Assembly: GCA_045535075.1 (NCBI GenBank)
Contig: JAZSKX010000002.1
Location: forward strand, 1-64,000
DNA: 64,000 nucleotides
Direction of reading: 5' to 3'
Source of the DNA: Candidatus Spyradenecus sp.
GTDB taxonomy: Bacteria; Verrucomicrobiota; Verrucomicrobiia; Opitutales; UBA953
Below, one piece after another: positions 1-64,000 of the stretch. The notes under the pieces were generated by a model that saw nothing but the letters and a program-made list of their open reading frames with translations, was not told the DNA's origin and ran no database searches. Numbering within the stretch: position 1 is the first letter of the stretch; each line of letters begins with the position of its first letter. The position numbers and the translations under genes are program-made.

Positions 1-234
1 ACTCGCCGAAATCCCGCCGCCGGAAACCGTCGCCGTATCGTCCGCAGAAACCGAGATTTCGTAAACATTCCCCGCGGGAACGCTCAGCGTGTAATCCGCA
101 GAAAAGCCCGGTCCGGTCGCCGTCCCGCCCGAAAAACTCAGACTCGTCGTCACGCGGCCCGATTTGCCGTCTTCGCTGAATGCGCCGCTCGTTTGCGGAA
201 CCGGCTGCGGAATCTCAATCTCGTTCAAAGACAT
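1..234 (-). CDS. hypothetical protein, N-terminal part (runs off left edge)
   Basis: Not in the ORF track. ATG at 234 preceded by GAAAGGT; the frame stays open to position 1: MSLNEIEIPQPVPQTSGAFSEDGKSGRVTTSLSFSGG...SVSADDTATVSGGGISAS. Confidence 0.7.
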   Translation of the reverse strand, partial: MSLNEIEIPQPVPQTSGAFSEDGKSGRVTTSLSFSGGTATGPGFSADYTLSVPAGNVYEISVSADDTATVSGGGISAS

Positions 235-450
235 AGATATACCTTTCTTTTTTTGGGGTAAAATTTAAAAGGGGAAAAACGTTTCGCTCTCTTTTATTTC
301 TTAAACAAAACTTCAAGAACACCCCCGCGCAAGCCGTTTTTCCTAAAAAAATATTTATCTTTAAATACTTGACTTTTGTAAAATCACACACTGCTACAGT
401 TCAAAGCGATTTCTGTTTTCTAATTTTTCGAGACCTGGCAAGATTCGGGC

Positions 451-2658
451 ATGAAATTGATTTCTTCTCTCGTTGCATTGCTATTGCCCGCAGTCGGGAT
501 TTTTGCCGACATTGATCGCGGACTTGTTCCGCTTCCGGTTTCCGTTGAAGCAGATTCTTCCGGGAGAGCGCTTGTTTTGCAAAAAGACGCAATCGGCGGC
601 ATCCATTGCTTCGATACCCAAGACGCCCGTCGGGCGGCAAAATATTTTTCCGATATAAAAAATGCTCGTTACGGGAACGCGCTTCCGATTTCCGTTATTT
701 TTGCGCCGATAGAAGATATCACTTTAATTAACGGAAATCCGGAAGGCTACATCCTCGAAATCGACGATAAAAAAGTCAAAATTTCCGCGCACGCCTACGG
801 CGGTTATTTTTATGCGATTCAAACGCTTTTTCAAATGCTTCCGCCCGATCTCGGCGAAAGCGGCTCGTGCGAGCTTCCTGCATGCAGAATCGTTGACTAT
901 CCGCGTTTTAAGTGGCGCGGCTTTATGCTTGATTCCGTGCGACACTATCAATCGCCGGAGTGGATCAAAAAACTCATCGATCTGCTCGCTTCGCAAAAGA
1001 TTAATACACTTCACTGGCATTTAACGGACGATCAGGGTTGGCGTATTGAGATAAAAAAATATCCGGAGCTTACGCAAAAAGCGGCTTGGCGGGAACACAT
1101 CGGATTCGGGCTGAAGCCGGAGCAATCCGTTCATTATGACAAGAACGGAAATTACGGCGGTTTTTACACACAGGAGCAAATTCGTGAGATCGTCCGCTAC
1201 GCCGCCGAGCGCAACATATCAATCGTTCCCGAGATTGAGTTGCCGGGACACGCGCTCGCCGCCCTTACCGTGCTCCCGCATTTGGGTTGCACGGGCGGAC
1301 CTTATAAAATCGGATTAAAAGGCGGCGTGTTCGACGATGTTTACTGTGCGGGCAACGACGATGTGTATACATTTCTTGAAGACGTTTTCGAAGAAGTCGT
1401 TGAGCTCTTCCCGAGCGATTTCATCCATGTCGGCGGCGACGAATGCCCGAAAACCCGTTGGAGAAATTGCCCGAAATGCCAAGCAAAAATCCGCGATGAA
1501 AACCTGAAAGACGAACACGAACTGCAAAGCTACGTCATTCGGCGCATGGAAAAATTTCTTGCCCGAAAAGGGAAGCGCCTAATCGGCTGGGACGAAATCC
1601 TCGAAGGCGGACTTGCGCCCAACGCAACTGTGATGAGCTGGCGCGGAGCCACGGGCGGAATCGCCGCCGCGAAACTTAATCACGATGTCGTAATGGCGCC
1701 GAACTCGCATTGTTATTTTGATTATTCCCAAGCCCGAACCGGCGAACCGAACGGCATCGGCGGCTTCATCCCGCTTGAACGCGTTTATAAATTTAATCCG
1801 ACGGACGGCGTTCCCGCAGCATTTTCACCGCGTATTCTCGGCGGGCAAGCGAATCTTTGGACGGAATACATTCCCAACGAAAAGCACGCAGAATATATGA
1901 TTGCCCCGCGTATTTCCGCACTCGCCGAAATTCTTTGGACGCCGCCGGAGCGCCTTTCATGGGACGATTTCCAAGACAGGATGCTCGTGCAATATGCCCG
2001 TTACGACGCAGACGGCATCAATTACCGTAAACCTGACGGCGTACTGATTCGAGCCGTCTCCGGCGGCGTTTCTTTTTCGCCGGATTTGAAAAATGCCGCT
2101 GTCGCCTACACGCTCGACGGCAGTGAGCCGACCCTTGATTCTCCGCGTGCGACACCGGGAAATTACGTTGTAAAAATCCCCAAAGAAAAAAGAAGCGTCC
2201 GCGTCCGGGCGCGAGCGATTTTGGACGGCGGAACTCTCGGGCGACAAAACGAGCGCATAATGAATCTGCCGAAAGCCAGAGTTGTCTCAAGTATGGAAAG
2301 CGTCGAAGCCAATTTTCCGGAACGGGCGATAGACGGTTCGCGCACAACCGTGTATTGGGCAGATCGCCCGCCGCGTCCGGGCGATACCGTTACCGCGTAT
2401 TTCGAAAAATTCCAACGAGCAAGCGTTGTACGCTGTCTCACAGGAAAGAATGAAGCCGGCGGAGGAAGCGACAGCCTGCAACGCGGAGTTTTGGAAATTT
2501 CCAAAGATGGTAAGTCGTGGTATTCGGTTGCAGTTTTCAAAGACGGTATTGCAGAAAGAACGCTTCCTGAGGGAACGGCATTTAAGGCGATTCGGATTCG
2601 AGCCACGGGAACACAAGACGAATGGCTCGTTGTTCGTGAGTTCGAGTGGAAGCCGTAA
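451..2658 (+). CDS. beta-N-acetylhexosaminidase (GH20) with C-terminal Fn3-associated and F5/8 type C (CBM32-like) domains
   Basis: Signal peptide; DYPRFKWRGFMLDSVRHY, HWHLTDDQGWRIEI, PEIELPGH, catalytic HVGGDE, GGQANLWTEYI; YTLDGSEPT motif; discoidin-like C-terminus. Confidence 0.95.
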   Translation: MKLISSLVALLLPAVGIFADIDRGLVPLPVSVEADSSGRALVLQKDAIGGIHCFDTQDARRAAKYFSDIKNARYGNALPISVIFAPIEDITLINGNPEGYILEIDDKKVKISAHAYGGYFYAIQTLFQMLPPDLGESGSCELPACRIVDYPRFKWRGFMLDSVRHYQSPEWIKKLIDLLASQKINTLHWHLTDDQGWRIEIKKYPELTQKAAWREHIGFGLKPEQSVHYDKNGNYGGFYTQEQIREIVRYAAERNISIVPEIELPGHALAALTVLPHLGCTGGPYKIGLKGGVFDDVYCAGNDDVYTFLEDVFEEVVELFPSDFIHVGGDECPKTRWRNCPKCQAKIRDENLKDEHELQSYVIRRMEKFLARKGKRLIGWDEILEGGLAPNATVMSWRGATGGIAAAKLNHDVVMAPNSHCYFDYSQARTGEPNGIGGFIPLERVYKFNPTDGVPAAFSPRILGGQANLWTEYIPNEKHAEYMIAPRISALAEILWTPPERLSWDDFQDRMLVQYARYDADGINYRKPDGVLIRAVSGGVSFSPDLKNAAVAYTLDGSEPTLDSPRATPGNYVVKIPKEKRSVRVRARAILDGGTLGRQNERIMNLPKARVVSSMESVEANFPERAIDGSRTTVYWADRPPRPGDTVTAYFEKFQRASVVRCLTGKNEAGGGSDSLQRGVLEISKDGKSWYSVAVFKDGIAERTLPEGTAFKAIRIRATGTQDEWLVVREFEWKP

Positions 2659-2698
2659 GCATCCGACGCTAACAAACGCCGTTTCCCGACGAAGCGCT

Positions 2699-5600
2699 TT
2701 AGTCTCTCTTGGCGGTCGCCTTGCCTCGGCGCAGAAGGACCGCTGCAATAAGGCGTAGCAGGATCAGCCCTGCAAGAACTCCGAACGCCCATTTTTCATC
2801 AAGACGTTCCGGTCCGACGGGCGTCGGCGCATCGCGAAAGAAAACAACGGTCGCTCCCGCATCAACATGCGGATAGCGCTCGGTCTCAAACGCACAAAAC
2901 GCCGAGTCTCCCTCAAAGCACTTCGGCAACGCCGGAAGATCTTCACAAGACTGAACTTTGGAAACGGGAAGTCCGAAAATGCGTGAGATTTCACAACTTC
3001 CGGCCGAAAGATTTTCGGCGAAGCTCCATTCCACGCGAGCCGGATGAGCGCTCGTGCGAACAGCCTCGACGCAGTCTCCGTCGGCAAATTTTCCCCGATA
3101 AAGAATTTCAATACGCGTCAGCTGTTTTTCTTCTTTTTTTCTAAGCAACAAATAGAAATCGTTTTCTCCGGCATCGAAGATTTCTGCGGGAACGCCATCT
3201 GTCCGGACATCCAAAATTTCCGTTCCGGCGGCATCAATCCGGAGCAAATCCGTTTGCGCGACTTTAAGTTCAATGGTTTCGACGGTAACAAATCCGCTGC
3301 CTGAAATTCGGGAAAAACGCCGCACCGTCGGAGCGGAAAACGAACCTTCGCGCACATCCGTTTTCAACTTTCGCCAATCGGAAAGCGTTTTGTCCGTTGC
3401 TTTAAGAACAGCGCTTTTCCCGCTAAAATCGCCTTCGAGCACAGCCGCCGATTCCGGCGCGAGGCGGAAAACGTCATTCGCTTCAATCTCCAAACGACCG
3501 CTTTGTTCGCCCGCGTCCGGAGCGTTGACGGCATCAATCTTCGTTGTTCCGGAAAGTCGCTCAAAATATTCGACATTAAACGCAATTTCTCCGCGCATCG
3601 GCTTGGCGAAGCGTAATTCCCAAACATTTTCGCTCGGTGATTTTTTTCCTGCGGGAACGGCGTTTACAATATCGTCACCGAAGAATCTCGGAGCAAGCGC
3701 CGTCGCCGGCAAGCCGATACGCACAATCTGGCGTACGGCATTTTCGACATTATAAACACAATCAACATTCACGCGAGCGTAGCGTCCGAAATTAAGCGGC
3801 TCGACACGTTGCGTCCATGCTGCGGAAATTCGCGACTCGGAAGCTCCGACGGCAAATGTCGCGTTCCATTTGCTTCCGAAATAACGAAATGCGAAATCGG
3901 CATCCTCGTTCGGCTCGGTGTTTGTATCGGATTTTTCGACGGGAACATCGGCAGCTTTATCGCCCTTTTCCTCGGGAACGACTTCGACGATATTATTGCG
4001 GGAACGCAAGCGCAGTCGCAATCCCTCCTGCGCGTAAATACGAAATTCGCCGAGATGCCGCTGCGCGCCATTAAAAATAATACGCGGCACAGTCCAAGTC
4101 GGCGCGCCGACGGGAAAGGCTCCTGCGAGGGAGATGCGGAAATTTTCTTCTCCGACCAAAGATTTTTTCATGTGGAGCGTAACCGTCCGCAAATCTTCCG
4201 CATCTTGAGATTCAGACCAATAGGCGACAGCATCCCCGGAAACGGATTCAACTTCCAAGCCTTCCGGCAACGCAAACGAAAGGTTAAATATATCCGCCCG
4301 TGAAACTTCTGCCGTCAAATCCGTCACCAACGAAACTTTGTCTTGATTAAGCACGATACGATCATCGGCTGTAATGCGTAAGTTCGGTTTAACCTCGGAA
4401 AACGCGAGGCGAACAAGCGCATCGCCGGAAACGGAGCGAAATGCCCGTCGCAGAAAAACCGCTTTTCCGTCGGCGGAAGCTCGGTCAAGCAGAGTCGGAG
4501 AAAATTCCTTTTCATCGACGACTGCCAAGCCGGGAGCGACAACTTCATCGACTTGCAATTCGTCTCCGGTTGCGATCCCGACGGTTCTGACGCCGTCTTC
4601 GCAATTCAAAACATCCGGAGAAGCAAAGCTGATCATTTTTTCGAGCTCAAAAGGCGCCTGAGAGTAAATCGAGATTTCAACAGAGTCGGATTTCTTGGAA
4701 TCAAAAAGAACCGTCAGAATTTTATCGTGCCCGAAGTTCCACCGGCGAATGGAATTTCCTTCGACGCGAGAAACCGAGAAAGGTTCCGGAATTTTAATTT
4801 TAACTTCGTCAAATTCTCCCTGAACGGGCATCAGTTTGAGCAAATGAAATCCTTCAATCGTTCCCGATGCGGGAACATACAAATTTAAATCTTCCGCGAC
4901 GAGTTGAAGCTTTTCCCGGCTACGGTCGCGTTCCCGCGGATTCCAAAGAATACGTCGTGTTTCCAACGGCTTGAAGACGATTTGTCCGGTCTGCAAAGTT
5001 CCGCCGGGCGAATCCACTTTGAGCGTAACTTCGCCCTCCGCGCCGAGCCGACTGTCGGGGCGCGAAATCGATACGGAAACGACATCCGCCGCCGCATTCC
5101 CTGTCGGCAAGTTCATTCCGCGTGCGTCGCGCCTTAATGCCAGCTCATAAGCGAATTTTGCCGAAAATGTTCCGGAGCGATCCAAGACAATTTGATAAAC
5201 AATTCCGTCTTTTCCCCGTCGCCGTTCGAGACGAATCGGAGCCTCCGGAGCGTCTTTCCGAAAATCGGTAAGTACCGCCGGCGACGCCAATAAATCAAAA
5301 CGTTCCCCTGCCTTTCCCTTCACGCGAATTTCTCCCGAGGCGACGACTCGATCCGGAAGAATGCTCATATTCTGCGCAATCCGCTCGGCGATTTCCTGCG
5401 GGCGGGCAAGTTCGCGCTCGAGCTCATTTTCCTCAGCACGAAGCTCCGGCGTTCCCGTGAAATTCAAAAGAGCAAGCATTCCGCAAACAATCGGAAGTGT
5501 CGGGCTCAACTTCTCCTCTTTTTTAGAAAACTTTTTCTTTAGAGCAAAACCGCAGTCTATAAAAAGCAAAATCAGTTCCGTGACAACAAACGCGGCAATC

Positions 5601-8600
5601 AACGCGGGAATCCGATGTTCGATATCGCTCGTTCCGCAAACAAACGCACCGTAAAAACCGCATCTTCCCGCAAAGCGCAAAATTGCGCTTCGCCGCCAAA
5701 CCGCTCCTGCGGCGAGAAGCAACGCGCCCGCAAGCCAAATGAAAATTCCCGTATTCAAATCCATATGAAAGAACCGTTCCCCGAGTGTAGTCCACGGCGT
5801 AAAATGCGCGACAAACTGCTCCTGAGAGCCGAATGTAACAACGGACAAATCATAGCTCGGGCTGACTCCGTCGCGCAAAACAGAAGCTTCAATCATAATA
5901 ACGATGCTTAACGCGACCGCACAGACGAACCCGATTATAAAGCGCCAAATACGCAAGCGCGTCGTCAGCAAAATGATAAGCGTTCCCGCGAAAACACAAA
6001 ACGCGGGGAGTAACTCGCGATTTTGAGAGACGTCCGAAGCGATTGCCCGGAAAATATCTTCCCAGGATCCGCGATTGCGCCGCCCGTTTTCAAATTCAAC
6101 TCCGGAAAACGTTCCCGCGCCCTCCAAGCGAGCAGAAAGCACCGGAGCGTTCACCTTCGGGAGCGCGAGCGTCAACGTCGGATTTTCCGCCGAAAGTGCC
6201 GGCCCGCAAAGCGTAACTTCAAAAAATCCGCGCCCGTTTTGAGCTACGAGCGGAACGATGCAAGTGCTTCCGTCCTCCGAAAGAAGCGATTTTTCTTCGA
6301 GATTAAATTCTCCGATCGGCGATAATTTTTCGAGATCCGTTCCTTCCGGAAGCGTCAACAAAAGAGAGGCTTCCCCGGCATTTAAATATTCGAAGCGGCA
6401 AATCAAGTGCTGTTTAAGCGCGTCCGTGATATCGTCAACGCGTTCAAGTCTTCCCGTCGCGGAAGTGATGACGCAACGCGAAAGCTTTTTTTGCGGAAGC
6501 ATTGCGAAATCGAGCGTCAGCTCAAACGGACGTTGCACGTATTGAAATGCGCACAGCAAGACGTTCCCGCCGCGAGTTCCGAGGATGCTCCCGTCAATAT
6601 TTGCGCGCGGCACTTTTAAGAATGCAGAATTCTCGGCGCTTTCTTCGGGAGATGCGATGGCGACGGCTTCGTTGCTGGTAATAAAAATTTCGCCCTGTTC
6701 TCCCGAAACGTCTGCCAATCCGACTCCGGAGAAATCGGCAGAAGTCACGGAATCGGGAGCATCGGAAACCGGAATTTCAAAATGGATCCGCAGAGAAAAT
6801 TTTCCCTGACGCGGCGTGCGAAGCTGAGCGACAAGCAAGCCGTCTTTCACAGTAGGAGTAAAGAATAAATCGGAATCGGAGAGGCGGATAAATTTTGCAT
6901 TTTTCGGAAGTCTGATCCGGATTTCGTCAACGGCTTCCGCTTCTGAATCGCAGTCAATTACTGCGTTCCCGCGAATTACATTGCGTCCGATGTCGTAAAC
7001 GGTCGAGACGTTCCCGTGAAGAGCGGAAATCATTTTTTCGACATGAACTTCCGCAGTCCAAGTCGCTCCGCGCATCCGGAAAACCTGCTGCGGCAACGTA
7101 CCTTTTGTCTGCGGATAAAATTCTGCCGGCACCTCCGAAAGCCCGTCTAGCTTTGACGGAATTAAGCGCATATTTTTCGCTCCCGCGAAGCCGACGAACC
7201 CGCGAACAAAGCGCGCATCCGGACAACGCAAGCTGTGCAACACGCAATCCGTTTCAGTAGAACTCGCCGACTTGCTGACGGCAATGCGAATTTCCTGCTC
7301 GCCGGAAAGCGGCTCGGTAAAAACGATTTTCAGCTCACGAAATCCGTTTTTTGCAAGTTCCGCAAGTTCATACCCGGCAAGCAACCCCGTCTCGACTGAT
7401 TCAACCTTGTAATCCTCGGGCACCTCAACCCGCCACTCGTAAAGCGGCGCCGCCCGAATTTTGAGTTGCTGGCGCGAAACGGCAACGATTCGTTTCGTGT
7501 CAAAATAACACCGTGTCGTCTGCGAAACGGAAACGTCCGGACGGATCGCATCGACAAACAATTCCAAACTGTTCGGGCTGTTGGAAATGCGATAAACGGT
7601 CTGCTCGGCAGTTTCGTCAACCGGCAAAAGAAAATCGCCCTTCTGCGGGAACGCCGATGCCGCAATCTGCGTTACCCCGTTTTGCGGAAGCAATTCACTG
7701 CGCAAAACACCGTCGTTGATAATTCTCAAAAATTCGTTGAAGCGAACGCAAACGGCGGCATCGGGCTGATTTGCGACGGGAACAATTCTTAGAGGACGGA
7801 ATGTTGACGGCAAGGTTTCGAACACGCTTTGCGTTTCAATATTCAGGGAATAGGCGCCGCGTTTTCTTCGACTTAAAACAACATTGAGCTGTCGATTTCC
7901 GTCAGATTCTTCAACGCTCCAAGAGAGCAAATCTTCTCCGGAAACGCTCAAGACTTCGCCGCTCCCGTGCAAATCAAACACGAGATTGGAAAGCGTCCCT
8001 TGGGAAATCATCAAAGAAATTTCTTCCCGCTGACGCAACATTCCCGTTACAATCCGCCACTCACTGCAAGTGTCTGCAGAAAAAACGCAGGCGGAAAATT
8101 CCGGCGGTGTTCCCGAAACTTCCTGCCAACGCAAATCAAAGCTTCCGCTCCCGGGAAGAAAACCTTCGTAGGCATCGTTTTTTTTCTGAGGCACGGAAAC
8201 GCTCGACGGTGCAAAAAGAATTTCACCCTCCAAGCCTTTCAGAGAAAACGGAGCCACCTGAATCGCGGGAACGGCAAAATTCAGACGTTGCCACCCGTCT
8301 TCACGCGTAATGCGCGCATCCAATTCCAAATCAATTTCAAAATCTCCGCGCTTCGGAAATTTTAAGTAATAAATCGGCAACTTTGTCGTAGCGTCAATTT
8401 CGGTTCTGACCGAGAAATCCGAAGATTCCGAAAAATTCCGTAACGCAGCATCCCCGGAAAGCACCGCAATTTCAGCTCCGATTTCCCGCACGCTCGCCAC
8501 GGTGTGAATACGAAAATGCGCCGAATCGCCGTCAATTGTCCCGCGCAAAGAAAATGCCTCCAGCGAAACCGGGGCAAGCAACTCGTTCCCGCGCGCGACA

Positions 8601-9211
8601 TCAAGCCGTAGCGACGGAGTTCCGTTAATACTGAACGCCAACTCGTTGCGTTCGTTTGTTCCGATAGGCAAAAGCCCGCGCGATTGTTTTCCGTATAGCC
8701 GAATATCCGGCGTTGAAACAATGCGAACCATTCCGGAAAATGCCGTCGCATCCGTTCCCGTAAACATCATCGGGATTAGCGTCGCCGGCAGTTCCAAAGT
8801 TTTTCGCCCGACAATTGTCGCATCAAAAGTTTTATCAACGGGGATTTCCGTATTCGGACGAATTTCGAGAAACGTCCGCGCTCCCGCGCGCCGAACACTC
8901 CAATCTCGCACCTGCGGACCGTTCACCCCGACAATGTCGCCTTCTCCCAAAACTTCAAATACAACCGATCCGAAGTTTCCCTGCAATACGCGGATAGTCG
9001 CCCGAGCGTTATAAAGCGCCTCTTTGTCATTGATGAAAACAGACTCGTTAAGCGTTGCGGTGTAAAAAAGCTTCTCCGGTTTTCCTGCGGCCTCTTCCGT
9101 CGCCGTCGAAGGCACCGCGCTTGCTTTAGTTTCGTCAGCACAAATTGTTCCCGCCGAAAGCAGAAAAAAAACCTGGACGCATGTAAGTAGAGTAAAAAAC
9201 TTTCGAAGCAT
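2699..9211 (-). CDS. large (2170 aa) uncharacterised membrane-anchored protein with internal repeats
   Basis: Long ORF with signal peptide, central multi-TM block and C-terminal TM; repeated V-x-x-V-x-G-x(5)-W modules. Confidence 0.85.
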   Translation of the reverse strand: MLRKFFTLLTCVQVFFLLSAGTICADETKASAVPSTATEEAAGKPEKLFYTATLNESVFINDKEALYNARATIRVLQGNFGSVVFEVLGEGDIVGVNGPQVRDWSVRRAGARTFLEIRPNTEIPVDKTFDATIVGRKTLELPATLIPMMFTGTDATAFSGMVRIVSTPDIRLYGKQSRGLLPIGTNERNELAFSINGTPSLRLDVARGNELLAPVSLEAFSLRGTIDGDSAHFRIHTVASVREIGAEIAVLSGDAALRNFSESSDFSVRTEIDATTKLPIYYLKFPKRGDFEIDLELDARITREDGWQRLNFAVPAIQVAPFSLKGLEGEILFAPSSVSVPQKKNDAYEGFLPGSGSFDLRWQEVSGTPPEFSACVFSADTCSEWRIVTGMLRQREEISLMISQGTLSNLVFDLHGSGEVLSVSGEDLLSWSVEESDGNRQLNVVLSRRKRGAYSLNIETQSVFETLPSTFRPLRIVPVANQPDAAVCVRFNEFLRIINDGVLRSELLPQNGVTQIAASAFPQKGDFLLPVDETAEQTVYRISNSPNSLELFVDAIRPDVSVSQTTRCYFDTKRIVAVSRQQLKIRAAPLYEWRVEVPEDYKVESVETGLLAGYELAELAKNGFRELKIVFTEPLSGEQEIRIAVSKSASSTETDCVLHSLRCPDARFVRGFVGFAGAKNMRLIPSKLDGLSEVPAEFYPQTKGTLPQQVFRMRGATWTAEVHVEKMISALHGNVSTVYDIGRNVIRGNAVIDCDSEAEAVDEIRIRLPKNAKFIRLSDSDLFFTPTVKDGLLVAQLRTPRQGKFSLRIHFEIPVSDAPDSVTSADFSGVGLADVSGEQGEIFITSNEAVAIASPEESAENSAFLKVPRANIDGSILGTRGGNVLLCAFQYVQRPFELTLDFAMLPQKKLSRCVITSATGRLERVDDITDALKQHLICRFEYLNAGEASLLLTLPEGTDLEKLSPIGEFNLEEKSLLSEDGSTCIVPLVAQNGRGFFEVTLCGPALSAENPTLTLALPKVNAPVLSARLEGAGTFSGVEFENGRRNRGSWEDIFRAIASDVSQNRELLPAFCVFAGTLIILLTTRLRIWRFIIGFVCAVALSIVIMIEASVLRDGVSPSYDLSVVTFGSQEQFVAHFTPWTTLGERFFHMDLNTGIFIWLAGALLLAAGAVWRRSAILRFAGRCGFYGAFVCGTSDIEHRIPALIAAFVVTELILLFIDCGFALKKKFSKKEEKLSPTLPIVCGMLALLNFTGTPELRAEENELERELARPQEIAERIAQNMSILPDRVVASGEIRVKGKAGERFDLLASPAVLTDFRKDAPEAPIRLERRRGKDGIVYQIVLDRSGTFSAKFAYELALRRDARGMNLPTGNAAADVVSVSISRPDSRLGAEGEVTLKVDSPGGTLQTGQIVFKPLETRRILWNPRERDRSREKLQLVAEDLNLYVPASGTIEGFHLLKLMPVQGEFDEVKIKIPEPFSVSRVEGNSIRRWNFGHDKILTVLFDSKKSDSVEISIYSQAPFELEKMISFASPDVLNCEDGVRTVGIATGDELQVDEVVAPGLAVVDEKEFSPTLLDRASADGKAVFLRRAFRSVSGDALVRLAFSEVKPNLRITADDRIVLNQDKVSLVTDLTAEVSRADIFNLSFALPEGLEVESVSGDAVAYWSESQDAEDLRTVTLHMKKSLVGEENFRISLAGAFPVGAPTWTVPRIIFNGAQRHLGEFRIYAQEGLRLRLRSRNNIVEVVPEEKGDKAADVPVEKSDTNTEPNEDADFAFRYFGSKWNATFAVGASESRISAAWTQRVEPLNFGRYARVNVDCVYNVENAVRQIVRIGLPATALAPRFFGDDIVNAVPAGKKSPSENVWELRFAKPMRGEIAFNVEYFERLSGTTKIDAVNAPDAGEQSGRLEIEANDVFRLAPESAAVLEGDFSGKSAVLKATDKTLSDWRKLKTDVREGSFSAPTVRRFSRISGSGFVTVETIELKVAQTDLLRIDAAGTEILDVRTDGVPAEIFDAGENDFYLLLRKKEEKQLTRIEILYRGKFADGDCVEAVRTSAHPARVEWSFAENLSAGSCEISRIFGLPVSKVQSCEDLPALPKCFEGDSAFCAFETERYPHVDAGATVVFFRDAPTPVGPERLDEKWAFGVLAGLILLRLIAAVLLRRGKATAKRD

Positions 9212-9245
9212 TTTTCTAATTCGTTACAAAATCCGGTGTTCTGCG

Positions 9246-10187
9246 CTATGCGTTTTCGGGTTTGACGAATCCGCGGGAACAACGTTTATCGAGTTCATGC
9301 GGATGAAGTCCGTCTTCGCTACGCTCTGCGGCATCGTGCGCAATCATGCCGTCTTTCGCTGTAATTTCCCGAATAATGAGTTCACGTGCATCGTCAACAT
9401 TGTCGCAGAAATGGAAAATATCAAGGTCTTCTTTCGAGATATAGCCGAGTTCGGCAAATTTCTCAAAATTGATAATTGAGCGCCAAAATTCTTCTCCGAA
9501 AAGTACGATCGGGATTTTCTTTCCGGCCTTATTCGTTTGAACAAGGGTAAGCATTTCAAAAAGTTCATCCATTGTTCCGAAGCCTCCGGGAAAAGCAATC
9601 AGAGCGTGCGCCAGATAGAGAAACCAGTACTTTCGGATAAAGAAATAGCGAAACTCGAAATCGAATTCCGGGGAAATATACGGATTCGGCTTCTGCTCGA
9701 ACGGAAGTTGAATGCCGAGTCCGAGCGATTTTCCGCCCGCTTCATAAGCACCGCGATTTGCGGCTTCCATAATACCCGGTCCTCCGCCGGAGCAAATATA
9801 GTAGCCGTCCGCCGGGTTCGGGAACATTTCCCGCGACCAGATCGTCAAATCATGTGCAAGCTTTCTCGCCGATTCGTAATAATGCGAATTTTTCACGGCT
9901 CGCTCGGCAGCGGCAAGGCGCAAAGCTTTCTCCGCTTCGGGAAGCGGAGAATTTTCAAGCCGTCTTTTTTCCCGCGCCAAATCGTCTTCCGCATCTTCCC
10001 GTGAAAGCGTACGCGCCGAACCGAACATTACTAAAGTTTTTCGAATCCCGTAAGGATAGAGGCGATAATACGGCTCAATCATTTCACATTGAACTCGAAT
10101 TGTCCTCGCAACGGGACTATTTAGGAAATCAAGATTTTCGTATGCTTTAAGATGTTTGAATTGCGGGGAATGAGCGGGGGTTTCCAT
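9246..10187 (-). CDS. LOG family nucleotide phosphoribohydrolase (TIGR00730-like)
   Basis: VMFGSAR, SGGGPGIMEAANRGA, FRYFFIRK, PGGFGTMDELFE motifs. Confidence 0.9.
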   Translation of the reverse strand: METPAHSPQFKHLKAYENLDFLNSPVARTIRVQCEMIEPYYRLYPYGIRKTLVMFGSARTLSREDAEDDLAREKRRLENSPLPEAEKALRLAAAERAVKNSHYYESARKLAHDLTIWSREMFPNPADGYYICSGGGPGIMEAANRGAYEAGGKSLGLGIQLPFEQKPNPYISPEFDFEFRYFFIRKYWFLYLAHALIAFPGGFGTMDELFEMLTLVQTNKAGKKIPIVLFGEEFWRSIINFEKFAELGYISKEDLDIFHFCDNVDDARELIIREITAKDGMIAHDAAERSEDGLHPHELDKRCSRGFVKPENA

Positions 10188-10223
10188 ACCGACAAGCTTA
10201 AAACGTTTCCGTTTTTTTTCGAC

Positions 10224-10265
10224 AAAAAAAGCGTTCCCGCAAAGAATTTACGGGAACGCTTTTTT
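10224..10265. terminator. bidirectional intrinsic terminator after fabF, stem made of the CGTTCCCG motif pair
   Basis: A7-GCGTTCCCG-caaagaattta-CGGGAACGC-T6. Confidence 0.8.
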
Positions 10266-10279
10266 GAAAAGAAAAACGC

Positions 10280-11533
10280 TTAGATTTTTCGGAAAACAAG
10301 CGCGGCATTGTGCCCGCCAAAGCCAAGGTTATCGCTAACCGCGACATTGACATCCATTTTACGCGCCTGATTCGGAACGATATCCAAATCGCATTCCGGA
10401 TCCGGATTGACGTAGTTAATTGTCGGCGGAACGATACCGTTTGCAATCGCGAGTACCGTTGCCGCAGCTTCCACGCCGCCGGCAGCTCCGAGCAAGTGTC
10501 CGGTCATCGACTTTGTCGAGCTGACTGCCAATTTGTAGGCATGATCGCCGAAAACCCGTTTAATCGCTGCCGTTTCAAACTTGTCGTTGTAAGGAGTCGA
10601 AGTTCCGTGTGCGTTGATATAATCAACTTCGTTCGCGTTCACGCCGGCATCCGTCAGCGCCTGCGCCATGCAAAGCGCCAACCCGGATCCGTCCGGAGAC
10701 GGCGAAGTAATGTGATACGCATCACAGGATGCTCCGTAGCCCGCAAATTCCGCGTAAATCTTAGCCCCGCGCGCCATTGCACGCTCGTAGGTTTCGAGAA
10801 TGAGCACCCCGGCTCCTTCGCCCATAATAAAGCCGTCACGCGTCGCGTCGAAGGGGCGGCATGCCGTCTCCGGCGTGTCGTTATACTTCGTTGCGAGAGC
10901 TTTCATGTTGCAGAATCCGGCAAATCCGAGACGCGTAATTGCCGCTTCGGCACCGCCCGCAATCATGACATCCGCATGTCCGCTACGAATATGGCGGAGA
11001 GCTTCCCCGAGAGCATGAGAACCGGATGCGCATGCAGAAACGATACCGTAATTAACGGCCTGTGCTTTCATATCGATTGCGACGACTCCCGAAGCCATGT
11101 TCGAGATAAGCATCGGAATCATGAAAGGAGAAACACGACGCGGTCCTTTCTCAACGAGAACGGAAGATTGCGCTTCAATCGTTTCCATGCCTCCGATTCC
11201 GGAACCGATGATAACACCGATGCGGCTCGGTTCAACGTCTCCGACCTTCAGTCCGGCATCTTCCATTGCCATCTTAGAGGCGGCAACGGCGTAACGCGTG
11301 TAGCGGTCGTTTCGTTTTTGCTCCTTCGGATCCATGTACTGATCCATGTCCAAGTCATTGACTTCGGCGGCGACCGTACAGGTAAGACCTTCCGGATTAA
11401 AGCGAGTTACCGTAGAGACACCGTTTTTGCCGGCGACGAGACCTTCCCAGAAAGCCTTCACGCCGTTCCCGATCGGGGAAACGATACCGATACCCGTAAC
11501 AACGACTCTTCTTGAATTAGTTTCGGATTGCAC
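10280..11533 (-). CDS. fabF: beta-ketoacyl-ACP synthase II
   Basis: RRVVVTGIG, SACASG (catalytic Cys), YINAHGTST, SSTKSMTGHLLGAAG, GFGGHN. Confidence 0.96.
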   Translation of the reverse strand: MQSETNSRRVVVTGIGIVSPIGNGVKAFWEGLVAGKNGVSTVTRFNPEGLTCTVAAEVNDLDMDQYMDPKEQKRNDRYTRYAVAASKMAMEDAGLKVGDVEPSRIGVIIGSGIGGMETIEAQSSVLVEKGPRRVSPFMIPMLISNMASGVVAIDMKAQAVNYGIVSACASGSHALGEALRHIRSGHADVMIAGGAEAAITRLGFAGFCNMKALATKYNDTPETACRPFDATRDGFIMGEGAGVLILETYERAMARGAKIYAEFAGYGASCDAYHITSPSPDGSGLALCMAQALTDAGVNANEVDYINAHGTSTPYNDKFETAAIKRVFGDHAYKLAVSSTKSMTGHLLGAAGGVEAAATVLAIANGIVPPTINYVNPDPECDLDIVPNQARKMDVNVAVSDNLGFGGHNAALVFRKI

Positions 11534-11584
11534 TCGGATAAAATTAAGGGTTAAGGATGCACGAGCACGTATTGTGCCCGATGC

Positions 11585-11842
11585 TTATTTTCCGGCTTTC
11601 GCGGAGATGTATTCAATAACCTGACCGACGGTCTGGAGTTTCTGCGAGTCCGCTTCCGGGATTTCGCCGTTGATTTCGTCCTTAAATTCTTCTTCGAACG
11701 CCATGATCAATTCGACGAGGTCGAGCGAGTCCGCACCCAAATCGCCCATAAAGGAGGCTTCCGGAGTGAGCTGCTCTTCATTGACATTGAGCTGAGCGAC
11801 GATGATGTCTTTAACGCGTTGTTCGATGGTTTTGTCTGCCAT
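11585..11842 (-). CDS. acpP: acyl carrier protein
   Basis: [20 protein letters not shown]; start set at MADKTIEQ (ATG 11842). Confidence 0.96.
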
Positions 11843-11936
11843 AGTTTTTATAGTTTGATGGTTAAAAAATTCAAATTGTGTTGTTAGATTCGCAGGAAGA
11901 CGCCCAAGAGGATTCCTCGCGAATGGGTTAATCCTG

Positions 11937-12683
11937 CTACATTGCCATGCCGCCGTCAACCGAAAAACACTGTCCGGTAATATAGCCGGCGTTTTCGGAG
12001 CAGAGGAAATTCACGGTCGCTGCAATATCTTCGGGAGCTCCGAAGCGCGCTAGCGGGATTGCAGTCTTAATTTTCTGTTGGACCTCCTCCGGAAGCACCG
12101 CCGTCATATCGGTCGTAATAAATCCGGGAGCAACGGCATTAACTGTGATAGAGCGCGTCGCGAATTCCCGCGCAAGCGTTTTCGTCAGGCCGATAAGTCC
12201 TGCCTTCGCGGCGGCATAATTTGCCTGCCCGGCGTTACCTTGAACTCCGGTTACGGAAGAAATATTTACGATACGCCCCCAACGTTTTTTCGTCATCGGG
12301 CGCAAAAGGCCTTTCACCCAATAAAACGCGCTCGCGAGATTAGTTTGGACGACATCCGACCAATCTTCGTCCGTCATCCGCATAACAAGTCCGTCCTTCG
12401 TAATTCCCGCGTTGTTGACGAGAATATCGACACAACCGTATTCCTTGAGAATTTCTTCGCAAGCGGCAGCGACTGCTTTTCCGTCGGAAACATCAACGGC
12501 CTTCGCAACAGCTTTGCCTCCGGATGCCGTAATTGCGTCCGCAACTCCGCCGCACGAAGCCGGATTTTTGGAAACGCAAATAACCGTGTGTCCGGATGCC
12601 GCCAAGCTTTCGGCGATTGCCTTGCCGATCCCGCGACCGGCGCCCGTTACGACTGCAACTTTCGGAGAATGTTCAAGTTTCAT
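11937..12683 (-). CDS. fabG: 3-oxoacyl-ACP reductase
   Basis: [39 protein letters not shown]; start set at MKLEHSPK. Confidence 0.95.
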
Positions 12684-12762
12684 AGTAGTGTAAATTTTCT
12701 CGAACAACGCCCAAAATGTCAATTTTTGAAACGCTTCTACGCGCGTAAAAGCGAGATGTTTT

Positions 12763-13713
12763 TCAAATATTTCCCGAAAATGCTTCAGCCTGCCGCCGAT
12801 CCTCTGCCAACTGCTCCCGCAACGCGTCGAGCGAATCAAAGCGGCGCTCCTCCCGCAAGAATTTTCGCCATTCAACGAAAACCCAATCCCCATAAGTCGG
12901 AATTTCTGTTCCTTCGGGAATATTCAAAAGAAACGTCTCCAAAAGCGGCTCGGGAACGCCGCCACGCTCTACTGTCGGACGCACGCCATAGTTGGCAACA
13001 CCGGGGAAACTCCTGTTCCCGCATTTCACGCACACGGCATAAACGCCGAATCGCGGGCGCAATTCCGGATTCCAAGCCAAGTTCAATGTAGGAAAGCCGA
13101 TTGTACGCCCCAGTTGCCTCCCGGACACGATCGTTCCCGCGGCAAAATAAGGTTTTCCGAGCATGGAGTTGGCGGAGTCGATCTCCCCGAATTCAAGCTC
13201 CTTCCGAATTCGCGTAGAAGAGATTCTTTCGGATTTAAATAAAACCGGTTCGAGTGCATTTATCTCGACATCGAGCGATTGGGCACGTTCCCGCAACAAC
13301 GCAACATCTCCTTTACGACCGGCGCCGAAGCGAAAATTTTCTCCCACAAAAATTCCGGTAAGCGACGGCACTGATTTTTTCAACGTCGTCAAAAAATCTT
13401 CTGCCGGAATCTTCGCAAACTCCGTCGAAAAAGCCTGTACAACAGCAAAGTCCAAACCGATTTCTTCGAAGAGGGCTAATTTCGTCGCCTGAGAATAAAT
13501 TGATCTCGCAGCCGCGTTCCCGCGAAAAAACACTTCCGGGTGCGGGGAAAATGTCAATGCGCCCCAGATTCCGTTTTGCGTTCGAGCCGTTTTTTTTGCG
13601 AGTTCAAAAAGCGCACGATGCCCGCGATGCACGCCGTCAAAATTCCCGATACAAAGAAACACGGGAACGTTTGTCGGATACGAAAAATCGGCAAGCGAAG
13701 CAATTTTCTCCAT
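12763..13713 (-). CDS. ribF: bifunctional riboflavin kinase / FAD synthetase
   Basis: IGNFDGVHRGH, ISSTRIR, GRQLGRTIGFPTLN, FLREERRF. Confidence 0.95.
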   Translation of the reverse strand: MEKIASLADFSYPTNVPVFLCIGNFDGVHRGHRALFELAKKTARTQNGIWGALTFSPHPEVFFRGNAAARSIYSQATKLALFEEIGLDFAVVQAFSTEFAKIPAEDFLTTLKKSVPSLTGIFVGENFRFGAGRKGDVALLRERAQSLDVEINALEPVLFKSERISSTRIRKELEFGEIDSANSMLGKPYFAAGTIVSGRQLGRTIGFPTLNLAWNPELRPRFGVYAVCVKCGNRSFPGVANYGVRPTVERGGVPEPLLETFLLNIPEGTEIPTYGDWVFVEWRKFLREERRFDSLDALREQLAEDRRQAEAFSGNI

Positions 13714-13724
13714 GGGTATAAAAT

Positions 13725-13787
13725 AAAAAGAAACCGAGAACTAACACAAACTCACAAGCATTTGTGTCAATTCGCGGTCTCTTTTTT
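13725..13787 (-). terminator. probable terminator after the autotransporter gene
   Basis: Long imperfect hairpin AAAAAGAAACCG...CGGTCTCTTTTTT next to the stop codon. Confidence 0.55.
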
Positions 13788-13797
13788 CTTTATTAAA

Positions 13798-16700
13798 CTA
13801 GAACGTGCAACGAACGCCGACGTTTGCCGAATGCGTCGTCGAGTTATCTAAATCGCTTTCGAAGGTGTAGCCGGCAGAAACCGCCCATTCGGAATTGATA
13901 CGATATTCAACACGCGGACCGACGCTGATAACATCCTCGCCGGAGAAGTATGCCGTTGCCGAAGCGTTCATTCCCGCATACGCTCCGCCGATAAACTTCG
14001 CGTTGATATCGGCGTCCGTATCAAGGAATTCGTGACGGAATGCTGCTTCGAGCGTAAAGCGCCAATCTTCGGACGGGAGCCAATTCAGAGTCGCGCCGAT
14101 CGTTCCGCGCAAAGAATTGCGATCCGAGGCATCGACATCCAATGCACTTTCCGTACCGCCGGTTTCCGAGAATCCTCCGATGCGGGAATACGTGTAATCC
14201 AAGCCGATGTACGGCGAAACGTGCAAACCGTTTTCCGCACTGAGAACGAACATTCTTCCGAGCGTCGTCGAAAGCGACAGGTCCGTTCCCGAAGCATCCC
14301 CTTTCAGAGTTTCAAGCGCGTTGGTGCGTTTCGTGTCAAATCCGATAACACCGACACCTGCGCCGAAGCCGAAATAGGAAACGTCGTCGAGCATCGCCAT
14401 TCCGTAAACATTGATGCGCGCCGTATCCGTTTCGTGCTTTCCGCCGCCGTTATGTACCTTGGCCTTGCCGACATCATAAGTGAAGCTTGCGCCGAGAACG
14501 AAATCATAATTAACAAGCGTATCAAAGCCGGCAACGGCTCCGGAGTGGCTCATGTCGTAGTTCGCGGACTTATTTTCACCTTCGTCGGAATCAGCAGAAC
14601 TGCCGATGACGTTTGCAAAAGCCTTGAATGCACCTTCCTTTTCCGGATAAGCCCGATCGTAACGGCGTTGCTCAAGCCGCTGGCGCAACAAATCGTTTTC
14701 AAGCTGGGTCAATCCCGTCGAAAGCTCGAGCGCTCCCGCGAAAGAAACCGGCGAATAATTCGTCAACTTCGCGCGTTGTTCGCCATCCGTTCCCGACCAA
14801 TAAATCGACTTATAAATATCGCTGTCCGTATTGGAGAAGACGGTATCGGCGAGAGTTCCCATTCCGGAAGGAATCAGTTCGTCAACCGGAGTCGCAAGAC
14901 CGAGGACAACCAGAGTTGCGTTTTCGGCAACGCGCGCGGAAAGGCGTTCACCGCTCGCCATACGGAACGAAGCTCCGTTTTCAATCGCTTTCACGTCTGA
15001 CGCGACAAGAGCAAATTCTTCGCCTTCGGCGAGCGTCCCGTCGATTTCGACAACCGCTGTTTTCTCGATTGTTGCACTTCCCGTAGCACGGATAGCGACC
15101 GTTCCCGCGTCCGGCAAATCAGCAAAAAGCTTTCCGGCAATCGTCAAATCACCCTCAACTTTACGCGTTGCGGTAAGTCCGGAAGAGCGGAAACCGAGCG
15201 TTGAAATCGAAGCCGATTTTCCGAGAGAAAGTGTTGCGTTTTCGGCAACATAGAAATCGCGCGTGATTGTCGCAGATTCACCCCAAAGCATGTTCGCATC
15301 CGAGGCAAGCAGTACGCGTGAGCCATATCCGAAGCTCTTTCCGTCCGAAAGAACGAACGCGTTATCCGCATCCGCCGATTCAAGGAAGAACGTTCCGGAA
15401 TCGTTAATATTCTTTCCGGTGAGATCGGAGAGAGAAACGGATTTTCCGCTTCCGTTGCGAAGAACCAGTCCGGACTCGACATCGGAAGAAACCGCAATTT
15501 CATTTGCCAACGCGCCAAACGTTGCCGTATCAACGACCAAACGCCCGCGAGCAACTTCGATTTTGCCCGAGAACGCATTGTTCTTGTAGTTTGTGCGCAC
15601 GAAAGATTTTTCGTTGTTAACGCGCAAAATGCCGTTCCCGTCGAGATTTTCGAGAGTCGACTCCGCAACTTGAGAACTTTCCAAGGTGCCGAGAATGCTG
15701 ACAAACCCGGCGTTCCCGAACGACGCATAAGACTTCAAAACCGCAGTCGCTCCCGCATCAATTTGAACGAAGCCCGAGAAATCCCGATTGAATTCTTCCG
15801 GGCTTTGAGCGCCGTTCACATTCTCAATCAAGGTTGTTCCGGCAACAAAGCGGACGCGGCCGGCACCCGCCAAGGCGGCAAGATTCCCGACACTTTCTTT
15901 CGCTCCGATTTCGAGTAGCCCGTTTCCTTGAACTTCAATTACCCCGGAAGTCGGATTGCTCTTAAACGACACAGCCTTCACCGTGCCTTCCTTAATTTGG
16001 AGCAATCCGTTAAGGTTAACAGTCGCGCCGGAAAGATCCAACGTTCCGGTTCCGGTCTTTACGACCTTCGCATTGCGGATATCCAAGAAGTCTTTGCTTC
16101 CGCCTTGAATCGTAAGGACTTTTCCGGAGAAATCCGAAAGACTGCCCGCAGCGACATCAAGATTCAACGTACCGCCGGAATCCTGAGTATTTCCGCTTGA
16201 TGCAAGAAGGATATTATCGGACGACAATCCGGAACCGAACTTCGCCGTCGCATTGGGATCGACGCGCAACACCCAATCGGAATCCCCCGTAAGGTCGAAG
16301 GAAATTTCCGAAGTCGTAGCCGAAACCGCCAAAATCCCGGCACCGGAAACCTTCCCGCGAACAACCGCATCGGCGTTCCCGCCGAACTCGGCGATTTCCA
16401 AAACGCCGTCACGCCCGATGTAAATTTCCTGATTTTGATTTCCGACATAACCGCCGATTGCCAAAGTTCCTCCACCGTTTTCAACCTTAATGGATCCGGA
16501 AGAAGTGAACGCATCAACATACCATTTCCCGGCTCCGGTCTTAACAATATCTCCGGTTTCAATTTCGGGAAGGAACTCAGAACCCGTTCCGCCGCCGGCA
16601 AAGATCACCGCTCCGGCAACACCATTTTTCCAAGAGAACGAACCGTCGACGACCGAGCTCGAATTACGTGCGTTATGAGAAAAACGAGCGACTCCGTCGG

Positions 16701-19700
16701 CAACATATTCAGCCTTGAACGTTTGCGTTCCTTCGCTGCGGGAAACCACCTTTCCGGCAACCTCGTCATAGCGTTGCGAGAACTCGAGTGTTCCGTTCTT
16801 GATTTCAAAAGATGCGGCATCTCCGGTTTCCGCAATCGAGAGAGCTCCCGTTGCCACCGATGCATTCGTATTAATCATTCCCGCAACAAAGCTCGTTCCG
16901 CTCGTATTCTTAACAAGCGTTCCCGCGCCGGAAATTTCACGGTTCAGCAAAACATCCGAATTAAGCTTAAGCTTCGCTCCCGCGTTAATTGCAATTTCCG
17001 CCGTTCCGAGATTCCCGTCTTCCAAAACGTCAACCGTTCCGCCGGCAATTTCGAAGATTCCGGAAATCGTATTCGCCGTATAAACGGAGAGCGTTTGGCT
17101 TGCATCCAGATCCAGGCGAACCGTCCCGTTGCCGGCAAAGCTCGCCGTTCCCATGTCGAGATCTGCGACCGTTTTATCCGTCGTAATCACCAACGTTGCT
17201 CCGGATTCGGCGCCCAAAGAAATTTCCTTGGAAGCTAATTCCGTCGCGTCCCCTTTATCCAAGGTAAACGTTCCTCCGTCAACGGCAACGAGAGCGCCGC
17301 TAAACGCATCCAAATCGTCAACAATCCCGGATTTCCCTTCAAGCGTTCCCGTGCCGGCAAGCGCCGTCGAAATCGTATTTCCGTCCCCGACATCAATGCG
17401 AACAACCGATTTTTCCGGATTTGCCAGGAAAATGGTTCCGGTTCCGCCCGCCGTTGCATTCTCAACGACAACGCTTCCGGAATTCACATAGGTATTGCGA
17501 TGGGCGTTATCCGCCCCGGCAAGCGTCAGCGTTCCCGCGAAATCTTCACTCGTATAGATGTCGAGTTCTGCCTTGGAATCCGCATTCTTTGTAATGGAAT
17601 TAGCGACGGTTGCAGAGCCGCTTCCGGAGAATGTCAGCGCCGCAGTTCCTTTCGCATCGGCAATTGAAATCGAGCCAAGGTCGAGAGAACGATTGTCCGC
17701 AAGGATAAGCTCATTTCCTCTTCCGGAAACGGAAAGCATTCCGAGAGCAAGAGTTCCCGCCGTTTCATTTTCCGCAGAATTGAGCGTTTCCACGAATAGC
17801 GTTCCCGCATTTTTCAACGAAACATTGCGTCCGGACGCCGCAATCATCTGATTATAAACAAGCGTTCCTTCGTCGCGAGCTTCGAGCGTTCCCGTAAAGC
17901 CGCCGCCAATTGCATTTGCAAATTTAAGCGAATTTTCGGAACCGATAATTGCCACCTTTCCGCTTCCGCCGACAAGTGCATTTGCAACAACGCCTTCCGT
18001 CCCGTTCCCGAAAACAGCGGAGCGTGCAAAAACGACTTCACCGTCCGCAATCATCTTCGCTTGCCCCAAAGAACCGGAGCCATAGAAATACGTTGTTCCT
18101 TCGCGAGCGGCAAACGTACCTGCGAAAGCAGATGAATCCTGAAGCAGGTAAAGATCGCCGCGACCGGATTTTTGGAATGTTCCTTCTCCCGTGAATTTCC
18201 CGACCTGCGCCAGCTTTGCGTTGCTGACGGTAACAACGGATTCCGCAGAAATATCAAGCGTAAGCTTGGTTTCGATTTCGCCGAGAACCGTCATTTCACC
18301 TTTTCCGGTTACATTCATCGCTTGCTCGCCGGTTACATAAGCCGCCGAGAACGTAATTTTCCCGTCGTTCTTTAATTCAAGCGTCGTTCCCGTAGCATCA
18401 ACCGTCAAAACGCCGGAAGAGCCGCTCAATTGAGCGCCGTCGACAACGATCGCCGCATTCGCGCCAAGTTTTAGCGTTTCCCCATTGAAGGTTTTAACGC
18501 CGGAACCGACCGTAATTTTCGATTTTGCGGCAACTTCGAGCGCGCTATAAACGTTTTGGGCTCCGGAGAAACTGATATCGCCGTTCACCGCTAAGGTACC
18601 CGCGACCGTCAACTCACTAAGAACGGAAAGCGCCTTAGACGAATTCAACTGCAGAGTTTTTCCTTCCGCGACAACCAACGCTCCCGCGTTCGAGCCAAGC
18701 GTTCCGCCTTCCCCGATCGACAAAATCGCGTTCCCGCCGACTTCAACGTCGCCCGACAAATTAATGCTTCCGTCAACGGCGATCTTTCCGGAATCAATCG
18801 AAAGCGATGCCTTCGAATCCAAATCTCCGGTGATATTCAACACGCCGTTCCCGGATTTCGCCAAAAGGAAGTTTCCGGCATTCGCGTCGGCAATATCAGA
18901 AACCGATCCGTCAATTTTCAACGTTCCCGCGGCAACATTCATCGTTGCGCCGGTAGCAAATTTGCCGTCCGCCGTCTTTGTAACACCTTGAAGCGCGAGG
19001 TTTCCGCCGATCGTCGCCAATGCGTTGCCGTCTTTGTTCCAAAGCGCCTCAACGGGAACGTCCGCTCCGTCGTCGCGCACCGTTCCGCCCAGAGTAAATG
19101 TTCCGTCCGTCCGGAAAGCGACAGCCGAGCCATCCGCCAAATCAACATAGTTAAGCTTCGTTTCGGTCGAAACAAACTCTGCGCGCTTACCGTCCGCAAG
19201 ATCCAAGGTCGTCGATCCGCCAAGCGTAGCGCCGGATTCAAACGTAAGCGTTCCGGCTTCTTCTTCGACAACGATGGAAGCGATTCCGGTTTCGCCGATG
19301 TTGCTCACAACGACGTTCCCGTGTTCGATAACAAGCTTTCCGAGTTCCGCCGCGCCGGAAAGCGTAAGACTTCCGGCTCCGGTTTTTGTCAAAACAGTTC
19401 CGGAGAGTTTTTCGAGCGTAACCAAAGTGCTTGCCTCGACAACATTCAACGTTGCATCCGTTCCCGCGACGGCAACTTCTCCGACGTTATATTCCGCCGA
19501 TGCTCCGACAAAGGAAAGCGCCCCGTAAAGCGAAATCGTTCCCGTTCCGATGAGCTTGTCGCTATTCGTTTCTACGGCCGCGCCTTTAGCGATAGTCAAA
19601 CCGCCGGAAAATACGCCTTCCGCCGAAACCTTGCCTTTGTTATTGAAAACAACCGTTCCCGATTGCACGGAAGCTGCGATCTTCGTTCCGTCGGATTTGT

Positions 19701-22700
19701 CTTTGATGACGCCTCCGTCAAAATTCAATGTAAATCTGCCGTTTCCGTCGAAAACAACGCCGCTGACATTGACATTTTCCGCGACGGAAATTTGCTGTCC
19801 GTCGGAGAAATTAAAGGCAACGTATTTATCGTTGGAGAACGTCGTTGAAGAATTTCCGCCAACGCTGGTTTGCAACCATCCGCGTTCTTTGCCGACCTCC
19901 CATTTTTCGGCACCGTCCCAAATCAAAGTTCCGTAAGCAACGATTTTGAGTGCGCCGACATCATGTCCGAAACCGTCGTCTTTACGTTCGACGGTCAGGT
20001 AAACATCGCGGCCGTCGATCGTTTGCGTATCGAGCGTTACCGAGTTCCCGCCAGCCGTAAACCCGTCGCCGATCAAACTCAGGCTTTCATCAAATTCGAT
20101 AAGAGCAAATTCGGAGCCGAGCGTGCCGTAATTGATTTTAATATTATCGAGCTTCAATCCTTCATGAATCATCAGCTCGTCCGTGCGAATCGCCGGAGCG
20201 CCGCCGGAGACGGAAAGAGTTCCCTGCAGTTGCAGACCGACATCGCCGATTACAACGGAATCAACCTCAGACGCGTTGACCGTCGCATCTCCGACAAGCG
20301 TCAGCTGCCCGGAGATTGTCGACGCGTCGAGAGTCAATGACGTTCCCGCGCCGATTAACAGATTTCCGGTATAGCGGGAATCGCCGCTCAATTCAAAGCT
20401 TCCGCCTTGAGCGAGTTCGAGAACATCTGCCCGCACTTGAAGAATTGCGCCGTCCGTAACCTGCACTTGCGTAAGCTCAACTTTCGCATCGGGATTTTCG
20501 TCAAAATCAAACTCCAAGAGATCTTCGATTATAAACTGGCCTTCATTTACCTTGATCGAATTCACTCTGTCCAAACTGACGGCAACAATATCAAGCGTTC
20601 CTTCGCCGGTTTTGGTCAACGACCCCTGAAATTCTCCGCCGACTTCGAGGCGTGAGCCCTGTTGGGCGACATTGACAACAGCCTTGTCCCCGGAACCGAC
20701 CAAGTTTCCGTCAATCGTCGAAACTTCAGCGCCTTCGAACAAGGCCGTTCCCGCGACGACAACCTCGCCTGCGGTTCCCGAAATTTCAATGTCGCCTTTG
20801 AACGTCGCATCTTTGAATGCAAGTTGGCTCAATGTATTAACGTTCGGAGTCGTCCCGAGCGTGATTTTTCTTACGGTTCCGTCCGCATTCAGAACATCCG
20901 CATAAAGCCGCCCGCCGGAGACAACATTGTTCCCGTCCGGGCTTCCGATATTGAGCGAACCGGATGCGCCCATTGAAAGGTTGAGCGTTCCCGCAACTTC
21001 GAGCGAGCCGTAAGTATTTCCGGAAACGAGTCCGCCGACATAAAGAGCCCCGTCAAGGCGAAGGTTGTTTTGTCCCAGGGGAGCGTTGAGTTCGAGCTTG
21101 GATTGAATTTGACCGGTTCCCGAAGCGACATTGAGTTTGGACGCAACCCACGAGCCTGCACCCGCATCATCAGCGCCCAAAACCCCGCCGGAGAAAGTAA
21201 GCGTATCGATTGTTTGCTTTTGAGCGGTCTTCAAAATTCCGCCTTCAATCTTGACGTCAAAATCCGAAGCAAGCGTCGTTCCGACGACAACATCGCCGAG
21301 TCCGGATTTCGTGAATGCGTGCGTCCCGGCAATGGAACTTGCATTGAAATTGAAAATTTCGCTTGCGGCGGCGGAAAGATGAGCATTTTCTCCGAGAGTA
21401 ACATCGCCGCTAAATGTTCCGTTCCCGCCGAGCTTGCCGAGAAGTTCCATTGAGCCCGTAAAGGTTTTGTTGTTAACAATCCGGACGAATGCGTTTTCAC
21501 CGACGAAACCGGAAAGCCCCGTAACATCCTGAAACACCGCCGTACCCGAAAGAACTCGGAGCACGCCGTCTCCGGAAATCGCTCCGGCAAACTCAAGCGA
21601 TCCCGCCGTATCCACTTCAAGAGCCGCCCCGCTCGCGACCGTAACATCGCCGCTTCCCGGTGCGCCGTTGCCTTCAAAACGCAATGTCCCTTCCGCAATC
21701 TCCGTCGCTCCGGAATATTTCGTATAGCGATTTGCCGCCGTTCCCGTCAACGCGCCGGAAAGCACCAACGTTCCCGTGCCGCTTTTCTTCAGCTTTGTTC
21801 CCTGATATTCGAGGGAATCCACAAGCGCTCCGGACAAAGTCAAAGTCGCGCCCTGTTCAATGGTGAACTCGGAAGTTCCGCTGTTCACCGACAATTGAAC
21901 TTGCGTTGCGATTTCCGCATCGCCGCTCGCAACTACGCTCGTTCCCGCACCGAGAACGATGCCGGACAAATTCGGTTCTTCCGCGTCTTGAGAATCGATA
22001 CGAGTATTTTCGCCGAGTTTCAGACTGACGTTGACCAAAGTCTGTCTGTCGTCATTTGCGTTGCGGGCGAGAAGCATCTGTGCGCCGTCACGCAGCTCAA
22101 CGCTAACGGGAGCAAAGCCTTCCGAAGTCCCGAAAGAATTCGCCTGAGCGAGCAAGAGTGTCGCGGTTTCACCGGAAGCAATAATATCTCCGTTAAAAAT
22201 ACGTCCTTTCGATTCTGCGTGGCCGAGAGCAAGCGCTCCTTCTTCAATGCGGAACGTGCCGCCCAAAGATTCGTCGCTGGCAAGAGAAATCGTACCGAGC
22301 CCGGTTTTGTAATAAATGTTTCCGGAATCACCGACGTAGGCATCCGCACCCCATTCAACCGTCCCGGAATCAATCTTAAACTCAACATGTGAGCCGTTTT
22401 CAAATTCGACCTTCGCAGCAACATCGTCCGTCGCTCCGTCCAACCAATGTAAAACTGCGCGGGCGTCTTCAGAAGTTGAAGCAATCTTAATTCCCTTGTC
22501 TTTGATCGCGGAAAGCGCTCCGGAGACAAACTCCAAGCTTGAGCCGCCGGACAAATCAAGATTGGCGGCATTCGTTGCTTGGCTGTGCTGCAAAGACAAA
22601 ACACCCTTGCTGATTGCGATCGTTCCGGCATCGGCCAACGTCAATGCGCCTTTTGCGCCGGCAATAAAGGTTCCTTTATCAACTTCAACCTTGCCGACCG

Positions 22701-25700
22701 TCATCGTCGTACGCACGTCGAGCGCTCCGCGGGCGATTCGCAACGACTCAAGAGTCAGGCTCGCATCGGCTTCTCCGGCTTCCAGGCGATAAGTATTGCC
22801 TTCTGCGGCGGCAACAATCAGCGAACGTGCCTGCGCGCCCGCAAGGATGTTTACGATTTCCGTGTCTGCCCCCGTCGGAAGAATTTTTCCGAAGTTGACG
22901 CTACGGCTCTTAAGATTGCTGATTTCCTTTCCTTGGAACGTCGTTGCCGACCAATAATCGTTACCGGCTTCCGAATCCCAAATCAGCGCAAATCCCATAC
23001 CTTCGCCGGCAGTAAAAGCGACATAGTTATTCGCCGAATCGTAGGAAAATGTTCCGCCCAAGCCGGAAGCTTGGTTCAAAGCGCTCGAAATCGCGCTCCC
23101 GTCAGCACCTGCGCCGACATTGAAAAGCGCGTAGCTGTCACCGGCTTTTTCAAAAATCAGATTGGAAAAATCCAGCTGAGTCGCCGCCGCGGAAAGCGTC
23201 AGCGAGCCGTCAATCGTCATCGCGACATCGTTATTCAGATACGTTCCCGTACGTTCCGCGCTATCAACGAATTCGGAGTAAAGAACGACCGTTCCCGCGC
23301 TTAAATTTGCCGACGAAAGCGTTCCTTCGCGAAGGCGGACAACGCTTCCGGACTTTGCGGAAGAAAGATCCAAACCGTCAATTTCGCCGCCGCGCAAATC
23401 GACCGAATACTCGGCGGAGGCAGCATTGTTCAGCGCCAGCGTCCCGCCGGACAGCGTCAGATTCAATCGGTCTCCGACAGCAGAAAGTTTTTCGACGTCC
23501 AAGCGCCCCCCGGAAACGGAAATCGTTCCCGTCGTTAGCGTTCCTCCGACTGTCGTTTTTCCTTGAGCAACGACTAAGGAAGCCCCGACATTAAGCCCGC
23601 CTTTAAATTCCGTATTTTCAGCTCCGACAGAAACGTTTTTCGCCGTTACCGCGCCCTTGAATGAGGCTTGTGTCCCCGCAAGGGTTAAGGCTCCCGTTTC
23701 GAGCGTCCCGCCGACGGAGAGGCTTCCGCCGTTTTGCGTCAGCGACGCGGAAGGCTTCAGATTTCCGGTAACGGAAACCGTTCCGCCGTTCTGCACAAAG
23801 ACCTGCGTGGCAACCCCTTGGGCATTTGTCAAAGAAAGCGTTCCCGCATCGACCGTGATACCTTTCAAATCCACACCGCCGGAAAGCGTCAATGTCCCGT
23901 CGGAAACTTTTTTAAGCGTTAATGAGCCGGTGCTGACAAATTTCTTCGAAGTTGATCCGTATTCGCGGGCAACGCCGTAATTGGAAAGAGCCCCTTTGTA
24001 ATCACCTTCGCCGACGGACAAGGTATAGTCGCCGGCACTAGTTTCGGCGAATGTATTTGCCGCGCCGATTTGGGCATTGGCATTCCCTTCCAGGCGTTTG
24101 ATTGCAACATTTCCCAAGACTCGCAGGTAGGCTTCCTGTCCGCTTCCGTCGAGGCGAATTGTTGCATTTTCCATGTTTGAGAGCAAATCCAGCCCGGCGC
24201 TGTAATCGCTCTTCGCTTCGACAAACACCGTTCCCGTGAAGCCGGAATTCTCAGTGCCGCTGATAATCAAACGACCGTTGGAATTGTAATTTCCGTCTCC
24301 GGTGCCGCGATAGTAATGAATCGTTCCCGCTCCGGAAAGTTTTCCGGAAAGCGCGAGTTCCTTCGACCAATTATTCGCATCGTTCGTAATCGTCAGCGTT
24401 CCGCTTTTAACATTAATATCGCCGGAAATATCGTATTGATACGCATCTTTGCTCGGTTGCGATGCGTCATGCGAATTTAAAACGACATTTCCCTGCGTTT
24501 CGAAATTTTGAGTTAATTTGTGAACTCCGCCTTTTCCTCGCAGATAAAGCGAGGTGCCGTCATTAAGAGCAATCGTTCCCGCTCCGCTCGTTTCAATAAG
24601 CGAAGCATTGCCGATTTGGAGCGTTCCCGCATCAACATTCAAGCGTTGGCCTTGGGACAGCGCCAAGTTTCCCGAAAGTGCGAGCGTTCCCGAGCCGGCC
24701 TTCGTCAAAGTTACGCCATCTTCAAGAGTAAGCGAAGAAGCCGTCAGCGTTGCACCCGTGACCAACTTCCCGCCTTGCGCACCGACTTCAACATGCTTTA
24801 CGGCAAAATCAGCGCCAGCCTCGAAAGTTGCACCGTTCAAAGCCAAGGTGTCTTCCGATCCGGAAAACGCTTTTGCGATAAGCACACCGTTCCCGGAAAG
24901 TTCCAAGCGCGCACCGCTTTCAAGCATAAGAGCCGCCGCCGAAACCGAAGCTCCTTCGCCGGAAAAAGAGAACGTATAATCGCCCGAAACAAGGACGGAT
25001 GCAGCAGACAATGCATCTTCAACAACAACCGTGGAATAGGCATCTTTCCCGAAAGAAACACTGCTTTTGTCGGCAAACGCGACAGAAGCGCCGTCTTCAT
25101 TCAGCCAGTTTTCATTCGTCGTATTCCAAACATTCGCATCTTGAGTTCCCGCCCAAGAAATCATTCCGTCCGTACCGAGCACCGGCGCACTTCCGAGTGC
25201 GGCTAACAGCGCAGAGTTGTTTACCACGGAATCGGAAGTAAAGAACGTCAAATTCGCAATGCTTCCCGTAAATTGTTCGCTAAGCCCGTCGCAAGTGAAA
25301 GAGCCGATGGCAAATTTCTGAGTCGCCGGAGTATCCCATTTGGAAAGATTGCGGGTGTAATAACTGCCGTCTTTCTCTCCCAGCATGAATCTGGAACCGT
25401 TTCCGTCCGTCAGATTAATGGTAATTGCAAGCAAATTCCACGTGTTGGCGACAACCGTGCCGCCGCCGGCGGTGTCCACCTTTCCCTTCGTGGTGAACCG
25501 AAGGTCTGCCCCGTTTTGAGAGAAATTAAATCCTTTGGCGCCCCCTCCGTAAGAAAAAATGGATTGAATCCCGTTCGTTGTTGTCGGATTTACCCACGCC
25601 GCAATCGTGAGGTAGCCGCTTCCCGCATTCACCGCGTTTTGCAGCGTCTGGTTGCTGATATCGGTTATCGCACCCGCACCCGTAAAGCTGTAAACGGTCG

Positions 25701-25857
25701 ATTCTGCGGAATAAATTGTCTCTTGACGGACTCCCGAGCCCAGTTTCCCGGAGGCTGCGAGGTCGCTCATCGTTACTCCGAGATCGGTAAGCGCGGCGGT
25801 AGAGCTCATCGCGGCGGCGGCAAAAAGGGTAGTCAAGAAAAACTTGGAGGGTTTCAT
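13798..25857 (-). CDS. giant autotransporter (~4020 aa): LamG-like N-terminal domain, passenger-associated beta-strand repeats, C-terminal autotransporter beta-barrel
   Basis: Signal peptide MKPSKFFLTTLFAAAAMS; TIAAWVNP/WNLLAIT LamG-like segment; many LxKxGxGTLxL repeats; beta domain with VSPYIGLDY ending in F. Confidence 0.92.
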   Translation of the reverse strand: MKPSKFFLTTLFAAAAMSSTAALTDLGVTMSDLAASGKLGSGVRQETIYSAESTVYSFTGAGAITDISNQTLQNAVNAGSGYLTIAAWVNPTTTNGIQSIFSYGGGAKGFNFSQNGADLRFTTKGKVDTAGGGTVVANTWNLLAITINLTDGNGSRFMLGEKDGSYYTRNLSKWDTPATQKFAIGSFTCDGLSEQFTGSIANLTFFTSDSVVNNSALLAALGSAPVLGTDGMISWAGTQDANVWNTTNENWLNEDGASVAFADKSSVSFGKDAYSTVVVEDALSAASVLVSGDYTFSFSGEGASVSAAALMLESGARLELSGNGVLIAKAFSGSEDTLALNGATFEAGADFAVKHVEVGAQGGKLVTGATLTASSLTLEDGVTLTKAGSGTLALSGNLALSQGQRLNVDAGTLQIGNASLIETSGAGTIALNDGTSLYLRGKGGVHKLTQNFETQGNVVLNSHDASQPSKDAYQYDISGDINVKSGTLTITNDANNWSKELALSGKLSGAGTIHYYRGTGDGNYNSNGRLIISGTENSGFTGTVFVEAKSDYSAGLDLLSNMENATIRLDGSGQEAYLRVLGNVAIKRLEGNANAQIGAANTFAETSAGDYTLSVGEGDYKGALSNYGVAREYGSTSKKFVSTGSLTLKKVSDGTLTLSGGVDLKGITVDAGTLSLTNAQGVATQVFVQNGGTVSVTGNLKPSASLTQNGGSLSVGGTLETGALTLAGTQASFKGAVTAKNVSVGAENTEFKGGLNVGASLVVAQGKTTVGGTLTTGTISVSGGRLDVEKLSAVGDRLNLTLSGGTLALNNAASAEYSVDLRGGEIDGLDLSSAKSGSVVRLREGTLSSANLSAGTVVLYSEFVDSAERTGTYLNNDVAMTIDGSLTLSAAATQLDFSNLIFEKAGDSYALFNVGAGADGSAISSALNQASGLGGTFSYDSANNYVAFTAGEGMGFALIWDSEAGNDYWSATTFQGKEISNLKSRSVNFGKILPTGADTEIVNILAGAQARSLIVAAAEGNTYRLEAGEADASLTLESLRIARGALDVRTTMTVGKVEVDKGTFIAGAKGALTLADAGTIAISKGVLSLQHSQATNAANLDLSGGSSLEFVSGALSAIKDKGIKIASTSEDARAVLHWLDGATDDVAAKVEFENGSHVEFKIDSGTVEWGADAYVGDSGNIYYKTGLGTISLASDESLGGTFRIEEGALALGHAESKGRIFNGDIIASGETATLLLAQANSFGTSEGFAPVSVELRDGAQMLLARNANDDRQTLVNVSLKLGENTRIDSQDAEEPNLSGIVLGAGTSVVASGDAEIATQVQLSVNSGTSEFTIEQGATLTLSGALVDSLEYQGTKLKKSGTGTLVLSGALTGTAANRYTKYSGATEIAEGTLRFEGNGAPGSGDVTVASGAALEVDTAGSLEFAGAISGDGVLRVLSGTAVFQDVTGLSGFVGENAFVRIVNNKTFTGSMELLGKLGGNGTFSGDVTLGENAHLSAAASEIFNFNASSIAGTHAFTKSGLGDVVVGTTLASDFDVKIEGGILKTAQKQTIDTLTFSGGVLGADDAGAGSWVASKLNVASGTGQIQSKLELNAPLGQNNLRLDGALYVGGLVSGNTYGSLEVAGTLNLSMGASGSLNIGSPDGNNVVSGGRLYADVLNADGTVRKITLGTTPNVNTLSQLAFKDATFKGDIEISGTAGEVVVAGTALFEGAEVSTIDGNLVGSGDKAVVNVAQQGSRLEVGGEFQGSLTKTGEGTLDIVAVSLDRVNSIKVNEGQFIIEDLLEFDFDENPDAKVELTQVQVTDGAILQVRADVLELAQGGSFELSGDSRYTGNLLIGAGTSLTLDASTISGQLTLVGDATVNASEVDSVVIGDVGLQLQGTLSVSGGAPAIRTDELMIHEGLKLDNIKINYGTLGSEFALIEFDESLSLIGDGFTAGGNSVTLDTQTIDGRDVYLTVERKDDGFGHDVGALKIVAYGTLIWDGAEKWEVGKERGWLQTSVGGNSSTTFSNDKYVAFNFSDGQQISVAENVNVSGVVFDGNGRFTLNFDGGVIKDKSDGTKIAASVQSGTVVFNNKGKVSAEGVFSGGLTIAKGAAVETNSDKLIGTGTISLYGALSFVGASAEYNVGEVAVAGTDATLNVVEASTLVTLEKLSGTVLTKTGAGSLTLSGAAELGKLVIEHGNVVVSNIGETGIASIVVEEEAGTLTFESGATLGGSTTLDLADGKRAEFVSTETKLNYVDLADGSAVAFRTDGTFTLGGTVRDDGADVPVEALWNKDGNALATIGGNLALQGVTKTADGKFATGATMNVAAGTLKIDGSVSDIADANAGNFLLAKSGNGVLNITGDLDSKASLSIDSGKIAVDGSINLSGDVEVGGNAILSIGEGGTLGSNAGALVVAEGKTLQLNSSKALSVLSELTVAGTLAVNGDISFSGAQNVYSALEVAAKSKITVGSGVKTFNGETLKLGANAAIVVDGAQLSGSSGVLTVDATGTTLELKNDGKITFSAAYVTGEQAMNVTGKGEMTVLGEIETKLTLDISAESVVTVSNAKLAQVGKFTGEGTFQKSGRGDLYLLQDSSAFAGTFAAREGTTYFYGSGSLGQAKMIADGEVVFARSAVFGNGTEGVVANALVGGSGKVAIIGSENSLKFANAIGGGFTGTLEARDEGTLVYNQMIAASGRNVSLKNAGTLFVETLNSAENETAGTLALGMLSVSGRGNELILADNRSLDLGSISIADAKGTAALTFSGSGSATVANSITKNADSKAELDIYTSEDFAGTLTLAGADNAHRNTYVNSGSVVVENATAGGTGTIFLANPEKSVVRIDVGDGNTISTALAGTGTLEGKSGIVDDLDAFSGALVAVDGGTFTLDKGDATELASKEISLGAESGATLVITTDKTVADLDMGTASFAGNGTVRLDLDASQTLSVYTANTISGIFEIAGGTVDVLEDGNLGTAEIAINAGAKLKLNSDVLLNREISGAGTLVKNTSGTSFVAGMINTNASVATGALSIAETGDAASFEIKNGTLEFSQRYDEVAGKVVSRSEGTQTFKAEYVADGVARFSHNARNSSSVVDGSFSWKNGVAGAVIFAGGGTGSEFLPEIETGDIVKTGAGKWYVDAFTSSGSIKVENGGGTLAIGGYVGNQNQEIYIGRDGVLEIAEFGGNADAVVRGKVSGAGILAVSATTSEISFDLTGDSDWVLRVDPNATAKFGSGLSSDNILLASSGNTQDSGGTLNLDVAAGSLSDFSGKVLTIQGGSKDFLDIRNAKVVKTGTGTLDLSGATVNLNGLLQIKEGTVKAVSFKSNPTSGVIEVQGNGLLEIGAKESVGNLAALAGAGRVRFVAGTTLIENVNGAQSPEEFNRDFSGFVQIDAGATAVLKSYASFGNAGFVSILGTLESSQVAESTLENLDGNGILRVNNEKSFVRTNYKNNAFSGKIEVARGRLVVDTATFGALANEIAVSSDVESGLVLRNGSGKSVSLSDLTGKNINDSGTFFLESADADNAFVLSDGKSFGYGSRVLLASDANMLWGESATITRDFYVAENATLSLGKSASISTLGFRSSGLTATRKVEGDLTIAGKLFADLPDAGTVAIRATGSATIEKTAVVEIDGTLAEGEEFALVASDVKAIENGASFRMASGERLSARVAENATLVVLGLATPVDELIPSGMGTLADTVFSNTDSDIYKSIYWSGTDGEQRAKLTNYSPVSFAGALELSTGLTQLENDLLRQRLEQRRYDRAYPEKEGAFKAFANVIGSSADSDEGENKSANYDMSHSGAVAGFDTLVNYDFVLGASFTYDVGKAKVHNGGGKHETDTARINVYGMAMLDDVSYFGFGAGVGVIGFDTKRTNALETLKGDASGTDLSLSTTLGRMFVLSAENGLHVSPYIGLDYTYSRIGGFSETGGTESALDVDASDRNSLRGTIGATLNWLPSEDWRFTLEAAFRHEFLDTDADINAKFIGGAYAGMNASATAYFSGEDVISVGPRVEYRINSEWAVSAGYTFESDLDNSTTHSANVGVRCTF

Positions 25858-26037
25858 AAAGATATGTGTGGGCAATTTTAAGGAAAAGCAAAGTTCGTGC
25901 GCAGAGAGTCCACGCAGTTTCTTGAAAGCATGAGCGCTTTACGACGCTCCCGCAACAAAATTTTCCGCCTGCGGGAACGTAAAAAGGCGATCTTCCGGGA
26001 GAGAAAATCGCCTTTAGAAATTGTTGTTTTTAAGAAC

Positions 26038-26805
26038 TTACGCCTGAGGATCAACAAACGTTTTCTTTACCCATTCGTAACCCTTTTTTTCCAACTCCAG
26101 CGCGAGTGTCTTATCACCAGTGTGGACAATACGACCTTCTGCCATGATGTGCACTTTGTCCGGAACGATGTAATCGAGCAGGCGCTGATAGTGAGTGATA
26201 ACGAGCGCGCCGAAGTCGTTCCCGCGCATGAGATTGACACCCTCGGAAACGATGCGCAACGCATCAATATCCAAACCGGAATCGGTCTCATCCAAAATCG
26301 CATACGACGGATTAAGCATCATCATCTGCAAAATATCGCAGCGTTTCTTTTCCCCGCCGGAAAAACCTTCGTTGACCGCGCGCGACGTGAACTTGCGGTC
26401 GATTTTCAGCGCGTCCATTTTTTCGTAAAGCTCAGCATAAAACGCCTTGGCGTTGAGCGTTTCGCCGGGCGCGAGGCGCGTTTTTCTCATTGACCGAATA
26501 AAATTCGCAATCGTTACGCCGGGGATTTCGACCGGATATTGAAACGCAATAAAAAGTCCGAGACGCGCGATTTCGTCCGTCTTTTTTCCGATAATCTGAA
26601 CACCGTCCATCCATGCCTCTCCGGAGGTAATCGTATAATCCGGATGCCCGGCAAGTGCCTTTGCGAGGGTCGATTTCCCGGTTCCGTTAGGCCCCATAAT
26701 CGCATGGACTTCGCCTTTCGGAAGCGTAAGCGAAAAATTTTTCAGAATTTCGCGTTCGCCGATGGAGACACACAAATTGCGGATTTCTAACGAAGAATGG
26801 CTCAT
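26038..26805 (-). CDS. sufC: Fe-S cluster assembly ATPase SufC
   Basis: [61 protein letters not shown]. Confidence 0.95.
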
Positions 26806-26933
26806 AGCGTGAAAATTCAAAATGAGCAGTCATAGTGAAGTTTTCCCGGGAAATAGTAAAGCCGTTATCGCAGAGTATGAAAGTCGTGTTTGAAGTTTTG
26901 CGTTTTTACTTCGTTCCCGCTATCTTCGTTCCC

Positions 26934-27845
26934 GTGAAAAAAAATACAAATAAGCCGCGTTCCCGCAAAGATGCATCCCCCGAAAACGAAATGTCATTTT
27001 GGGAACATCTCGAAGAGTTGAGAATGACGCTCCTCGCATGTTTGATAGCGTTCGTCCTTGCGGCATCGGCATCGCTGTTTTTTTACAAGGAAATCTTCCG
27101 CTTCCTACGCCTTCCTTTGGAATACGCACTTCGCGAAATCGGAGAAAGCGAAAAGCTATCCGAAATGCAAAATGCGCTTACATCGATGCATTTCACAGAC
27201 CCGTTCTCAATTCTGCTCTATATCGCATTGCTCGGCGGCATCATCATTTCCGGACCTTTTATTCTCTACAAAGCGGCTCACTTCATCACCCCGGCGCTGA
27301 CATTGCGGGAACGCCACCGGATTCTACCGGTTTGTATCGCGTCGACGATGCTCTTTGTCGCGGGAGCGCTACTCGCTTTTTTCAAGCTGGCTCCCGTTTC
27401 AATTGAGTTCATGTATTTTTTCTCAAATGAAATGGGCTTGCAGGTCAACTGGTTGGCGGCAGATTACTACGCCTTCATCGTCATCCTGGTACTTTTCGTC
27501 GGAGCAATTTTTGAATTTCCCCTCCTCGTCGTCGCATTGCAATACTTTGAAATTATTCCGACGAAATCACTTCTAAGCAAATGGCGCTGGGTTATCGCGG
27601 GGATTCTTATCGTCATCGCTTTCGTATCTCCGATCAGCGACCCGATTACACTTCTTGCGCTAACGGGACTACTTTTTCTTATTTTCCTCTGCGCCGTCTT
27701 CGTCGGAGATTTTCTCCTAAGAAAAAAACTTGCAGCACGCGCAGCGGACGAACTTGCCTTCGAAGCCGAATTTTCGCCCGAAAAAACAAACACCGTTCCC
27801 GTCGCAGACGACGAAAACGGCGATCTCAAAGTTTTAGATTCCTAA
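26934..27845 (+). CDS. tatC: twin-arginine translocase subunit TatC
   Basis: EMSFWEHLEELR, FITPAL..ER, FEFP, SPISDP, ~6 TMs; start uncertain (26835/26934/26991). Confidence 0.9.
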   Translation: MKKNTNKPRSRKDASPENEMSFWEHLEELRMTLLACLIAFVLAASASLFFYKEIFRFLRLPLEYALREIGESEKLSEMQNALTSMHFTDPFSILLYIALLGGIIISGPFILYKAAHFITPALTLRERHRILPVCIASTMLFVAGALLAFFKLAPVSIEFMYFFSNEMGLQVNWLAADYYAFIVILVLFVGAIFEFPLLVVALQYFEIIPTKSLLSKWRWVIAGILIVIAFVSPISDPITLLALTGLLFLIFLCAVFVGDFLLRKKLAARAADELAFEAEFSPEKTNTVPVADDENGDLKVLDS

Positions 27846-27882
27846 ACAATCGACTGTCGACAAGCTTCTCCGATACGGGAAC

Positions 27883-27917
27883 AAAAAAAGTGCCGCCTCA
27901 AACGAAGCGGCACTTTT
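27883..27917. terminator. bidirectional terminator between convergent tatC and FecR-like gene
   Basis: AAAAAAAGTGCCGC-ctcaaacgaa-GCGGCACTTTT. Confidence 0.8.
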
Positions 27918-27931
27918 CATCTGAAAATCAA

Positions 27932-28648
27932 TTAATACGAGGGAGAATTTTCAGGAATCGTGGCGAGGTTCAAGCCGTCGATTTCAACGTCTTCGCCGAA
28001 CGGATCCGCATCTGCCGGAGCCGAAGCTCCCGGCGTACGGAAATCTTCTTCACCTGCAGCCAAGAGGAGTTCCGCCTGCTTCTTTTCCGCGCGCGTCGCC
28101 GGACGCGGAGCCGGATTCGGATTATCTTTCGTCAGGAAAATCGTTTGTCCGGCAGCAAGCACGGAAACTTTTCCGTCCGTTCCGGCAACACGCCAACGTT
28201 CCTGCGTTGCGGTAACGCTCATGGTAGATGCCGTAGCCGTAACGGTAACCGTTCCCTTAATTCCGGAAATCGTTCCGGCAGGGGTTTCGAGCGTAAAGCT
28301 TGAGCCTTTTTTCAAATTCGCCTGAATTGTCGCCGCCCCACCGGAAAGCGAAGCAACCGTGGAAGTTACGCCGTCTTCTTCCGTCGAGCTTTTAACAGAA
28401 AAAGAAGCACCTTCGCCAAGGCCGACAACCGTTCCGTCCGGCAACGTGACGCGTGCAGAAGCACCTTTGGCAACTTTAACAGTGGCGCCGGCAGGAACCG
28501 TCGCGCCGGCTTTCAAGGCAGTCGCCTTCCCGTTGACAACAACGGTGACATTATCGCTGGCAACCGAAACCGTCATCGGAGCCGCAAACGCGACGGATGC
28601 GAGGAACAGCGGAGCCAGTACCAGTGTAGCCAATTTTGCTAGTTTCAT
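27932..28648 (-). CDS. secreted FecR-domain-like protein
   Basis: Signal peptide; ARVTLPDGTVVGLGEGASF and FTLETPAGTISGIKGT FecR-like motifs. Confidence 0.7.
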   Translation of the reverse strand: MKLAKLATLVLAPLFLASVAFAAPMTVSVASDNVTVVVNGKATALKAGATVPAGATVKVAKGASARVTLPDGTVVGLGEGASFSVKSSTEEDGVTSTVASLSGGAATIQANLKKGSSFTLETPAGTISGIKGTVTVTATASTMSVTATQERWRVAGTDGKVSVLAAGQTIFLTKDNPNPAPRPATRAEKKQAELLLAAGEEDFRTPGASAPADADPFGEDVEIDGLNLATIPENSPSY

Positions 28649-28720
28649 AAGTAAATTTTCTTTAAGGGATTAAAACTGTGTCCGGATATTTTTAAGTAAT
28701 ATTCGCGAAATGCAATACTT

Positions 28721-29989
28721 TTATTTCTTTAATTCGTGCGGTGCGCATCTTTTTTCCACGGGAACGCGGTCGAGAATCGCCATTTTCGGAATCCCGGCCT
28801 CATCCGTAAGTTGCGGTGTCCCCTGAATAAGCGGCAACGCATACTTCGCGAACTGAAAGCCGATTGTCATTCCGTTTTCGCCGACCCAATTTTGCGGGAA
28901 CGTCTTAACGCCGTTTGCGATGTCTTCGAGCGGTGCTAATTCCGCCTTGATTTGATAGCGGTCCTTTTCTTCACGAACAAGAATTACCATCTTGCCGCTC
29001 TCTCCCGCAACTGCGGCTTTGACAGCCGCCGCGCCCGCCATAAATGCTTCGTCAATGTCCGTTTTAGAAGCAAAGTGCGATGCTGTACGCTGGATATGCC
29101 CTTGGCGGCAAGTACGTGTCTTTACACCGGCAAACGATTCCTCAACGACGCTTTTCAGATACTCGCAAACTCCGCCGAGGCGCGGATGGCCGAACGCATC
29201 GAGTACCGCCATGTTGGCGCCGAGATAGTTCCCGTCTGCGTCCACCAAGCCTTCCGCCGCAACGACCACGCAGTGCTTGTTGGTCGTAAGCACATTGCGA
29301 ACGGCTTCCACAAACGCCTCGCGATTAAACGGCACTTCGGGAAGCAGAACAAGATGCGGCGCGTCTTCCGGATTTCCGCGGCGCTTCGCCAAAGACGCTC
29401 CCGCCGCGATCCAACCCGCGCTACGACCCATCACTTCGATAATCGAAACCAAATCATTGCGCCCGAGCGACTCACAGTCGCAGGCGAGTTCCCGTACGGA
29501 AGTCGCGATGTATTTAATCGTCGAGCCGTACCCCGGGCAGTGGTCGGTGAGGACAAGGTCGTTATCAATGGTTTTCGGCACGCCGATAACGCGAATTTCG
29601 TAGCCTTGCGACGCGCAGTAATCAGCGATTTGCTTTGAAGAATCCTGAGAATCGTTCCCGCCGATGTAGTGGAAATAGCGGATATTGTGCGCTTTGAAAA
29701 CTTCAAGAATGCGCGCCATGTCCTGCTCTTTTTTCAATTTATAACGGCAGGAGCCGAGGGCGGCGCCCGGTGTCGTATTCAACAAACGCACGGTTTGTTG
29801 TGATTCTGCGGCAAGATCAATGAAATTTTCCGTCAAAATGCCCTCAACACCGTTAACGGCTCCGTAGATTTCTTCAATTTCGTCTTCAAACTGAAGTGCC
29901 GTCGTGAGAACGCCCGCCAAGCTGGCGTTAATTACCGGGGTGGGGCCACCGCTTTGAGCAACCAACAAATTTCCTTTAAGTATTTCCAT
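28721..29989 (-). CDS. pfp: phosphofructokinase, probably pyrophosphate-dependent
   Basis: AQSGGPTPVIN, GGNDS and PKTIDND (Asp/Lys signature of PPi-type enzymes), EVMGR. Confidence 0.88.
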   Translation of the reverse strand: MEILKGNLLVAQSGGPTPVINASLAGVLTTALQFEDEIEEIYGAVNGVEGILTENFIDLAAESQQTVRLLNTTPGAALGSCRYKLKKEQDMARILEVFKAHNIRYFHYIGGNDSQDSSKQIADYCASQGYEIRVIGVPKTIDNDLVLTDHCPGYGSTIKYIATSVRELACDCESLGRNDLVSIIEVMGRSAGWIAAGASLAKRRGNPEDAPHLVLLPEVPFNREAFVEAVRNVLTTNKHCVVVAAEGLVDADGNYLGANMAVLDAFGHPRLGGVCEYLKSVVEESFAGVKTRTCRQGHIQRTASHFASKTDIDEAFMAGAAAVKAAVAGESGKMVILVREEKDRYQIKAELAPLEDIANGVKTFPQNWVGENGMTIGFQFAKYALPLIQGTPQLTDEAGIPKMAILDRVPVEKRCAPHELKK

Positions 29990-30149
29990 ATTCTGCTTCC
30001 TACTTCATTCTCTCCCGCGTTTTTTGGCAAACAAAAAGCGCCGAAACCCTTTCCCGCAAACACGTGCAATAAAACCGCTTGACACTTTCCCGAAACTAAG
30101 CCTTTATAAAGCACTTTCAATTTCAAATACATCAACCTAAAGAAACACA

Positions 30150-30416
30150 ATGCTTCGAATCAGATTGCAACGTCATGGGGCCGCACACGCTCCGAACTAT
30201 CGCCTCGTTGTTTGCGAGAGCACGGCTCGTCGCGACGGTCGCTTTGTCGAAATCGTCGGTTCCTACAATCCTGCCGCTAAAGGCAAAACCGAACCGCTGA
30301 AAGTCGCTCTCGATCGCGTCGACTACTGGATGAAATGCGGTGCGCAACCCTCCGAAACGGTTGCTTCGCTCATCAAGCGCGCCCGTAAGGAAGCCGCCGC
30401 CGCTCCGGCTGCGTAA
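30150..30416 (+). CDS. rpsP: 30S ribosomal protein S16
   Basis: LRIRLQRHG, RRDGRFVEIVGSYNP, GAQPSETV. Confidence 0.97.
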   Translation: MLRIRLQRHGAAHAPNYRLVVCESTARRDGRFVEIVGSYNPAAKGKTEPLKVALDRVDYWMKCGAQPSETVASLIKRARKEAAAAPAA

Positions 30417-30457
30417 TTGCGGGAACTTCCGACAAGTTTATTATTTACTAAAAGAAG

Positions 30458-30492
30458 AAAGGCGTTCCCGTGGCAAACGAGAGCGCCTTTTT
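30458..30492 (+). terminator. hairpin/terminator between rpsP and trmD
   Basis: AAAGGCGTTCCCGT-ggcaa-ACGAGAGCGCCTTTTT. Confidence 0.6.
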
Positions 30493-30504
30493 CGTCTCCG
30501 TAGC

Positions 30505-31188
30505 ATGCAGATAGATATTCTCACTCTTTTTCCCAAGATGGTTACCGGATTTTTCTCCGAAAGCATCTTAGGGCGTGCGATTGAGAAAAAAATCCTTTCC
30601 GTAAACACGCACGACATCCGCGATTGGACCGCCGACAAACATCGGCGGGTTGACGATCGCCCGTTCGGCGGCGGTGCCGGCATGCTAATGTCCCCGCAAC
30701 CCGTTTTCGATGCCATCGAAGCCGTTCGCGGGAACGATTCCGTCGACGAAATCATCTACCTTTGTCCGGACGGAGAACCGCTAACCAACAACCTCGCGCG
30801 CGAACTTTCTCAAAAAAAGCGTATCATTCTCCTCAGCGGGCATTACGAAGGGATCGACCAACGTATCCGCGACACACTGATTACGCGGGAAATTTCTATC
30901 GGAGATTATGTGCTGACAAACGGCACAATCGCCGCCGCCGTCTTGGTCGATTGCCTCGCCCGGCAAATTCCCGGAGTGCTCGGCGAAGAAAATTCGTTGA
31001 CTAGCGACAGTTTTAATGCCAATCTTCTATCCTTTCCTCAGTATACGCGTCCCGAGGTTTTCCGCGGTATGCCTGTTCCGCCGGTTCTTCTTTCCGGAAA
31101 TCACGCAGAAATCAAGCGTTGGCGGCATGAGCAACAGCTGAAAAAAACGCGGGAACGCAGACCTGATTTACTTTCAAAAGACATATAA
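30505..31188 (+). CDS. trmD: tRNA (guanine37-N1)-methyltransferase
   Basis: MQIDILTLFP, VDDRPFGGGAGML, GHYEGIDQR, SIGDYVLTNG, PQYTRP, LLSGNH. Confidence 0.97.
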   Translation: MQIDILTLFPKMVTGFFSESILGRAIEKKILSVNTHDIRDWTADKHRRVDDRPFGGGAGMLMSPQPVFDAIEAVRGNDSVDEIIYLCPDGEPLTNNLARELSQKKRIILLSGHYEGIDQRIRDTLITREISIGDYVLTNGTIAAAVLVDCLARQIPGVLGEENSLTSDSFNANLLSFPQYTRPEVFRGMPVPPVLLSGNHAEIKRWRHEQQLKKTRERRPDLLSKDI

Positions 31189-31190
31189 CA

Positions 31191-31556
31191 ATGAGCCAGC
31201 AAATCCTTAATTCGCTTACACAAGCCCAGCTCAAAGCTGACCGCAACAACTTCCGCGTCGGCGACGGCGTTCGCGTCCACACCAAGGTTCGCGAAGGAGA
31301 CAAAGAACGCATCCAGATCTTCTCCGGAATCGTCATCAGCCACAAAGGCACGGGCATTCAAGAAGCCTTCACGGTTCGCCGCATCGCCTCGGGCGAAGGC
31401 GTTGAACGCGTGTTTCCGGTTCACAGCCCGAACGTCGTCAAAATCGAAGTCGATCGCAAATCGGTTCCGATGAAAGCGCGCCTCCACTACCTGCGCAAGC
31501 GCTTGGGCAAAGCGGCAACGAAGGTCAAAGAACGCGCATTCTCGACGGAAGCCTAA
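31191..31556 (+). CDS. rplS: 50S ribosomal protein L19
   Basis: FRVGDGVRVH, EGDKERIQIFSG, FTVRRIASGEGVERVFP. Confidence 0.97.
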   Translation: MSQQILNSLTQAQLKADRNNFRVGDGVRVHTKVREGDKERIQIFSGIVISHKGTGIQEAFTVRRIASGEGVERVFPVHSPNVVKIEVDRKSVPMKARLHYLRKRLGKAATKVKERAFSTEA

Positions 31557-31573
31557 TTCGCTTCGACCTTTTC

Positions 31574-31607
31574 AAAAGGCACATTCCCTGCGGAGTGTGC
31601 CTTTTTT
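31574..31607. terminator. bidirectional terminator between rplS and xseA
   Basis: AAAAGGCACATTCC-ctgc-GGAGTGTGCCTTTTTT. Confidence 0.85.
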
Positions 31608-31625
31608 GTTTCCCGAACGGAACCC

Positions 31626-32927
31626 TTAGCCTGCAAGATCTCTGCCTTCGACGTGCGTCGTTCCGTCGTGGAACTGCAAGACGACCCTTTGCCCGAGAGA
31701 AATTTTTCCCGCAGAATCCAAAAGCGTTCCCGTCGCCTCGTCTTTGGCAACAGCAAAACCGCGCTTCAGGGTCGCATCCAATCCGGAGGCGGATAAGCGG
31801 GCCGCCAATTGATTCAAATGCAAGCGGGCAAGTTCCGTTCGTGTCGCAGGGAATTGCTTCTCCAAGCGGAAATTCAGCTTATCAAGTCGTTCCCGCAGAG
31901 AAGCGACTGCGGGAGCAAGCGCGCCGGAAAGTCGATGCGAAAGCAAATTCGCACGCGTTCGCATCAAAGCGAAAAGCGCGTGCGGCGAGCGGCTTTCGAG
32001 GCGGGCTTCAAGCAAATCCAAACGCTGCGCGAAATTTTCCAGCATCGCGGTCGCACAAGCCTCCAACGACATTTCGGCAGAGTCAACCCGTTCAACGATT
32101 TCCATGCGTCCGCTCGAAATATACTCGGCGGCGGCAGAAGGCGTTTCGGCACGCAAGTCCGATGCGAAATCCGAAAGCGTAAAATCAATTTCATGCCCGA
32201 CAGCGGAAATCACGGGAACGCGCGACGCACGCACGGCTCGCGCCACCGCCTCTTCATTAAAGCACCACAAATCTTCGAGCGAACCGCCGCCGCGACCGAC
32301 AACCAACACGTCTAAATCGCGTAGCGTTCCCGCAAGGCGAATGCCGCGCACGATTTCCTCCGCCGCGCCGACGCCCTGCACTTTCGCCGGAATCACGTAA
32401 AGCATTCCCACCCAATCCCGGCGACGAAGAATGCTGATAAAATCCCGAATTGCCGCTCCCGTCGGAGACGTTACAAAGGCAATTTTTTTGGCGAATCGGG
32501 GAATCGGGCGTTTTTTCTCTTTTGCAAAAAGGCCTTCCGCTTCCAGCTTGCGCAACAATTTTTCATATTCCGCCTGAAGCCGCCCAACGCCTTCTTCCTG
32601 CAAGATGCGGACAACAATCTGATAGTTCCCGCGCGGCGCATAAACGTCAACATCTCCGAAAACGACGATTTGCATCCCTTCCCGCAACCGAACATTCGAG
32701 CGCGCAAGCATTCCGCGAAACGCGACGGCGGAAATTTGGCTTCCCGCGTCTTTCAATGTAAAATACGCATGCCCGCTACTTTGAATGCGCAAATTAGAAA
32801 TTTCTCCGCGTAGCCAAACACCGGAAAACGCCGATTCCAGGGTTGATTTTATTTGCGCGGTCAGCTCGGAAACCGTCAACGGTTCTTCCCGTAGCTCGCG
32901 AAGCTCCGAATGTTCTCCGGAAAACAT
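31626..32927 (-). CDS. xseA: exodeoxyribonuclease VII large subunit
   Basis: VWLRGEISN, SGHAYFTLKD, VTSPTGAAIRD, RGGGSLEDLWCFN, SAVGHEIDFT, TPSAAAE. Confidence 0.96.
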   Translation of the reverse strand: MFSGEHSELRELREEPLTVSELTAQIKSTLESAFSGVWLRGEISNLRIQSSGHAYFTLKDAGSQISAVAFRGMLARSNVRLREGMQIVVFGDVDVYAPRGNYQIVVRILQEEGVGRLQAEYEKLLRKLEAEGLFAKEKKRPIPRFAKKIAFVTSPTGAAIRDFISILRRRDWVGMLYVIPAKVQGVGAAEEIVRGIRLAGTLRDLDVLVVGRGGGSLEDLWCFNEEAVARAVRASRVPVISAVGHEIDFTLSDFASDLRAETPSAAAEYISSGRMEIVERVDSAEMSLEACATAMLENFAQRLDLLEARLESRSPHALFALMRTRANLLSHRLSGALAPAVASLRERLDKLNFRLEKQFPATRTELARLHLNQLAARLSASGLDATLKRGFAVAKDEATGTLLDSAGKISLGQRVVLQFHDGTTHVEGRDLAG

Positions 32928-32940
32928 TTTCGTTCCCGCG

Positions 32941-33324
32941 TCAATTCGCTTCCCACGGGCTCAAAAAGCGCGTTCGGAAATCGTAAACATTATCAAAATC
33001 TTCAATGGAATCGCTTTCGGATTTCGCGAGAACTTTCTCATCAATCAGCGTATAAACAATGTCGCCGATATCACGCGTCTTTCCCAATCCCCACGTTTTC
33101 AAGACCTGAAATGTCATCGGCCCGAAACGATCCAAGGCAAAATCCGCCATGCCTTCGGCGAGTTCCTGCCCCGAAACATGGCGCTTCCCCGCAGGAGATT
33201 TTTGCCTTCCCAAGCGCTTAACGGTTTCGCCGAGAGCTTCGGAAACAAAAAGATAAGCCTCGTTCGCAAATCGCGAATCGCGGCATTGAATCTTCTCAAG
33301 CACGTCTTCAATCGTTTGGTCCAT
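32941..33324 (-). CDS. Verrucomicrobia/Planctomycetes-restricted protein (TIGR04138 / Minf_1886-like)
   Basis: DSRF..EAYLFVSEAL, RHVSGQEL, FGPMTFQVLKTWG, DIGDIVY.L, DSIEDF; start set at MDQTIED. Confidence 0.8.
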   Translation of the reverse strand: MDQTIEDVLEKIQCRDSRFANEAYLFVSEALGETVKRLGRQKSPAGKRHVSGQELAEGMADFALDRFGPMTFQVLKTWGLGKTRDIGDIVYTLIDEKVLAKSESDSIEDFDNVYDFRTRFLSPWEAN

Positions 33325-33433
33325 AAAAACAAGTCTATCTTCGCGCAAATTCTCCGCCCGGCGCAAGCGGAAATCCTCTCCGGAAACAACGAAGGAAGTG
33401 AAATTGAAAGTGACAGGATTGTCTCTCCCCCAC

Positions 33434-33468
33434 AAAAAAACGTTCCCGTGAAACAAATCACGGGAACG
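33434..33468 (-). terminator. terminator after PEP-CTERM gene 1
   Basis: A7-CGTTCCCGTGA-aacaaa-TCACGGGAACG, giving a U-tract on the minus strand. Confidence 0.8.
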
Positions 33469-33503
33469 CACACGTATTATGAATTAATAATCACTAAAAA
33501 AAA

Positions 33504-34226
33504 TTAGCGACGGCGACGGCGCGTGCCGACAAGCGCCAAAGCGCCCAAGCCCGCAAGCAAACCGAACGTCGACGGCTCGGGGATAGTAATCGTACTCATC
33601 GAAATGCTGTGGACGGTTTCGTTGATACGATAGTCACCACCAGTATTTCCTCCGAGAGCAATATCCGTGATATTTCCGGTAACCGTATCTGCGAGAGTTC
33701 CCGTACCTGTCATTACGTCGTCAACGTACAGCGTAACATTCGTGCCGATTTTAACTAAATCAACAGTGTAGATTCCTCCGGCGGCAACATTAACAAGATT
33801 GTTTTCGCCCTTGGTAAGATTTCCGTCAAGAGCGACACTATTTTCCATGTTTGTGTACGGACCGTAGCGCAGCGCAGTTCCGTTTCCCGCAATTGTAGCA
33901 AAAACAGGTCAAGCATTACTCGCAGAAATAGTATCTCCGAGTGTAAGCGTAACACTGAATTTGAAATCTTCATCCCAACTTCCATAAACACCGCCGGCAA
34001 GGTGCGGACGATGGTTATTAGCTGTGGTCACTCCTCCCTCGTTAACGTAATTTGAGACATCCCAGAACGTCCCCGCACTATTTAACGTTCCCGTGATCTC
34101 ATAGCCATTAGTGTATCCGCTCCCGAAATTTACACTCCAAATTTCGTTCTCGGTATAGTCGACATCCGCACTTGCGACTGCCATTCCCGCGGCGAGAAGA
34201 GCCGCAATTGTAATATATTTTTTCAT
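33504..34226 (-). pseudogene. PEP-CTERM sorting domain protein interrupted by one in-frame TGA (33909-33911)
   Basis: ORFs 33909..34226 and 33504..33848 share a frame: ...TISASNA*PVFATIAGNGTALRYGPYTNMENSV...; signal peptide at the N-terminus, IPEPSTFGLLAGLGALALVGTRRRRR at the C-terminus; 240 aa if read through. Confidence 0.85.
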
Positions 34227-34258
34227 GTTTTTTGTGATTGAGATTAAAAGAGGGGTCT

Positions 34259-34286
34259 ATTTTACCCCCCCCCTAAAAGTTATCAA
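34259..34286 (-). promoter_or_regulatory. sigma70-like promoter with G9 tract in the spacer
   Basis: Minus strand TTGATA-actttta-GGGGGGGGG-TAAAAT (16-nt spacer). Confidence 0.65.
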
Positions 34287-34405
34287 GCGGCTTTTTAAGC
34301 GCTCTTGGAGGCGGTTTTATGCGCGGAAAGAGCCGTGAAATCGGCATTCACGAATCTTCTCCGTTGCGGGAACGACCGGCAGAGCGTAGCGTTTTCAAAA
34401 GAAAT

Positions 34406-37400
34406 ATGGGCGATAGCGCGACACAGCAGGCATTTGACATTTTGGACCTTGAGCGCCCCGGCGTCATTGAAGCGTCGGCGGGAACGGGAAAGACATATTC
34501 GATTGCCGAAATCTATCTTGCCCTGCTCTGCGGGCACACACGCTACGCCCAAAATCCGCCGAAAGATTTTGATTTCGGGAGGAATCCGAATCCGCCTTCC
34601 GTGCGGGAAATTCTCGTCGTTACATTTACGGAAGCGGCAACGAACGAGCTGACCGAACGACTCCAAAAACGAATTCGCGAAGCCGTAAAAAAAGAGCTTT
34701 CGCCCGACGCGTCGGAAAAAGAAAAAAACGAACGCCGTCTGCTTCGCCTCGCCGACGCCGAATTTGACGAAGCGGCCGTTTCGACCATTCACGGATTTTG
34801 TATGCGCGTGTTGCGGGATTTCAGCTTTGAATGCGGCTTGCCGCCGGCGCTCGTTCCCGCAGAAAATCTCACGGAGGAAATGACGCGCTTTGCCGCACGA
34901 TTCCGCACGCGGGAAGCGTTGCTCGGGAACAAGCGCATTCTCGAACTTTCGACGAATGACATACGTTCGATTATCGACAAACTTGCTAAAAATCCGGACA
35001 TCGCAATCGCCGAACCGGACAACGGCGACCGCTCAGACCCCGACTTTCACGTCGCGACCCGAGGGCTCAAAGCATGGCTTACCGAACGCAAGAAAATTGA
35101 ACAACTCTCGTTCGACGAAGTACTGCTTCGCTTGCGCGATGCCCTGCGGGAAAAACCGCAACTCGCCCGGAAAATCGCCGCACGCTACCGGGTTGCGCTT
35201 GTTGACGAATTTCAGGACACAGATCCGGTTCAATGGGAAATTTTCAATCTCATTTTCGTCAGACAAAAGCGCCCGTTTTTCTGTGTCGGCGATCCGAAGC
35301 AGGCGATTTATGAATTTCGCGGCGGAGACATCCGCACGTACACGCAAGCCGTCGGTGAAATCCTTCGAAAGAACCGCGACAATCGCCTTCGCCTAATCAC
35401 CAACTGGCGCTCCGAAGCGACAATGATTGCGGCGTTCAACGAGCTTTTCCGCGCCGATTCCCAAATTGAGCCTACAGCCCAAGGCGTTCCCGTAAGCGGC
35501 AATCTGAATTACCTTGATGCCGTTCCCGCGAAGCGGAAAGAGGACTCCGAAAAAAACGCTCCCGCGATTTTTCTTCGAACCGGATTTTCCGGAGCGATTG
35601 AGGGAGCTCGCGCGAAAGTTCGGGAACGACTTGTCGAAGATATTCAAATTTTAATTACGAAACAAAAAATTCCGCCGGAAGCAATTGCCGTGCTTACACG
35701 CAAAAACAACGAAGCATTTGCAATTTTAAGAGAGCTGACGAAAAAAGGCGTTCCCGCCGTCATGAGCGCGACGGGCTCGGTGCTTGAAACGGAAGAAGCA
35801 TCTGCGATCGGCGAAATTCTCGACGCGATGCTCAATCCGAGCAGCACGTCCGCAATTCTTCGTGCGGCGGTTTGCGAATTTTTCGGTACTTCTTTTTTTG
35901 AATCACTCGCACAAAAAGGAAGCGGAGAAAACGAAGCGCTTTCGAAGTTGCGGGAACGCCTTTTTGAAGCGCAAAAAATCTGGGAGCAGCGCGATGTGCT
36001 TTCGGCGTTTTCATTGCTGGAAAAAACATATTCGTTCCGCGAAAATCTCGCGAAACTTTCCGAGGCTTCCCGACGACTTGCCAACGCGACGCACATTTTG
36101 GAAATTCTCCAAACCGAAGCCCACCAACGCCGCCTCGCGCCGCAAGCTCTTTTCAATCGTTTTTCGGAAATGCTGCGCTCGCCGAATCCCGACTCGGAAA
36201 AAGAAGCGCTGCGCATTGATTCCGACGCTCCCGCCGTACAAATTACCACGCTCCACAAAAGCAAAGGGCTTCAATACGAAATCGTGTTTCTCCCGAGCTT
36301 GTGGGACATGCCGATAAGCTCGGGCGGGAGCAAAGTCCGTTGCGTCCGTAGCCAAACACAAAGCGGCGACCGCCAAATACTGCTTCGGAAAAATGCCGCA
36401 ATTCAACACGCGGAAATCGAAGAAACCGCCCAAACGCACGCCTGCCTCAATTACGTCGCGTTTACGCGTGCAAAGAAAGCCTGCGTCGCCTACCACGCGA
36501 ATGAAGCCACTTCTTACGGGAAGAAAATCGAATCCTATTTTTCAAAAATCCTTTCCGCCGCCGGCATCTGCGGGAACGCAACCGGGAACGGCGAAGCGAA
36601 GCATTGGAAAATCCTTGCCGAAGACGACGCGCTCCCGGAAATTTTATTTCTCCGAGAAAAAAAATCGACGGCGCGCAACTCGCCGGACTTTCTGTTCCCG
36701 CAAAACAAACCGAAAAACGGTGCTTGGGGAATTTTCAGCTTTTCAAAAATTATCGACGACCACGAAACGCAAAACGGCAAACTCGAACCGGAAACCGACG
36801 ACGCCGAAAAAATCATCGACGGAACGATTCAAAAATCCGAGCTCTTCCAAGCTCCGGATTATTACGATCTCGCAGCCGGGAAAGAATTCGGGACTCTCGT
36901 TCACGCTATTTTCGAACAAGTCGATTTTAAAACGCGAAATAATCTCGATGCTCTAATCGAATTTTACAGAGAGCGTTTTCCGCAATGGCTCGCCGACGAC
37001 GCTTCCCGGGAAAAAATCAGAAAAATGATCGACGAAACGCTTGAGCTTCCCATCGACGGCAAGTCCGCCAAACTCAGCCAAATCGATTCGACGCGCGATG
37101 CATTACGGGAACTTGAATTCTTATTCCACGCCAAAAAATCCGAAAATTTGTATTCGGAACTTAATGACGTTTTTTCTTCTTGGGGCGGAATTTACAAACG
37201 CACAGCCGAAATTCATTGGGCGAGCGGAGACGCGGGAACGCTCAAAATAGAAGGACTGATGCACGGCTATATCGACTTGGTCGCAAGAACAAACGGGCGC
37301 TATTACATCGCAGACTGGAAAACCAATCGTGTGATGAAAAAAGACGAAAGAGCCATGTCACGTAAAAATCTTGAAGACGAAATCGCGGAATGCGGCTACG

Positions 37401-37600
37401 CGCTTCAATGGGCGATTTACGCCGTCGCCCTAAGAAAATTCCTGCGAAAAACACTGGGAGACGGCTATTCGACCGAGCGCAATTTCGGCGGAATCGCGTA
37501 CTTCTTTGTGCGTTGGAACACGGTTTTCTTTGACAACTCCCTGGACGACGGCAAACTCGACGCGCTCGAAAATATTTTATCGGAAAGGAATTCGCGATGA
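34406..37600 (+). CDS. recB: RecB-like UvrD helicase / PD-(D/E)XK nuclease
   Basis: IEASAGTGKT, ILVVTFTEAA, STIHGFC, LVDEFQDTD, VGDPKQAIYEFRG, TLHKSKGLQY, GYIDLV...IADWKTN; alternative start 34319. Confidence 0.9.
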   Translation: MGDSATQQAFDILDLERPGVIEASAGTGKTYSIAEIYLALLCGHTRYAQNPPKDFDFGRNPNPPSVREILVVTFTEAATNELTERLQKRIREAVKKELSPDASEKEKNERRLLRLADAEFDEAAVSTIHGFCMRVLRDFSFECGLPPALVPAENLTEEMTRFAARFRTREALLGNKRILELSTNDIRSIIDKLAKNPDIAIAEPDNGDRSDPDFHVATRGLKAWLTERKKIEQLSFDEVLLRLRDALREKPQLARKIAARYRVALVDEFQDTDPVQWEIFNLIFVRQKRPFFCVGDPKQAIYEFRGGDIRTYTQAVGEILRKNRDNRLRLITNWRSEATMIAAFNELFRADSQIEPTAQGVPVSGNLNYLDAVPAKRKEDSEKNAPAIFLRTGFSGAIEGARAKVRERLVEDIQILITKQKIPPEAIAVLTRKNNEAFAILRELTKKGVPAVMSATGSVLETEEASAIGEILDAMLNPSSTSAILRAAVCEFFGTSFFESLAQKGSGENEALSKLRERLFEAQKIWEQRDVLSAFSLLEKTYSFRENLAKLSEASRRLANATHILEILQTEAHQRRLAPQALFNRFSEMLRSPNPDSEKEALRIDSDAPAVQITTLHKSKGLQYEIVFLPSLWDMPISSGGSKVRCVRSQTQSGDRQILLRKNAAIQHAEIEETAQTHACLNYVAFTRAKKACVAYHANEATSYGKKIESYFSKILSAAGICGNATGNGEAKHWKILAEDDALPEILFLREKKSTARNSPDFLFPQNKPKNGAWGIFSFSKIIDDHETQNGKLEPETDDAEKIIDGTIQKSELFQAPDYYDLAAGKEFGTLVHAIFEQVDFKTRNNLDALIEFYRERFPQWLADDASREKIRKMIDETLELPIDGKSAKLSQIDSTRDALRELEFLFHAKKSENLYSELNDVFSSWGGIYKRTAEIHWASGDAGTLKIEGLMHGYIDLVARTNGRYYIADWKTNRVMKKDERAMSRKNLEDEIAECGYALQWAIYAVALRKFLRKTLGDGYSTERNFGGIAYFFVRWNTVFFDNSLDDGKLDALENILSERNSR

Positions 37601-39327
37601 CTCACCACGGCGACGGATTTGCCGGCAGCGAAGCACATTGGCTCGGCAGCGAAATTGAACTTCTTTCAAGCGACGCAGGATTTACGCCGAAACAAGCCGC
37701 GGAAATGCGCCGACTGACGGAAGCGCTCGCTAACGCCGTTTTTTCCGAGAAGGAAACATGCCTGCCGATTTCCGCCGCAGAAGACTTGGCGTTTCTCTGC
37801 GAATTGAGCAAAAACACAAATCCGATTATCTCCAGCGAGCCGAATGCCCGAACGCCGCTCATCCTAGATATCGAAACCGTAACAAACGCACCGACGCTCT
37901 ATTTCCGAAAACATTTCGCTGAAGAATGCTTCATTGCGCGCTCCGTTCGCGCCGCCGCAAATGCCCCGGAAGCTCCGATTTCCCCGCTTCAGGAAAACAT
38001 CATCGGCGCGGGAACGAAAGACGGATTCGGATTCGCGCTCACCGACGAACAAAAAAACGCAGTCCGGGCAATTCTCCGGAGGCAATTCACAATTATTTCC
38101 GGCGGACCGGGAACCGGGAAAACCAGCCTGCTGCTCCGGGCTCTCATCGGAATTCTTGCCGAAAATCCCGAAGCCTCAATCGAAATTGCCGCTCCGACGG
38201 GAAAAGCGGCAAACCGTATCCAAGAATCCATTACAAAACAATTTTCGGAAATCGACGACGGAAAACTGATTGCGACAGCGACAAAAAACGTTCGGGAGAA
38301 AATTTCAAAAATCGTTCCCAAAACGCTTCACCGATTGCTGTCACTTTCTGCGGGAACGACGCGTCCGAAGCCGATTCTCGCCGACGTCGTCATCATCGAC
38401 GAAGCCTCCATGATTTCGCAAAACCTGATGGCAACGTTATTAAGCGCCCTTCCCGCGCACGCGAAATTGATTTTGCTCGGCGACAAAAATCAGCTCGACT
38501 CCGTCCAACCCGGACACGTTTTCGGCGATTTTTATAACGCTCCCGCGCTATCGCGTTCCCGCGCATCGCTCGTTAAGAGCCATCGATTCAACGACGACAA
38601 TTTCGTCGGACAACTCGCCGCCGCCGTCCTCGACGGCAAAAACGAAAAAATCCCGAACCTGCTTTCGCGTGCCCCGGAAAACACGACCGTCGAGTATTGC
38701 GACGAGGCAAGCGCGCGGGAGCAAATCGAGCGCGTACTTCATCTGTGCCTTCCCGCCGAACTGAAAAATCCTTCGCCCGACATCGACCCGAAAACGATTT
38801 TGCACGCGCTGGAAAGTTCCCGCGTACTCACACCGAGCACCGAAGGCGTTTTCGGCGTACATGCTCTCAACGCCGCCGCACAAAAGATCTTTGCGCCGGC
38901 ATCCCGCGGCGAACATTTTCACGGACGCCCGATTCTCGTCACGCAAAACGCGCCGGAATTTTCGCTTAGCAACGGAGACGTCGGACTCATTTTGCGCTCG
39001 CCGGAAAACTTCAACTTTTATGCGTGGTTTCAGGACGGGAACGGAGAGGCCCGTTCAATTCCAGTCGTGCTTTTGCCCAAACACGAAACCGCCTACGCGA
39101 TGACGATTCACAAGTCGCAAGGTTCGGAATTTTCCCGCCTCGGCATTTTCTTTCCGAAAAACACGCGCCCCGGATTCTACACGCGCCAGCTTCTTTACAC
39201 GGCAATTACACGCTTTAAGGAAACGCCGCAGAGCAGACTTTGCTTCTGTTGCGATCCCGAATCCGTTGCAAGCGCCGTCAGCTCCGACGCACAATCGCAC
39301 TCGCTCCTTCCCGCGCGCCTGAAATAA
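37597..39327 (+). CDS. recD: RecD-like SF1B helicase
   Basis: ISGGPGTGKT, AAPTGKAA, TLHRLL, IIDEASM, LLGDKNQL, AYAMTIHKSQGSEF; ATGA overlap with recB. Confidence 0.92.
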   Translation: MTHHGDGFAGSEAHWLGSEIELLSSDAGFTPKQAAEMRRLTEALANAVFSEKETCLPISAAEDLAFLCELSKNTNPIISSEPNARTPLILDIETVTNAPTLYFRKHFAEECFIARSVRAAANAPEAPISPLQENIIGAGTKDGFGFALTDEQKNAVRAILRRQFTIISGGPGTGKTSLLLRALIGILAENPEASIEIAAPTGKAANRIQESITKQFSEIDDGKLIATATKNVREKISKIVPKTLHRLLSLSAGTTRPKPILADVVIIDEASMISQNLMATLLSALPAHAKLILLGDKNQLDSVQPGHVFGDFYNAPALSRSRASLVKSHRFNDDNFVGQLAAAVLDGKNEKIPNLLSRAPENTTVEYCDEASAREQIERVLHLCLPAELKNPSPDIDPKTILHALESSRVLTPSTEGVFGVHALNAAAQKIFAPASRGEHFHGRPILVTQNAPEFSLSNGDVGLILRSPENFNFYAWFQDGNGEARSIPVVLLPKHETAYAMTIHKSQGSEFSRLGIFFPKNTRPGFYTRQLLYTAITRFKETPQSRLCFCCDPESVASAVSSDAQSHSLLPARLK

Positions 39328-39422
39328 TCGTCGTTAAGGCGCGGCCGAAAATTTTCCGCTCCCGGTTAATTCCCTTTCCCGCAAGCTCGTTTTCTGTTTT
39401 TATTGTTCTTTTACTTTTTCAA

Positions 39423-41300
39423 ATGGACAAGAAAAACACAATTATTGGAGCATTGCTGATTGCAACGGCAATCGGACTTATGTTCTGGGATGCCCGAAAC
39501 CGTTCGGAAATGCCGCCCCCGGCGCCGAAACCGGCAATCGCGCAAACACAAAACGTTTCGCCCGCTCCCGTCGTAACACAAACACCGAATGCAACCGCCG
39601 TTCCCGTAGTCAAAGCGCCGCAGGAGCCGGAAAAAATCTTTTCGCTCGAAAATTCGACGCTCAAGCTCAATATCAGCTCACACAACGGCGCGTTGAAAAC
39701 CGTCGAACTGAAAACGCAACCGACCTCGCTCGAAGACAGCGCTCCGGTCGTTTTCAACGAAGGGTCTCCCGTTCCCGCGCTCCGCATGGCATCGCCGTCC
39801 GGCGTTCGCGGCGTCGAACCGATTCCGTTTGACGTAAATTTCGTTGTTGAATCTTCGACGGAAGACAGTGCTAAGCAAACGCGCACGCTAACGCTTCTCG
39901 GCAAAAAGGACGGGCTGGAAATTCGCCGTATTTACACGCTCTCGCTCGATGAAAAAGGCGAAGGCCTTCGCGACCCGTATTTGGTTAACCACGATATCAA
40001 AATCAAACGCGTCTCCGGCGAAGCAAAGGCGTTCCCGCTCCTGCTCTCGACAGGCATGCTTCCGCCGACGGAAGGCGATCGCGCCAACATTTTCCTGAAT
40101 GCTTCGTGGTACAACGGAGATGATTACGAAAAATGCCCGCCGAGCGAATTTAAAGACTCGTCCGGATTTCTCGGGCTCGGGGCGCATCGGGCGCTTCCGG
40201 ACTTCGAAGCCACGGTCGGGCACGCGGACCCGTTAAGCTTTGTTGCCGTAACCAATCAATATTTCGCCGGAGTTATCGGATTTGCGGAAAGCACGCGCCC
40301 GATCGCCTCTCGCGTTTTTGTGTTCCCGCAAAAACTTCCGCCTGCAGAACAGATTAACGACATTACGCTAACGACGCAGGCTTACGCGCAACTTGACGTT
40401 CCCGCGCTCAATATCGGGCAAACCGCCAATATCGCCCTGCACTACTTTGTCGGGCCGAAAGAATATACGCGCCTCGCCGAACTCAACGACACGATTGACG
40501 GCATCGACAATGTTGTCCAATTCACAAGCCTTTTCGGCATTATCTCAGTTGATTGGCTGTGCAAGATTCTGGTCGTCGTGATGAACGCAATTCACAATCT
40601 TCTGCCGACAAGCGCATGGGCTTGGGGCTGGTCGATTTTGGTGATGACGCTGATTGTCAAGGGCATCACGTGGCCGCTGACGATGGCGCAACAGCGCTCT
40701 GCAAAGAAGATGCAGCAGTTCAGCGAACCGATGAAGCAGATTCGCGAAAAATACAAAGACAACCCGCAGAAAATGCAGCAGGAAATGATGAAGTTGTATC
40801 GCGACAACAAAATCAATCCGCTCGCGGGCTGTTTCCCGGTTTTGATTCAAATTCCGATTTTCTTCGGGATGTACTGCGCGTTCCAAACCTGCGCGGAGCT
40901 ACGCCTGCAAGGATTCCTTTGGATTTCCGATCTTTCCATGCCGGACCTGATTCCGGGCATGGAGGATGCAACCATCCCGCTCATCGGCGCGCAAATCCAC
41001 CTGCTCCCGATTCTCATGGGTGCAACCATGCTCGCTAATATGGCGATGACGCCGATGCCGAACGCTCAGCCCGGGCAGAAAAATATGTTCTACATCATGA
41101 TGGCGATTATTCCTGTCATTTGTTACACAATGCCCTCGGCGCTAACGCTCTACTGGACGATGCAAAACATCCTGACCATCTTCCAAACTTGGTTGGTACG
41201 CCGTTCCCGCGACAAGGATTCCTCGGGAACAACGGGCGGCGTTGAAATCATTCCGCCGACCAAGAAAAAAGGACGCGGAAAAGGTCTTCCCGTTCGCTAA
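39423..41300 (+). CDS. yidC: membrane protein insertase YidC
   Basis: MDKKNTIIG, YFVGPKEY, WGWSILVMTLIVK, KINPLAGCFP, FLWISDLS.PD, PSALTLYW. Confidence 0.96.
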   Translation: MDKKNTIIGALLIATAIGLMFWDARNRSEMPPPAPKPAIAQTQNVSPAPVVTQTPNATAVPVVKAPQEPEKIFSLENSTLKLNISSHNGALKTVELKTQPTSLEDSAPVVFNEGSPVPALRMASPSGVRGVEPIPFDVNFVVESSTEDSAKQTRTLTLLGKKDGLEIRRIYTLSLDEKGEGLRDPYLVNHDIKIKRVSGEAKAFPLLLSTGMLPPTEGDRANIFLNASWYNGDDYEKCPPSEFKDSSGFLGLGAHRALPDFEATVGHADPLSFVAVTNQYFAGVIGFAESTRPIASRVFVFPQKLPPAEQINDITLTTQAYAQLDVPALNIGQTANIALHYFVGPKEYTRLAELNDTIDGIDNVVQFTSLFGIISVDWLCKILVVVMNAIHNLLPTSAWAWGWSILVMTLIVKGITWPLTMAQQRSAKKMQQFSEPMKQIREKYKDNPQKMQQEMMKLYRDNKINPLAGCFPVLIQIPIFFGMYCAFQTCAELRLQGFLWISDLSMPDLIPGMEDATIPLIGAQIHLLPILMGATMLANMAMTPMPNAQPGQKNMFYIMMAIIPVICYTMPSALTLYWTMQNILTIFQTWLVRRSRDKDSSGTTGGVEIIPPTKKKGRGKGLPVR

Positions 41301-41314
41301 AGGCATCACTCGAC

Positions 41315-41347
41315 AAAAAAATCCCTCCGAAACCGGAGGGATTTTTT
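41315..41347. terminator. bidirectional terminator between yidC and the TolC-family gene
   Basis: AAAAAAATCCCTCCG-aaac-CGGAGGGATTTTTT. Confidence 0.88.
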
Positions 41348-41389
41348 ATCGGAAAGCAAACGCTGAAATTAAGCAGAGGACGCGATTTC

Positions 41390-42769
41390 TCAGCTTTCCG
41401 GATCCATTGCAATCAGATACGCGATTGCGGCAATGGCTTCGCGGTAATCGTATTCAGCCGTAACGGAAGCCGCTCTCGCCTCCGTCAACGAAACCTGCGC
41501 GTCCGTTCGGTCGAGAGCCGAAGCCTTCCCGACGCGGAATTGCTCGGTTACGATATCGAAATTTTCTTTTGACGCGCGCTCGGAGAGTTGCGCAACTTCG
41601 CGTTGCTTTTTTGCACGCGTGAGGTTGAGCGCCGCCGTGCAAATTTTCGCATAAAGTTCCTGCTCGTAAGCAGCGACACGGCTTCGGGCAATCCGTAATT
41701 GCGCAACGGCGTTTTCAATCGCCCGGACATTTTTTCCGCCGTCGAAAACGTTCTGAGCAATCTTTGCCGTGCCGATAAGATTCCAGATTTTCGGCATATC
41801 CAAGTCGTCGCCTTCGAGTGATGCCGTAAAATTCAGGCCGAGCGACGGATACAAGTCCGCGATCGTTTTGTCGACATAAGCCGACGCCGCCTTCTCACGT
41901 GCAATCAATTCTGCAAGCCCGGGCTCGCGTTCCCGCGCAATCGTCATAAGCACTTCGACATCGCCGACAAAAGTCCCCATGACGTTCCCGCCGATTTCAT
42001 AATTCGGGGATTCCGCAAAACCAAGCGCAAGATTCAATTCCGCACGCGCCGTCTTTATGCGGTTCTGCGTATTAATACTCTGGAGGACTGCGTTGTTATA
42101 GTCGACTTCCGCTTTCGTGCAATCGTATTTCGTCCCTTTTTGCGCCTCATATTTTGCGAGCATTTGCGTAAGATGCTCCTTGTATTGGGCAACCGATTGC
42201 TCGGCAACGACATTTAACTCGGTACTTCGGCGAAGCTCAAAATAAGCTTTTCTTACGTTGTAACGCACAAGATTTTCCGCCGAAAGCAGAGCTTTTTCCG
42301 CCGAAAGCAATTCGGCAAGCGCCTTTTGGAAGCGCGCGTCCGTTTTCCCGAAGTCCCAAAGCAACAATTCAAGCGATAAACCGACTTTGCTTCCGCCGTC
42401 GCTGTGGAAACTCTGCCCGTGCGAAGAATTATTATGGGTTCCGCGCGAATATGATGCCGTTGCATCAATCTTCGGCTCGTAATCCGATCGCACGTCCTTC
42501 ACGGCGAGTTCCGCCGCAATAACGGCTTGGCGGGCCTGAAAGACCTTCGGATTCGCGTCGAGCGCGATTCCTTCGAAGTCGCTAAGAGACAGCGCGATTC
42601 CCGCCGGGAATCCGTATTCGGAGAAAGAAACGGTGCGTTCGCCGCGCAAACGATTCGCCGCGTCTTGTGCTTCCCGCGCCTCCTCTACCGTCGAGCACGC
42701 CGTTCCCGCGAGCAACGTTCCCGCCGCCAGCATCAGCCAAAAATTTTTTACTCTAAACTCAGTTTTCAT
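41390..42769 (-). CDS. TolC family outer membrane efflux lipoprotein
   Basis: Lipobox-like AGTAC; two OEP repeats (LLWDFG, NVFDGG); TAATG coupling to the RND gene. Confidence 0.9.
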   Translation of the reverse strand: MKTEFRVKNFWLMLAAGTLLAGTACSTVEEAREAQDAANRLRGERTVSFSEYGFPAGIALSLSDFEGIALDANPKVFQARQAVIAAELAVKDVRSDYEPKIDATASYSRGTHNNSSHGQSFHSDGGSKVGLSLELLLWDFGKTDARFQKALAELLSAEKALLSAENLVRYNVRKAYFELRRSTELNVVAEQSVAQYKEHLTQMLAKYEAQKGTKYDCTKAEVDYNNAVLQSINTQNRIKTARAELNLALGFAESPNYEIGGNVMGTFVGDVEVLMTIAREREPGLAELIAREKAASAYVDKTIADLYPSLGLNFTASLEGDDLDMPKIWNLIGTAKIAQNVFDGGKNVRAIENAVAQLRIARSRVAAYEQELYAKICTAALNLTRAKKQREVAQLSERASKENFDIVTEQFRVGKASALDRTDAQVSLTEARAASVTAEYDYREAIAAIAYLIAMDPES

Positions 42770-45700
42770 TATTTTTCCTCTTCGTTTCGGGATTCGGCGA
42801 TTTCGGCGGAAATAGCGGCAACGGCTTCCGCAGTCGGTGCGTCCGGGATATTTGCCGGTTTGCGGCAAAATTCACGCATCCGCTGGAAAAGCGCATAAAG
42901 CGCCGGGGCAAAAATAATTCCGATAAGCGTTGCGGCGAGCATTCCCGTAAACGTCGTTACGCCGATTGCACGGCGGGAACCGGCGCCTGCGCCCGTTGCA
43001 ATAACGAGCGGGAACACGCCGAACAGGAAGGACCACGCCGTCATCAACACGGCGCGAAAGCGCAAAGACGCTCCGAGCATTGCAGCTTCTTTGATGGAAT
43101 AACCGGCTTCCCGAGACTGTTTCGAAAATTCAATCATCAGAATTGCGTTTTTCGCGGAAAGCCCGATGAGCATGACAAGCCCGAGTTGCGCATAAATGCT
43201 CAACGACAAGCCCCAAACAAGCAGACCGACCAAAGCCCCGAATGTCGGAATCGTCACGGTCAACATAACGGGAACGGGAATCGTCCAACTTTCGTATTGA
43301 GCGACAAGGAAAAGATACGCGAAAAGCATCGCCAGAGCCATGATAAGGACGATTTGCCCTTCGTTTTGGCGCTCCTGATAGCTTTGTCCTTTCCACTCGA
43401 AATGGTAGCCCTGCGGGAGCTTCATGTTCTCAAGCAACTCCATAACTTCGCCCGAGGTATAGCCTTCGGCAACCTGCACGGAAAGATCCGCCGCCGTCAT
43501 TTTGTTGAAGCGCTGAATTTCCGTCGGCCCGACCGTGTAGCGCAATGTCGCCAGCGATGCCAACGGCACCATTTCCCCGGATTTACTTTGTATGAGCACG
43601 CCGCGAATATCATCCTGCGTCACGCGGAAAGCCTTGTCCGCCTGCATTTTTACGTAGAATGAATCCCCCGCGAAGTTAAAATCATTGATATAAAACGACG
43701 CGAGAAAACTCTGAAGCGTCGAGAAAATCGAGCTGACGGGAACGCCCAGAGACTCGGCTTTTTCGCGATCGATATCAAGAAAGAGCTGCGCGGTATCGGC
43801 GTTGTAAGAGGAGCTTGCGCGGCGCACCTGCGGGAGCTGATTCAAGTCGGCAACGAGATTTTTAACAACCGAGGAAAGCTCCGTCGGAGAAATATCGCCT
43901 TCGCCGCAAAGCACGGCGGAAACCCCGCCGACGCTTCCCAAGCCCATAATTGCAGGCGGCGTAAAGAAAATGATTTTTGCCTCGGGAATATCCGATGTAA
44001 CCTCCTGCAATTTGGCGACGATCGCGCTAAGCTGCGTTTCCGGAGTTTGGCGATGTTCCCAATCTTCAAGACGAATAAAGCCCATGGCGACATTTTCGCC
44101 GTTGGCGCTCATTTGACTGCGCCCGGGAATCGTCATCACGGACTGCACTCCGGGAACGGCACGAATGCGTTCCCGCACCTTGTCGAGCGTCGCCTCGGTG
44201 CGCATAATCGTTGCGCCCGGTGCCAACTCGATATTCATCATAACGGAGCCTTTATCCTCGTCCGGCAAAAACGACCCCGGAATTTTTTCCGAGAAAAACC
44301 AAATTCCGGCGAAGAACAAAAGCATGAAGCCGACCGTCAACGACGCACGGCGAACGAGGCGAAGAACAAATTTAATGTAAATTTCCTTCGTTCCCGAAAG
44401 GAAATTATTGAACGCGACAAAAATGCGCGACGTGCTTTTTGTCGGCGGACGCAAAATCAAGGCGCAAAGCGCCGGGCTGAGCGTCAGCGCAACGACCGTC
44501 GAAAGCGTCAGCGCAATACACATCGTTACCGAGAACTGCATGTAAATGCGCCCGACCATGCCGCCGTAAAACGCAAGCGGCACATAACAGGCAATCGTAA
44601 CGAGCGTTGTCGCGATAATCGCTCCCGTAATTTGAGACATGCTTTTAATCGCCGCTTCTTTTGCGCCCAGCCCTTCCCGCGACATCAGCGACTGGCAGTT
44701 TTCGACGACGACAATCGCATCGTCCACAAGCGAACCGATAACGAGAATCAATCCGAACATCGTCAGCACGTTCACGCTGTAATCCATCAGATACATGAAC
44801 GTGAACGTCCCCACAAGCGCGACGGGAATGGCGATTGCGGGAACGAGCGTCGCGCGCCAATCCTGAAGAAAAACGTAGGTCACCAAAACGACAAGCAGGA
44901 GTGCGACGATAATCGTTTCGACGATTTCATTAATCGAAACGACGATAAACTTTGTCGGATCGTAGGAAACTTCGTACGAAATTCCTGCGGGAAAACGCTT
45001 TGCCATGTCTTCGAGCAAGGCGTTGACTTTCCTGACTGTCGCCAGCGCATTGGAATCGCTGTTGCGATAAATTCCCAAGCCGACGGTTTCCTTACCGTTA
45101 AAGCTCCCGCGCCCGGCGTAAGATTTCGAGCCGAGCTCCACGCGGGCGACGTCTTTCAGGCGGAGAATACTGCCGTCGGAATCCGTCCGGACAATAATAT
45201 CGCCGAATTCTTCCGCCGTTTTCAAACGTCCCTGAACGTTCAGTTTGAATTGAAGAAATTCATTGCCCTGCTCCGAGCCGAGCGTTCCCGCCGCCGCCTG
45301 AATATTTTGCGATTCAACGGCATCGGAAATGTCGTTTGTCGACAATCCCAATCCCGCCAAACGCACAGGATCGAGCCAAATACGCATCGAATAAACGTCG
45401 CCGCCCATCACATCGGCGGAAGAAACTCCGTCTACACGGGAAATCGCATCGCAAACCGTCGTTGAAATGTAATTACTCAATTCCTGCGTATTCATCGACG
45501 TCCCGTCGGTCGCAAACGCATACATCGCAAGAATGTCGTTGCTTCGTTTACGCACCTGAACGCCGGTACGCTGAACTTCCGAGGGCAATTTCCGCTCGGC
45601 GCGTTTGATGGCATTTTGGACATTGACCATCGCAATGTCGTCGTTCACGCCCGTTTTAAATGAAATCCCGCAGGAATATTGCCCGTCGTTACTGCAGGTC

Positions 45701-45942
45701 GACGAGAAATAAAGCATGTCTTCGAGACCGTTGATTTCGGCATCGAGCGGCGTTGCAATAACGTCGCGCACGGTTTCGGCGCTCGCGCCCGTGTAGCTGG
45801 CGGAAACTCGGATGCTCGGCGGAGCAATATCGGGATACTCCTCGACGGGAAGGCGCATCAGGCAAAGCAATCCCGCAAGGAACATTACAAGGCTGATTAC
45901 CGCCGCAAAGCGCGGACGCTCAATAAAAATTCGGGAAAACAT
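42769..45942 (-). CDS. RND efflux transporter permease (AcrB/HAE1 family)
   Basis: [56 protein letters not shown]. Confidence 0.96.
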
Positions 45943-46036
45943 TTTAACAACAAAACTCCGGCGGCAAGAAAGCAGGAAACCGGTCAACGCCTTTGCTCAA
46001 GCAAAAACCTCTCGCCGCACTATTATTCACAATTCG

Positions 46037-47128
46037 TTATTCGCTGACTTTGACTTTCCGCCCGGGAATCGCCTTGTGCGTCCCGTCGGTAACAATGCGC
46101 TCTCCGACTTTCAAACCGGATTCGACAAACTGTAAATTTTTCGTCGATTGCGCGAGCACGACATTACGGCGCTCCACCTTGTTTTCTGCGTCCAAAACGT
46201 AAACGTAAGCGCTTTCGTTGTCGTGCATCACGGCAGACGGAAGCACCGCCGGCATCCGCGTTCCCGTGCTACGACCGAGGACAACCGAAACCGTGCTCCC
46301 GGGAAGCAAAACATTATTCGGATTGGCAAAATTTGCGTAAATCTGCACCGCGTCGGTTTGTTCATTTGCGATGTTGTCGATAAAATCAATGCTTCCCGCG
46401 ATATCATAGCGCCGCCCGTCCGCGAGCGTCAGCGTAACGCTTGCCTGCTCCCGCAGATTTTTTTCCGTTCCGAAAATCTGGAGAAAATCACGATTACTCA
46501 GCGAAAAACGGACGCGCACGGGATCGCGCTGGACAATCGTCGTCAGCGTTCCCGAAGCCGGCGTAACATAGCTTCCGAGCGGAGCGGCATTGACTCCGAT
46601 TCGCCCGTCTGCGGGAGCGAGAATAACCGTATTTTTCAAATCATCCTGAGCAACAACCAAATCCGCCTCCGCCGCCGTCAGCATCGCCTTGTACGCTTCG
46701 TATTCACTACGCGCACTTTCAAGCTCGTCCTGCGTCGAAACTTCCTTGTCAAAAAGCAACTGCGTGCGCTCAAAATTTGCCTTCGAGTAAGCAATGCGCG
46801 CTTTCAATTCCGCGATTTTCGCTTCCGCGCTTTTTTGCGCCGCAACATAACGGACGTCGTCCAAGCGATAAAGGCGCTGACCTTTTTTGACGAAATCGCC
46901 TTCCTTAAACGCGACTTCCAGCAAGTCGCCGGAAACACGCGAAGTAACGGCGACAATCGACGGCGAAACAACGCGCCCGGGATAACGATGCGTAATCACG
47001 TTTTCCGCCTCACGAACCGTTCCCACGGCAACCAATTCCAAGCGTTCTTCCTGCGCCCGCGCGCCGGTCCCCGCCAGCATCGCGGCGAGCAAAACGACAA
47101 TTCCCATCCTCCAAATACGTGTATTCAT
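46037..47128 (-). CDS. RND efflux periplasmic adaptor (MFP)
   Basis: RVSGDL..V.FKEGDFVKKGQ.LY, TVILAPADGRIG, LLPGSTV, GLKVGERIV. Confidence 0.94.
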   Translation of the reverse strand: MNTRIWRMGIVVLLAAMLAGTGARAQEERLELVAVGTVREAENVITHRYPGRVVSPSIVAVTSRVSGDLLEVAFKEGDFVKKGQRLYRLDDVRYVAAQKSAEAKIAELKARIAYSKANFERTQLLFDKEVSTQDELESARSEYEAYKAMLTAAEADLVVAQDDLKNTVILAPADGRIGVNAAPLGSYVTPASGTLTTIVQRDPVRVRFSLSNRDFLQIFGTEKNLREQASVTLTLADGRRYDIAGSIDFIDNIANEQTDAVQIYANFANPNNVLLPGSTVSVVLGRSTGTRMPAVLPSAVMHDNESAYVYVLDAENKVERRNVVLAQSTKNLQFVESGLKVGERIVTDGTHKAIPGRKVKVSE

Positions 47129-47300
47129 AGGTCAAAAAAAATATTTTTTTTAGCATACAGAATAAGTATCGGCTTGGCAAAAAAGTTTTCTCAAACACGG
47201 GAACGCGCTTGCGCGGGAACACAAAAAGCACGCTCACGGAAACCCGCTTCGCGCAAGCAATATTTTTAAGACGGGAACGCGACTCCGGCGAGAGCGTCAA

Positions 47301-47957
47301 TTATTCCGCAGGCTCAAACAAATCGAGAATGTTTTCTTTCCCGACGACGAGATGGTAGGCATGCCACCCGCAGGCTTTCGCTCCCGCAACATTTGCCGCG
47401 TTGTCGTCGATAAAAAGCGATTCCGCGGGAACGACTCCCGCCGCCTGCGCCGCGCGTTCGTAAATTGCCGATTCGGGTTTTACTGAACCGAGTTCATCCG
47501 AATAAAACGTCTTCTCGAAAATCGCATCAAAATCCCCGCCGAATTGCTCACGAAACATCTCGCGAAAGCGATTTCGGTGCGGCGGATTCGTGTTGCTCAG
47601 CACAAAAATGCGATAGCGCCGTTCCCGCGCAAGCCTCCGGAGCAACTCAATGCGTGCGGGAACGAAGCCGCCGAGTAATGCATGCCACGCATTCCAAATT
47701 TTTGCTTCGGGAATATTTTCGCCGTCGGGCAACAATTTTCGAAGTTCTTCGAGAAATTTCTCCGTCGTAATCGCGCCGCGCTCGTGAGCATCAAAAAACG
47801 TTCCCGAGCCGGCTTGCGTCTGCTCGGCGCTAAGCCTTGAGACGCCGAGTTCGACAAAAGCGGCAAGCGTACGCTCCAAATGAACATCCATAATAACGCC
47901 GCCGAAGTCGAAGAAAACATTACGAATTTCGGGAGAAAAATCCTGACGAAGTTTCAT
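47301..47957 (-). CDS. HAD-superfamily phosphatase (YihX-like)
   Basis: FFDFGGVI, VLSNTN, KPESAIY, LFIDDNAANV. Confidence 0.9.
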   Translation of the reverse strand: MKLRQDFSPEIRNVFFDFGGVIMDVHLERTLAAFVELGVSRLSAEQTQAGSGTFFDAHERGAITTEKFLEELRKLLPDGENIPEAKIWNAWHALLGGFVPARIELLRRLARERRYRIFVLSNTNPPHRNRFREMFREQFGGDFDAIFEKTFYSDELGSVKPESAIYERAAQAAGVVPAESLFIDDNAANVAGAKACGWHAYHLVVGKENILDLFEPAE

Positions 47958-48092
47958 GCCGGAAACCCTATTTAAAATACACGCGAGAGCCAATAATTTT
48001 CCCGTAAAAAAATCCGAACAAAAAATCGCGGCTTGCTCGCTTAATAGATGTTTTGAGTGTTAATGAGAATAGGTTAAGTTAGAGAGAGTTGG

Positions 48093-48124
48093 CGGGCGTT
48101 CCTCAGCAGGAACGCCCGTTTTTT
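48093..48124 (+). terminator. strong intrinsic terminator upstream of sufE with no + strand CDS before it
   Basis: CGGGCGTTCCT-cagc-AGGAACGCCCG-TTTTTT. Confidence 0.75.
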
Positions 48125-48194
48125 CTCCATCGAACTCATTCATTTGCTTTTTCCTTACGGGAACACTAAGCTTGCGCGCTTTAAATTTCGTATC

Positions 48195-48605
48195 ATGTCA
48201 CTCAAGGAAAAACACGCCGAAATCGTCGCCGAATTGGAACCGTTTGAAGAGCCTCAGGAACGCTTCCAATACATCATCGACTGCGCCAAATCCGCTCCCT
48301 CGCTTCCGGAAAGCCTGCGCCGCGACGAATTCCTCGTCGAAGGCTGCACGTCGCAACTGTGGCTGATTTGCGATTTCGCTGACGGGGTTTGCCGCTTCCG
48401 AGTCGACGCCGATGCCGTTATTGCCAAGGGAATCGCCCTGCTTATCTGCAATTATTTTGACGGTGCCGCTCCCGCCGAAATCGTCGCCGACGATGCCGAT
48501 TTTCTCGCTTCGGTCGGTATCGACCAGCATCTTTCTCCCAATCGCCGCAACGGGCTCGCCAATCTCGTCGCCAAGATTCACGCTTTTGCCAAAAACTGCC
48601 GATGA
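48195..48605 (+). CDS. sufE: SufE family sulfur acceptor
   Basis: ERFQYII, VEGCTSQLWL, DADAVIAKG, HLSPNRRNGL. Confidence 0.92.
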   Translation: MSLKEKHAEIVAELEPFEEPQERFQYIIDCAKSAPSLPESLRRDEFLVEGCTSQLWLICDFADGVCRFRVDADAVIAKGIALLICNYFDGAAPAEIVADDADFLASVGIDQHLSPNRRNGLANLVAKIHAFAKNCR

Positions 48606-49477
48606 AACCGCTTCCGCAAGCCGTCGCCGAACTTTACCCGTTTGAACACAATTTTTTCGAAACTCCCTATGGGCGTATGCATTTCGTGGATACGAAGTCA
48701 GGAACGCGCGGGAACGTCGTCCTGCTTCACGGCAATCCCACGTGGTCTTTCCTTTGGCGCGATTTGATCAAGGCGCTTTCAGCAGAGGGATTTCGCTGTA
48801 TCGCGCCCGACCACATCGGGATGGGGCTTTCGGACAAGCCGCAAAAATATCTCACGCTCGCCGATCGCATCGAGCACGTCGAACACTTACTCGCCCACCT
48901 GGGGATCGAAAAATTTTCACTCTGCGTACACGATTGGGGCGGAGCCATCGGAAGCGGACTCGCCGTGCGCAACCCGCAGCAAATCGACAAACTCGTCATC
49001 ACCAACACGGCGGCGTTTCGCTCTAAAAACATTCCCAAACGCATCGCGCTTTGCAAAGCCGCCGGAATCGGTCCGTTTCTTGTCAAATATTTCAACGCCT
49101 TCGCGTATCCGGCGACGTTCATGTCCGTCACGAAAAAGCTTCCTCCCGCCGTCAAAGCCGGATTTCTCCTGCCCTACGGCTCGCCGCGGGAACGCGTCGC
49201 CGTTGCCGACTTCGTCCGCGACATTCCGCTGATTAAATCCCATCCGAGCTACAAAACGCTTCTCGACATAGAATACGGGCTCGAACTTTTAAGTAAAAAA
49301 CCGATATTCATTGCCTGGGGCGGTCGCGATTTTTGTTTCGACGACACGTTTTACGACGAATGGCGACGCCGCTTTCCGCGCGCACAAACACTCTACTGCG
49401 AAAACGCCGGGCACTACCTGCTTGAAGACGCCGGAGATCGGGTCATTCCCGCAATCTGCGATTTTCTGAAACGCTAA
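48602..49477 (+). CDS. alpha/beta hydrolase, haloalkane dehalogenase / OleB-like
   Basis: LHGNPTWSFLWR, APDHIGMGLSDKP, VHDWGGAIG (Asp nucleophile), WGGRDFCF, AGHYLLED. Confidence 0.88.
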   Translation: MKPLPQAVAELYPFEHNFFETPYGRMHFVDTKSGTRGNVVLLHGNPTWSFLWRDLIKALSAEGFRCIAPDHIGMGLSDKPQKYLTLADRIEHVEHLLAHLGIEKFSLCVHDWGGAIGSGLAVRNPQQIDKLVITNTAAFRSKNIPKRIALCKAAGIGPFLVKYFNAFAYPATFMSVTKKLPPAVKAGFLLPYGSPRERVAVADFVRDIPLIKSHPSYKTLLDIEYGLELLSKKPIFIAWGGRDFCFDDTFYDEWRRRFPRAQTLYCENAGHYLLEDAGDRVIPAICDFLKR

Positions 49478-49506
49478 ACGCGTTCCCGCCGAAACATTTT
49501 TCGCTT

Positions 49507-49872
49507 TTACGCGGGAAAACCCTGCGCATCTTCCGGGAAAAACCAAACGAAGCAGTCTTCCGGATCGCCGGAAAAGTTTTCTGCCGCCGCGATGCGGAGC
49601 GTTCCCGCGTCCGAAAGCCGGAAGAAATTTTCTTCGGGCGGACAATCGTCGAGATGAAAAATCTCCGGAGGCAGCACGATTTTTATCGGCGTTCCCGCAG
49701 GCACATCATCGCTCCCGTGCCAAGTGCCGCGCATTTCCCCAAGCGGAGTTTCCGCAAAAAATTCACAGGCGCCGGCAGCGATGATTTTTCCGTAAACCGC
49801 CTGCTCGACTTCGAGACTTTCGACGGGAACTTCGCCGCTCAACCACGCTAAAAATTTTTTGAAAAATCCCAT
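49507..49872 (-). CDS. hypothetical protein (weak TOBE-like features)
   Basis: 121-aa ORF packed 6 bp after the NUDIX gene; ETPLGEMRG...PEIFHL resembles ABC ATPase C-terminal domains. Confidence 0.65.
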   Translation of the reverse strand: MGFFKKFLAWLSGEVPVESLEVEQAVYGKIIAAGACEFFAETPLGEMRGTWHGSDDVPAGTPIKIVLPPEIFHLDDCPPEENFFRLSDAGTLRIAAAENFSGDPEDCFVWFFPEDAQGFPA

Positions 49873-49878
49873 TGCGCC

Positions 49879-50382
49879 TTAGCCGATAACTTCTTCTTCG
49901 ACGCGCACGGGAACGCCGGAGCCGCATTGTGCGCGATAAGCAAGAAACGTTCCCGCAGCAGCATGTTTGTCAAAAACGGGCCAGACAAGCACGCGATCCG
50001 TCGGCGGAATTGCAAGCGTTTCGATTTCTTCCCGCGAAAAAAATGCAAATTGTCCTTCGTCAATTTCCGGCGGGAGCGCCTCAAGCGGCTTGCGTGCATC
50101 GAAAAGAAACATCAGCCAATGCCCGCTTCCCTCGTAGCTGCGTTCGGAAACCATCCCGAAAAGATGCAAATCGTTTTGCGTCAGCTTGATGCCGGTTTCT
50201 TCCCGCGCTTCGCGAATTGCACATTCAAACGGCGATTCGCCGACAGCCATTTCAAGCTTGCCGCCGACAGGACTCCAACAGCCTTTATTCGGCGCTTTTT
50301 TTCGCTGAATCATCAGAAATTTTCCGTCCTTGTCTTTAATAAAAATCAGCACGGAAATCTTAAACGGCAAAGTCGTATTCAT
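49879..50382 (-). CDS. NUDIX hydrolase
   Basis: Nudix box GGKLEMAVGESPFECAIREAREETG. Confidence 0.92.
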   Translation of the reverse strand: MNTTLPFKISVLIFIKDKDGKFLMIQRKKAPNKGCWSPVGGKLEMAVGESPFECAIREAREETGIKLTQNDLHLFGMVSERSYEGSGHWLMFLFDARKPLEALPPEIDEGQFAFFSREEIETLAIPPTDRVLVWPVFDKHAAAGTFLAYRAQCGSGVPVRVEEEVIG

Positions 50383-50402
50383 TTTTCAAATACAAAGTTT
50401 AA

Positions 50403-51698
50403 TCACCAAACGATTGCCCAAAGCGCTTTCAGATAGCGACCTTCCGGATAATTCGACATCACGGGGTGATCCAAGCCCGGTCCCGTACGATCCAAAATCT
50501 GCAGGCGACGCCCAAGCCGATGCGCCACGCGCACAATCAGCGCTTCAAAGTCTTCAACTTTCAGCAAGCCGGAGCAGGAATTCGTCACAAACAAACCGCC
50601 TTCCTTCACGAGCGGAAGCACGACTTTGTTCATATCGTGATATTTCGCGTAGCCGTCTTCGTAATCTTCGCGTCCGTTGATGAGCTTCGGCGGATCGAGC
50701 ACGACGACATCAAAACGCTCGCCGTTTGCCTGCATTTGGCGTGCATACGTAAACGTATCGGAATGAACAAAATTGATACGCGTCTGATTCAGATTCGCAT
50801 TGCGTTTTGCCTGCGCAACGGCGTTTTCGTCCAAATCGACACCGGTTACTTCCGCCGCGTTCCCGAGCACTTTTGCCGCAATCGAAAATCCGCCCGTGTA
50901 GCAACACAAATCCAAGACGCGCTTTCCCGCACAAAGCGCCGCAAGTTTTTTGCGGTTGTCGCGCTGGTCGCAGAAAAATCCCGTCTTGTGTCCGTTTTCA
51001 AAATCCACCGCAAAGCGCAAACCGTTTTCGCGAATTTTGACTTCCCGCAAACCCGGCGTATGCGTTTCTTCGCAGGCACGCGCGTTTTCCATACTCCCGA
51101 AGCCTTTGACGAGCTGAATCGTCTCGCGCGTCGTTCCGAGCGCCTCGTGAAAAATCGGAATCCAATCTTTAATGCGCTGATAAACGGGAAGCGAAAAAAT
51201 TTCGACACTCAGAGTGTCGCCGTATTTATCGACCACCAAGCCGTTCAGCCCGTCGGCATCGCCATGCACGACGCGAAACGCGTCCGTCGCCTCCGGCAAG
51301 TGCAAAGTTTCCGTACGCAAGCGACACGCGCGACGAATCAGCGTTTCAAAATAGTCCGCAGGAAGCGGTTCTTTGGCGTGAGAAAAAATCCGAAGCGGAA
51401 TATTCGCTCCCGCGTTGTAAAAACCGTGCCCGAAGGGATTCCCTTCCTTGTCGTAAACAGTAACCTGCGCGCCGGCTTCAATTCCGCCGGAAGTCGCCCC
51501 GACAAAGCGCGGGAACACATTCGGCGAAAACGTAAAATATTTCAGCTGAACCCAAGGCTTTTGCCACGCATCACTTCCGGGCGGGAGCGGTTTTTCCGCG
51601 CCGAAGCGGCGTTCCCGCGAAAATTCTCCGCGCCGAAAATTCCCGCGCGAAACAAAATCTTTTTTGGAAAAATGCGAATTGGAAGCGTTCCCGTTCAT
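50403..51698 (-). CDS. rlmI: class I SAM-dependent rRNA methyltransferase (RlmI family)
   Basis: PUA-like N-terminus, DADGLNGLVVDKY, GHKTGFFCDQRDNR, VLDLCCYTGGF, VVLDPPK, NSCS, YLK. Confidence 0.88.
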   Translation of the reverse strand: MNGNASNSHFSKKDFVSRGNFRRGEFSRERRFGAEKPLPPGSDAWQKPWVQLKYFTFSPNVFPRFVGATSGGIEAGAQVTVYDKEGNPFGHGFYNAGANIPLRIFSHAKEPLPADYFETLIRRACRLRTETLHLPEATDAFRVVHGDADGLNGLVVDKYGDTLSVEIFSLPVYQRIKDWIPIFHEALGTTRETIQLVKGFGSMENARACEETHTPGLREVKIRENGLRFAVDFENGHKTGFFCDQRDNRKKLAALCAGKRVLDLCCYTGGFSIAAKVLGNAAEVTGVDLDENAVAQAKRNANLNQTRINFVHSDTFTYARQMQANGERFDVVVLDPPKLINGREDYEDGYAKYHDMNKVVLPLVKEGGLFVTNSCSGLLKVEDFEALIVRVAHRLGRRLQILDRTGPGLDHPVMSNYPEGRYLKALWAIVW

Positions 51699-51763
51699 GA
51701 GCGTAAACGCTATCCGTTCCCGCCGAAACTTTCAAAGATTTTCGAGGCTCTGTTCCTGAAAAT

Positions 51764-51798
51764 AAAAAAACACCGGCATCAGAACTCCGGTGTTTTTT
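51764..51798 (-). terminator. terminator after argH
   Basis: AAAAAAACACCGG-catcagaact-CCGGTGTTTTTT. Confidence 0.85.
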
Positions 51799-51803
51799 CG
51801 AAA

Positions 51804-53237
51804 CTACGCCAAGCGTTTGCGCCAGTCGAGAATCTGCTTTTTCACTTGCTTCGGACCGGGCATGCCGACGCGTTCCCGCGACGCCATCGCCGTTTTTAAA
51901 TCAAAAACCTTCACCCAATCTTCTCCCAGTTTCGGGTGCACTTTTTTCACTTTTTCAAACGGGAGCGCATTCAGCGGAACGCCTTCCTTTTCGGCAAGCG
52001 CAACCAAATGCCCGACAACGTGATGCGCCTCGCGGAACGGCACGCCCGCACGCACGAGATAATCCGCCACGTCCGTCGCGAGCAAAAGCGGATCGGCAAC
52101 CGCCGCCGCGCAACGCTCCGCGCGCATCGCCGCTCCCGCGAGCGTTTCGCGCAGCACATCGAGCGAAATCATCACCGTATCAAAAGAATCAAATACGGGC
52201 GGTTTGTCTTCCTGCAAATCGCGATTGTAAGTCAGCGGCAAGCCTTTAACCATCGTAACGAGCGCGACCAAATTGCCATGCAAGCGCGCGGATTTCCCGC
52301 GAAGCAGTTCGAGCGAGTCCGGGTTTTTCTTCTGCGGCATCAGCGACGAACCCGTCGTAAACGTGTCGGGAAGCGCAACGAAACCGAACTCCGAGGAATT
52401 CCACAAAATCAAATCTTCCGCGATGCGCGAAAAATGCACGCCGCAAAGCGCACACGCCGACGCAAATTCGATAAACGTGTCGCGGTCGGAAACGGCATCC
52501 ATGCTGTTGCGCGTTACGCGCGCGTTCCCGCGGTCGTCGACAAAATCCATGGCGACGGCGGAAAATTCGCGATCGATCGGAAGCGTCGTTCCCGCGATCG
52601 CGCCCGAGCCGAGCGGCGACCAGTTCGCGTGGTCAAACACGGCGGCGAAACGCTCGCGGTCGCGCGAAAACATTTCGACATAGGCGAGCAAATGATGCGC
52701 GACAGAAACCGGCTGGGCGCGTTGCAGGTGCGTGAACCCGGGAATGTAAACGTCCTGATTACGCGCGGCAACATCGAGAAGCGTGTTCATCAGCGCACCG
52801 AGTTTTTCAAAAATTTTCGCGCTCGCGTCTTTGAAAAACAGACGCATATCGGTCGCGACCTGATCGTTGCGGGAACGCGCCGTGTGCAGTTTCGCGGCGG
52901 CGGGAACGCACTTCGTCAGCGCCTGTTCGATGTTCATGTGCACGTCTTCAAGTGCGATGTTCCACTCGAATTTTCCGGCTTCGATTTCTTTCAAAATCGC
53001 GTCGAGCCCGCGCACGATGTCGTTGCATTCTTTCTTGGAAATAATCCCGACGTGGGCGAGCATTTTCGCCTGAGCCTTGCTTCCCGCGACGTCAAACGGT
53101 GCGAGCCGCGCATCAAACGAAACGCTTTCGCTGAACTTGAGCATCAGCTCTGCGGGACCTTGCGAAAAGCGTCCGCCCCAAGTTGCCTGCTCTTTGCGAG
53201 CCGCCGTTTTTTTCGTCGTCGAAGTTTTCTTTGCCAT
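51804..53237 (-). CDS. argH: argininosuccinate lyase
   Basis: [58 protein letters not shown]. Confidence 0.97.
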
Positions 53238-53631
53238 GGCGGGAAAGCTTAAAGATTAAAGCTCAATCCTTAAAGATTAAAGAGAGCAACCGCACCGCTT
53301 CCACGCATCGAACATCAAGCGAAACCCGACAGTAAAACCTCCGAAAATCAACAGCTTAAAAAGTCGAACAATAATAACCGCAGGTAGCGCGAGTTACCTG
53401 CGGAACAAACGCGCAACCGCAATGCGCTTGAAAAGCGCAACAACTCCGGGACGTTTTACGAAAGTGAAAGTCTCCCGACCTTCGCCCCAAAAGCGTTTCG
53501 ATTTTCCCCCAAAAAAAGCTCTCGCAAAGAACGCTGCGGATTGCAGAAATTTTTTGCTCTGCGAAACCTTGCAAACTCTGCGAGAGAATTTATCCCCGAA
53601 CGAATAAAGTGCTTCTCTTTCGGAATTTTAA

Positions 53632-55092
53632 TTACAACCCTGCGGGAACGCGGCAGGAGAAATCGTGCGCGGTCTCGAATGCGTGAGCGGCGGCGAGTAC
53701 GTTCCCGTCGTCGAGGGCTTTCCCGATGAGCTGAAGCCCGATCGGCATGCCGGCGGCATCGAAGCCGCAGGGAAGCGAAACGGCGGGAAGCCCGGTCAGA
53801 TTCGCGGGAACGGTGCAAATATCGCCGAGATACATTTTGAGCGGGTCGGAGGTTTTTCCGCCCTGCGGGAACGCGGTTTCCGGCGTCGTCGGCGCAAGAA
53901 TCAGGTCGACATCGGCAAAGGCTTTTTCAAATTCGTTGCGGATGAGCGAGCGGATTTTTTGCGCGCGCAGGTAATATGCGTCGTAGTAGCCGGCGGAAAG
54001 CACGTAGGTGCCGAGCAAGATGCGGCGTTTGACTTCTTCGCCGAAGCCTTCGCCGCGGCTTTTTGCAAAAATGTCGATCGCGTCGGTCGCGCGCGCACTG
54101 CGATGCGTGTAGCGAATGCCGTCGAAGCGCGCGAGGTTGGACGAGGCTTCCGCCGTTGCGATAATGTAATAAGCCGGAATCGCGAGATTAATCGACGGGA
54201 GTGAAATTTCGCGAATTTCGCAACCTTGAGATTCATACCACGCCGCGGCTTTTTTTACGGCTTCGTCGATGGCGGAATCGCCGCCGAAAAATTCTTTCGG
54301 TAAACCGATTTTGCGCGGTTTCGCGGGAACGGAAAGTTGCGGGAACGTCGGCGTGCGCGCGCCCGGAAGCGCAGTGGAATCGTGCGCGCAAGGCGAGGCG
54401 AGCACGTCGTAAAGCGCAGCGGCGTCGGCAACACTACGCGCCATCGGTCCGACTTGTTCGAGCGAGGACGCAAACGCCACCGCGCCGTAGCGGGAAACGG
54501 TTCCGTAAGTCGGTTTGAAGCCGACAATACCGCAAAAACTCGCCGGCTGGCGGATCGACCCACCCGTGTCCGAGCCGAGCGCGAGCGGCGTCATTCCCGC
54601 CGCTACCGCCGCCGCCGAGCCGCCGGACGAACCGCCGGGAACGCAATCGGTGTTCCACGGATTGGCGGTTTTCGCGAAAGCGGAATTTTCCGTCGAGGAG
54701 CCCATCGCGAATTCGTCCATGTTGAGACGACCGAAAATGACGGCGCCGGATTTTTTCAAATTGGAAATGACGGTCGCATCGTAGGGCGAAACAAAGTTTT
54801 CGAGCATTTTCGACGCGCAGGAACATTTTTGCCCGGCAACGGCGATATTGTCTTTGATGGCGACGGGAACGCCGTCGAGCGCGCCGAGTGTCGTTCCCGC
54901 AGCGCGGCGTGCGTCGGCGGCGTCGGCTTGCGCGAGCGCGTCGGCTTCGTCCACGGAAAGAAACGCGCGAATTTTTCCGTCCGTTGCGCGAATGCGGTCG
55001 AGTTGCGCCTGCATGAGTTCCCGCGCGGAGATTTTTTTCTCCGCAAGGAGCGTTGCAAGTTCGGTTGCCGTTTTAAAATTTAAAGAATCCAT
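53632..55092 (-). CDS. gatA: Asp-tRNA(Asn)/Glu-tRNA(Gln) amidotransferase subunit A
   Basis: NMDEFAMGSSTENS, PGGSSGGSAAAV, GSDTGGSIRQPASFCG, AEASSNLARFDG, EVKRRILLGTYVLS. Confidence 0.97.
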   Translation of the reverse strand: MDSLNFKTATELATLLAEKKISARELMQAQLDRIRATDGKIRAFLSVDEADALAQADAADARRAAGTTLGALDGVPVAIKDNIAVAGQKCSCASKMLENFVSPYDATVISNLKKSGAVIFGRLNMDEFAMGSSTENSAFAKTANPWNTDCVPGGSSGGSAAAVAAGMTPLALGSDTGGSIRQPASFCGIVGFKPTYGTVSRYGAVAFASSLEQVGPMARSVADAAALYDVLASPCAHDSTALPGARTPTFPQLSVPAKPRKIGLPKEFFGGDSAIDEAVKKAAAWYESQGCEIREISLPSINLAIPAYYIIATAEASSNLARFDGIRYTHRSARATDAIDIFAKSRGEGFGEEVKRRILLGTYVLSAGYYDAYYLRAQKIRSLIRNEFEKAFADVDLILAPTTPETAFPQGGKTSDPLKMYLGDICTVPANLTGLPAVSLPCGFDAAGMPIGLQLIGKALDDGNVLAAAHAFETAHDFSCRVPAGL

Positions 55093-55111
55093 AAAAAAAG
55101 ATGATAGATGA

Positions 55112-55157
55112 GAGCTGAGGGCTTAGAGGTGCGAGCTGAGGGCTTAGAGGTAAATGC
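55112..55157. repeat. heptamer-period tandem repeat, left flank of the four-helix-bundle gene
   Basis: GAGCTGA GGGCTTA GAGGTGC GAGCTGA GGGCTTA GAGGTAA. Confidence 0.85.
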
Positions 55158-55158
55158 G

Positions 55159-55554
55159 TTAAAAGGTTTTGGAATTTTCGTTTTGTTCGGTTTGGCGGCG
55201 ATGCCGAGAAAGCCCGCTGAGGGATTTGGCGATGCTGAGAATGAGGTTTTTCGCCTCGCTTAATTCCATTTCGGAAATGTAGTCGAGTTCCCGCGCGATT
55301 TTTATTTGGCAAAAAACTTCCATCAACGAACCGTAGGCGATTTCGAAAAAGCGGAGTTGGTCTTTGGCGGAAAATCGTCCGTTCCCTTCTGCGATGTTTG
55401 AAGGAACGGAAACAACTGCGCGCCGAAGTTGAGCGGAAAGCGCAAATTGCTCGTGCTCCGGAAATTTTGTCAAAAGACCGTAAACGAGCTTTACGAGGCG
55501 CATGGAATCTTGCCACGCATAGAGTTTTTCGAATGAAAAAACCACTTCTTCCAT
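55159..55554 (-). CDS. four helix bundle protein (23S rRNA IVP / TIGR02436 family)
   Basis: FSFEKLYAWQ, FPEHEQFALSAQLRRAVVSVPSNIAEG, FFEIAYGSLMEV. Confidence 0.93.
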   Translation of the reverse strand: MEEVVFSFEKLYAWQDSMRLVKLVYGLLTKFPEHEQFALSAQLRRAVVSVPSNIAEGNGRFSAKDQLRFFEIAYGSLMEVFCQIKIARELDYISEMELSEAKNLILSIAKSLSGLSRHRRQTEQNENSKTF

Positions 55555-55564
55555 TTTACTAAAA

Positions 55565-55601
55565 GCAAATACCTCTCAGCTCTCAGCCATTGCCTCTCAG
55601 C
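55565..55601. repeat. heptamer-period repeat, right flank, inverted relative to the left flank
   Basis: GCAAATACCTCTCAGCTCTCAGCCATTGCCTCTCAGC; reverse complement of 55565-55587 matches 55135-55157 at 19/23. Confidence 0.8.
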
Positions 55602-55620
55602 GCGAAAACTTTGTTTTCGC

Positions 55621-55917
55621 TTATTCGCCGTCGTCGACGACGCGGGGGACGACGATTTGGTCTTCGCGTGCGGCAGGAGCGTTTTTCAGAAGAGCTTCGA
55701 CGGGAAGTGTTTCCGCGGGAACGTCGTCGCGCAAAACATTGTAAACCGGGAACGCGTGCGCGCAGGGCTCAAGCGCGGAGACATCGACAGCGTTGAGTTT
55801 TTCGAAAAATCCGAGAATGGTTTGAAAGTCTCCGGCGAATTTTTGTTTTTCGGTATCGGAAAGTTCGATACGTGCGAGCGCGGAAACGTGTGCGAGATCG
55901 ATTTGCGAATCGTTCAT
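55621..55917 (-). CDS. gatC: Asp-tRNA(Asn)/Glu-tRNA(Gln) amidotransferase subunit C
   Basis: HVSALARIEL, ILGFFEKLNAVD, NVLRDD, LKNAP, VVPRVV. Confidence 0.95.
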   Translation of the reverse strand: MNDSQIDLAHVSALARIELSDTEKQKFAGDFQTILGFFEKLNAVDVSALEPCAHAFPVYNVLRDDVPAETLPVEALLKNAPAAREDQIVVPRVVDDGE

Positions 55918-55925
55918 AAAGCGTG

Positions 55926-56990
55926 TTATTTAATTTTAAATACGAGTTTCACGTAAAATGTGGAATCGAAGTGGCGATTGCCGACGGCGACGATGCTGTT
56001 GTAAGCATTGGTCATTCCGATGCGAATGCCGACTTTATCTTCATAATAAGCGGTTTCGAAGTAGGATTCGTGGGAGATAACGTAATCGCCGCTCGGATCG
56101 TCAAATGAAGGACCGTAATTGACTTTATTTACGATCTTTCCGAAATCCGCCGAGTAGTAATGGTTGATTTCAAAGTCGCCCGTCGGCGTGCTGACATCTT
56201 CGATTCCGGCGTCTTCTTCGTAGCTTTCGTAGCGAAAACCCGCCCCGCAACGTACGTTCAATTTCCAATTCTCGCGGTCGATAACGCCATAGCCGAGCCC
56301 GAGCGCGGAAGTCGTGAAAAAGTTCTGCTTGGCAATTTTGTCGTAGCCGTTGTCGGTACGCCCGTACCATTGAAGCGGCGCATAAAATTTGTCTTCGTAG
56401 TCGGCGATAAGGTGAAGATTGTCCTGCGATTTGTCTCCGTTGGTTTCGCTGTAATTAAAATTTGCACACAAATGAAGCTTATCGAACTCGCCGATATTGT
56501 AGGCATTCATCCCGAAAAGCGCCTGAGCGAAATCCGTCGTCCCGGACGTTCCCGTAAAGCCGGCTTCAATCGTAAACGTCCAGTGGCGGTCTTTTTTTTG
56601 AAGCGCACGCTCGGCGGGGCTTAAATCGCCATGGCGCCACAGGTCGGCGACTTCGTCCGTTCCCGCCGCCGCAATCCCGTGAAGCGAGCTGATGCTGATC
56701 GTGTTTCCGAAGCCGGGAACGACGGTTCCGTGAAACGTCGCTCCGGAATTCGTCGTCATGAAAATCGCTTCGTCCGTCGAAAAATTTTCGACCTTTGCCA
56801 TGTCGATTTTAAACTCGCTCTGCGCAAAATCAGGAACGACGATAAGCGTGCCGCCGGAAATGCTTTTGATCTTCCCGCGAATGAGCGAACCGTCGTCCAG
56901 CCGCACTTCGTCGGCATGGGCCGCGAAGGCTCCGGCACAAAACGCAAGCGCAACAAAAAGCTTCGAAGTTTTCGAGAAAAAGACGGACAT
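55926..56990 (-). CDS. DUF481 (YdiY-like) outer membrane beta-barrel protein
   Basis: Signal peptide; N-terminal DEVRLDDGSLIRGKI; beta-strand barrel with LGLGYG and GAGFRYESY. Confidence 0.72.
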   Translation of the reverse strand: MSVFFSKTSKLFVALAFCAGAFAAHADEVRLDDGSLIRGKIKSISGGTLIVVPDFAQSEFKIDMAKVENFSTDEAIFMTTNSGATFHGTVVPGFGNTISISSLHGIAAAGTDEVADLWRHGDLSPAERALQKKDRHWTFTIEAGFTGTSGTTDFAQALFGMNAYNIGEFDKLHLCANFNYSETNGDKSQDNLHLIADYEDKFYAPLQWYGRTDNGYDKIAKQNFFTTSALGLGYGVIDRENWKLNVRCGAGFRYESYEEDAGIEDVSTPTGDFEINHYYSADFGKIVNKVNYGPSFDDPSGDYVISHESYFETAYYEDKVGIRIGMTNAYNSIVAVGNRHFDSTFYVKLVFKIK

Positions 56991-57066
56991 AAATTTCCCC
57001 TCAGTCTAATCGCAGTCGCTCAACACCTTCAAATATTAAAAACAACAAAACCGCGAACAAGCCGAC

Positions 57067-57102
57067 AAAAAAACGTTCCCGCAGACTGCTCCGCGGGAAC
57101 GT
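57067..57102 (-). terminator. terminator after PEP-CTERM gene 2
   Basis: A7-CGTTCCCGC-agactgctcc-GCGGGAACGT. Confidence 0.8.
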
Positions 57103-57139
57103 CGGACTAATTATGAATTAATATATCACTAAAGAAAGA

Positions 57140-57874
57140 TTAGCGACGGCGGCGACGCGAACCGACAAGCGCCAAAGCGCCCAAGCCCGCGAGCAAACCG
57201 AACGCAGACGGCTCGGGAATCGGAGCGGTCGTAGCAGCGAGGCTCGACAGATCCTTCATGTTGGTTTCATTTCCGCCCATATATTCGTTGAAATAATAGG
57301 ACGTTGCGACAGAATCGTTGAAAGTAAGTGCGGAAATACCGGCCTGGTTTGTCTTCAAGCCTCCGGCAGCAACATACGAATTCACAATTGCATTTTTGCT
57401 AGCATCCAAAAGCGTAAATGCAACGGCTGTGCCGGAAGTCGAACCAAACGAATAAACCAATCCGGCGTAAGCGACATTGTCCCAACCGGTTCCTTCCGTG
57501 TCCCCGTTAAGATCTGCGAGATCGGAACTGCCTGTCCAACAGGTGCTACTCCAATTGATATTGTCTCCCCAGCGAGCATACAATCCGGAAGTATTAACTT
57601 TTCCACCGGAAGATCCCCCGTTAACCGTAACGCCGGTAGCAGTCCCTCCGGCATCGTAGCGAACAATATCTGTTCCCCAGCTAGCGGTTACCCCTTTTTC
57701 CAGAAGCGCGCGGAGCTCCGCGACATCAAGCGTCAAAGCGACGGTAAAGCTTCCTCCGAGCGTATTGTAGCTGGTATCTCCCCCGACAGCCTTATCCGCA
57801 CCGTCCAGCGAGACTGCATTTGCGAAAGCGGCGCCTGCGGCGAAAAGAGCCGCGAGTGTAATATATTTTTTCAT
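57140..57874 (-). CDS. PEP-CTERM sorting domain surface protein
   Basis: Signal peptide MKKYITLAALFAAGAAFANA; C-terminus IPEPSAFGLLAGLGALALVGSRRRRR. Confidence 0.93.
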   Translation of the reverse strand: MKKYITLAALFAAGAAFANAVSLDGADKAVGGDTSYNTLGGSFTVALTLDVAELRALLEKGVTASWGTDIVRYDAGGTATGVTVNGGSSGGKVNTSGLYARWGDNINWSSTCWTGSSDLADLNGDTEGTGWDNVAYAGLVYSFGSTSGTAVAFTLLDASKNAIVNSYVAAGGLKTNQAGISALTFNDSVATSYYFNEYMGGNETNMKDLSSLAATTAPIPEPSAFGLLAGLGALALVGSRRRRR

Positions 57875-57907
57875 AAGTTTCGTGATTGAGATTAAAATGA
57901 GGGGTTC

Positions 57908-57935
57908 ATTTTACCCCCCCCTAAAATGGCGTCAA
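57908..57935 (-). promoter_or_regulatory. sigma70-like promoter with G8 tract in the spacer
   Basis: Minus strand TTGACG-ccatttta-GGGGGGGG-TAAAAT (16-nt spacer); homologous to 34259-34286. Confidence 0.65.
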
Positions 57936-58000
57936 GTGCATTTGAAGCGATTTTAGGGGTAATTTTGAAGCAGCACGACGCACTGTAATTTCCGGATACG

Positions 58001-58032
58001 AAAACCGTTCCCGCGGAAAACCACGGGAACGG
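58001..58032 (-). terminator. terminator after hsdR
   Basis: AAAA-CCGTTCCCGCGG-aaaa-CCACGGGAACGG. Confidence 0.7.
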
Positions 58033-58071
58033 GCAAATAAAGTAGCGCCTCCGCGAACTCTGCGAAAGACA

Positions 58072-61000
58072 CTATTTCCGCGAAAGCATTCGTGAAAATT
58101 CGTGTCTATTCGTGGTTTCGGATTCGGACGCCGCGCAATTTTTATCCCAGGATTTTGCGGAGGACGTATTGGAGAATGCCGCCTTTTTCCCGTAAGGCGC
58201 TGAAGCTTCTGAAACGATGAGCAATGTTTCTTCGTCCGAATAGCTCACGATACTCTTTTCTTCAAGAACTCCCGAGTTGTTCTCTTCAAAATTTTCGACC
58301 TGATCCATAACCTTTCGGAAAACTTCGGGGCAGTACTGCGGCGGATAGCCGTTTTTGATCAAACAAACTTTAATGTCAAATTTAAGCCGGTCCCGAATAA
58401 TCTGATTGTTGAGCCAATCAGAAAATGAAGATTTTGTATCGATAATTTCTTTCACTTTCTTTGCCAGAGACTTACACTTTTCATTAATAGAAACGCCTCC
58501 GACAAGTTTGTCTTCCCCGTACACAAAGTTGTGTCGATCGCGTAAATCCATCAAAATGTCGTAAAATGCTTTTTCCTCAAATGTAAGACCGATTTTTCTA
58601 AAGCTCTCACGATCGGCATTCATATTCTTTAAAATTTGAAGTGCCTGTTCCGTTGCATTCCGAATAATTTCGTTTGCGGTCTGTTCCTGTGTTTCTCCCG
58701 CTTCTTCTTCGGAGAGGTGTTTTCTCCTTTCGTGATATTGCCTGACGGTTTCTTCAAGCATTTCTTGGAATTTCTTCGCCGCCATTTGATTGGTCTTCCC
58801 GTATTCCCGAATCTGTTTGCGAAGCATTTTCACCAGCATTTCAAGTTTCGTGGCAGGCATCTTTACATCCGCCAGCTTTTCAAAAAACTCGGGGCTGAAC
58901 AAATCTTCCTGCTCGCCGTCATCAAGAATGCTTTCGACATCATTATATTTCAGCGCTTGTTCCACCATTTCGGAGACGCGACGATTCATCGTATCGGTAT
59001 CGATATCCGTGTCCGTTCCGCTCATTTTGCGGACAAATCCGGCAATCGCCATAAAGCACTGCGCCAGGGCGGATTCTTCTTCACCGAGGCCGCCGGACGG
59101 CTGACAAATGTCGTATGCCGCGCGCATTCTTTTCACGGTTTTCAGAAAATAGGTTTTGAAAGAAACCTTGGAAACTTTCTTCCCGCGATTTGTTTCCGAA
59201 CTCAGAAACCGCGCGGAAACAAAGACAAACTCCGCCGCTTTTGCCAAAAGCCTATACCGCTCCGCCGGGTCTCCGTCGGGCATGAGGAACGGACTCAGAT
59301 CATACTCGTCAAAAAGGTTTTTGAGGATTTCCAACTCTTCTCTGAAAACTGCCGCCGCCTGTTCCACGTCATCCGAAGACGGGGCAACAGAGGCATCTCC
59401 ACCATAGAGTTTCATTGCTTCCCGCATGTTATCCCGAATGCCGATGTAATCGACAATGAGACCGTAATCCTTGCCCGGAAACTTTCTGTTCACCCGACTG
59501 ATGGTTTGAATTAAGAGATGCTTTTTCAGCGGCTTATCGTTGTACAGGTATGTCAGCGCGGGAACGTCAAATCCGGTAATCCACATATCCACCACAATGA
59601 CGATTCGGAAGTTGGAGTTTTCCTGCCTAAATGCGGCATCAAGCGCCTCCGAGCGCTCTCCGTTCTTTACTCCGCCAAGGTAGTTATACATCTCTGCGGG
59701 ATCGTTGCTACCGACACTTGAAACCATCGCCATAAAAGGCATCGGCTTCAGTTCACGCAATTCCTCGTCAGAAACGACGGTTCCGTCCGCCACCTTCCTT
59801 TCCGCAAACCATTCGGGATACTTTTCCTGGAATTTTTTCAGAAGCGTATAGGCAATCGATCTGCCGGAACAAACGATCATAGCTTTTTGCACTCTTCCAG
59901 GATCGTTTTCACACGCAGACACATAATGATCGTGAATGTCAACGGCAAGGCGCTCCAAGCGGGACGGTTCGCCAAGAATGACCTCCATGGAGCTCATCGC
60001 ACGCTTACTTGCTTCGATATCGTCTCTCGTCGCCCCGTCATCCGCACACTTCTTATAGTAATTCTCAATCTCCCTGATCTTTGCCTGATCCAACAAAACT
60101 TTGGCAATGCGCGGATGATATTTGATGGAAACGGTAAGTCCGTCCGCAACCGCCTGATCCATCGTGTAGCGGTCAATTTCGTCCCCGAAAGTCTGATACG
60201 TTTCGGCAATCGGCGTTCCCGTGAACCCGACAAACGTCGCATTGGGCAACGCCTCTTTCAACACTTTCGCGTAGGGCTTGGAAACGACGGCACGCATATT
60301 CTCGTCCGCATCTTTGCTGAACTGAATCTTCTTCGCGTTTTCAATTTGCGTCCGGTGCGCTTCGTCGGAGAAACAGATAATATTTGCCCGGCTGTTAATC
60401 AGTCCGATCCTATCGTCTTCCCGATCACAGAATTTCTGAATCGTGCAAATGTAAAAACCGCCGCTTTCCCGTGCGCCGAGCTCTTCCCGCAACACCTTCC
60501 TGTTCGGGACAATGCAAACCTCGCCCAAATTTAAAAATTCTTTGCTCTTGGTAAAGAGCTTCGCGCCCTGCTTTTGCAATTCATCGCGGTCCACAATCAT
60601 AACGATGGTGGGCGAACCTATCGCGGGAACGTCCGCACAGCGCAGCGCCAATTGCCGGGCAAGAAACGCCATCGTGTAGGTTTTCCCGCACCCCGTAGCG
60701 CCGAAGTAAGTCCCGCCTTTCCCGCTTTTTGAAATCACGGATTTGACGATGCTCTGCTTCAGGAGCCGGGAAGCAAAGAACTGCGGATAGCGGCACACGA
60801 TTTCCCGCTCGGCGTAATCGTATTCGCTGTCCTGAAAATAAATATAGTCCCGGAAAATTTCGAGAAAGCGTTCGGGCGCAAACACGCCCCGAATCATCGT
60901 CTGCGTTTCCTCAAACGGGAGCGTCGAAACCTTGTCGCCGTCGTTCACACGCCGCCAGGCATAGAAATGCTCATAAGGCGTGCGCACCGTTCCCAAGCGC

Positions 61001-61605
61001 GTTTTCACACCGTCGGAAATACACGCCAACGGGCAGTAGTGGAGCAGGTGCGGAATATCTCGCCAATAGCGGACGTTGATTTGCTCCCACGCATCGTAAA
61101 TCGTCGCCCGCGCATCCGCCGGATTTTTCAGCTCAATGACGCACAGCGGTAAACCGTTGACATAGAGAAGCACGTCCGGACGGCGGAGTTCCCGCTGCCC
61201 GTTGTTCACATATTCGACGGGAAGCTGGTTGACGACGCGAAAGATATTGTTTCCCGGGCACTCAAAATCAATAAGCGCAACCATTCGCGCCAAGCCGCTT
61301 TGCGGCGTAAACTGCACGCCGTTTACCATCTGCACATACAGTTTGTGCAAGGTCGCGAACTCACTTTCCGCTCCCGCGAGGCGAACGGAATTCATGACCT
61401 CGCGGATCTCTTCCGAACGCAAATCCGGATTTTCTTTACTCAAAAACTGCTCCAAGTCGTCCTCATACAAAACGTCCGTTTTCAGGTTCCGCACGACGCT
61501 CCCGCCGGGCAGATAATGCCAACCCGCTTCCTCTAAAAACGAGATAAACGCATCCTCAAATTCCGATTCGCAGAACCGCCCGTTGTATTCTTTCAGCTTC
61601 GCCAT
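58072..61605 (-). CDS. hsdR: type I restriction endonuclease subunit R
   Basis: RRPDVLLYVNGLPLCVIELKN nuclease motif, ATGCGKT, DEAHRTQ, GFTGTPI, VVDMWITGFDVP, QTISRVNR. Confidence 0.95.
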   Translation of the reverse strand: MAKLKEYNGRFCESEFEDAFISFLEEAGWHYLPGGSVVRNLKTDVLYEDDLEQFLSKENPDLRSEEIREVMNSVRLAGAESEFATLHKLYVQMVNGVQFTPQSGLARMVALIDFECPGNNIFRVVNQLPVEYVNNGQRELRRPDVLLYVNGLPLCVIELKNPADARATIYDAWEQINVRYWRDIPHLLHYCPLACISDGVKTRLGTVRTPYEHFYAWRRVNDGDKVSTLPFEETQTMIRGVFAPERFLEIFRDYIYFQDSEYDYAEREIVCRYPQFFASRLLKQSIVKSVISKSGKGGTYFGATGCGKTYTMAFLARQLALRCADVPAIGSPTIVMIVDRDELQKQGAKLFTKSKEFLNLGEVCIVPNRKVLREELGARESGGFYICTIQKFCDREDDRIGLINSRANIICFSDEAHRTQIENAKKIQFSKDADENMRAVVSKPYAKVLKEALPNATFVGFTGTPIAETYQTFGDEIDRYTMDQAVADGLTVSIKYHPRIAKVLLDQAKIREIENYYKKCADDGATRDDIEASKRAMSSMEVILGEPSRLERLAVDIHDHYVSACENDPGRVQKAMIVCSGRSIAYTLLKKFQEKYPEWFAERKVADGTVVSDEELRELKPMPFMAMVSSVGSNDPAEMYNYLGGVKNGERSEALDAAFRQENSNFRIVIVVDMWITGFDVPALTYLYNDKPLKKHLLIQTISRVNRKFPGKDYGLIVDYIGIRDNMREAMKLYGGDASVAPSSDDVEQAAAVFREELEILKNLFDEYDLSPFLMPDGDPAERYRLLAKAAEFVFVSARFLSSETNRGKKVSKVSFKTYFLKTVKRMRAAYDICQPSGGLGEEESALAQCFMAIAGFVRKMSGTDTDIDTDTMNRRVSEMVEQALKYNDVESILDDGEQEDLFSPEFFEKLADVKMPATKLEMLVKMLRKQIREYGKTNQMAAKKFQEMLEETVRQYHERRKHLSEEEAGETQEQTANEIIRNATEQALQILKNMNADRESFRKIGLTFEEKAFYDILMDLRDRHNFVYGEDKLVGGVSINEKCKSLAKKVKEIIDTKSSFSDWLNNQIIRDRLKFDIKVCLIKNGYPPQYCPEVFRKVMDQVENFEENNSGVLEEKSIVSYSDEETLLIVSEASAPYGKKAAFSNTSSAKSWDKNCAASESETTNRHEFSRMLSRK
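58088..58117. repeat. 3 x 10-bp tandem repeat ATTCGTGnnn in the 3' end of hsdR
   Basis: ATTCGTGAAA ATTCGTGTCT ATTCGTGGTT. Confidence 0.7.
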
Positions 61606-61991
61606 TGCCCGCCTCACTTCCCGCCGGATTAATCAACTACCGAGATTCCCGCCACGGACAATCTTCCCGCCGAGAGACGTTTTTCAGATGTGGACAAGCT
61701 TGCTTCCCGGCAGATTTGCAGAGAGAAAAATTAAGGGATTCGGTTAGTGTGTTAGTCATAGAGGTTAAGAGATCTGAAAGCAACCAGCGTGGGTATTCCT
61801 AAAATTGAAACAACCACTTTCAAGCCAATTCGTCTTCTTCAAAAATGTTCTTAAGATGTCGCTGGCGTGTTCATGCCGAACAATTCAGCCAAATAGACTT
61901 ATCTTTTACAAGGGCGTTTAGCGCAATGTCTTCTTTCGACGATTTGTACAGAAGAAAATTGAATGATTTAGCTAGATTATTTTGTTCTACA

Positions 61992-64000
61992 TTAACAAGC
62001 TATCCCATCATAAAAATAATCTAAAATGTAATGCTCAAAAGGATGTAAGCTTCCCTCAAGTTGTTGTTTTAATCTCTCTTTCCCAATTTTTTTTAACTGC
62101 AACAACACCTCGTGCAGAGGAATTTCATTGTCTTCCAAATTTATTATCCCCGCATTTTGAATTTTCTTACTCACCATCCTAGGGAGTCCATATTCTTCTA
62201 ACTCATAAACGTTTCTGGGAAGAAACGCATGTGATGCTTTAGCGAGAAATGATGATATATTAATGTTGTCGTCAGTAATTTTGTTATGAATATTGCTTAT
62301 ATCTTTGAGGATTTCTGCGAATTTATAGGTCACCGCTCTCTCAAATTTGAAGAACTTGTCAATACCGATATCATAGTCCTCCAGCACTGCTAACATATCG
62401 GGAATTGTACGAGTCCAGTTTTCAGACAAACAAACAACAAATTCAACAAAACTACGATTTTCATCATATTGGCTTTTCGTAAAATCATAATCCACTAATT
62501 CGCCCTTAACAGCTGACAACACTGTATATAAAACGCCCTTCCAGTCCTCCGGATTCTCCGAATTTAAATAGGCCAAACACTTCCACTTAGTACAATCCTC
62601 TTTTATGCCTACCGCAATTTTTCGTATAAAAGCATAACTCCCACAACGCAAATTTTCATTTATCAAACTCCTATAATTTTCTTCCCCAAGAAGTTTGCTC
62701 ATAGCTTGTTTACTGCTATTAATCGAGGCAACTTGATCCTGAGATATTTTATCATAATCAGATTCACAAACATTACAAAGAACCTCCTCCGAAAGGTCTA
62801 TATCAAGTTGTACTTCCGATTCCGTCGGGGGAGGCTCTAGTAGATAAATTTGCCCAACAAAGTGTTTAAACATCCTCCCTGCTCGTCCTATTATATTTTT
62901 ATATGTAAAGACATCGAGTTTGGCATTACTCCCGCTACGCCGATTGCGCCAAACAATAACATTTTCAGCAGAAGTATTCACGCCTTCAATTATCGAAGAT
63001 GTTGAAACAATAGCATCTAATCCATCCTTTTCTTCAAATAAGCGCACCTGTATCTGGCTCAACGCACGATGAAGTCGCCCGTTATGAATACCAATGCCTT
63101 TTTTTATCAAACTTGTTAATTTCCAGTTTGTATCATAATTAAGGCTAAGCCAATCTGCGAAACTTGAAAGACGGTTGTTTTCTTTAGAATCCAATCTTTC
63201 ATTAATCGCATTCGTTACTTTTTCTATCTGAGGGAAAGAGGCGGCATATATTAGTGACTTCGAAGATCTCGGTTTTAAAATCTCACACAATCTTTCACTT
63301 TTTTTACTCTCATCTCGTCCTATTCTCACATACTCGTCATGTTTGTTTAAAAAAACGGTATTAAAGTCTAGTTCACGCACAAACAGCATATCATGCGTGA
63401 ATAAATTGGGAGAAATATTTGAGATATTGGGAGCAAGATAATACTTCTGTACGGCCTTATCCTTGATTTTTAATATTGCATTTAAAAGACTTACAGACCG
63501 GTCTTCATATTTACTACTTGCCTTATAAAATTCATCTATAATAAGGATATCAATTTTTTCAATCTTATCGACATACCCAAACACTCTTTCTTGTGGAAAA
63601 ATAAAAATGTTTTTATCTCCAAGCTCGACATCGCCTGTTGTAATAATCCTGTATTCGCTGGAAAATTTTTTATATATACGCCTCCTTGTTTCATCTGCTA
63701 ACGCAATTGTTGGAACGATAATTACAACATTTCGAGGCTTCTTGATTGCAATAAACGCATCTATTACAAAACTTTTTCCAAAACTTGTTGGAGCACTGAC
63801 TGCGATATTCTTACCGGACAAAAGCTCTTTTAGTAAAAACGATTGCTCTCTATGTAATGTCTGCTTTTCTCTGTTTCCTGTATCTACCTTAAAAGCTTCA
63901 TAGACAAACTTATCCTCCCACCCGGCGGTATCTTCTTGGATATACGGGTATAATCCTGTTTTTCGAATCAAATGATTAACAAGCGGAGAATAAGGAAGCT
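61992..64000 (-). CDS. Ski2-like DEAD/DEAH helicase, Hachiman HamB-like (5' end beyond the window)
   Basis: VSAPTSFGKS, VPTIALADE, IIDEFYK, GIGIHNG, STSSIIEGVN, NIIGRAGRM; the frame stays open to the window edge (..YSPLVNHLIRKTGLYPY); AT-rich. Confidence 0.8.
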   Translation of the reverse strand, partial: LPYSPLVNHLIRKTGLYPYIQEDTAGWEDKFVYEAFKVDTGNREKQTLHREQSFLLKELLSGKNIAVSAPTSFGKSFVIDAFIAIKKPRNVVIIVPTIALADETRRRIYKKFSSEYRIITTGDVELGDKNIFIFPQERVFGYVDKIEKIDILIIDEFYKASSKYEDRSVSLLNAILKIKDKAVQKYYLAPNISNISPNLFTHDMLFVRELDFNTVFLNKHDEYVRIGRDESKKSERLCEILKPRSSKSLIYAASFPQIEKVTNAINERLDSKENNRLSSFADWLSLNYDTNWKLTSLIKKGIGIHNGRLHRALSQIQVRLFEEKDGLDAIVSTSSIIEGVNTSAENVIVWRNRRSGSNAKLDVFTYKNIIGRAGRMFKHFVGQIYLLEPPPTESEVQLDIDLSEEVLCNVCESDYDKISQDQVASINSSKQAMSKLLGEENYRSLINENLRCGSYAFIRKIAVGIKEDCTKWKCLAYLNSENPEDWKGVLYTVLSAVKGELVDYDFTKSQYDENRSFVEFVVCLSENWTRTIPDMLAVLEDYDIGIDKFFKFERAVTYKFAEILKDISNIHNKITDDNINISSFLAKASHAFLPRNVYELEEYGLPRMVSKKIQNAGIINLEDNEIPLHEVLLQLKKIGKERLKQQLEGSLHPFEHYILDYFYDGIAC

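Follow-up and report, generated by a model that had tools for sequence, protein, structure and literature searches.

Why does a single asymmetric octamer recur so often in the DNA analyzed here, a window of 64,000 nucleotides, and what does it do there? Within the window, 163 exact copies of CGTTCCCG or its reverse complement CGGGAACG are dispersed between positions 75 and 60631 on both strands, within genes in all frames and also between genes. By comparison, 100 dinucleotide-preserving shuffles yielded 6.17 copies on average (sd 2.77, maximum 12) and none of them reached 163. About 106 copies of CGTTCCCG lie on the plus strand and 57 on the minus strand. A first-pass annotation of this DNA had listed 19 positions for the word, all of which are exact matches, and its count of at least 19 copies in the first 9 kb rises to 20 with an overlooked copy at 1224. 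The genome under study (G000) is a MAG of an uncultured organism, the contigs of which are labelled C2, C5, C8, C12 etc. Its labelling as a Verrucomicrobium in the first-pass annotation is tentative: the assembly contains no 16S gene, and scanning with GatA produced hits of just 51–57%, with Verrucomicrobiota/Opitutales MAGs as well as numerous other phyla among them. In its 1.95 Mb CGTTCCCG is the commonest 8-mer with 5,159 copies, while Markov models of orders 1, 2 and 3 predict 183, 268 and 587 copies, respectively. The resulting density of 2.65/kb exceeds the ~2/kb initially annotated and is even over the nine contigs larger than 90 kb (2.39–2.85/kb). As seen in a logo of the copies, the consensus extends to g-CGTTCCCG-C/t-g/a; the bases beyond are without conservation, and only positions 0 to +10 give a signal in the logo. 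The 9-mer CGTTCCCGC occurs 3,244 times in G000 and the 10-mer GCGTTCCCGC 1,614 times (0.83/kb), as opposed to 8 copies of the backwards control 10-mer.

A trivial explanation would be a by-product of base composition, of preferred codons or codon pairs, of a recurrent protein motif or of a mobile repeat. In its favor, the two commonest reading frames encode AGT (1,453 copies) and VPA (1,141 copies). However, all six frames are used and, on the basis of heuristic ORF-based gene calls, the word is denser in non-coding (3.06/kb) than in coding DNA (2.57/kb), even though 82% of the copies lie within genes. Hence, one codon pair cannot explain the word, as had been argued from the window, where also the intergenic copies noted before are present: two full copies at 47198 and 47272 and a 7-mer at 47214 (47198–47279, minus strand) are located in the spacer of HlyD-like and HAD-like genes, between the ORFs at 46037–47128 and 47301–47993, both on the minus strand. 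Disappearance of the excess in a codon-preserving shuffle had been named as a refutation of the initial proposal, but the 4,215 coding copies compare with 463 after synonymous-codon shuffling, 155 after codon permutation and 1,522 expected from a Markov model of codon pairs for which the genes themselves served as training set. Similarly, 941 non-coding copies face an expectation of 16–66 (Markov orders 1–3). As the flanks also lack conservation and orthologous copies differ by substitution without insertions, we regard an origin as a mere by-product as refuted. REP/BIME/MITE-type repeats were rejected for related reasons, i.e. unconserved flanks, the genic location of most copies and orthologues that differ without indels.

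The word is confined to one genus. It exceeded its control in 19/19 genomes of the genus, but in 0/62 genomes of four sister genera and in 0/12 genomes of other families. Counts of the 9-mer CGTTCCCGC separate G000 and 14 further genomes of high density (3,060–5,581 copies; highest density about 3.3/kb in G003) from the remaining four genomes of low density (340–760 copies), with controls at 37–87; in the 62 sister-genus genomes and the 12 genomes of other families the 9-mer is at or below control. A motif survey in relatives, advised by the first-pass annotation in order to detect dialects, thus showed genus-wide sharing and no excess in the genomes from beyond the genus, but at the family level it found no dialects and only the split between high and low density. 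An apparent second word of G014 turned out to be an unrelated intergenic repeat array. The low-density genomes include the closest sisters of G000. Gene order is kept between sister species, while word density differs four-fold.

Comparison of orthologous positions revealed how copies are kept and how they arise. Sites of G000 are also sites in G010 (13/18), G007 (18/20) and G003 (14/20), whereas the background 8-mer identity is 15–25%. The low-density genome G013, which is nearer to G000, keeps 557 of 2,604 G000 sites (21.4%), equalling the background of 21.6%, while G000 keeps 557 of the 702 G013 sites (79.3%). Copies are thus maintained between high-density species and drift neutrally in the low-density sister clade. 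Orthologous columns of the word differ by 1–3 substitutions without indels, and column 3102 carries CGTTCCCG in G000 and G007 but the reverse complement in G003. As these alignments show, copies arise in place by substitution, and convergently so. By a rough estimate, half of the G000 copies may have been written since the split from G013. The proteins bear the traces: observed/expected ratios are 4.96 for the tripeptide AGT, 5.05 for VPA and 3.78 for RER. Of the codons covered by the word, 18.2% show a non-synonymous difference from G013 as compared to 13.4% in the background, and word density amounts to 3.1–4.8/kb in windows that are <70% identical and to 1.6–2.0/kb in windows >86% identical. 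According to the available text of PMC2817400, the tripeptides encoded by the uptake signal sequences (USS) of Pasteurellaceae are roughly doubled and USS favor poorly conserved positions. Tripeptide enrichment and density pattern in G000 match this proteome footprint, as described there, albeit with an enrichment of about 5-fold rather than about 2-fold.

Genome-wide, 164 inverted pairs of the type CGTTCCCG-loop-CGGGAACG were counted, compared to 26 in the reverse arrangement. Intergenic locations account for 144 of the 164 pairs, of which 141 are placed at gene 3' ends (57 in convergent, 84 in tandem and 3 of the intergenic pairs in divergent setting), and 104 pairs are followed by a T-rich tail. 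In the window, four pairs fold at -19.6 to -26.4 kcal/mol. The pair at 10232–10258 (minus strand; -26.4 kcal/mol, z -6.4, 0/200 shuffles as stable) lies between an upstream A-tract and a downstream T-tract and is predicted to be a bidirectional intrinsic terminator hairpin; it is found just beyond the 3' end of a FabF-like gene (10280–11533, minus strand). The pair at 33441–33468 (plus strand; -19.6 kcal/mol, z -5.6) has an 11-bp stem and an A-tract upstream only. The pairs at 57074–57101 (-26.3 kcal/mol, z -4.3) and 58006–58031 (-24.5 kcal/mol, z -4.1), both on the minus strand and followed by a T-run, are putative terminator hairpins as well. The former is situated downstream of a PEP-CTERM gene (57140–57874, minus strand), the latter downstream of a type I HsdR gene (58072–61617, minus strand). 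Terminators built from inverted pairs have been described as typical of USS and of the DNA uptake sequences (DUS) of Neisseriaceae (PMC3630211; PMC1852404; bioRxiv 10.1101/2025.10.24.684340, in the sections accessible of each), and recruitment of such pairs as rho-independent terminators is likewise observed in G000. The extent differs: about half of DUS/USS are located in terminators according to the accessible part of bioRxiv 10.1101/2025.10.24.684340, but in G000 only about 6% of the copies are paired (328/5,159).

The word is also lacking from foreign DNA. G000 contains 12 word-free stretches with a length of 3.5 kb or more, several of which have 40–43% GC and carry R-M genes. The island at C5:229513–234342 contains 0 copies/kb and the island at C8:23173–35120 0.42/kb. 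In the window the last copy is at 60624, and the following word-free stretch (60632–64000; GC 0.434), which comprises part of the type I HsdR gene as well as a DEAD/ResIII helicase gene, looks recently acquired. Like DUS and USS, the word is under-represented in recently acquired DNA. Exchange within the genus is suggested by argH (51804–53237, minus strand), which is 96% identical to its counterpart in G007 while the flanking genes are about 76% identical. The argH tree joins G000 with G007 (99/98), whereas the tree of the acrAB block joins G000 with G001 (100/100). This conflict, along with the step in identity, points to an interspecies recombinant tract, i.e. to homologous recombination within the genus, and on this phylogenetic evidence the genome of G000 is a recombining mosaic.

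A search for competence genes, suggested in the first-pass annotation, was successful except for ComEA. ComEC and DprA are present in G000 and in 31/31 genomes, among them 12 word-free ones of other families; since they are equally present in word-free relatives, the uptake genes do not discriminate. G000 further possesses a secretin, three T2SSE ATPases (two PilB-like, one PilT-like) and at least six pilin-like genes, four of them clustered by ruvX, near recJ, and two more elsewhere. Searches with HHH_3 and TIGR00426 did not find ComEA, their sole match being a Tex-like frame of 805 aa below the family cut-off. The low-density species, too, possess an intact pilin cluster, secretin and ATPases, which counts against a role of the word in uptake. 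Comparison of high- and low-density genomes revealed neither a gene or allele that co-varies with word density nor, among the genes compared, a receptor candidate for the word.

If not at uptake, the word could be generated or read by other means. One option, brought up already in the first-pass annotation, is sequence-specific modification combined with a repair bias, as in HIP1-like or very-short-patch systems, in which a methyltransferase or a mismatch-correcting enzyme would turn near-matches in resident DNA into the word. In support, one-off variants in G000 are rare at positions 4, 6, 7 and 8 (26–177 copies) and common at positions 1, 2, 3 and 5 (200–857 copies), and position 4 differs most in G013 (924 differences vs 184–646 elsewhere in the word), as would fit directional correction. 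Yet, position 4 is depleted in T-to-C and T-to-G variants, which repair of deamination damage cannot bring about. Two C5-methyltransferase hits and three type I HsdM genes in G000 provide possible enzymes, but type I restriction-modification enzymes recognize bipartite sites, Vsr is absent from G000, and the full-length C5 methyltransferase resides in a word-free island of 40% GC (C12:44634–48942) and is therefore recent and not shared. The genus-wide survey covered PF00145 and PF01555. PF00145 (DNA methyltransferase) was detected in 10/19 genomes including G000 and PF01555 in 16/19 but not in G000. G004 and G006 possess neither, yet the 10-mer GCGTTCCCGC occurs in them 2,112 and 2,984 times, respectively. 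Hence, among the families tested no methyltransferase is conserved with the word, which speaks against the notion that it is simply a methylated site. HIP1 of cyanobacteria shares with the word that it is a hyper-abundant, clade-specific octamer in coding and non-coding DNA, the reader of which is unknown. However, HIP1 is a palindrome with associated cognate methyltransferases, whereas the G000 word is asymmetric. This asymmetry, the absence of Vsr from G000 and the distribution of the two surveyed families speak against a word driven in the HIP1 manner by a methyltransferase or by VSP repair. Altogether, we consider modification and repair improbable as the driving force.

Another possibility is a Chi-like signal for recombination or self-protection inside the cell. 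Its reader would be RecBCD or some other enzyme that processes DNA ends and would spare incoming or broken word-bearing DNA for recombination, thereby exerting the same drive without specificity at uptake. If linear DNA with the word is recombined preferentially, such a drive would presumably also ignore frame and strand. Chi is a species-specific, non-palindromic word of 5–8 nt, and the cognate enzyme is at hand: RecB-like (UvrD and PD-(D/E)XK) and RecD-like genes are located in the window (34319–39327, plus strand) and RecC on another contig (C2:12085–13017). Moreover, RecB and RecC of G000 and the low-density G013 are unusually diverged (62.6% and 60.6% amino-acid identity, median 85.7%). 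Nonetheless, RecBCD does not track word density, because RecB of G000 is closer to that of the low-density G001 (68% nt identity over 4.9 kb) than to those of the high-density genomes, which yielded fragments only. The G-rich strand of Chi is favored on the leading strand, and strong polarity of this kind had been named beforehand as evidence against an uptake signal. With strands assigned from GC skew on contigs, the split of 4,556 copies is weak (54.8% vs 45.2%), the G-rich form CGGGAACG being slightly commoner on the leading strand. This bias is mostly explained by gene orientation, and the 439 and 393 non-coding copies on the two inferred strands do not differ significantly. A marked co-orientation as in Chi is thus missing, and so is the strong skew switching at the terminus that characterizes KOPS or architecture-imparting sequences (r = -0.57 between strand skew of the word and GC skew in 20-kb windows), for which reason these were rejected. 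A density of 2.65/kb and a 10–28-fold enrichment are also far above those of any Chi known to us, that of E. coli occurring about once per 4.5 kb and hence being an order of magnitude sparser, and inverted pairs in terminators are no trait of Chi. We therefore judge a Chi-like function unlikely, if worth keeping in mind. Somewhat less credit is given to the idea that an abundant protein, chromosome-organizing or otherwise DNA-binding, recognizes the word, which would then be subject to ordinary selection site by site and have no link to gene transfer. The similar density over the large contigs and the maintenance of positions in high-density species would agree with it, but selection per site must then be strong enough to alter amino acids at thousands of places. 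Furthermore, maintenance ceased in the sister clade without visible change in the genes checked, word-free islands and recruitment to terminators are simpler to explain by a drive, and no candidate protein was found.

To our knowledge, sequence-specific DNA uptake is firmly established in two proteobacterial families only. In Neisseriaceae the minor pilin ComP is the sequence-specific DUS receptor, while origin, receptors and evolutionary cause of such uptake are long-standing questions. As in DUS and USS, well over 1,000 copies of a non-palindromic word are distributed over both strands without polarity, in genes and in spacers. The likeness to DUS, as far as the accessible texts of PMC3630211 and bioRxiv 10.1101/2025.10.24.684340 describe them, concerns a short asymmetric word that occurs thousands of times, on either strand and both within and between genes, as well as terminator-forming inverted pairs, restriction to a clade, rarity in foreign DNA and presence in species that recombine with each other. 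Unlike DUS, the word is unrelated in sequence, has a core of 8–10 rather than 10–12 nt, is denser (8-mer, 10-mer and the 9-mer of G003 alike) and yielded no dialects in the family surveyed. Its host is PVC-like instead of a proteobacterium, and neither a ComP-type receptor candidate nor ComEA was detected in G000. Shared with USS, in the available portion of PMC2817400, are accumulation in coding DNA in tolerant frames, enriched tripeptides, preference for poorly conserved regions and absence from genes without homologues in relatives; the AT-rich flanking segments of USS are lacking in G000. Also for USS the receptor in Pasteurellaceae is only predicted, according to the sections accessible of PMC12616744. 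A full-text literature search, with most subscription journals outside it, returned no report of either this word or verrucomicrobial uptake sequences.

What is evident from the pattern is a drive coupled to a reader with sequence specificity. We infer that this reader acts at DNA uptake, and it may well be a pilus-associated protein. An uptake signal is accordingly our best reading of CGTTCCCG, with GCGTTCCCGC as its fuller form and as a genus-specific word for 'self', although we put it forward tentatively, at a little short of even chances. For this central proposal of the first-pass annotation speak abundance, symmetry, terminators, islands and core genes, whereas ComEA and a receptor candidate are missing. 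The word is moreover shorter and denser than DUS and USS, and a modest coding-strand bias (2,537 antisense and 1,678 sense copies) also counts against it, as does the slight preference for one replication strand. Under the uptake reading, a sequence-specific factor would recognize the word in double-stranded form, most likely during uptake in natural transformation via type IV pilus, ComEC and DprA. Word-bearing fragments would be taken up and recombined more often than word-free ones, so that substitutions creating or improving a copy would spread by molecular drive. Copies would build up where they are tolerated: in codons under weak constraint, whatever the frame, in spacers, and in the stems of terminators, where they would form inverted pairs. 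Foreign DNA would remain word-free.

Irrespective of its reader, the word is a practical marker to assign metagenomic contigs to the genus and to spot foreign islands, and the four-fold contrast in density at kept gene order would allow the reader, along with rates of gain and loss, to be approached by comparison. Should the reader not act at uptake, there would still be a drive, strong and unexplained, by which thousands of codons are rewritten and terminators of the genus are built. The wider proposal, about which we are slightly more reserved, is an uptake-sequence system outside the Proteobacteria, in a PVC-type genus with small genomes and a word of its own, which operates in 15 species but is off or weak in another 4. 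If true, the on/off contrast at about 80% nucleotide identity would be a natural experiment that could pinpoint the receptor and would show the speed at which the word is written and its neutral decay after the drive has ceased. As a third and independent system in a distant phylum, it would indicate that sequence-specific DNA uptake is a general phenomenon.

The 8-mer CGTTCCCG and its reverse complement CGGGAACG, together designated the word, represent the commonest 8-mer of the assembly studied here (G000), a MAG of 18 contigs and 1.949 Mb with 52% GC and 99.45% completeness, in which the window corresponds to C9:1-64000. The assembly contains no 16S gene. Among the matches listed for GatA, a protein too conserved to place the genome, the best were at 51-57%, and XseA fell into generic protein clusters. 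It occurs in 5,159 copies (2.65/kb), versus 183, 268 and 587 copies expected from Markov models of orders 1, 2 and 3. The maximal-order expectation (5,030) was set aside as circular, because at higher orders the sub-words are mostly the word itself. Within the window, 163 copies were counted, versus 6.17 expected from 100 dinucleotide-preserving shuffles (maximum 12). Every copy located by the first-pass annotation was recovered as an exact match, and one further copy was found at 1224, within the first 9 kb. The extended forms CGTTCCCGC and GCGTTCCCGC account for 3,244 and 1,614 copies, respectively. The logo of the word reads g-CGTTCCCG-C/t-g/a, with G (0.47) in front of the word and C (0.63) or T (0.25) followed by G (0.44) behind it. 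Past these positions the logo is flat and hence the word is no part of a longer repeat.

Next to composition, coding constraints were considered, using crude in-house gene calls based on ORFs and a codon score (1,360 genes, 84% of the genome). According to these calls, word density is 2.57/kb inside genes versus 3.06/kb outside. The word occupies all six frames of G000 genes, in agreement with the earlier claim that several frames are used: 1,453 copies are found in antisense frame 1 (encoding AGT), 1,141 in sense frame 2 (VPA) and 262 to 706 in each of the remaining four. The 4,215 copies within genes compare with 463 after within-gene shuffling of synonymous codons (10 runs), 155 after codon permutation (10 runs) and 1,522 in a codon-pair Markov model trained on the same genes (5 runs). 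In non-coding DNA, 941 copies were observed versus 16, 30 and 66 expected (Markov orders 1 to 3). The excess thus persists genome-wide against both Markov models and codon-preserving shuffles, and the abundance of the word is no effect of coding or composition.

Strong leading-strand polarity, as known from Chi or KOPS, had been named as an alternative. In 20-kb windows, the strand skew of the word shows equal correlation with GC skew (r = -0.57) and gene strand (r = -0.56). Replication strands were inferred from skew on draft contigs, the leading strand being the G-rich strand after masking of the word, and only positions with |skew| > 0.03 were used. On this basis, 2,496 of 4,556 copies (54.8%) have CGGGAACG on the inferred leading strand, and the split in non-coding DNA is 439 to 393 on the same skew-inferred strands. 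The main strand effect is an antisense preference in genes, amounting to 63% in leading-strand and 56% in lagging-strand genes. The polarity of the word is therefore unlike that of Chi or KOPS, and the alternative finds no support. Two giant ORFs of the window are both word-dense, namely 13798-25875(-) with 4,025 aa and 2699-9211(-) with 2,170 aa, the latter without a Pfam match; between 13 and 25 kb almost all copies lie on the plus strand, i.e. antisense to the 4,025-aa ORF.

Neighbouring copies in the arrangement CGTTCCCG-loop-CGGGAACG are in strong excess in G000 at start-to-start distances of 14-24 nt, with a peak at 20. For loops of 4-22 nt, 164 such inverted pairs were counted versus 26 in the opposite arrangement. 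The vast part (144 of 164) is intergenic: 57 pairs separate convergent genes, 84 follow a gene in tandem arrangement and 3 separate divergent genes. T-rich 3' flanks accompany 104 pairs, A-rich 5' flanks 102, and both 74. In the window, four of these hairpins are located at 10232, 33441, 57074 and 58006, with folds of -19.6 to -26.4 kcal/mol and z-scores of -4.1 to -6.4. Uptake sequences acting as inverted terminator pairs are described for Neisseriaceae (DUS) and Pasteurellaceae (USS) (PMC3630211, PMC1852404 and bioRxiv 10.1101/2025.10.24.684340). Paired use at terminators is common to DUS/USS and the word, although in G000 such pairs comprise no more than 328 of 5,159 copies.

The distribution of the word was then followed among related genomes. 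The 10-mer is found in each of the 18 other genomes of the genus (138-3,301 copies; controls 8-35), whereas in 12 genomes from 12 other families of the same order it stays at the control level (0-49). For the 9-mer, G000 and 14 genomes of its genus form a high-density group (3,060-5,581 copies), while the four genomes G001, G002, G013 and G014 form a low-density group (340-760 copies); 8-mer densities are 0.65/kb in G001 and G013 and 0.32/kb in G014. In 62 genomes of the four other genera of the family, the 9-mer does not exceed its backwards control, and k-mer counts in 57-100 kb of one genome per sister genus detected no comparable word. The word is thus genus-specific, with a high- and a low-density group. 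A full-text literature search returned no relevant report, neither on the word nor for uptake sequences among Verrucomicrobia/Verrucomicrobiota.

The survey of relatives confirmed restriction to the genus; a dialect, also looked for there, was not found. One candidate was GGTTGGTGGT, with 1,487 copies in G014 versus 0-4 in 17 other genus genomes. However, its 81 copies in 87 kb of G014 occupy intergenic arrays rich in G and T, with a spacing of about 18 nt and mostly at contig ends, and it was rejected as a separate repeat rather than a dispersed word. The fuller form of this repeat is GGGTTGGTGGTG/CACCACCAACCC, and the arrays (contigs L093-L102; e.g. L096:100-700 and L093:2100-2650) are interleaved with other conserved short blocks. 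The one-letter variant CGTACCCG was scanned in one of 40 genomes of sister genus g14 (G031; only 33 per 100 kb) and dismissed as a protein repeat owing to the 3-base periodicity of its flanks. The same genome (L108-L112) carries a repeat of about 19 nt, TGGTAATGTCGTCCCTACC, in 8-11 copies within 100 kb. In G033 of sister genus g16 (L118-L122), the 17-nt palindromic repeat CCCAGGGCGTTGCCCTG (about 0.23/kb, 13-14 copies in 60 kb) looks REP-like or terminator-like.

The nearest relatives of G000 are low-density species rather than other high-density ones. Nucleotide identity to G000 is 79-82% for G001, 79.6% over 1.06 Mb for G013, 73-76% for the high-density genomes G003, G007 and G010, and about 70% for G014; in a 6.1-kb tree, G000 groups with G001 (support 100/100), and this placement implies that word density changed independently at least twice. 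In alignments, copies of the word fall on orthologous columns at which word-less genomes carry variants with 1-3 substitutions and no indels. At column 3102, G000 and G007 have CGTTCCCG, G003 has its reverse complement, and G001 and G014 share the non-word CGGTCGCG. Hence, copies have been written in place, and this more than once.

Sites of G000 are kept as word sites at 13 of 18 positions in G010, 18 of 20 in G007 and 14 of 20 in G003 (small samples), compared with 15-25% identical 8-mer windows overall. G013 shares merely 557 of 2,604 G000 sites (21.4%), which equals the background of 21.6%, and in the reverse direction G000 has the word at 557 of 702 G013 sites (79.3%). G001 behaves likewise (52 of 249 and, in reverse, 52 of 61). 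The word is hence actively retained where its density is high, and in the low-density sister clade it drifts as any other sequence would. At informative positions within G000 copies that differ from G013, three high-density genomes side with G000 in 16 of 18, 21 of 21 and 19 of 20 cases, against a background of 52-55%. With G014 as outgroup the picture is mixed, 53 positions agreeing with G000 and 34 with G013 (background 52%). Copies must therefore have been gained in G000 as well as lost in G013, and we claim no single history; a rough, unfitted mixture estimate suggests that about half of the G000 copies are younger than the split of the two.

Differences between G000 and G013 are most frequent at position 4 of the word (924) and least frequent at positions 6 and 8 (229 and 184). 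One-off variants within G000 are rare at positions 4, 6, 7 and 8 (26-177) and common at positions 1, 2, 3 and 5 (200-857), and the former positions probably matter most to a putative reader of the word.

Proteins bear a cost. Observed/expected ratios of the tripeptides encoded by the word are 4.96 (AGT), 5.05 (VPA), 3.78 (RER) and 2.85 (RSR) in G000, and 2.89, 3.06, 2.69 and 2.13, respectively, in G013. Relative to G013, non-synonymous differences affect 18.2% of the codons under the word versus 13.4% elsewhere, and word density is 3.1-4.8/kb in windows below 70% identity versus 1.6-2.0/kb in windows above 86%. Such a cost agrees with what is presented by Findlay and Redfield (PMC2817400), although the effect is stronger for the word of G000.

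Core genes of a competence machinery, proposed as a check by the first-pass annotation, are present in G000. ComEC and DprA are encoded in G000 and in all 31 genomes searched, word-less ones included. In addition, G000 has one secretin (984-aa gene), a cluster of two PilB-like and one PilT-like ATPases, and four adjacent pilin-like genes beside ruvX and near recJ, with two more elsewhere. No ComEA was found in G000, where searches with HHH_3 and TIGR00426 recovered nothing but a Tex-like frame of 805 aa that scored under the family cut-off. Loss of pilus genes was discarded as cause of low density, as the low-density species keep secretin, ATPases and pilin cluster. A second secretin (frame of about 774-878 aa) is found in seven genus genomes (G001, G002, G013, G014, G004, G012 and G018) and is absent from G000 and from the remaining genus genomes covered by the search, G005 lacking any secretin match. 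A fourth T2SSE ATPase is present in G001, G002, G013 and G014 and missing in G000 and G003 (six genomes checked). The extra secretin and ATPase were likewise rejected as drivers of density, since the high-density genomes G004, G012 and G018 also have the extra secretin; the pattern tracks phylogeny rather than word density. Comparison by synteny of G000 with 1.485 of the 2.113 Mb of G013 (about 70%) revealed no gene that is present or absent in step with word density. Four motif-rich segments that seemed confined to G000 in this comparison contain housekeeping genes (e.g. FtsK, PdxJ, a class I tRNA synthetase, glutamine synthetase and thiamine genes) and were discounted as rearrangements rather than gains. 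RecB, RecC and RecD are also present in G000. Amino-acid identity between G000 and G013 is 62.6% for RecB (window 34319-37600) and 60.6% for RecC (C2:9601-13044), with a median ortholog at 85.7%; RecBCD evolves unusually fast in the genus.

Twelve stretches of at least 3.5 kb in G000 are free of the word. They include C12:44634-48942 (40% GC), which carries a full-length C5 methyltransferase, C2:18463-22107 (41% GC) and C5:229382-234755 (43% GC). Also word-free are C8:20791-31779 and the end of the window at 60632-64000 (43% GC) with a type I HsdR and a helicase. These stretches are mostly low in GC and hold genes for restriction-modification or small phage-like genes; a 1,609-aa ORF is found in one of them. 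A lack of the word sensitively marks DNA of recent acquisition. In IMG/VR, 29 contigs contain an inverted pair of the word, all with 0.10-0.63 copies/kb and most with 56-73% GC; no phage of this genus was recognisable among them. A tract of the window at about 51804-54000, comprising argH (about 51808-53283; 96%) and the start of gatA, is 96-98% identical to G007, while neighbouring genes reach about 76%. In the argH tree, G000 joins G007 (support 99/98), in conflict with the acrAB-block tree. Identity and tree together show that species of the genus exchange DNA by homologous recombination, and the tract itself indicates that such an event was recent.

Substitutions in place number in the thousands, are partly convergent and in some cases change amino acids; moreover, the word is maintained in some lineages and decays neutrally in a sister lineage. 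Together, these features require a reader that is specific for the sequence and linked to a drive. A bias of DNA modification or repair could be considered, and the first-pass annotation regarded a methyltransferase site as the main alternative. Of the 19 genus genomes, 10 encode a C5 methyltransferase and 16 an N6/N4 methyltransferase, and G000 has three type I HsdM genes and no Vsr. However, G004 and G006 possess neither C5 nor N6/N4 enzymes and yet contain 2,112 and 2,984 10-mers, which leaves the methyltransferase explanation unsupported; we regard modification or repair bias as improbable. An architectural protein binding the word would likewise supply a sequence-specific reader, and we consider this unlikely, if less so. 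Slightly better placed, and still doubtful, is a Chi-like intracellular signal, against which the weak polarity of the word has to be set.

All testable pattern-level hallmarks of DUS and USS are seen for the word, except that there is no dialect and no detectable ComEA. Given these hallmarks and the lack of support for the polarity and methyltransferase alternatives, we rank first, tentatively and with a little less than even confidence, that the word serves this genus as an uptake signal for self-recognition of DNA.
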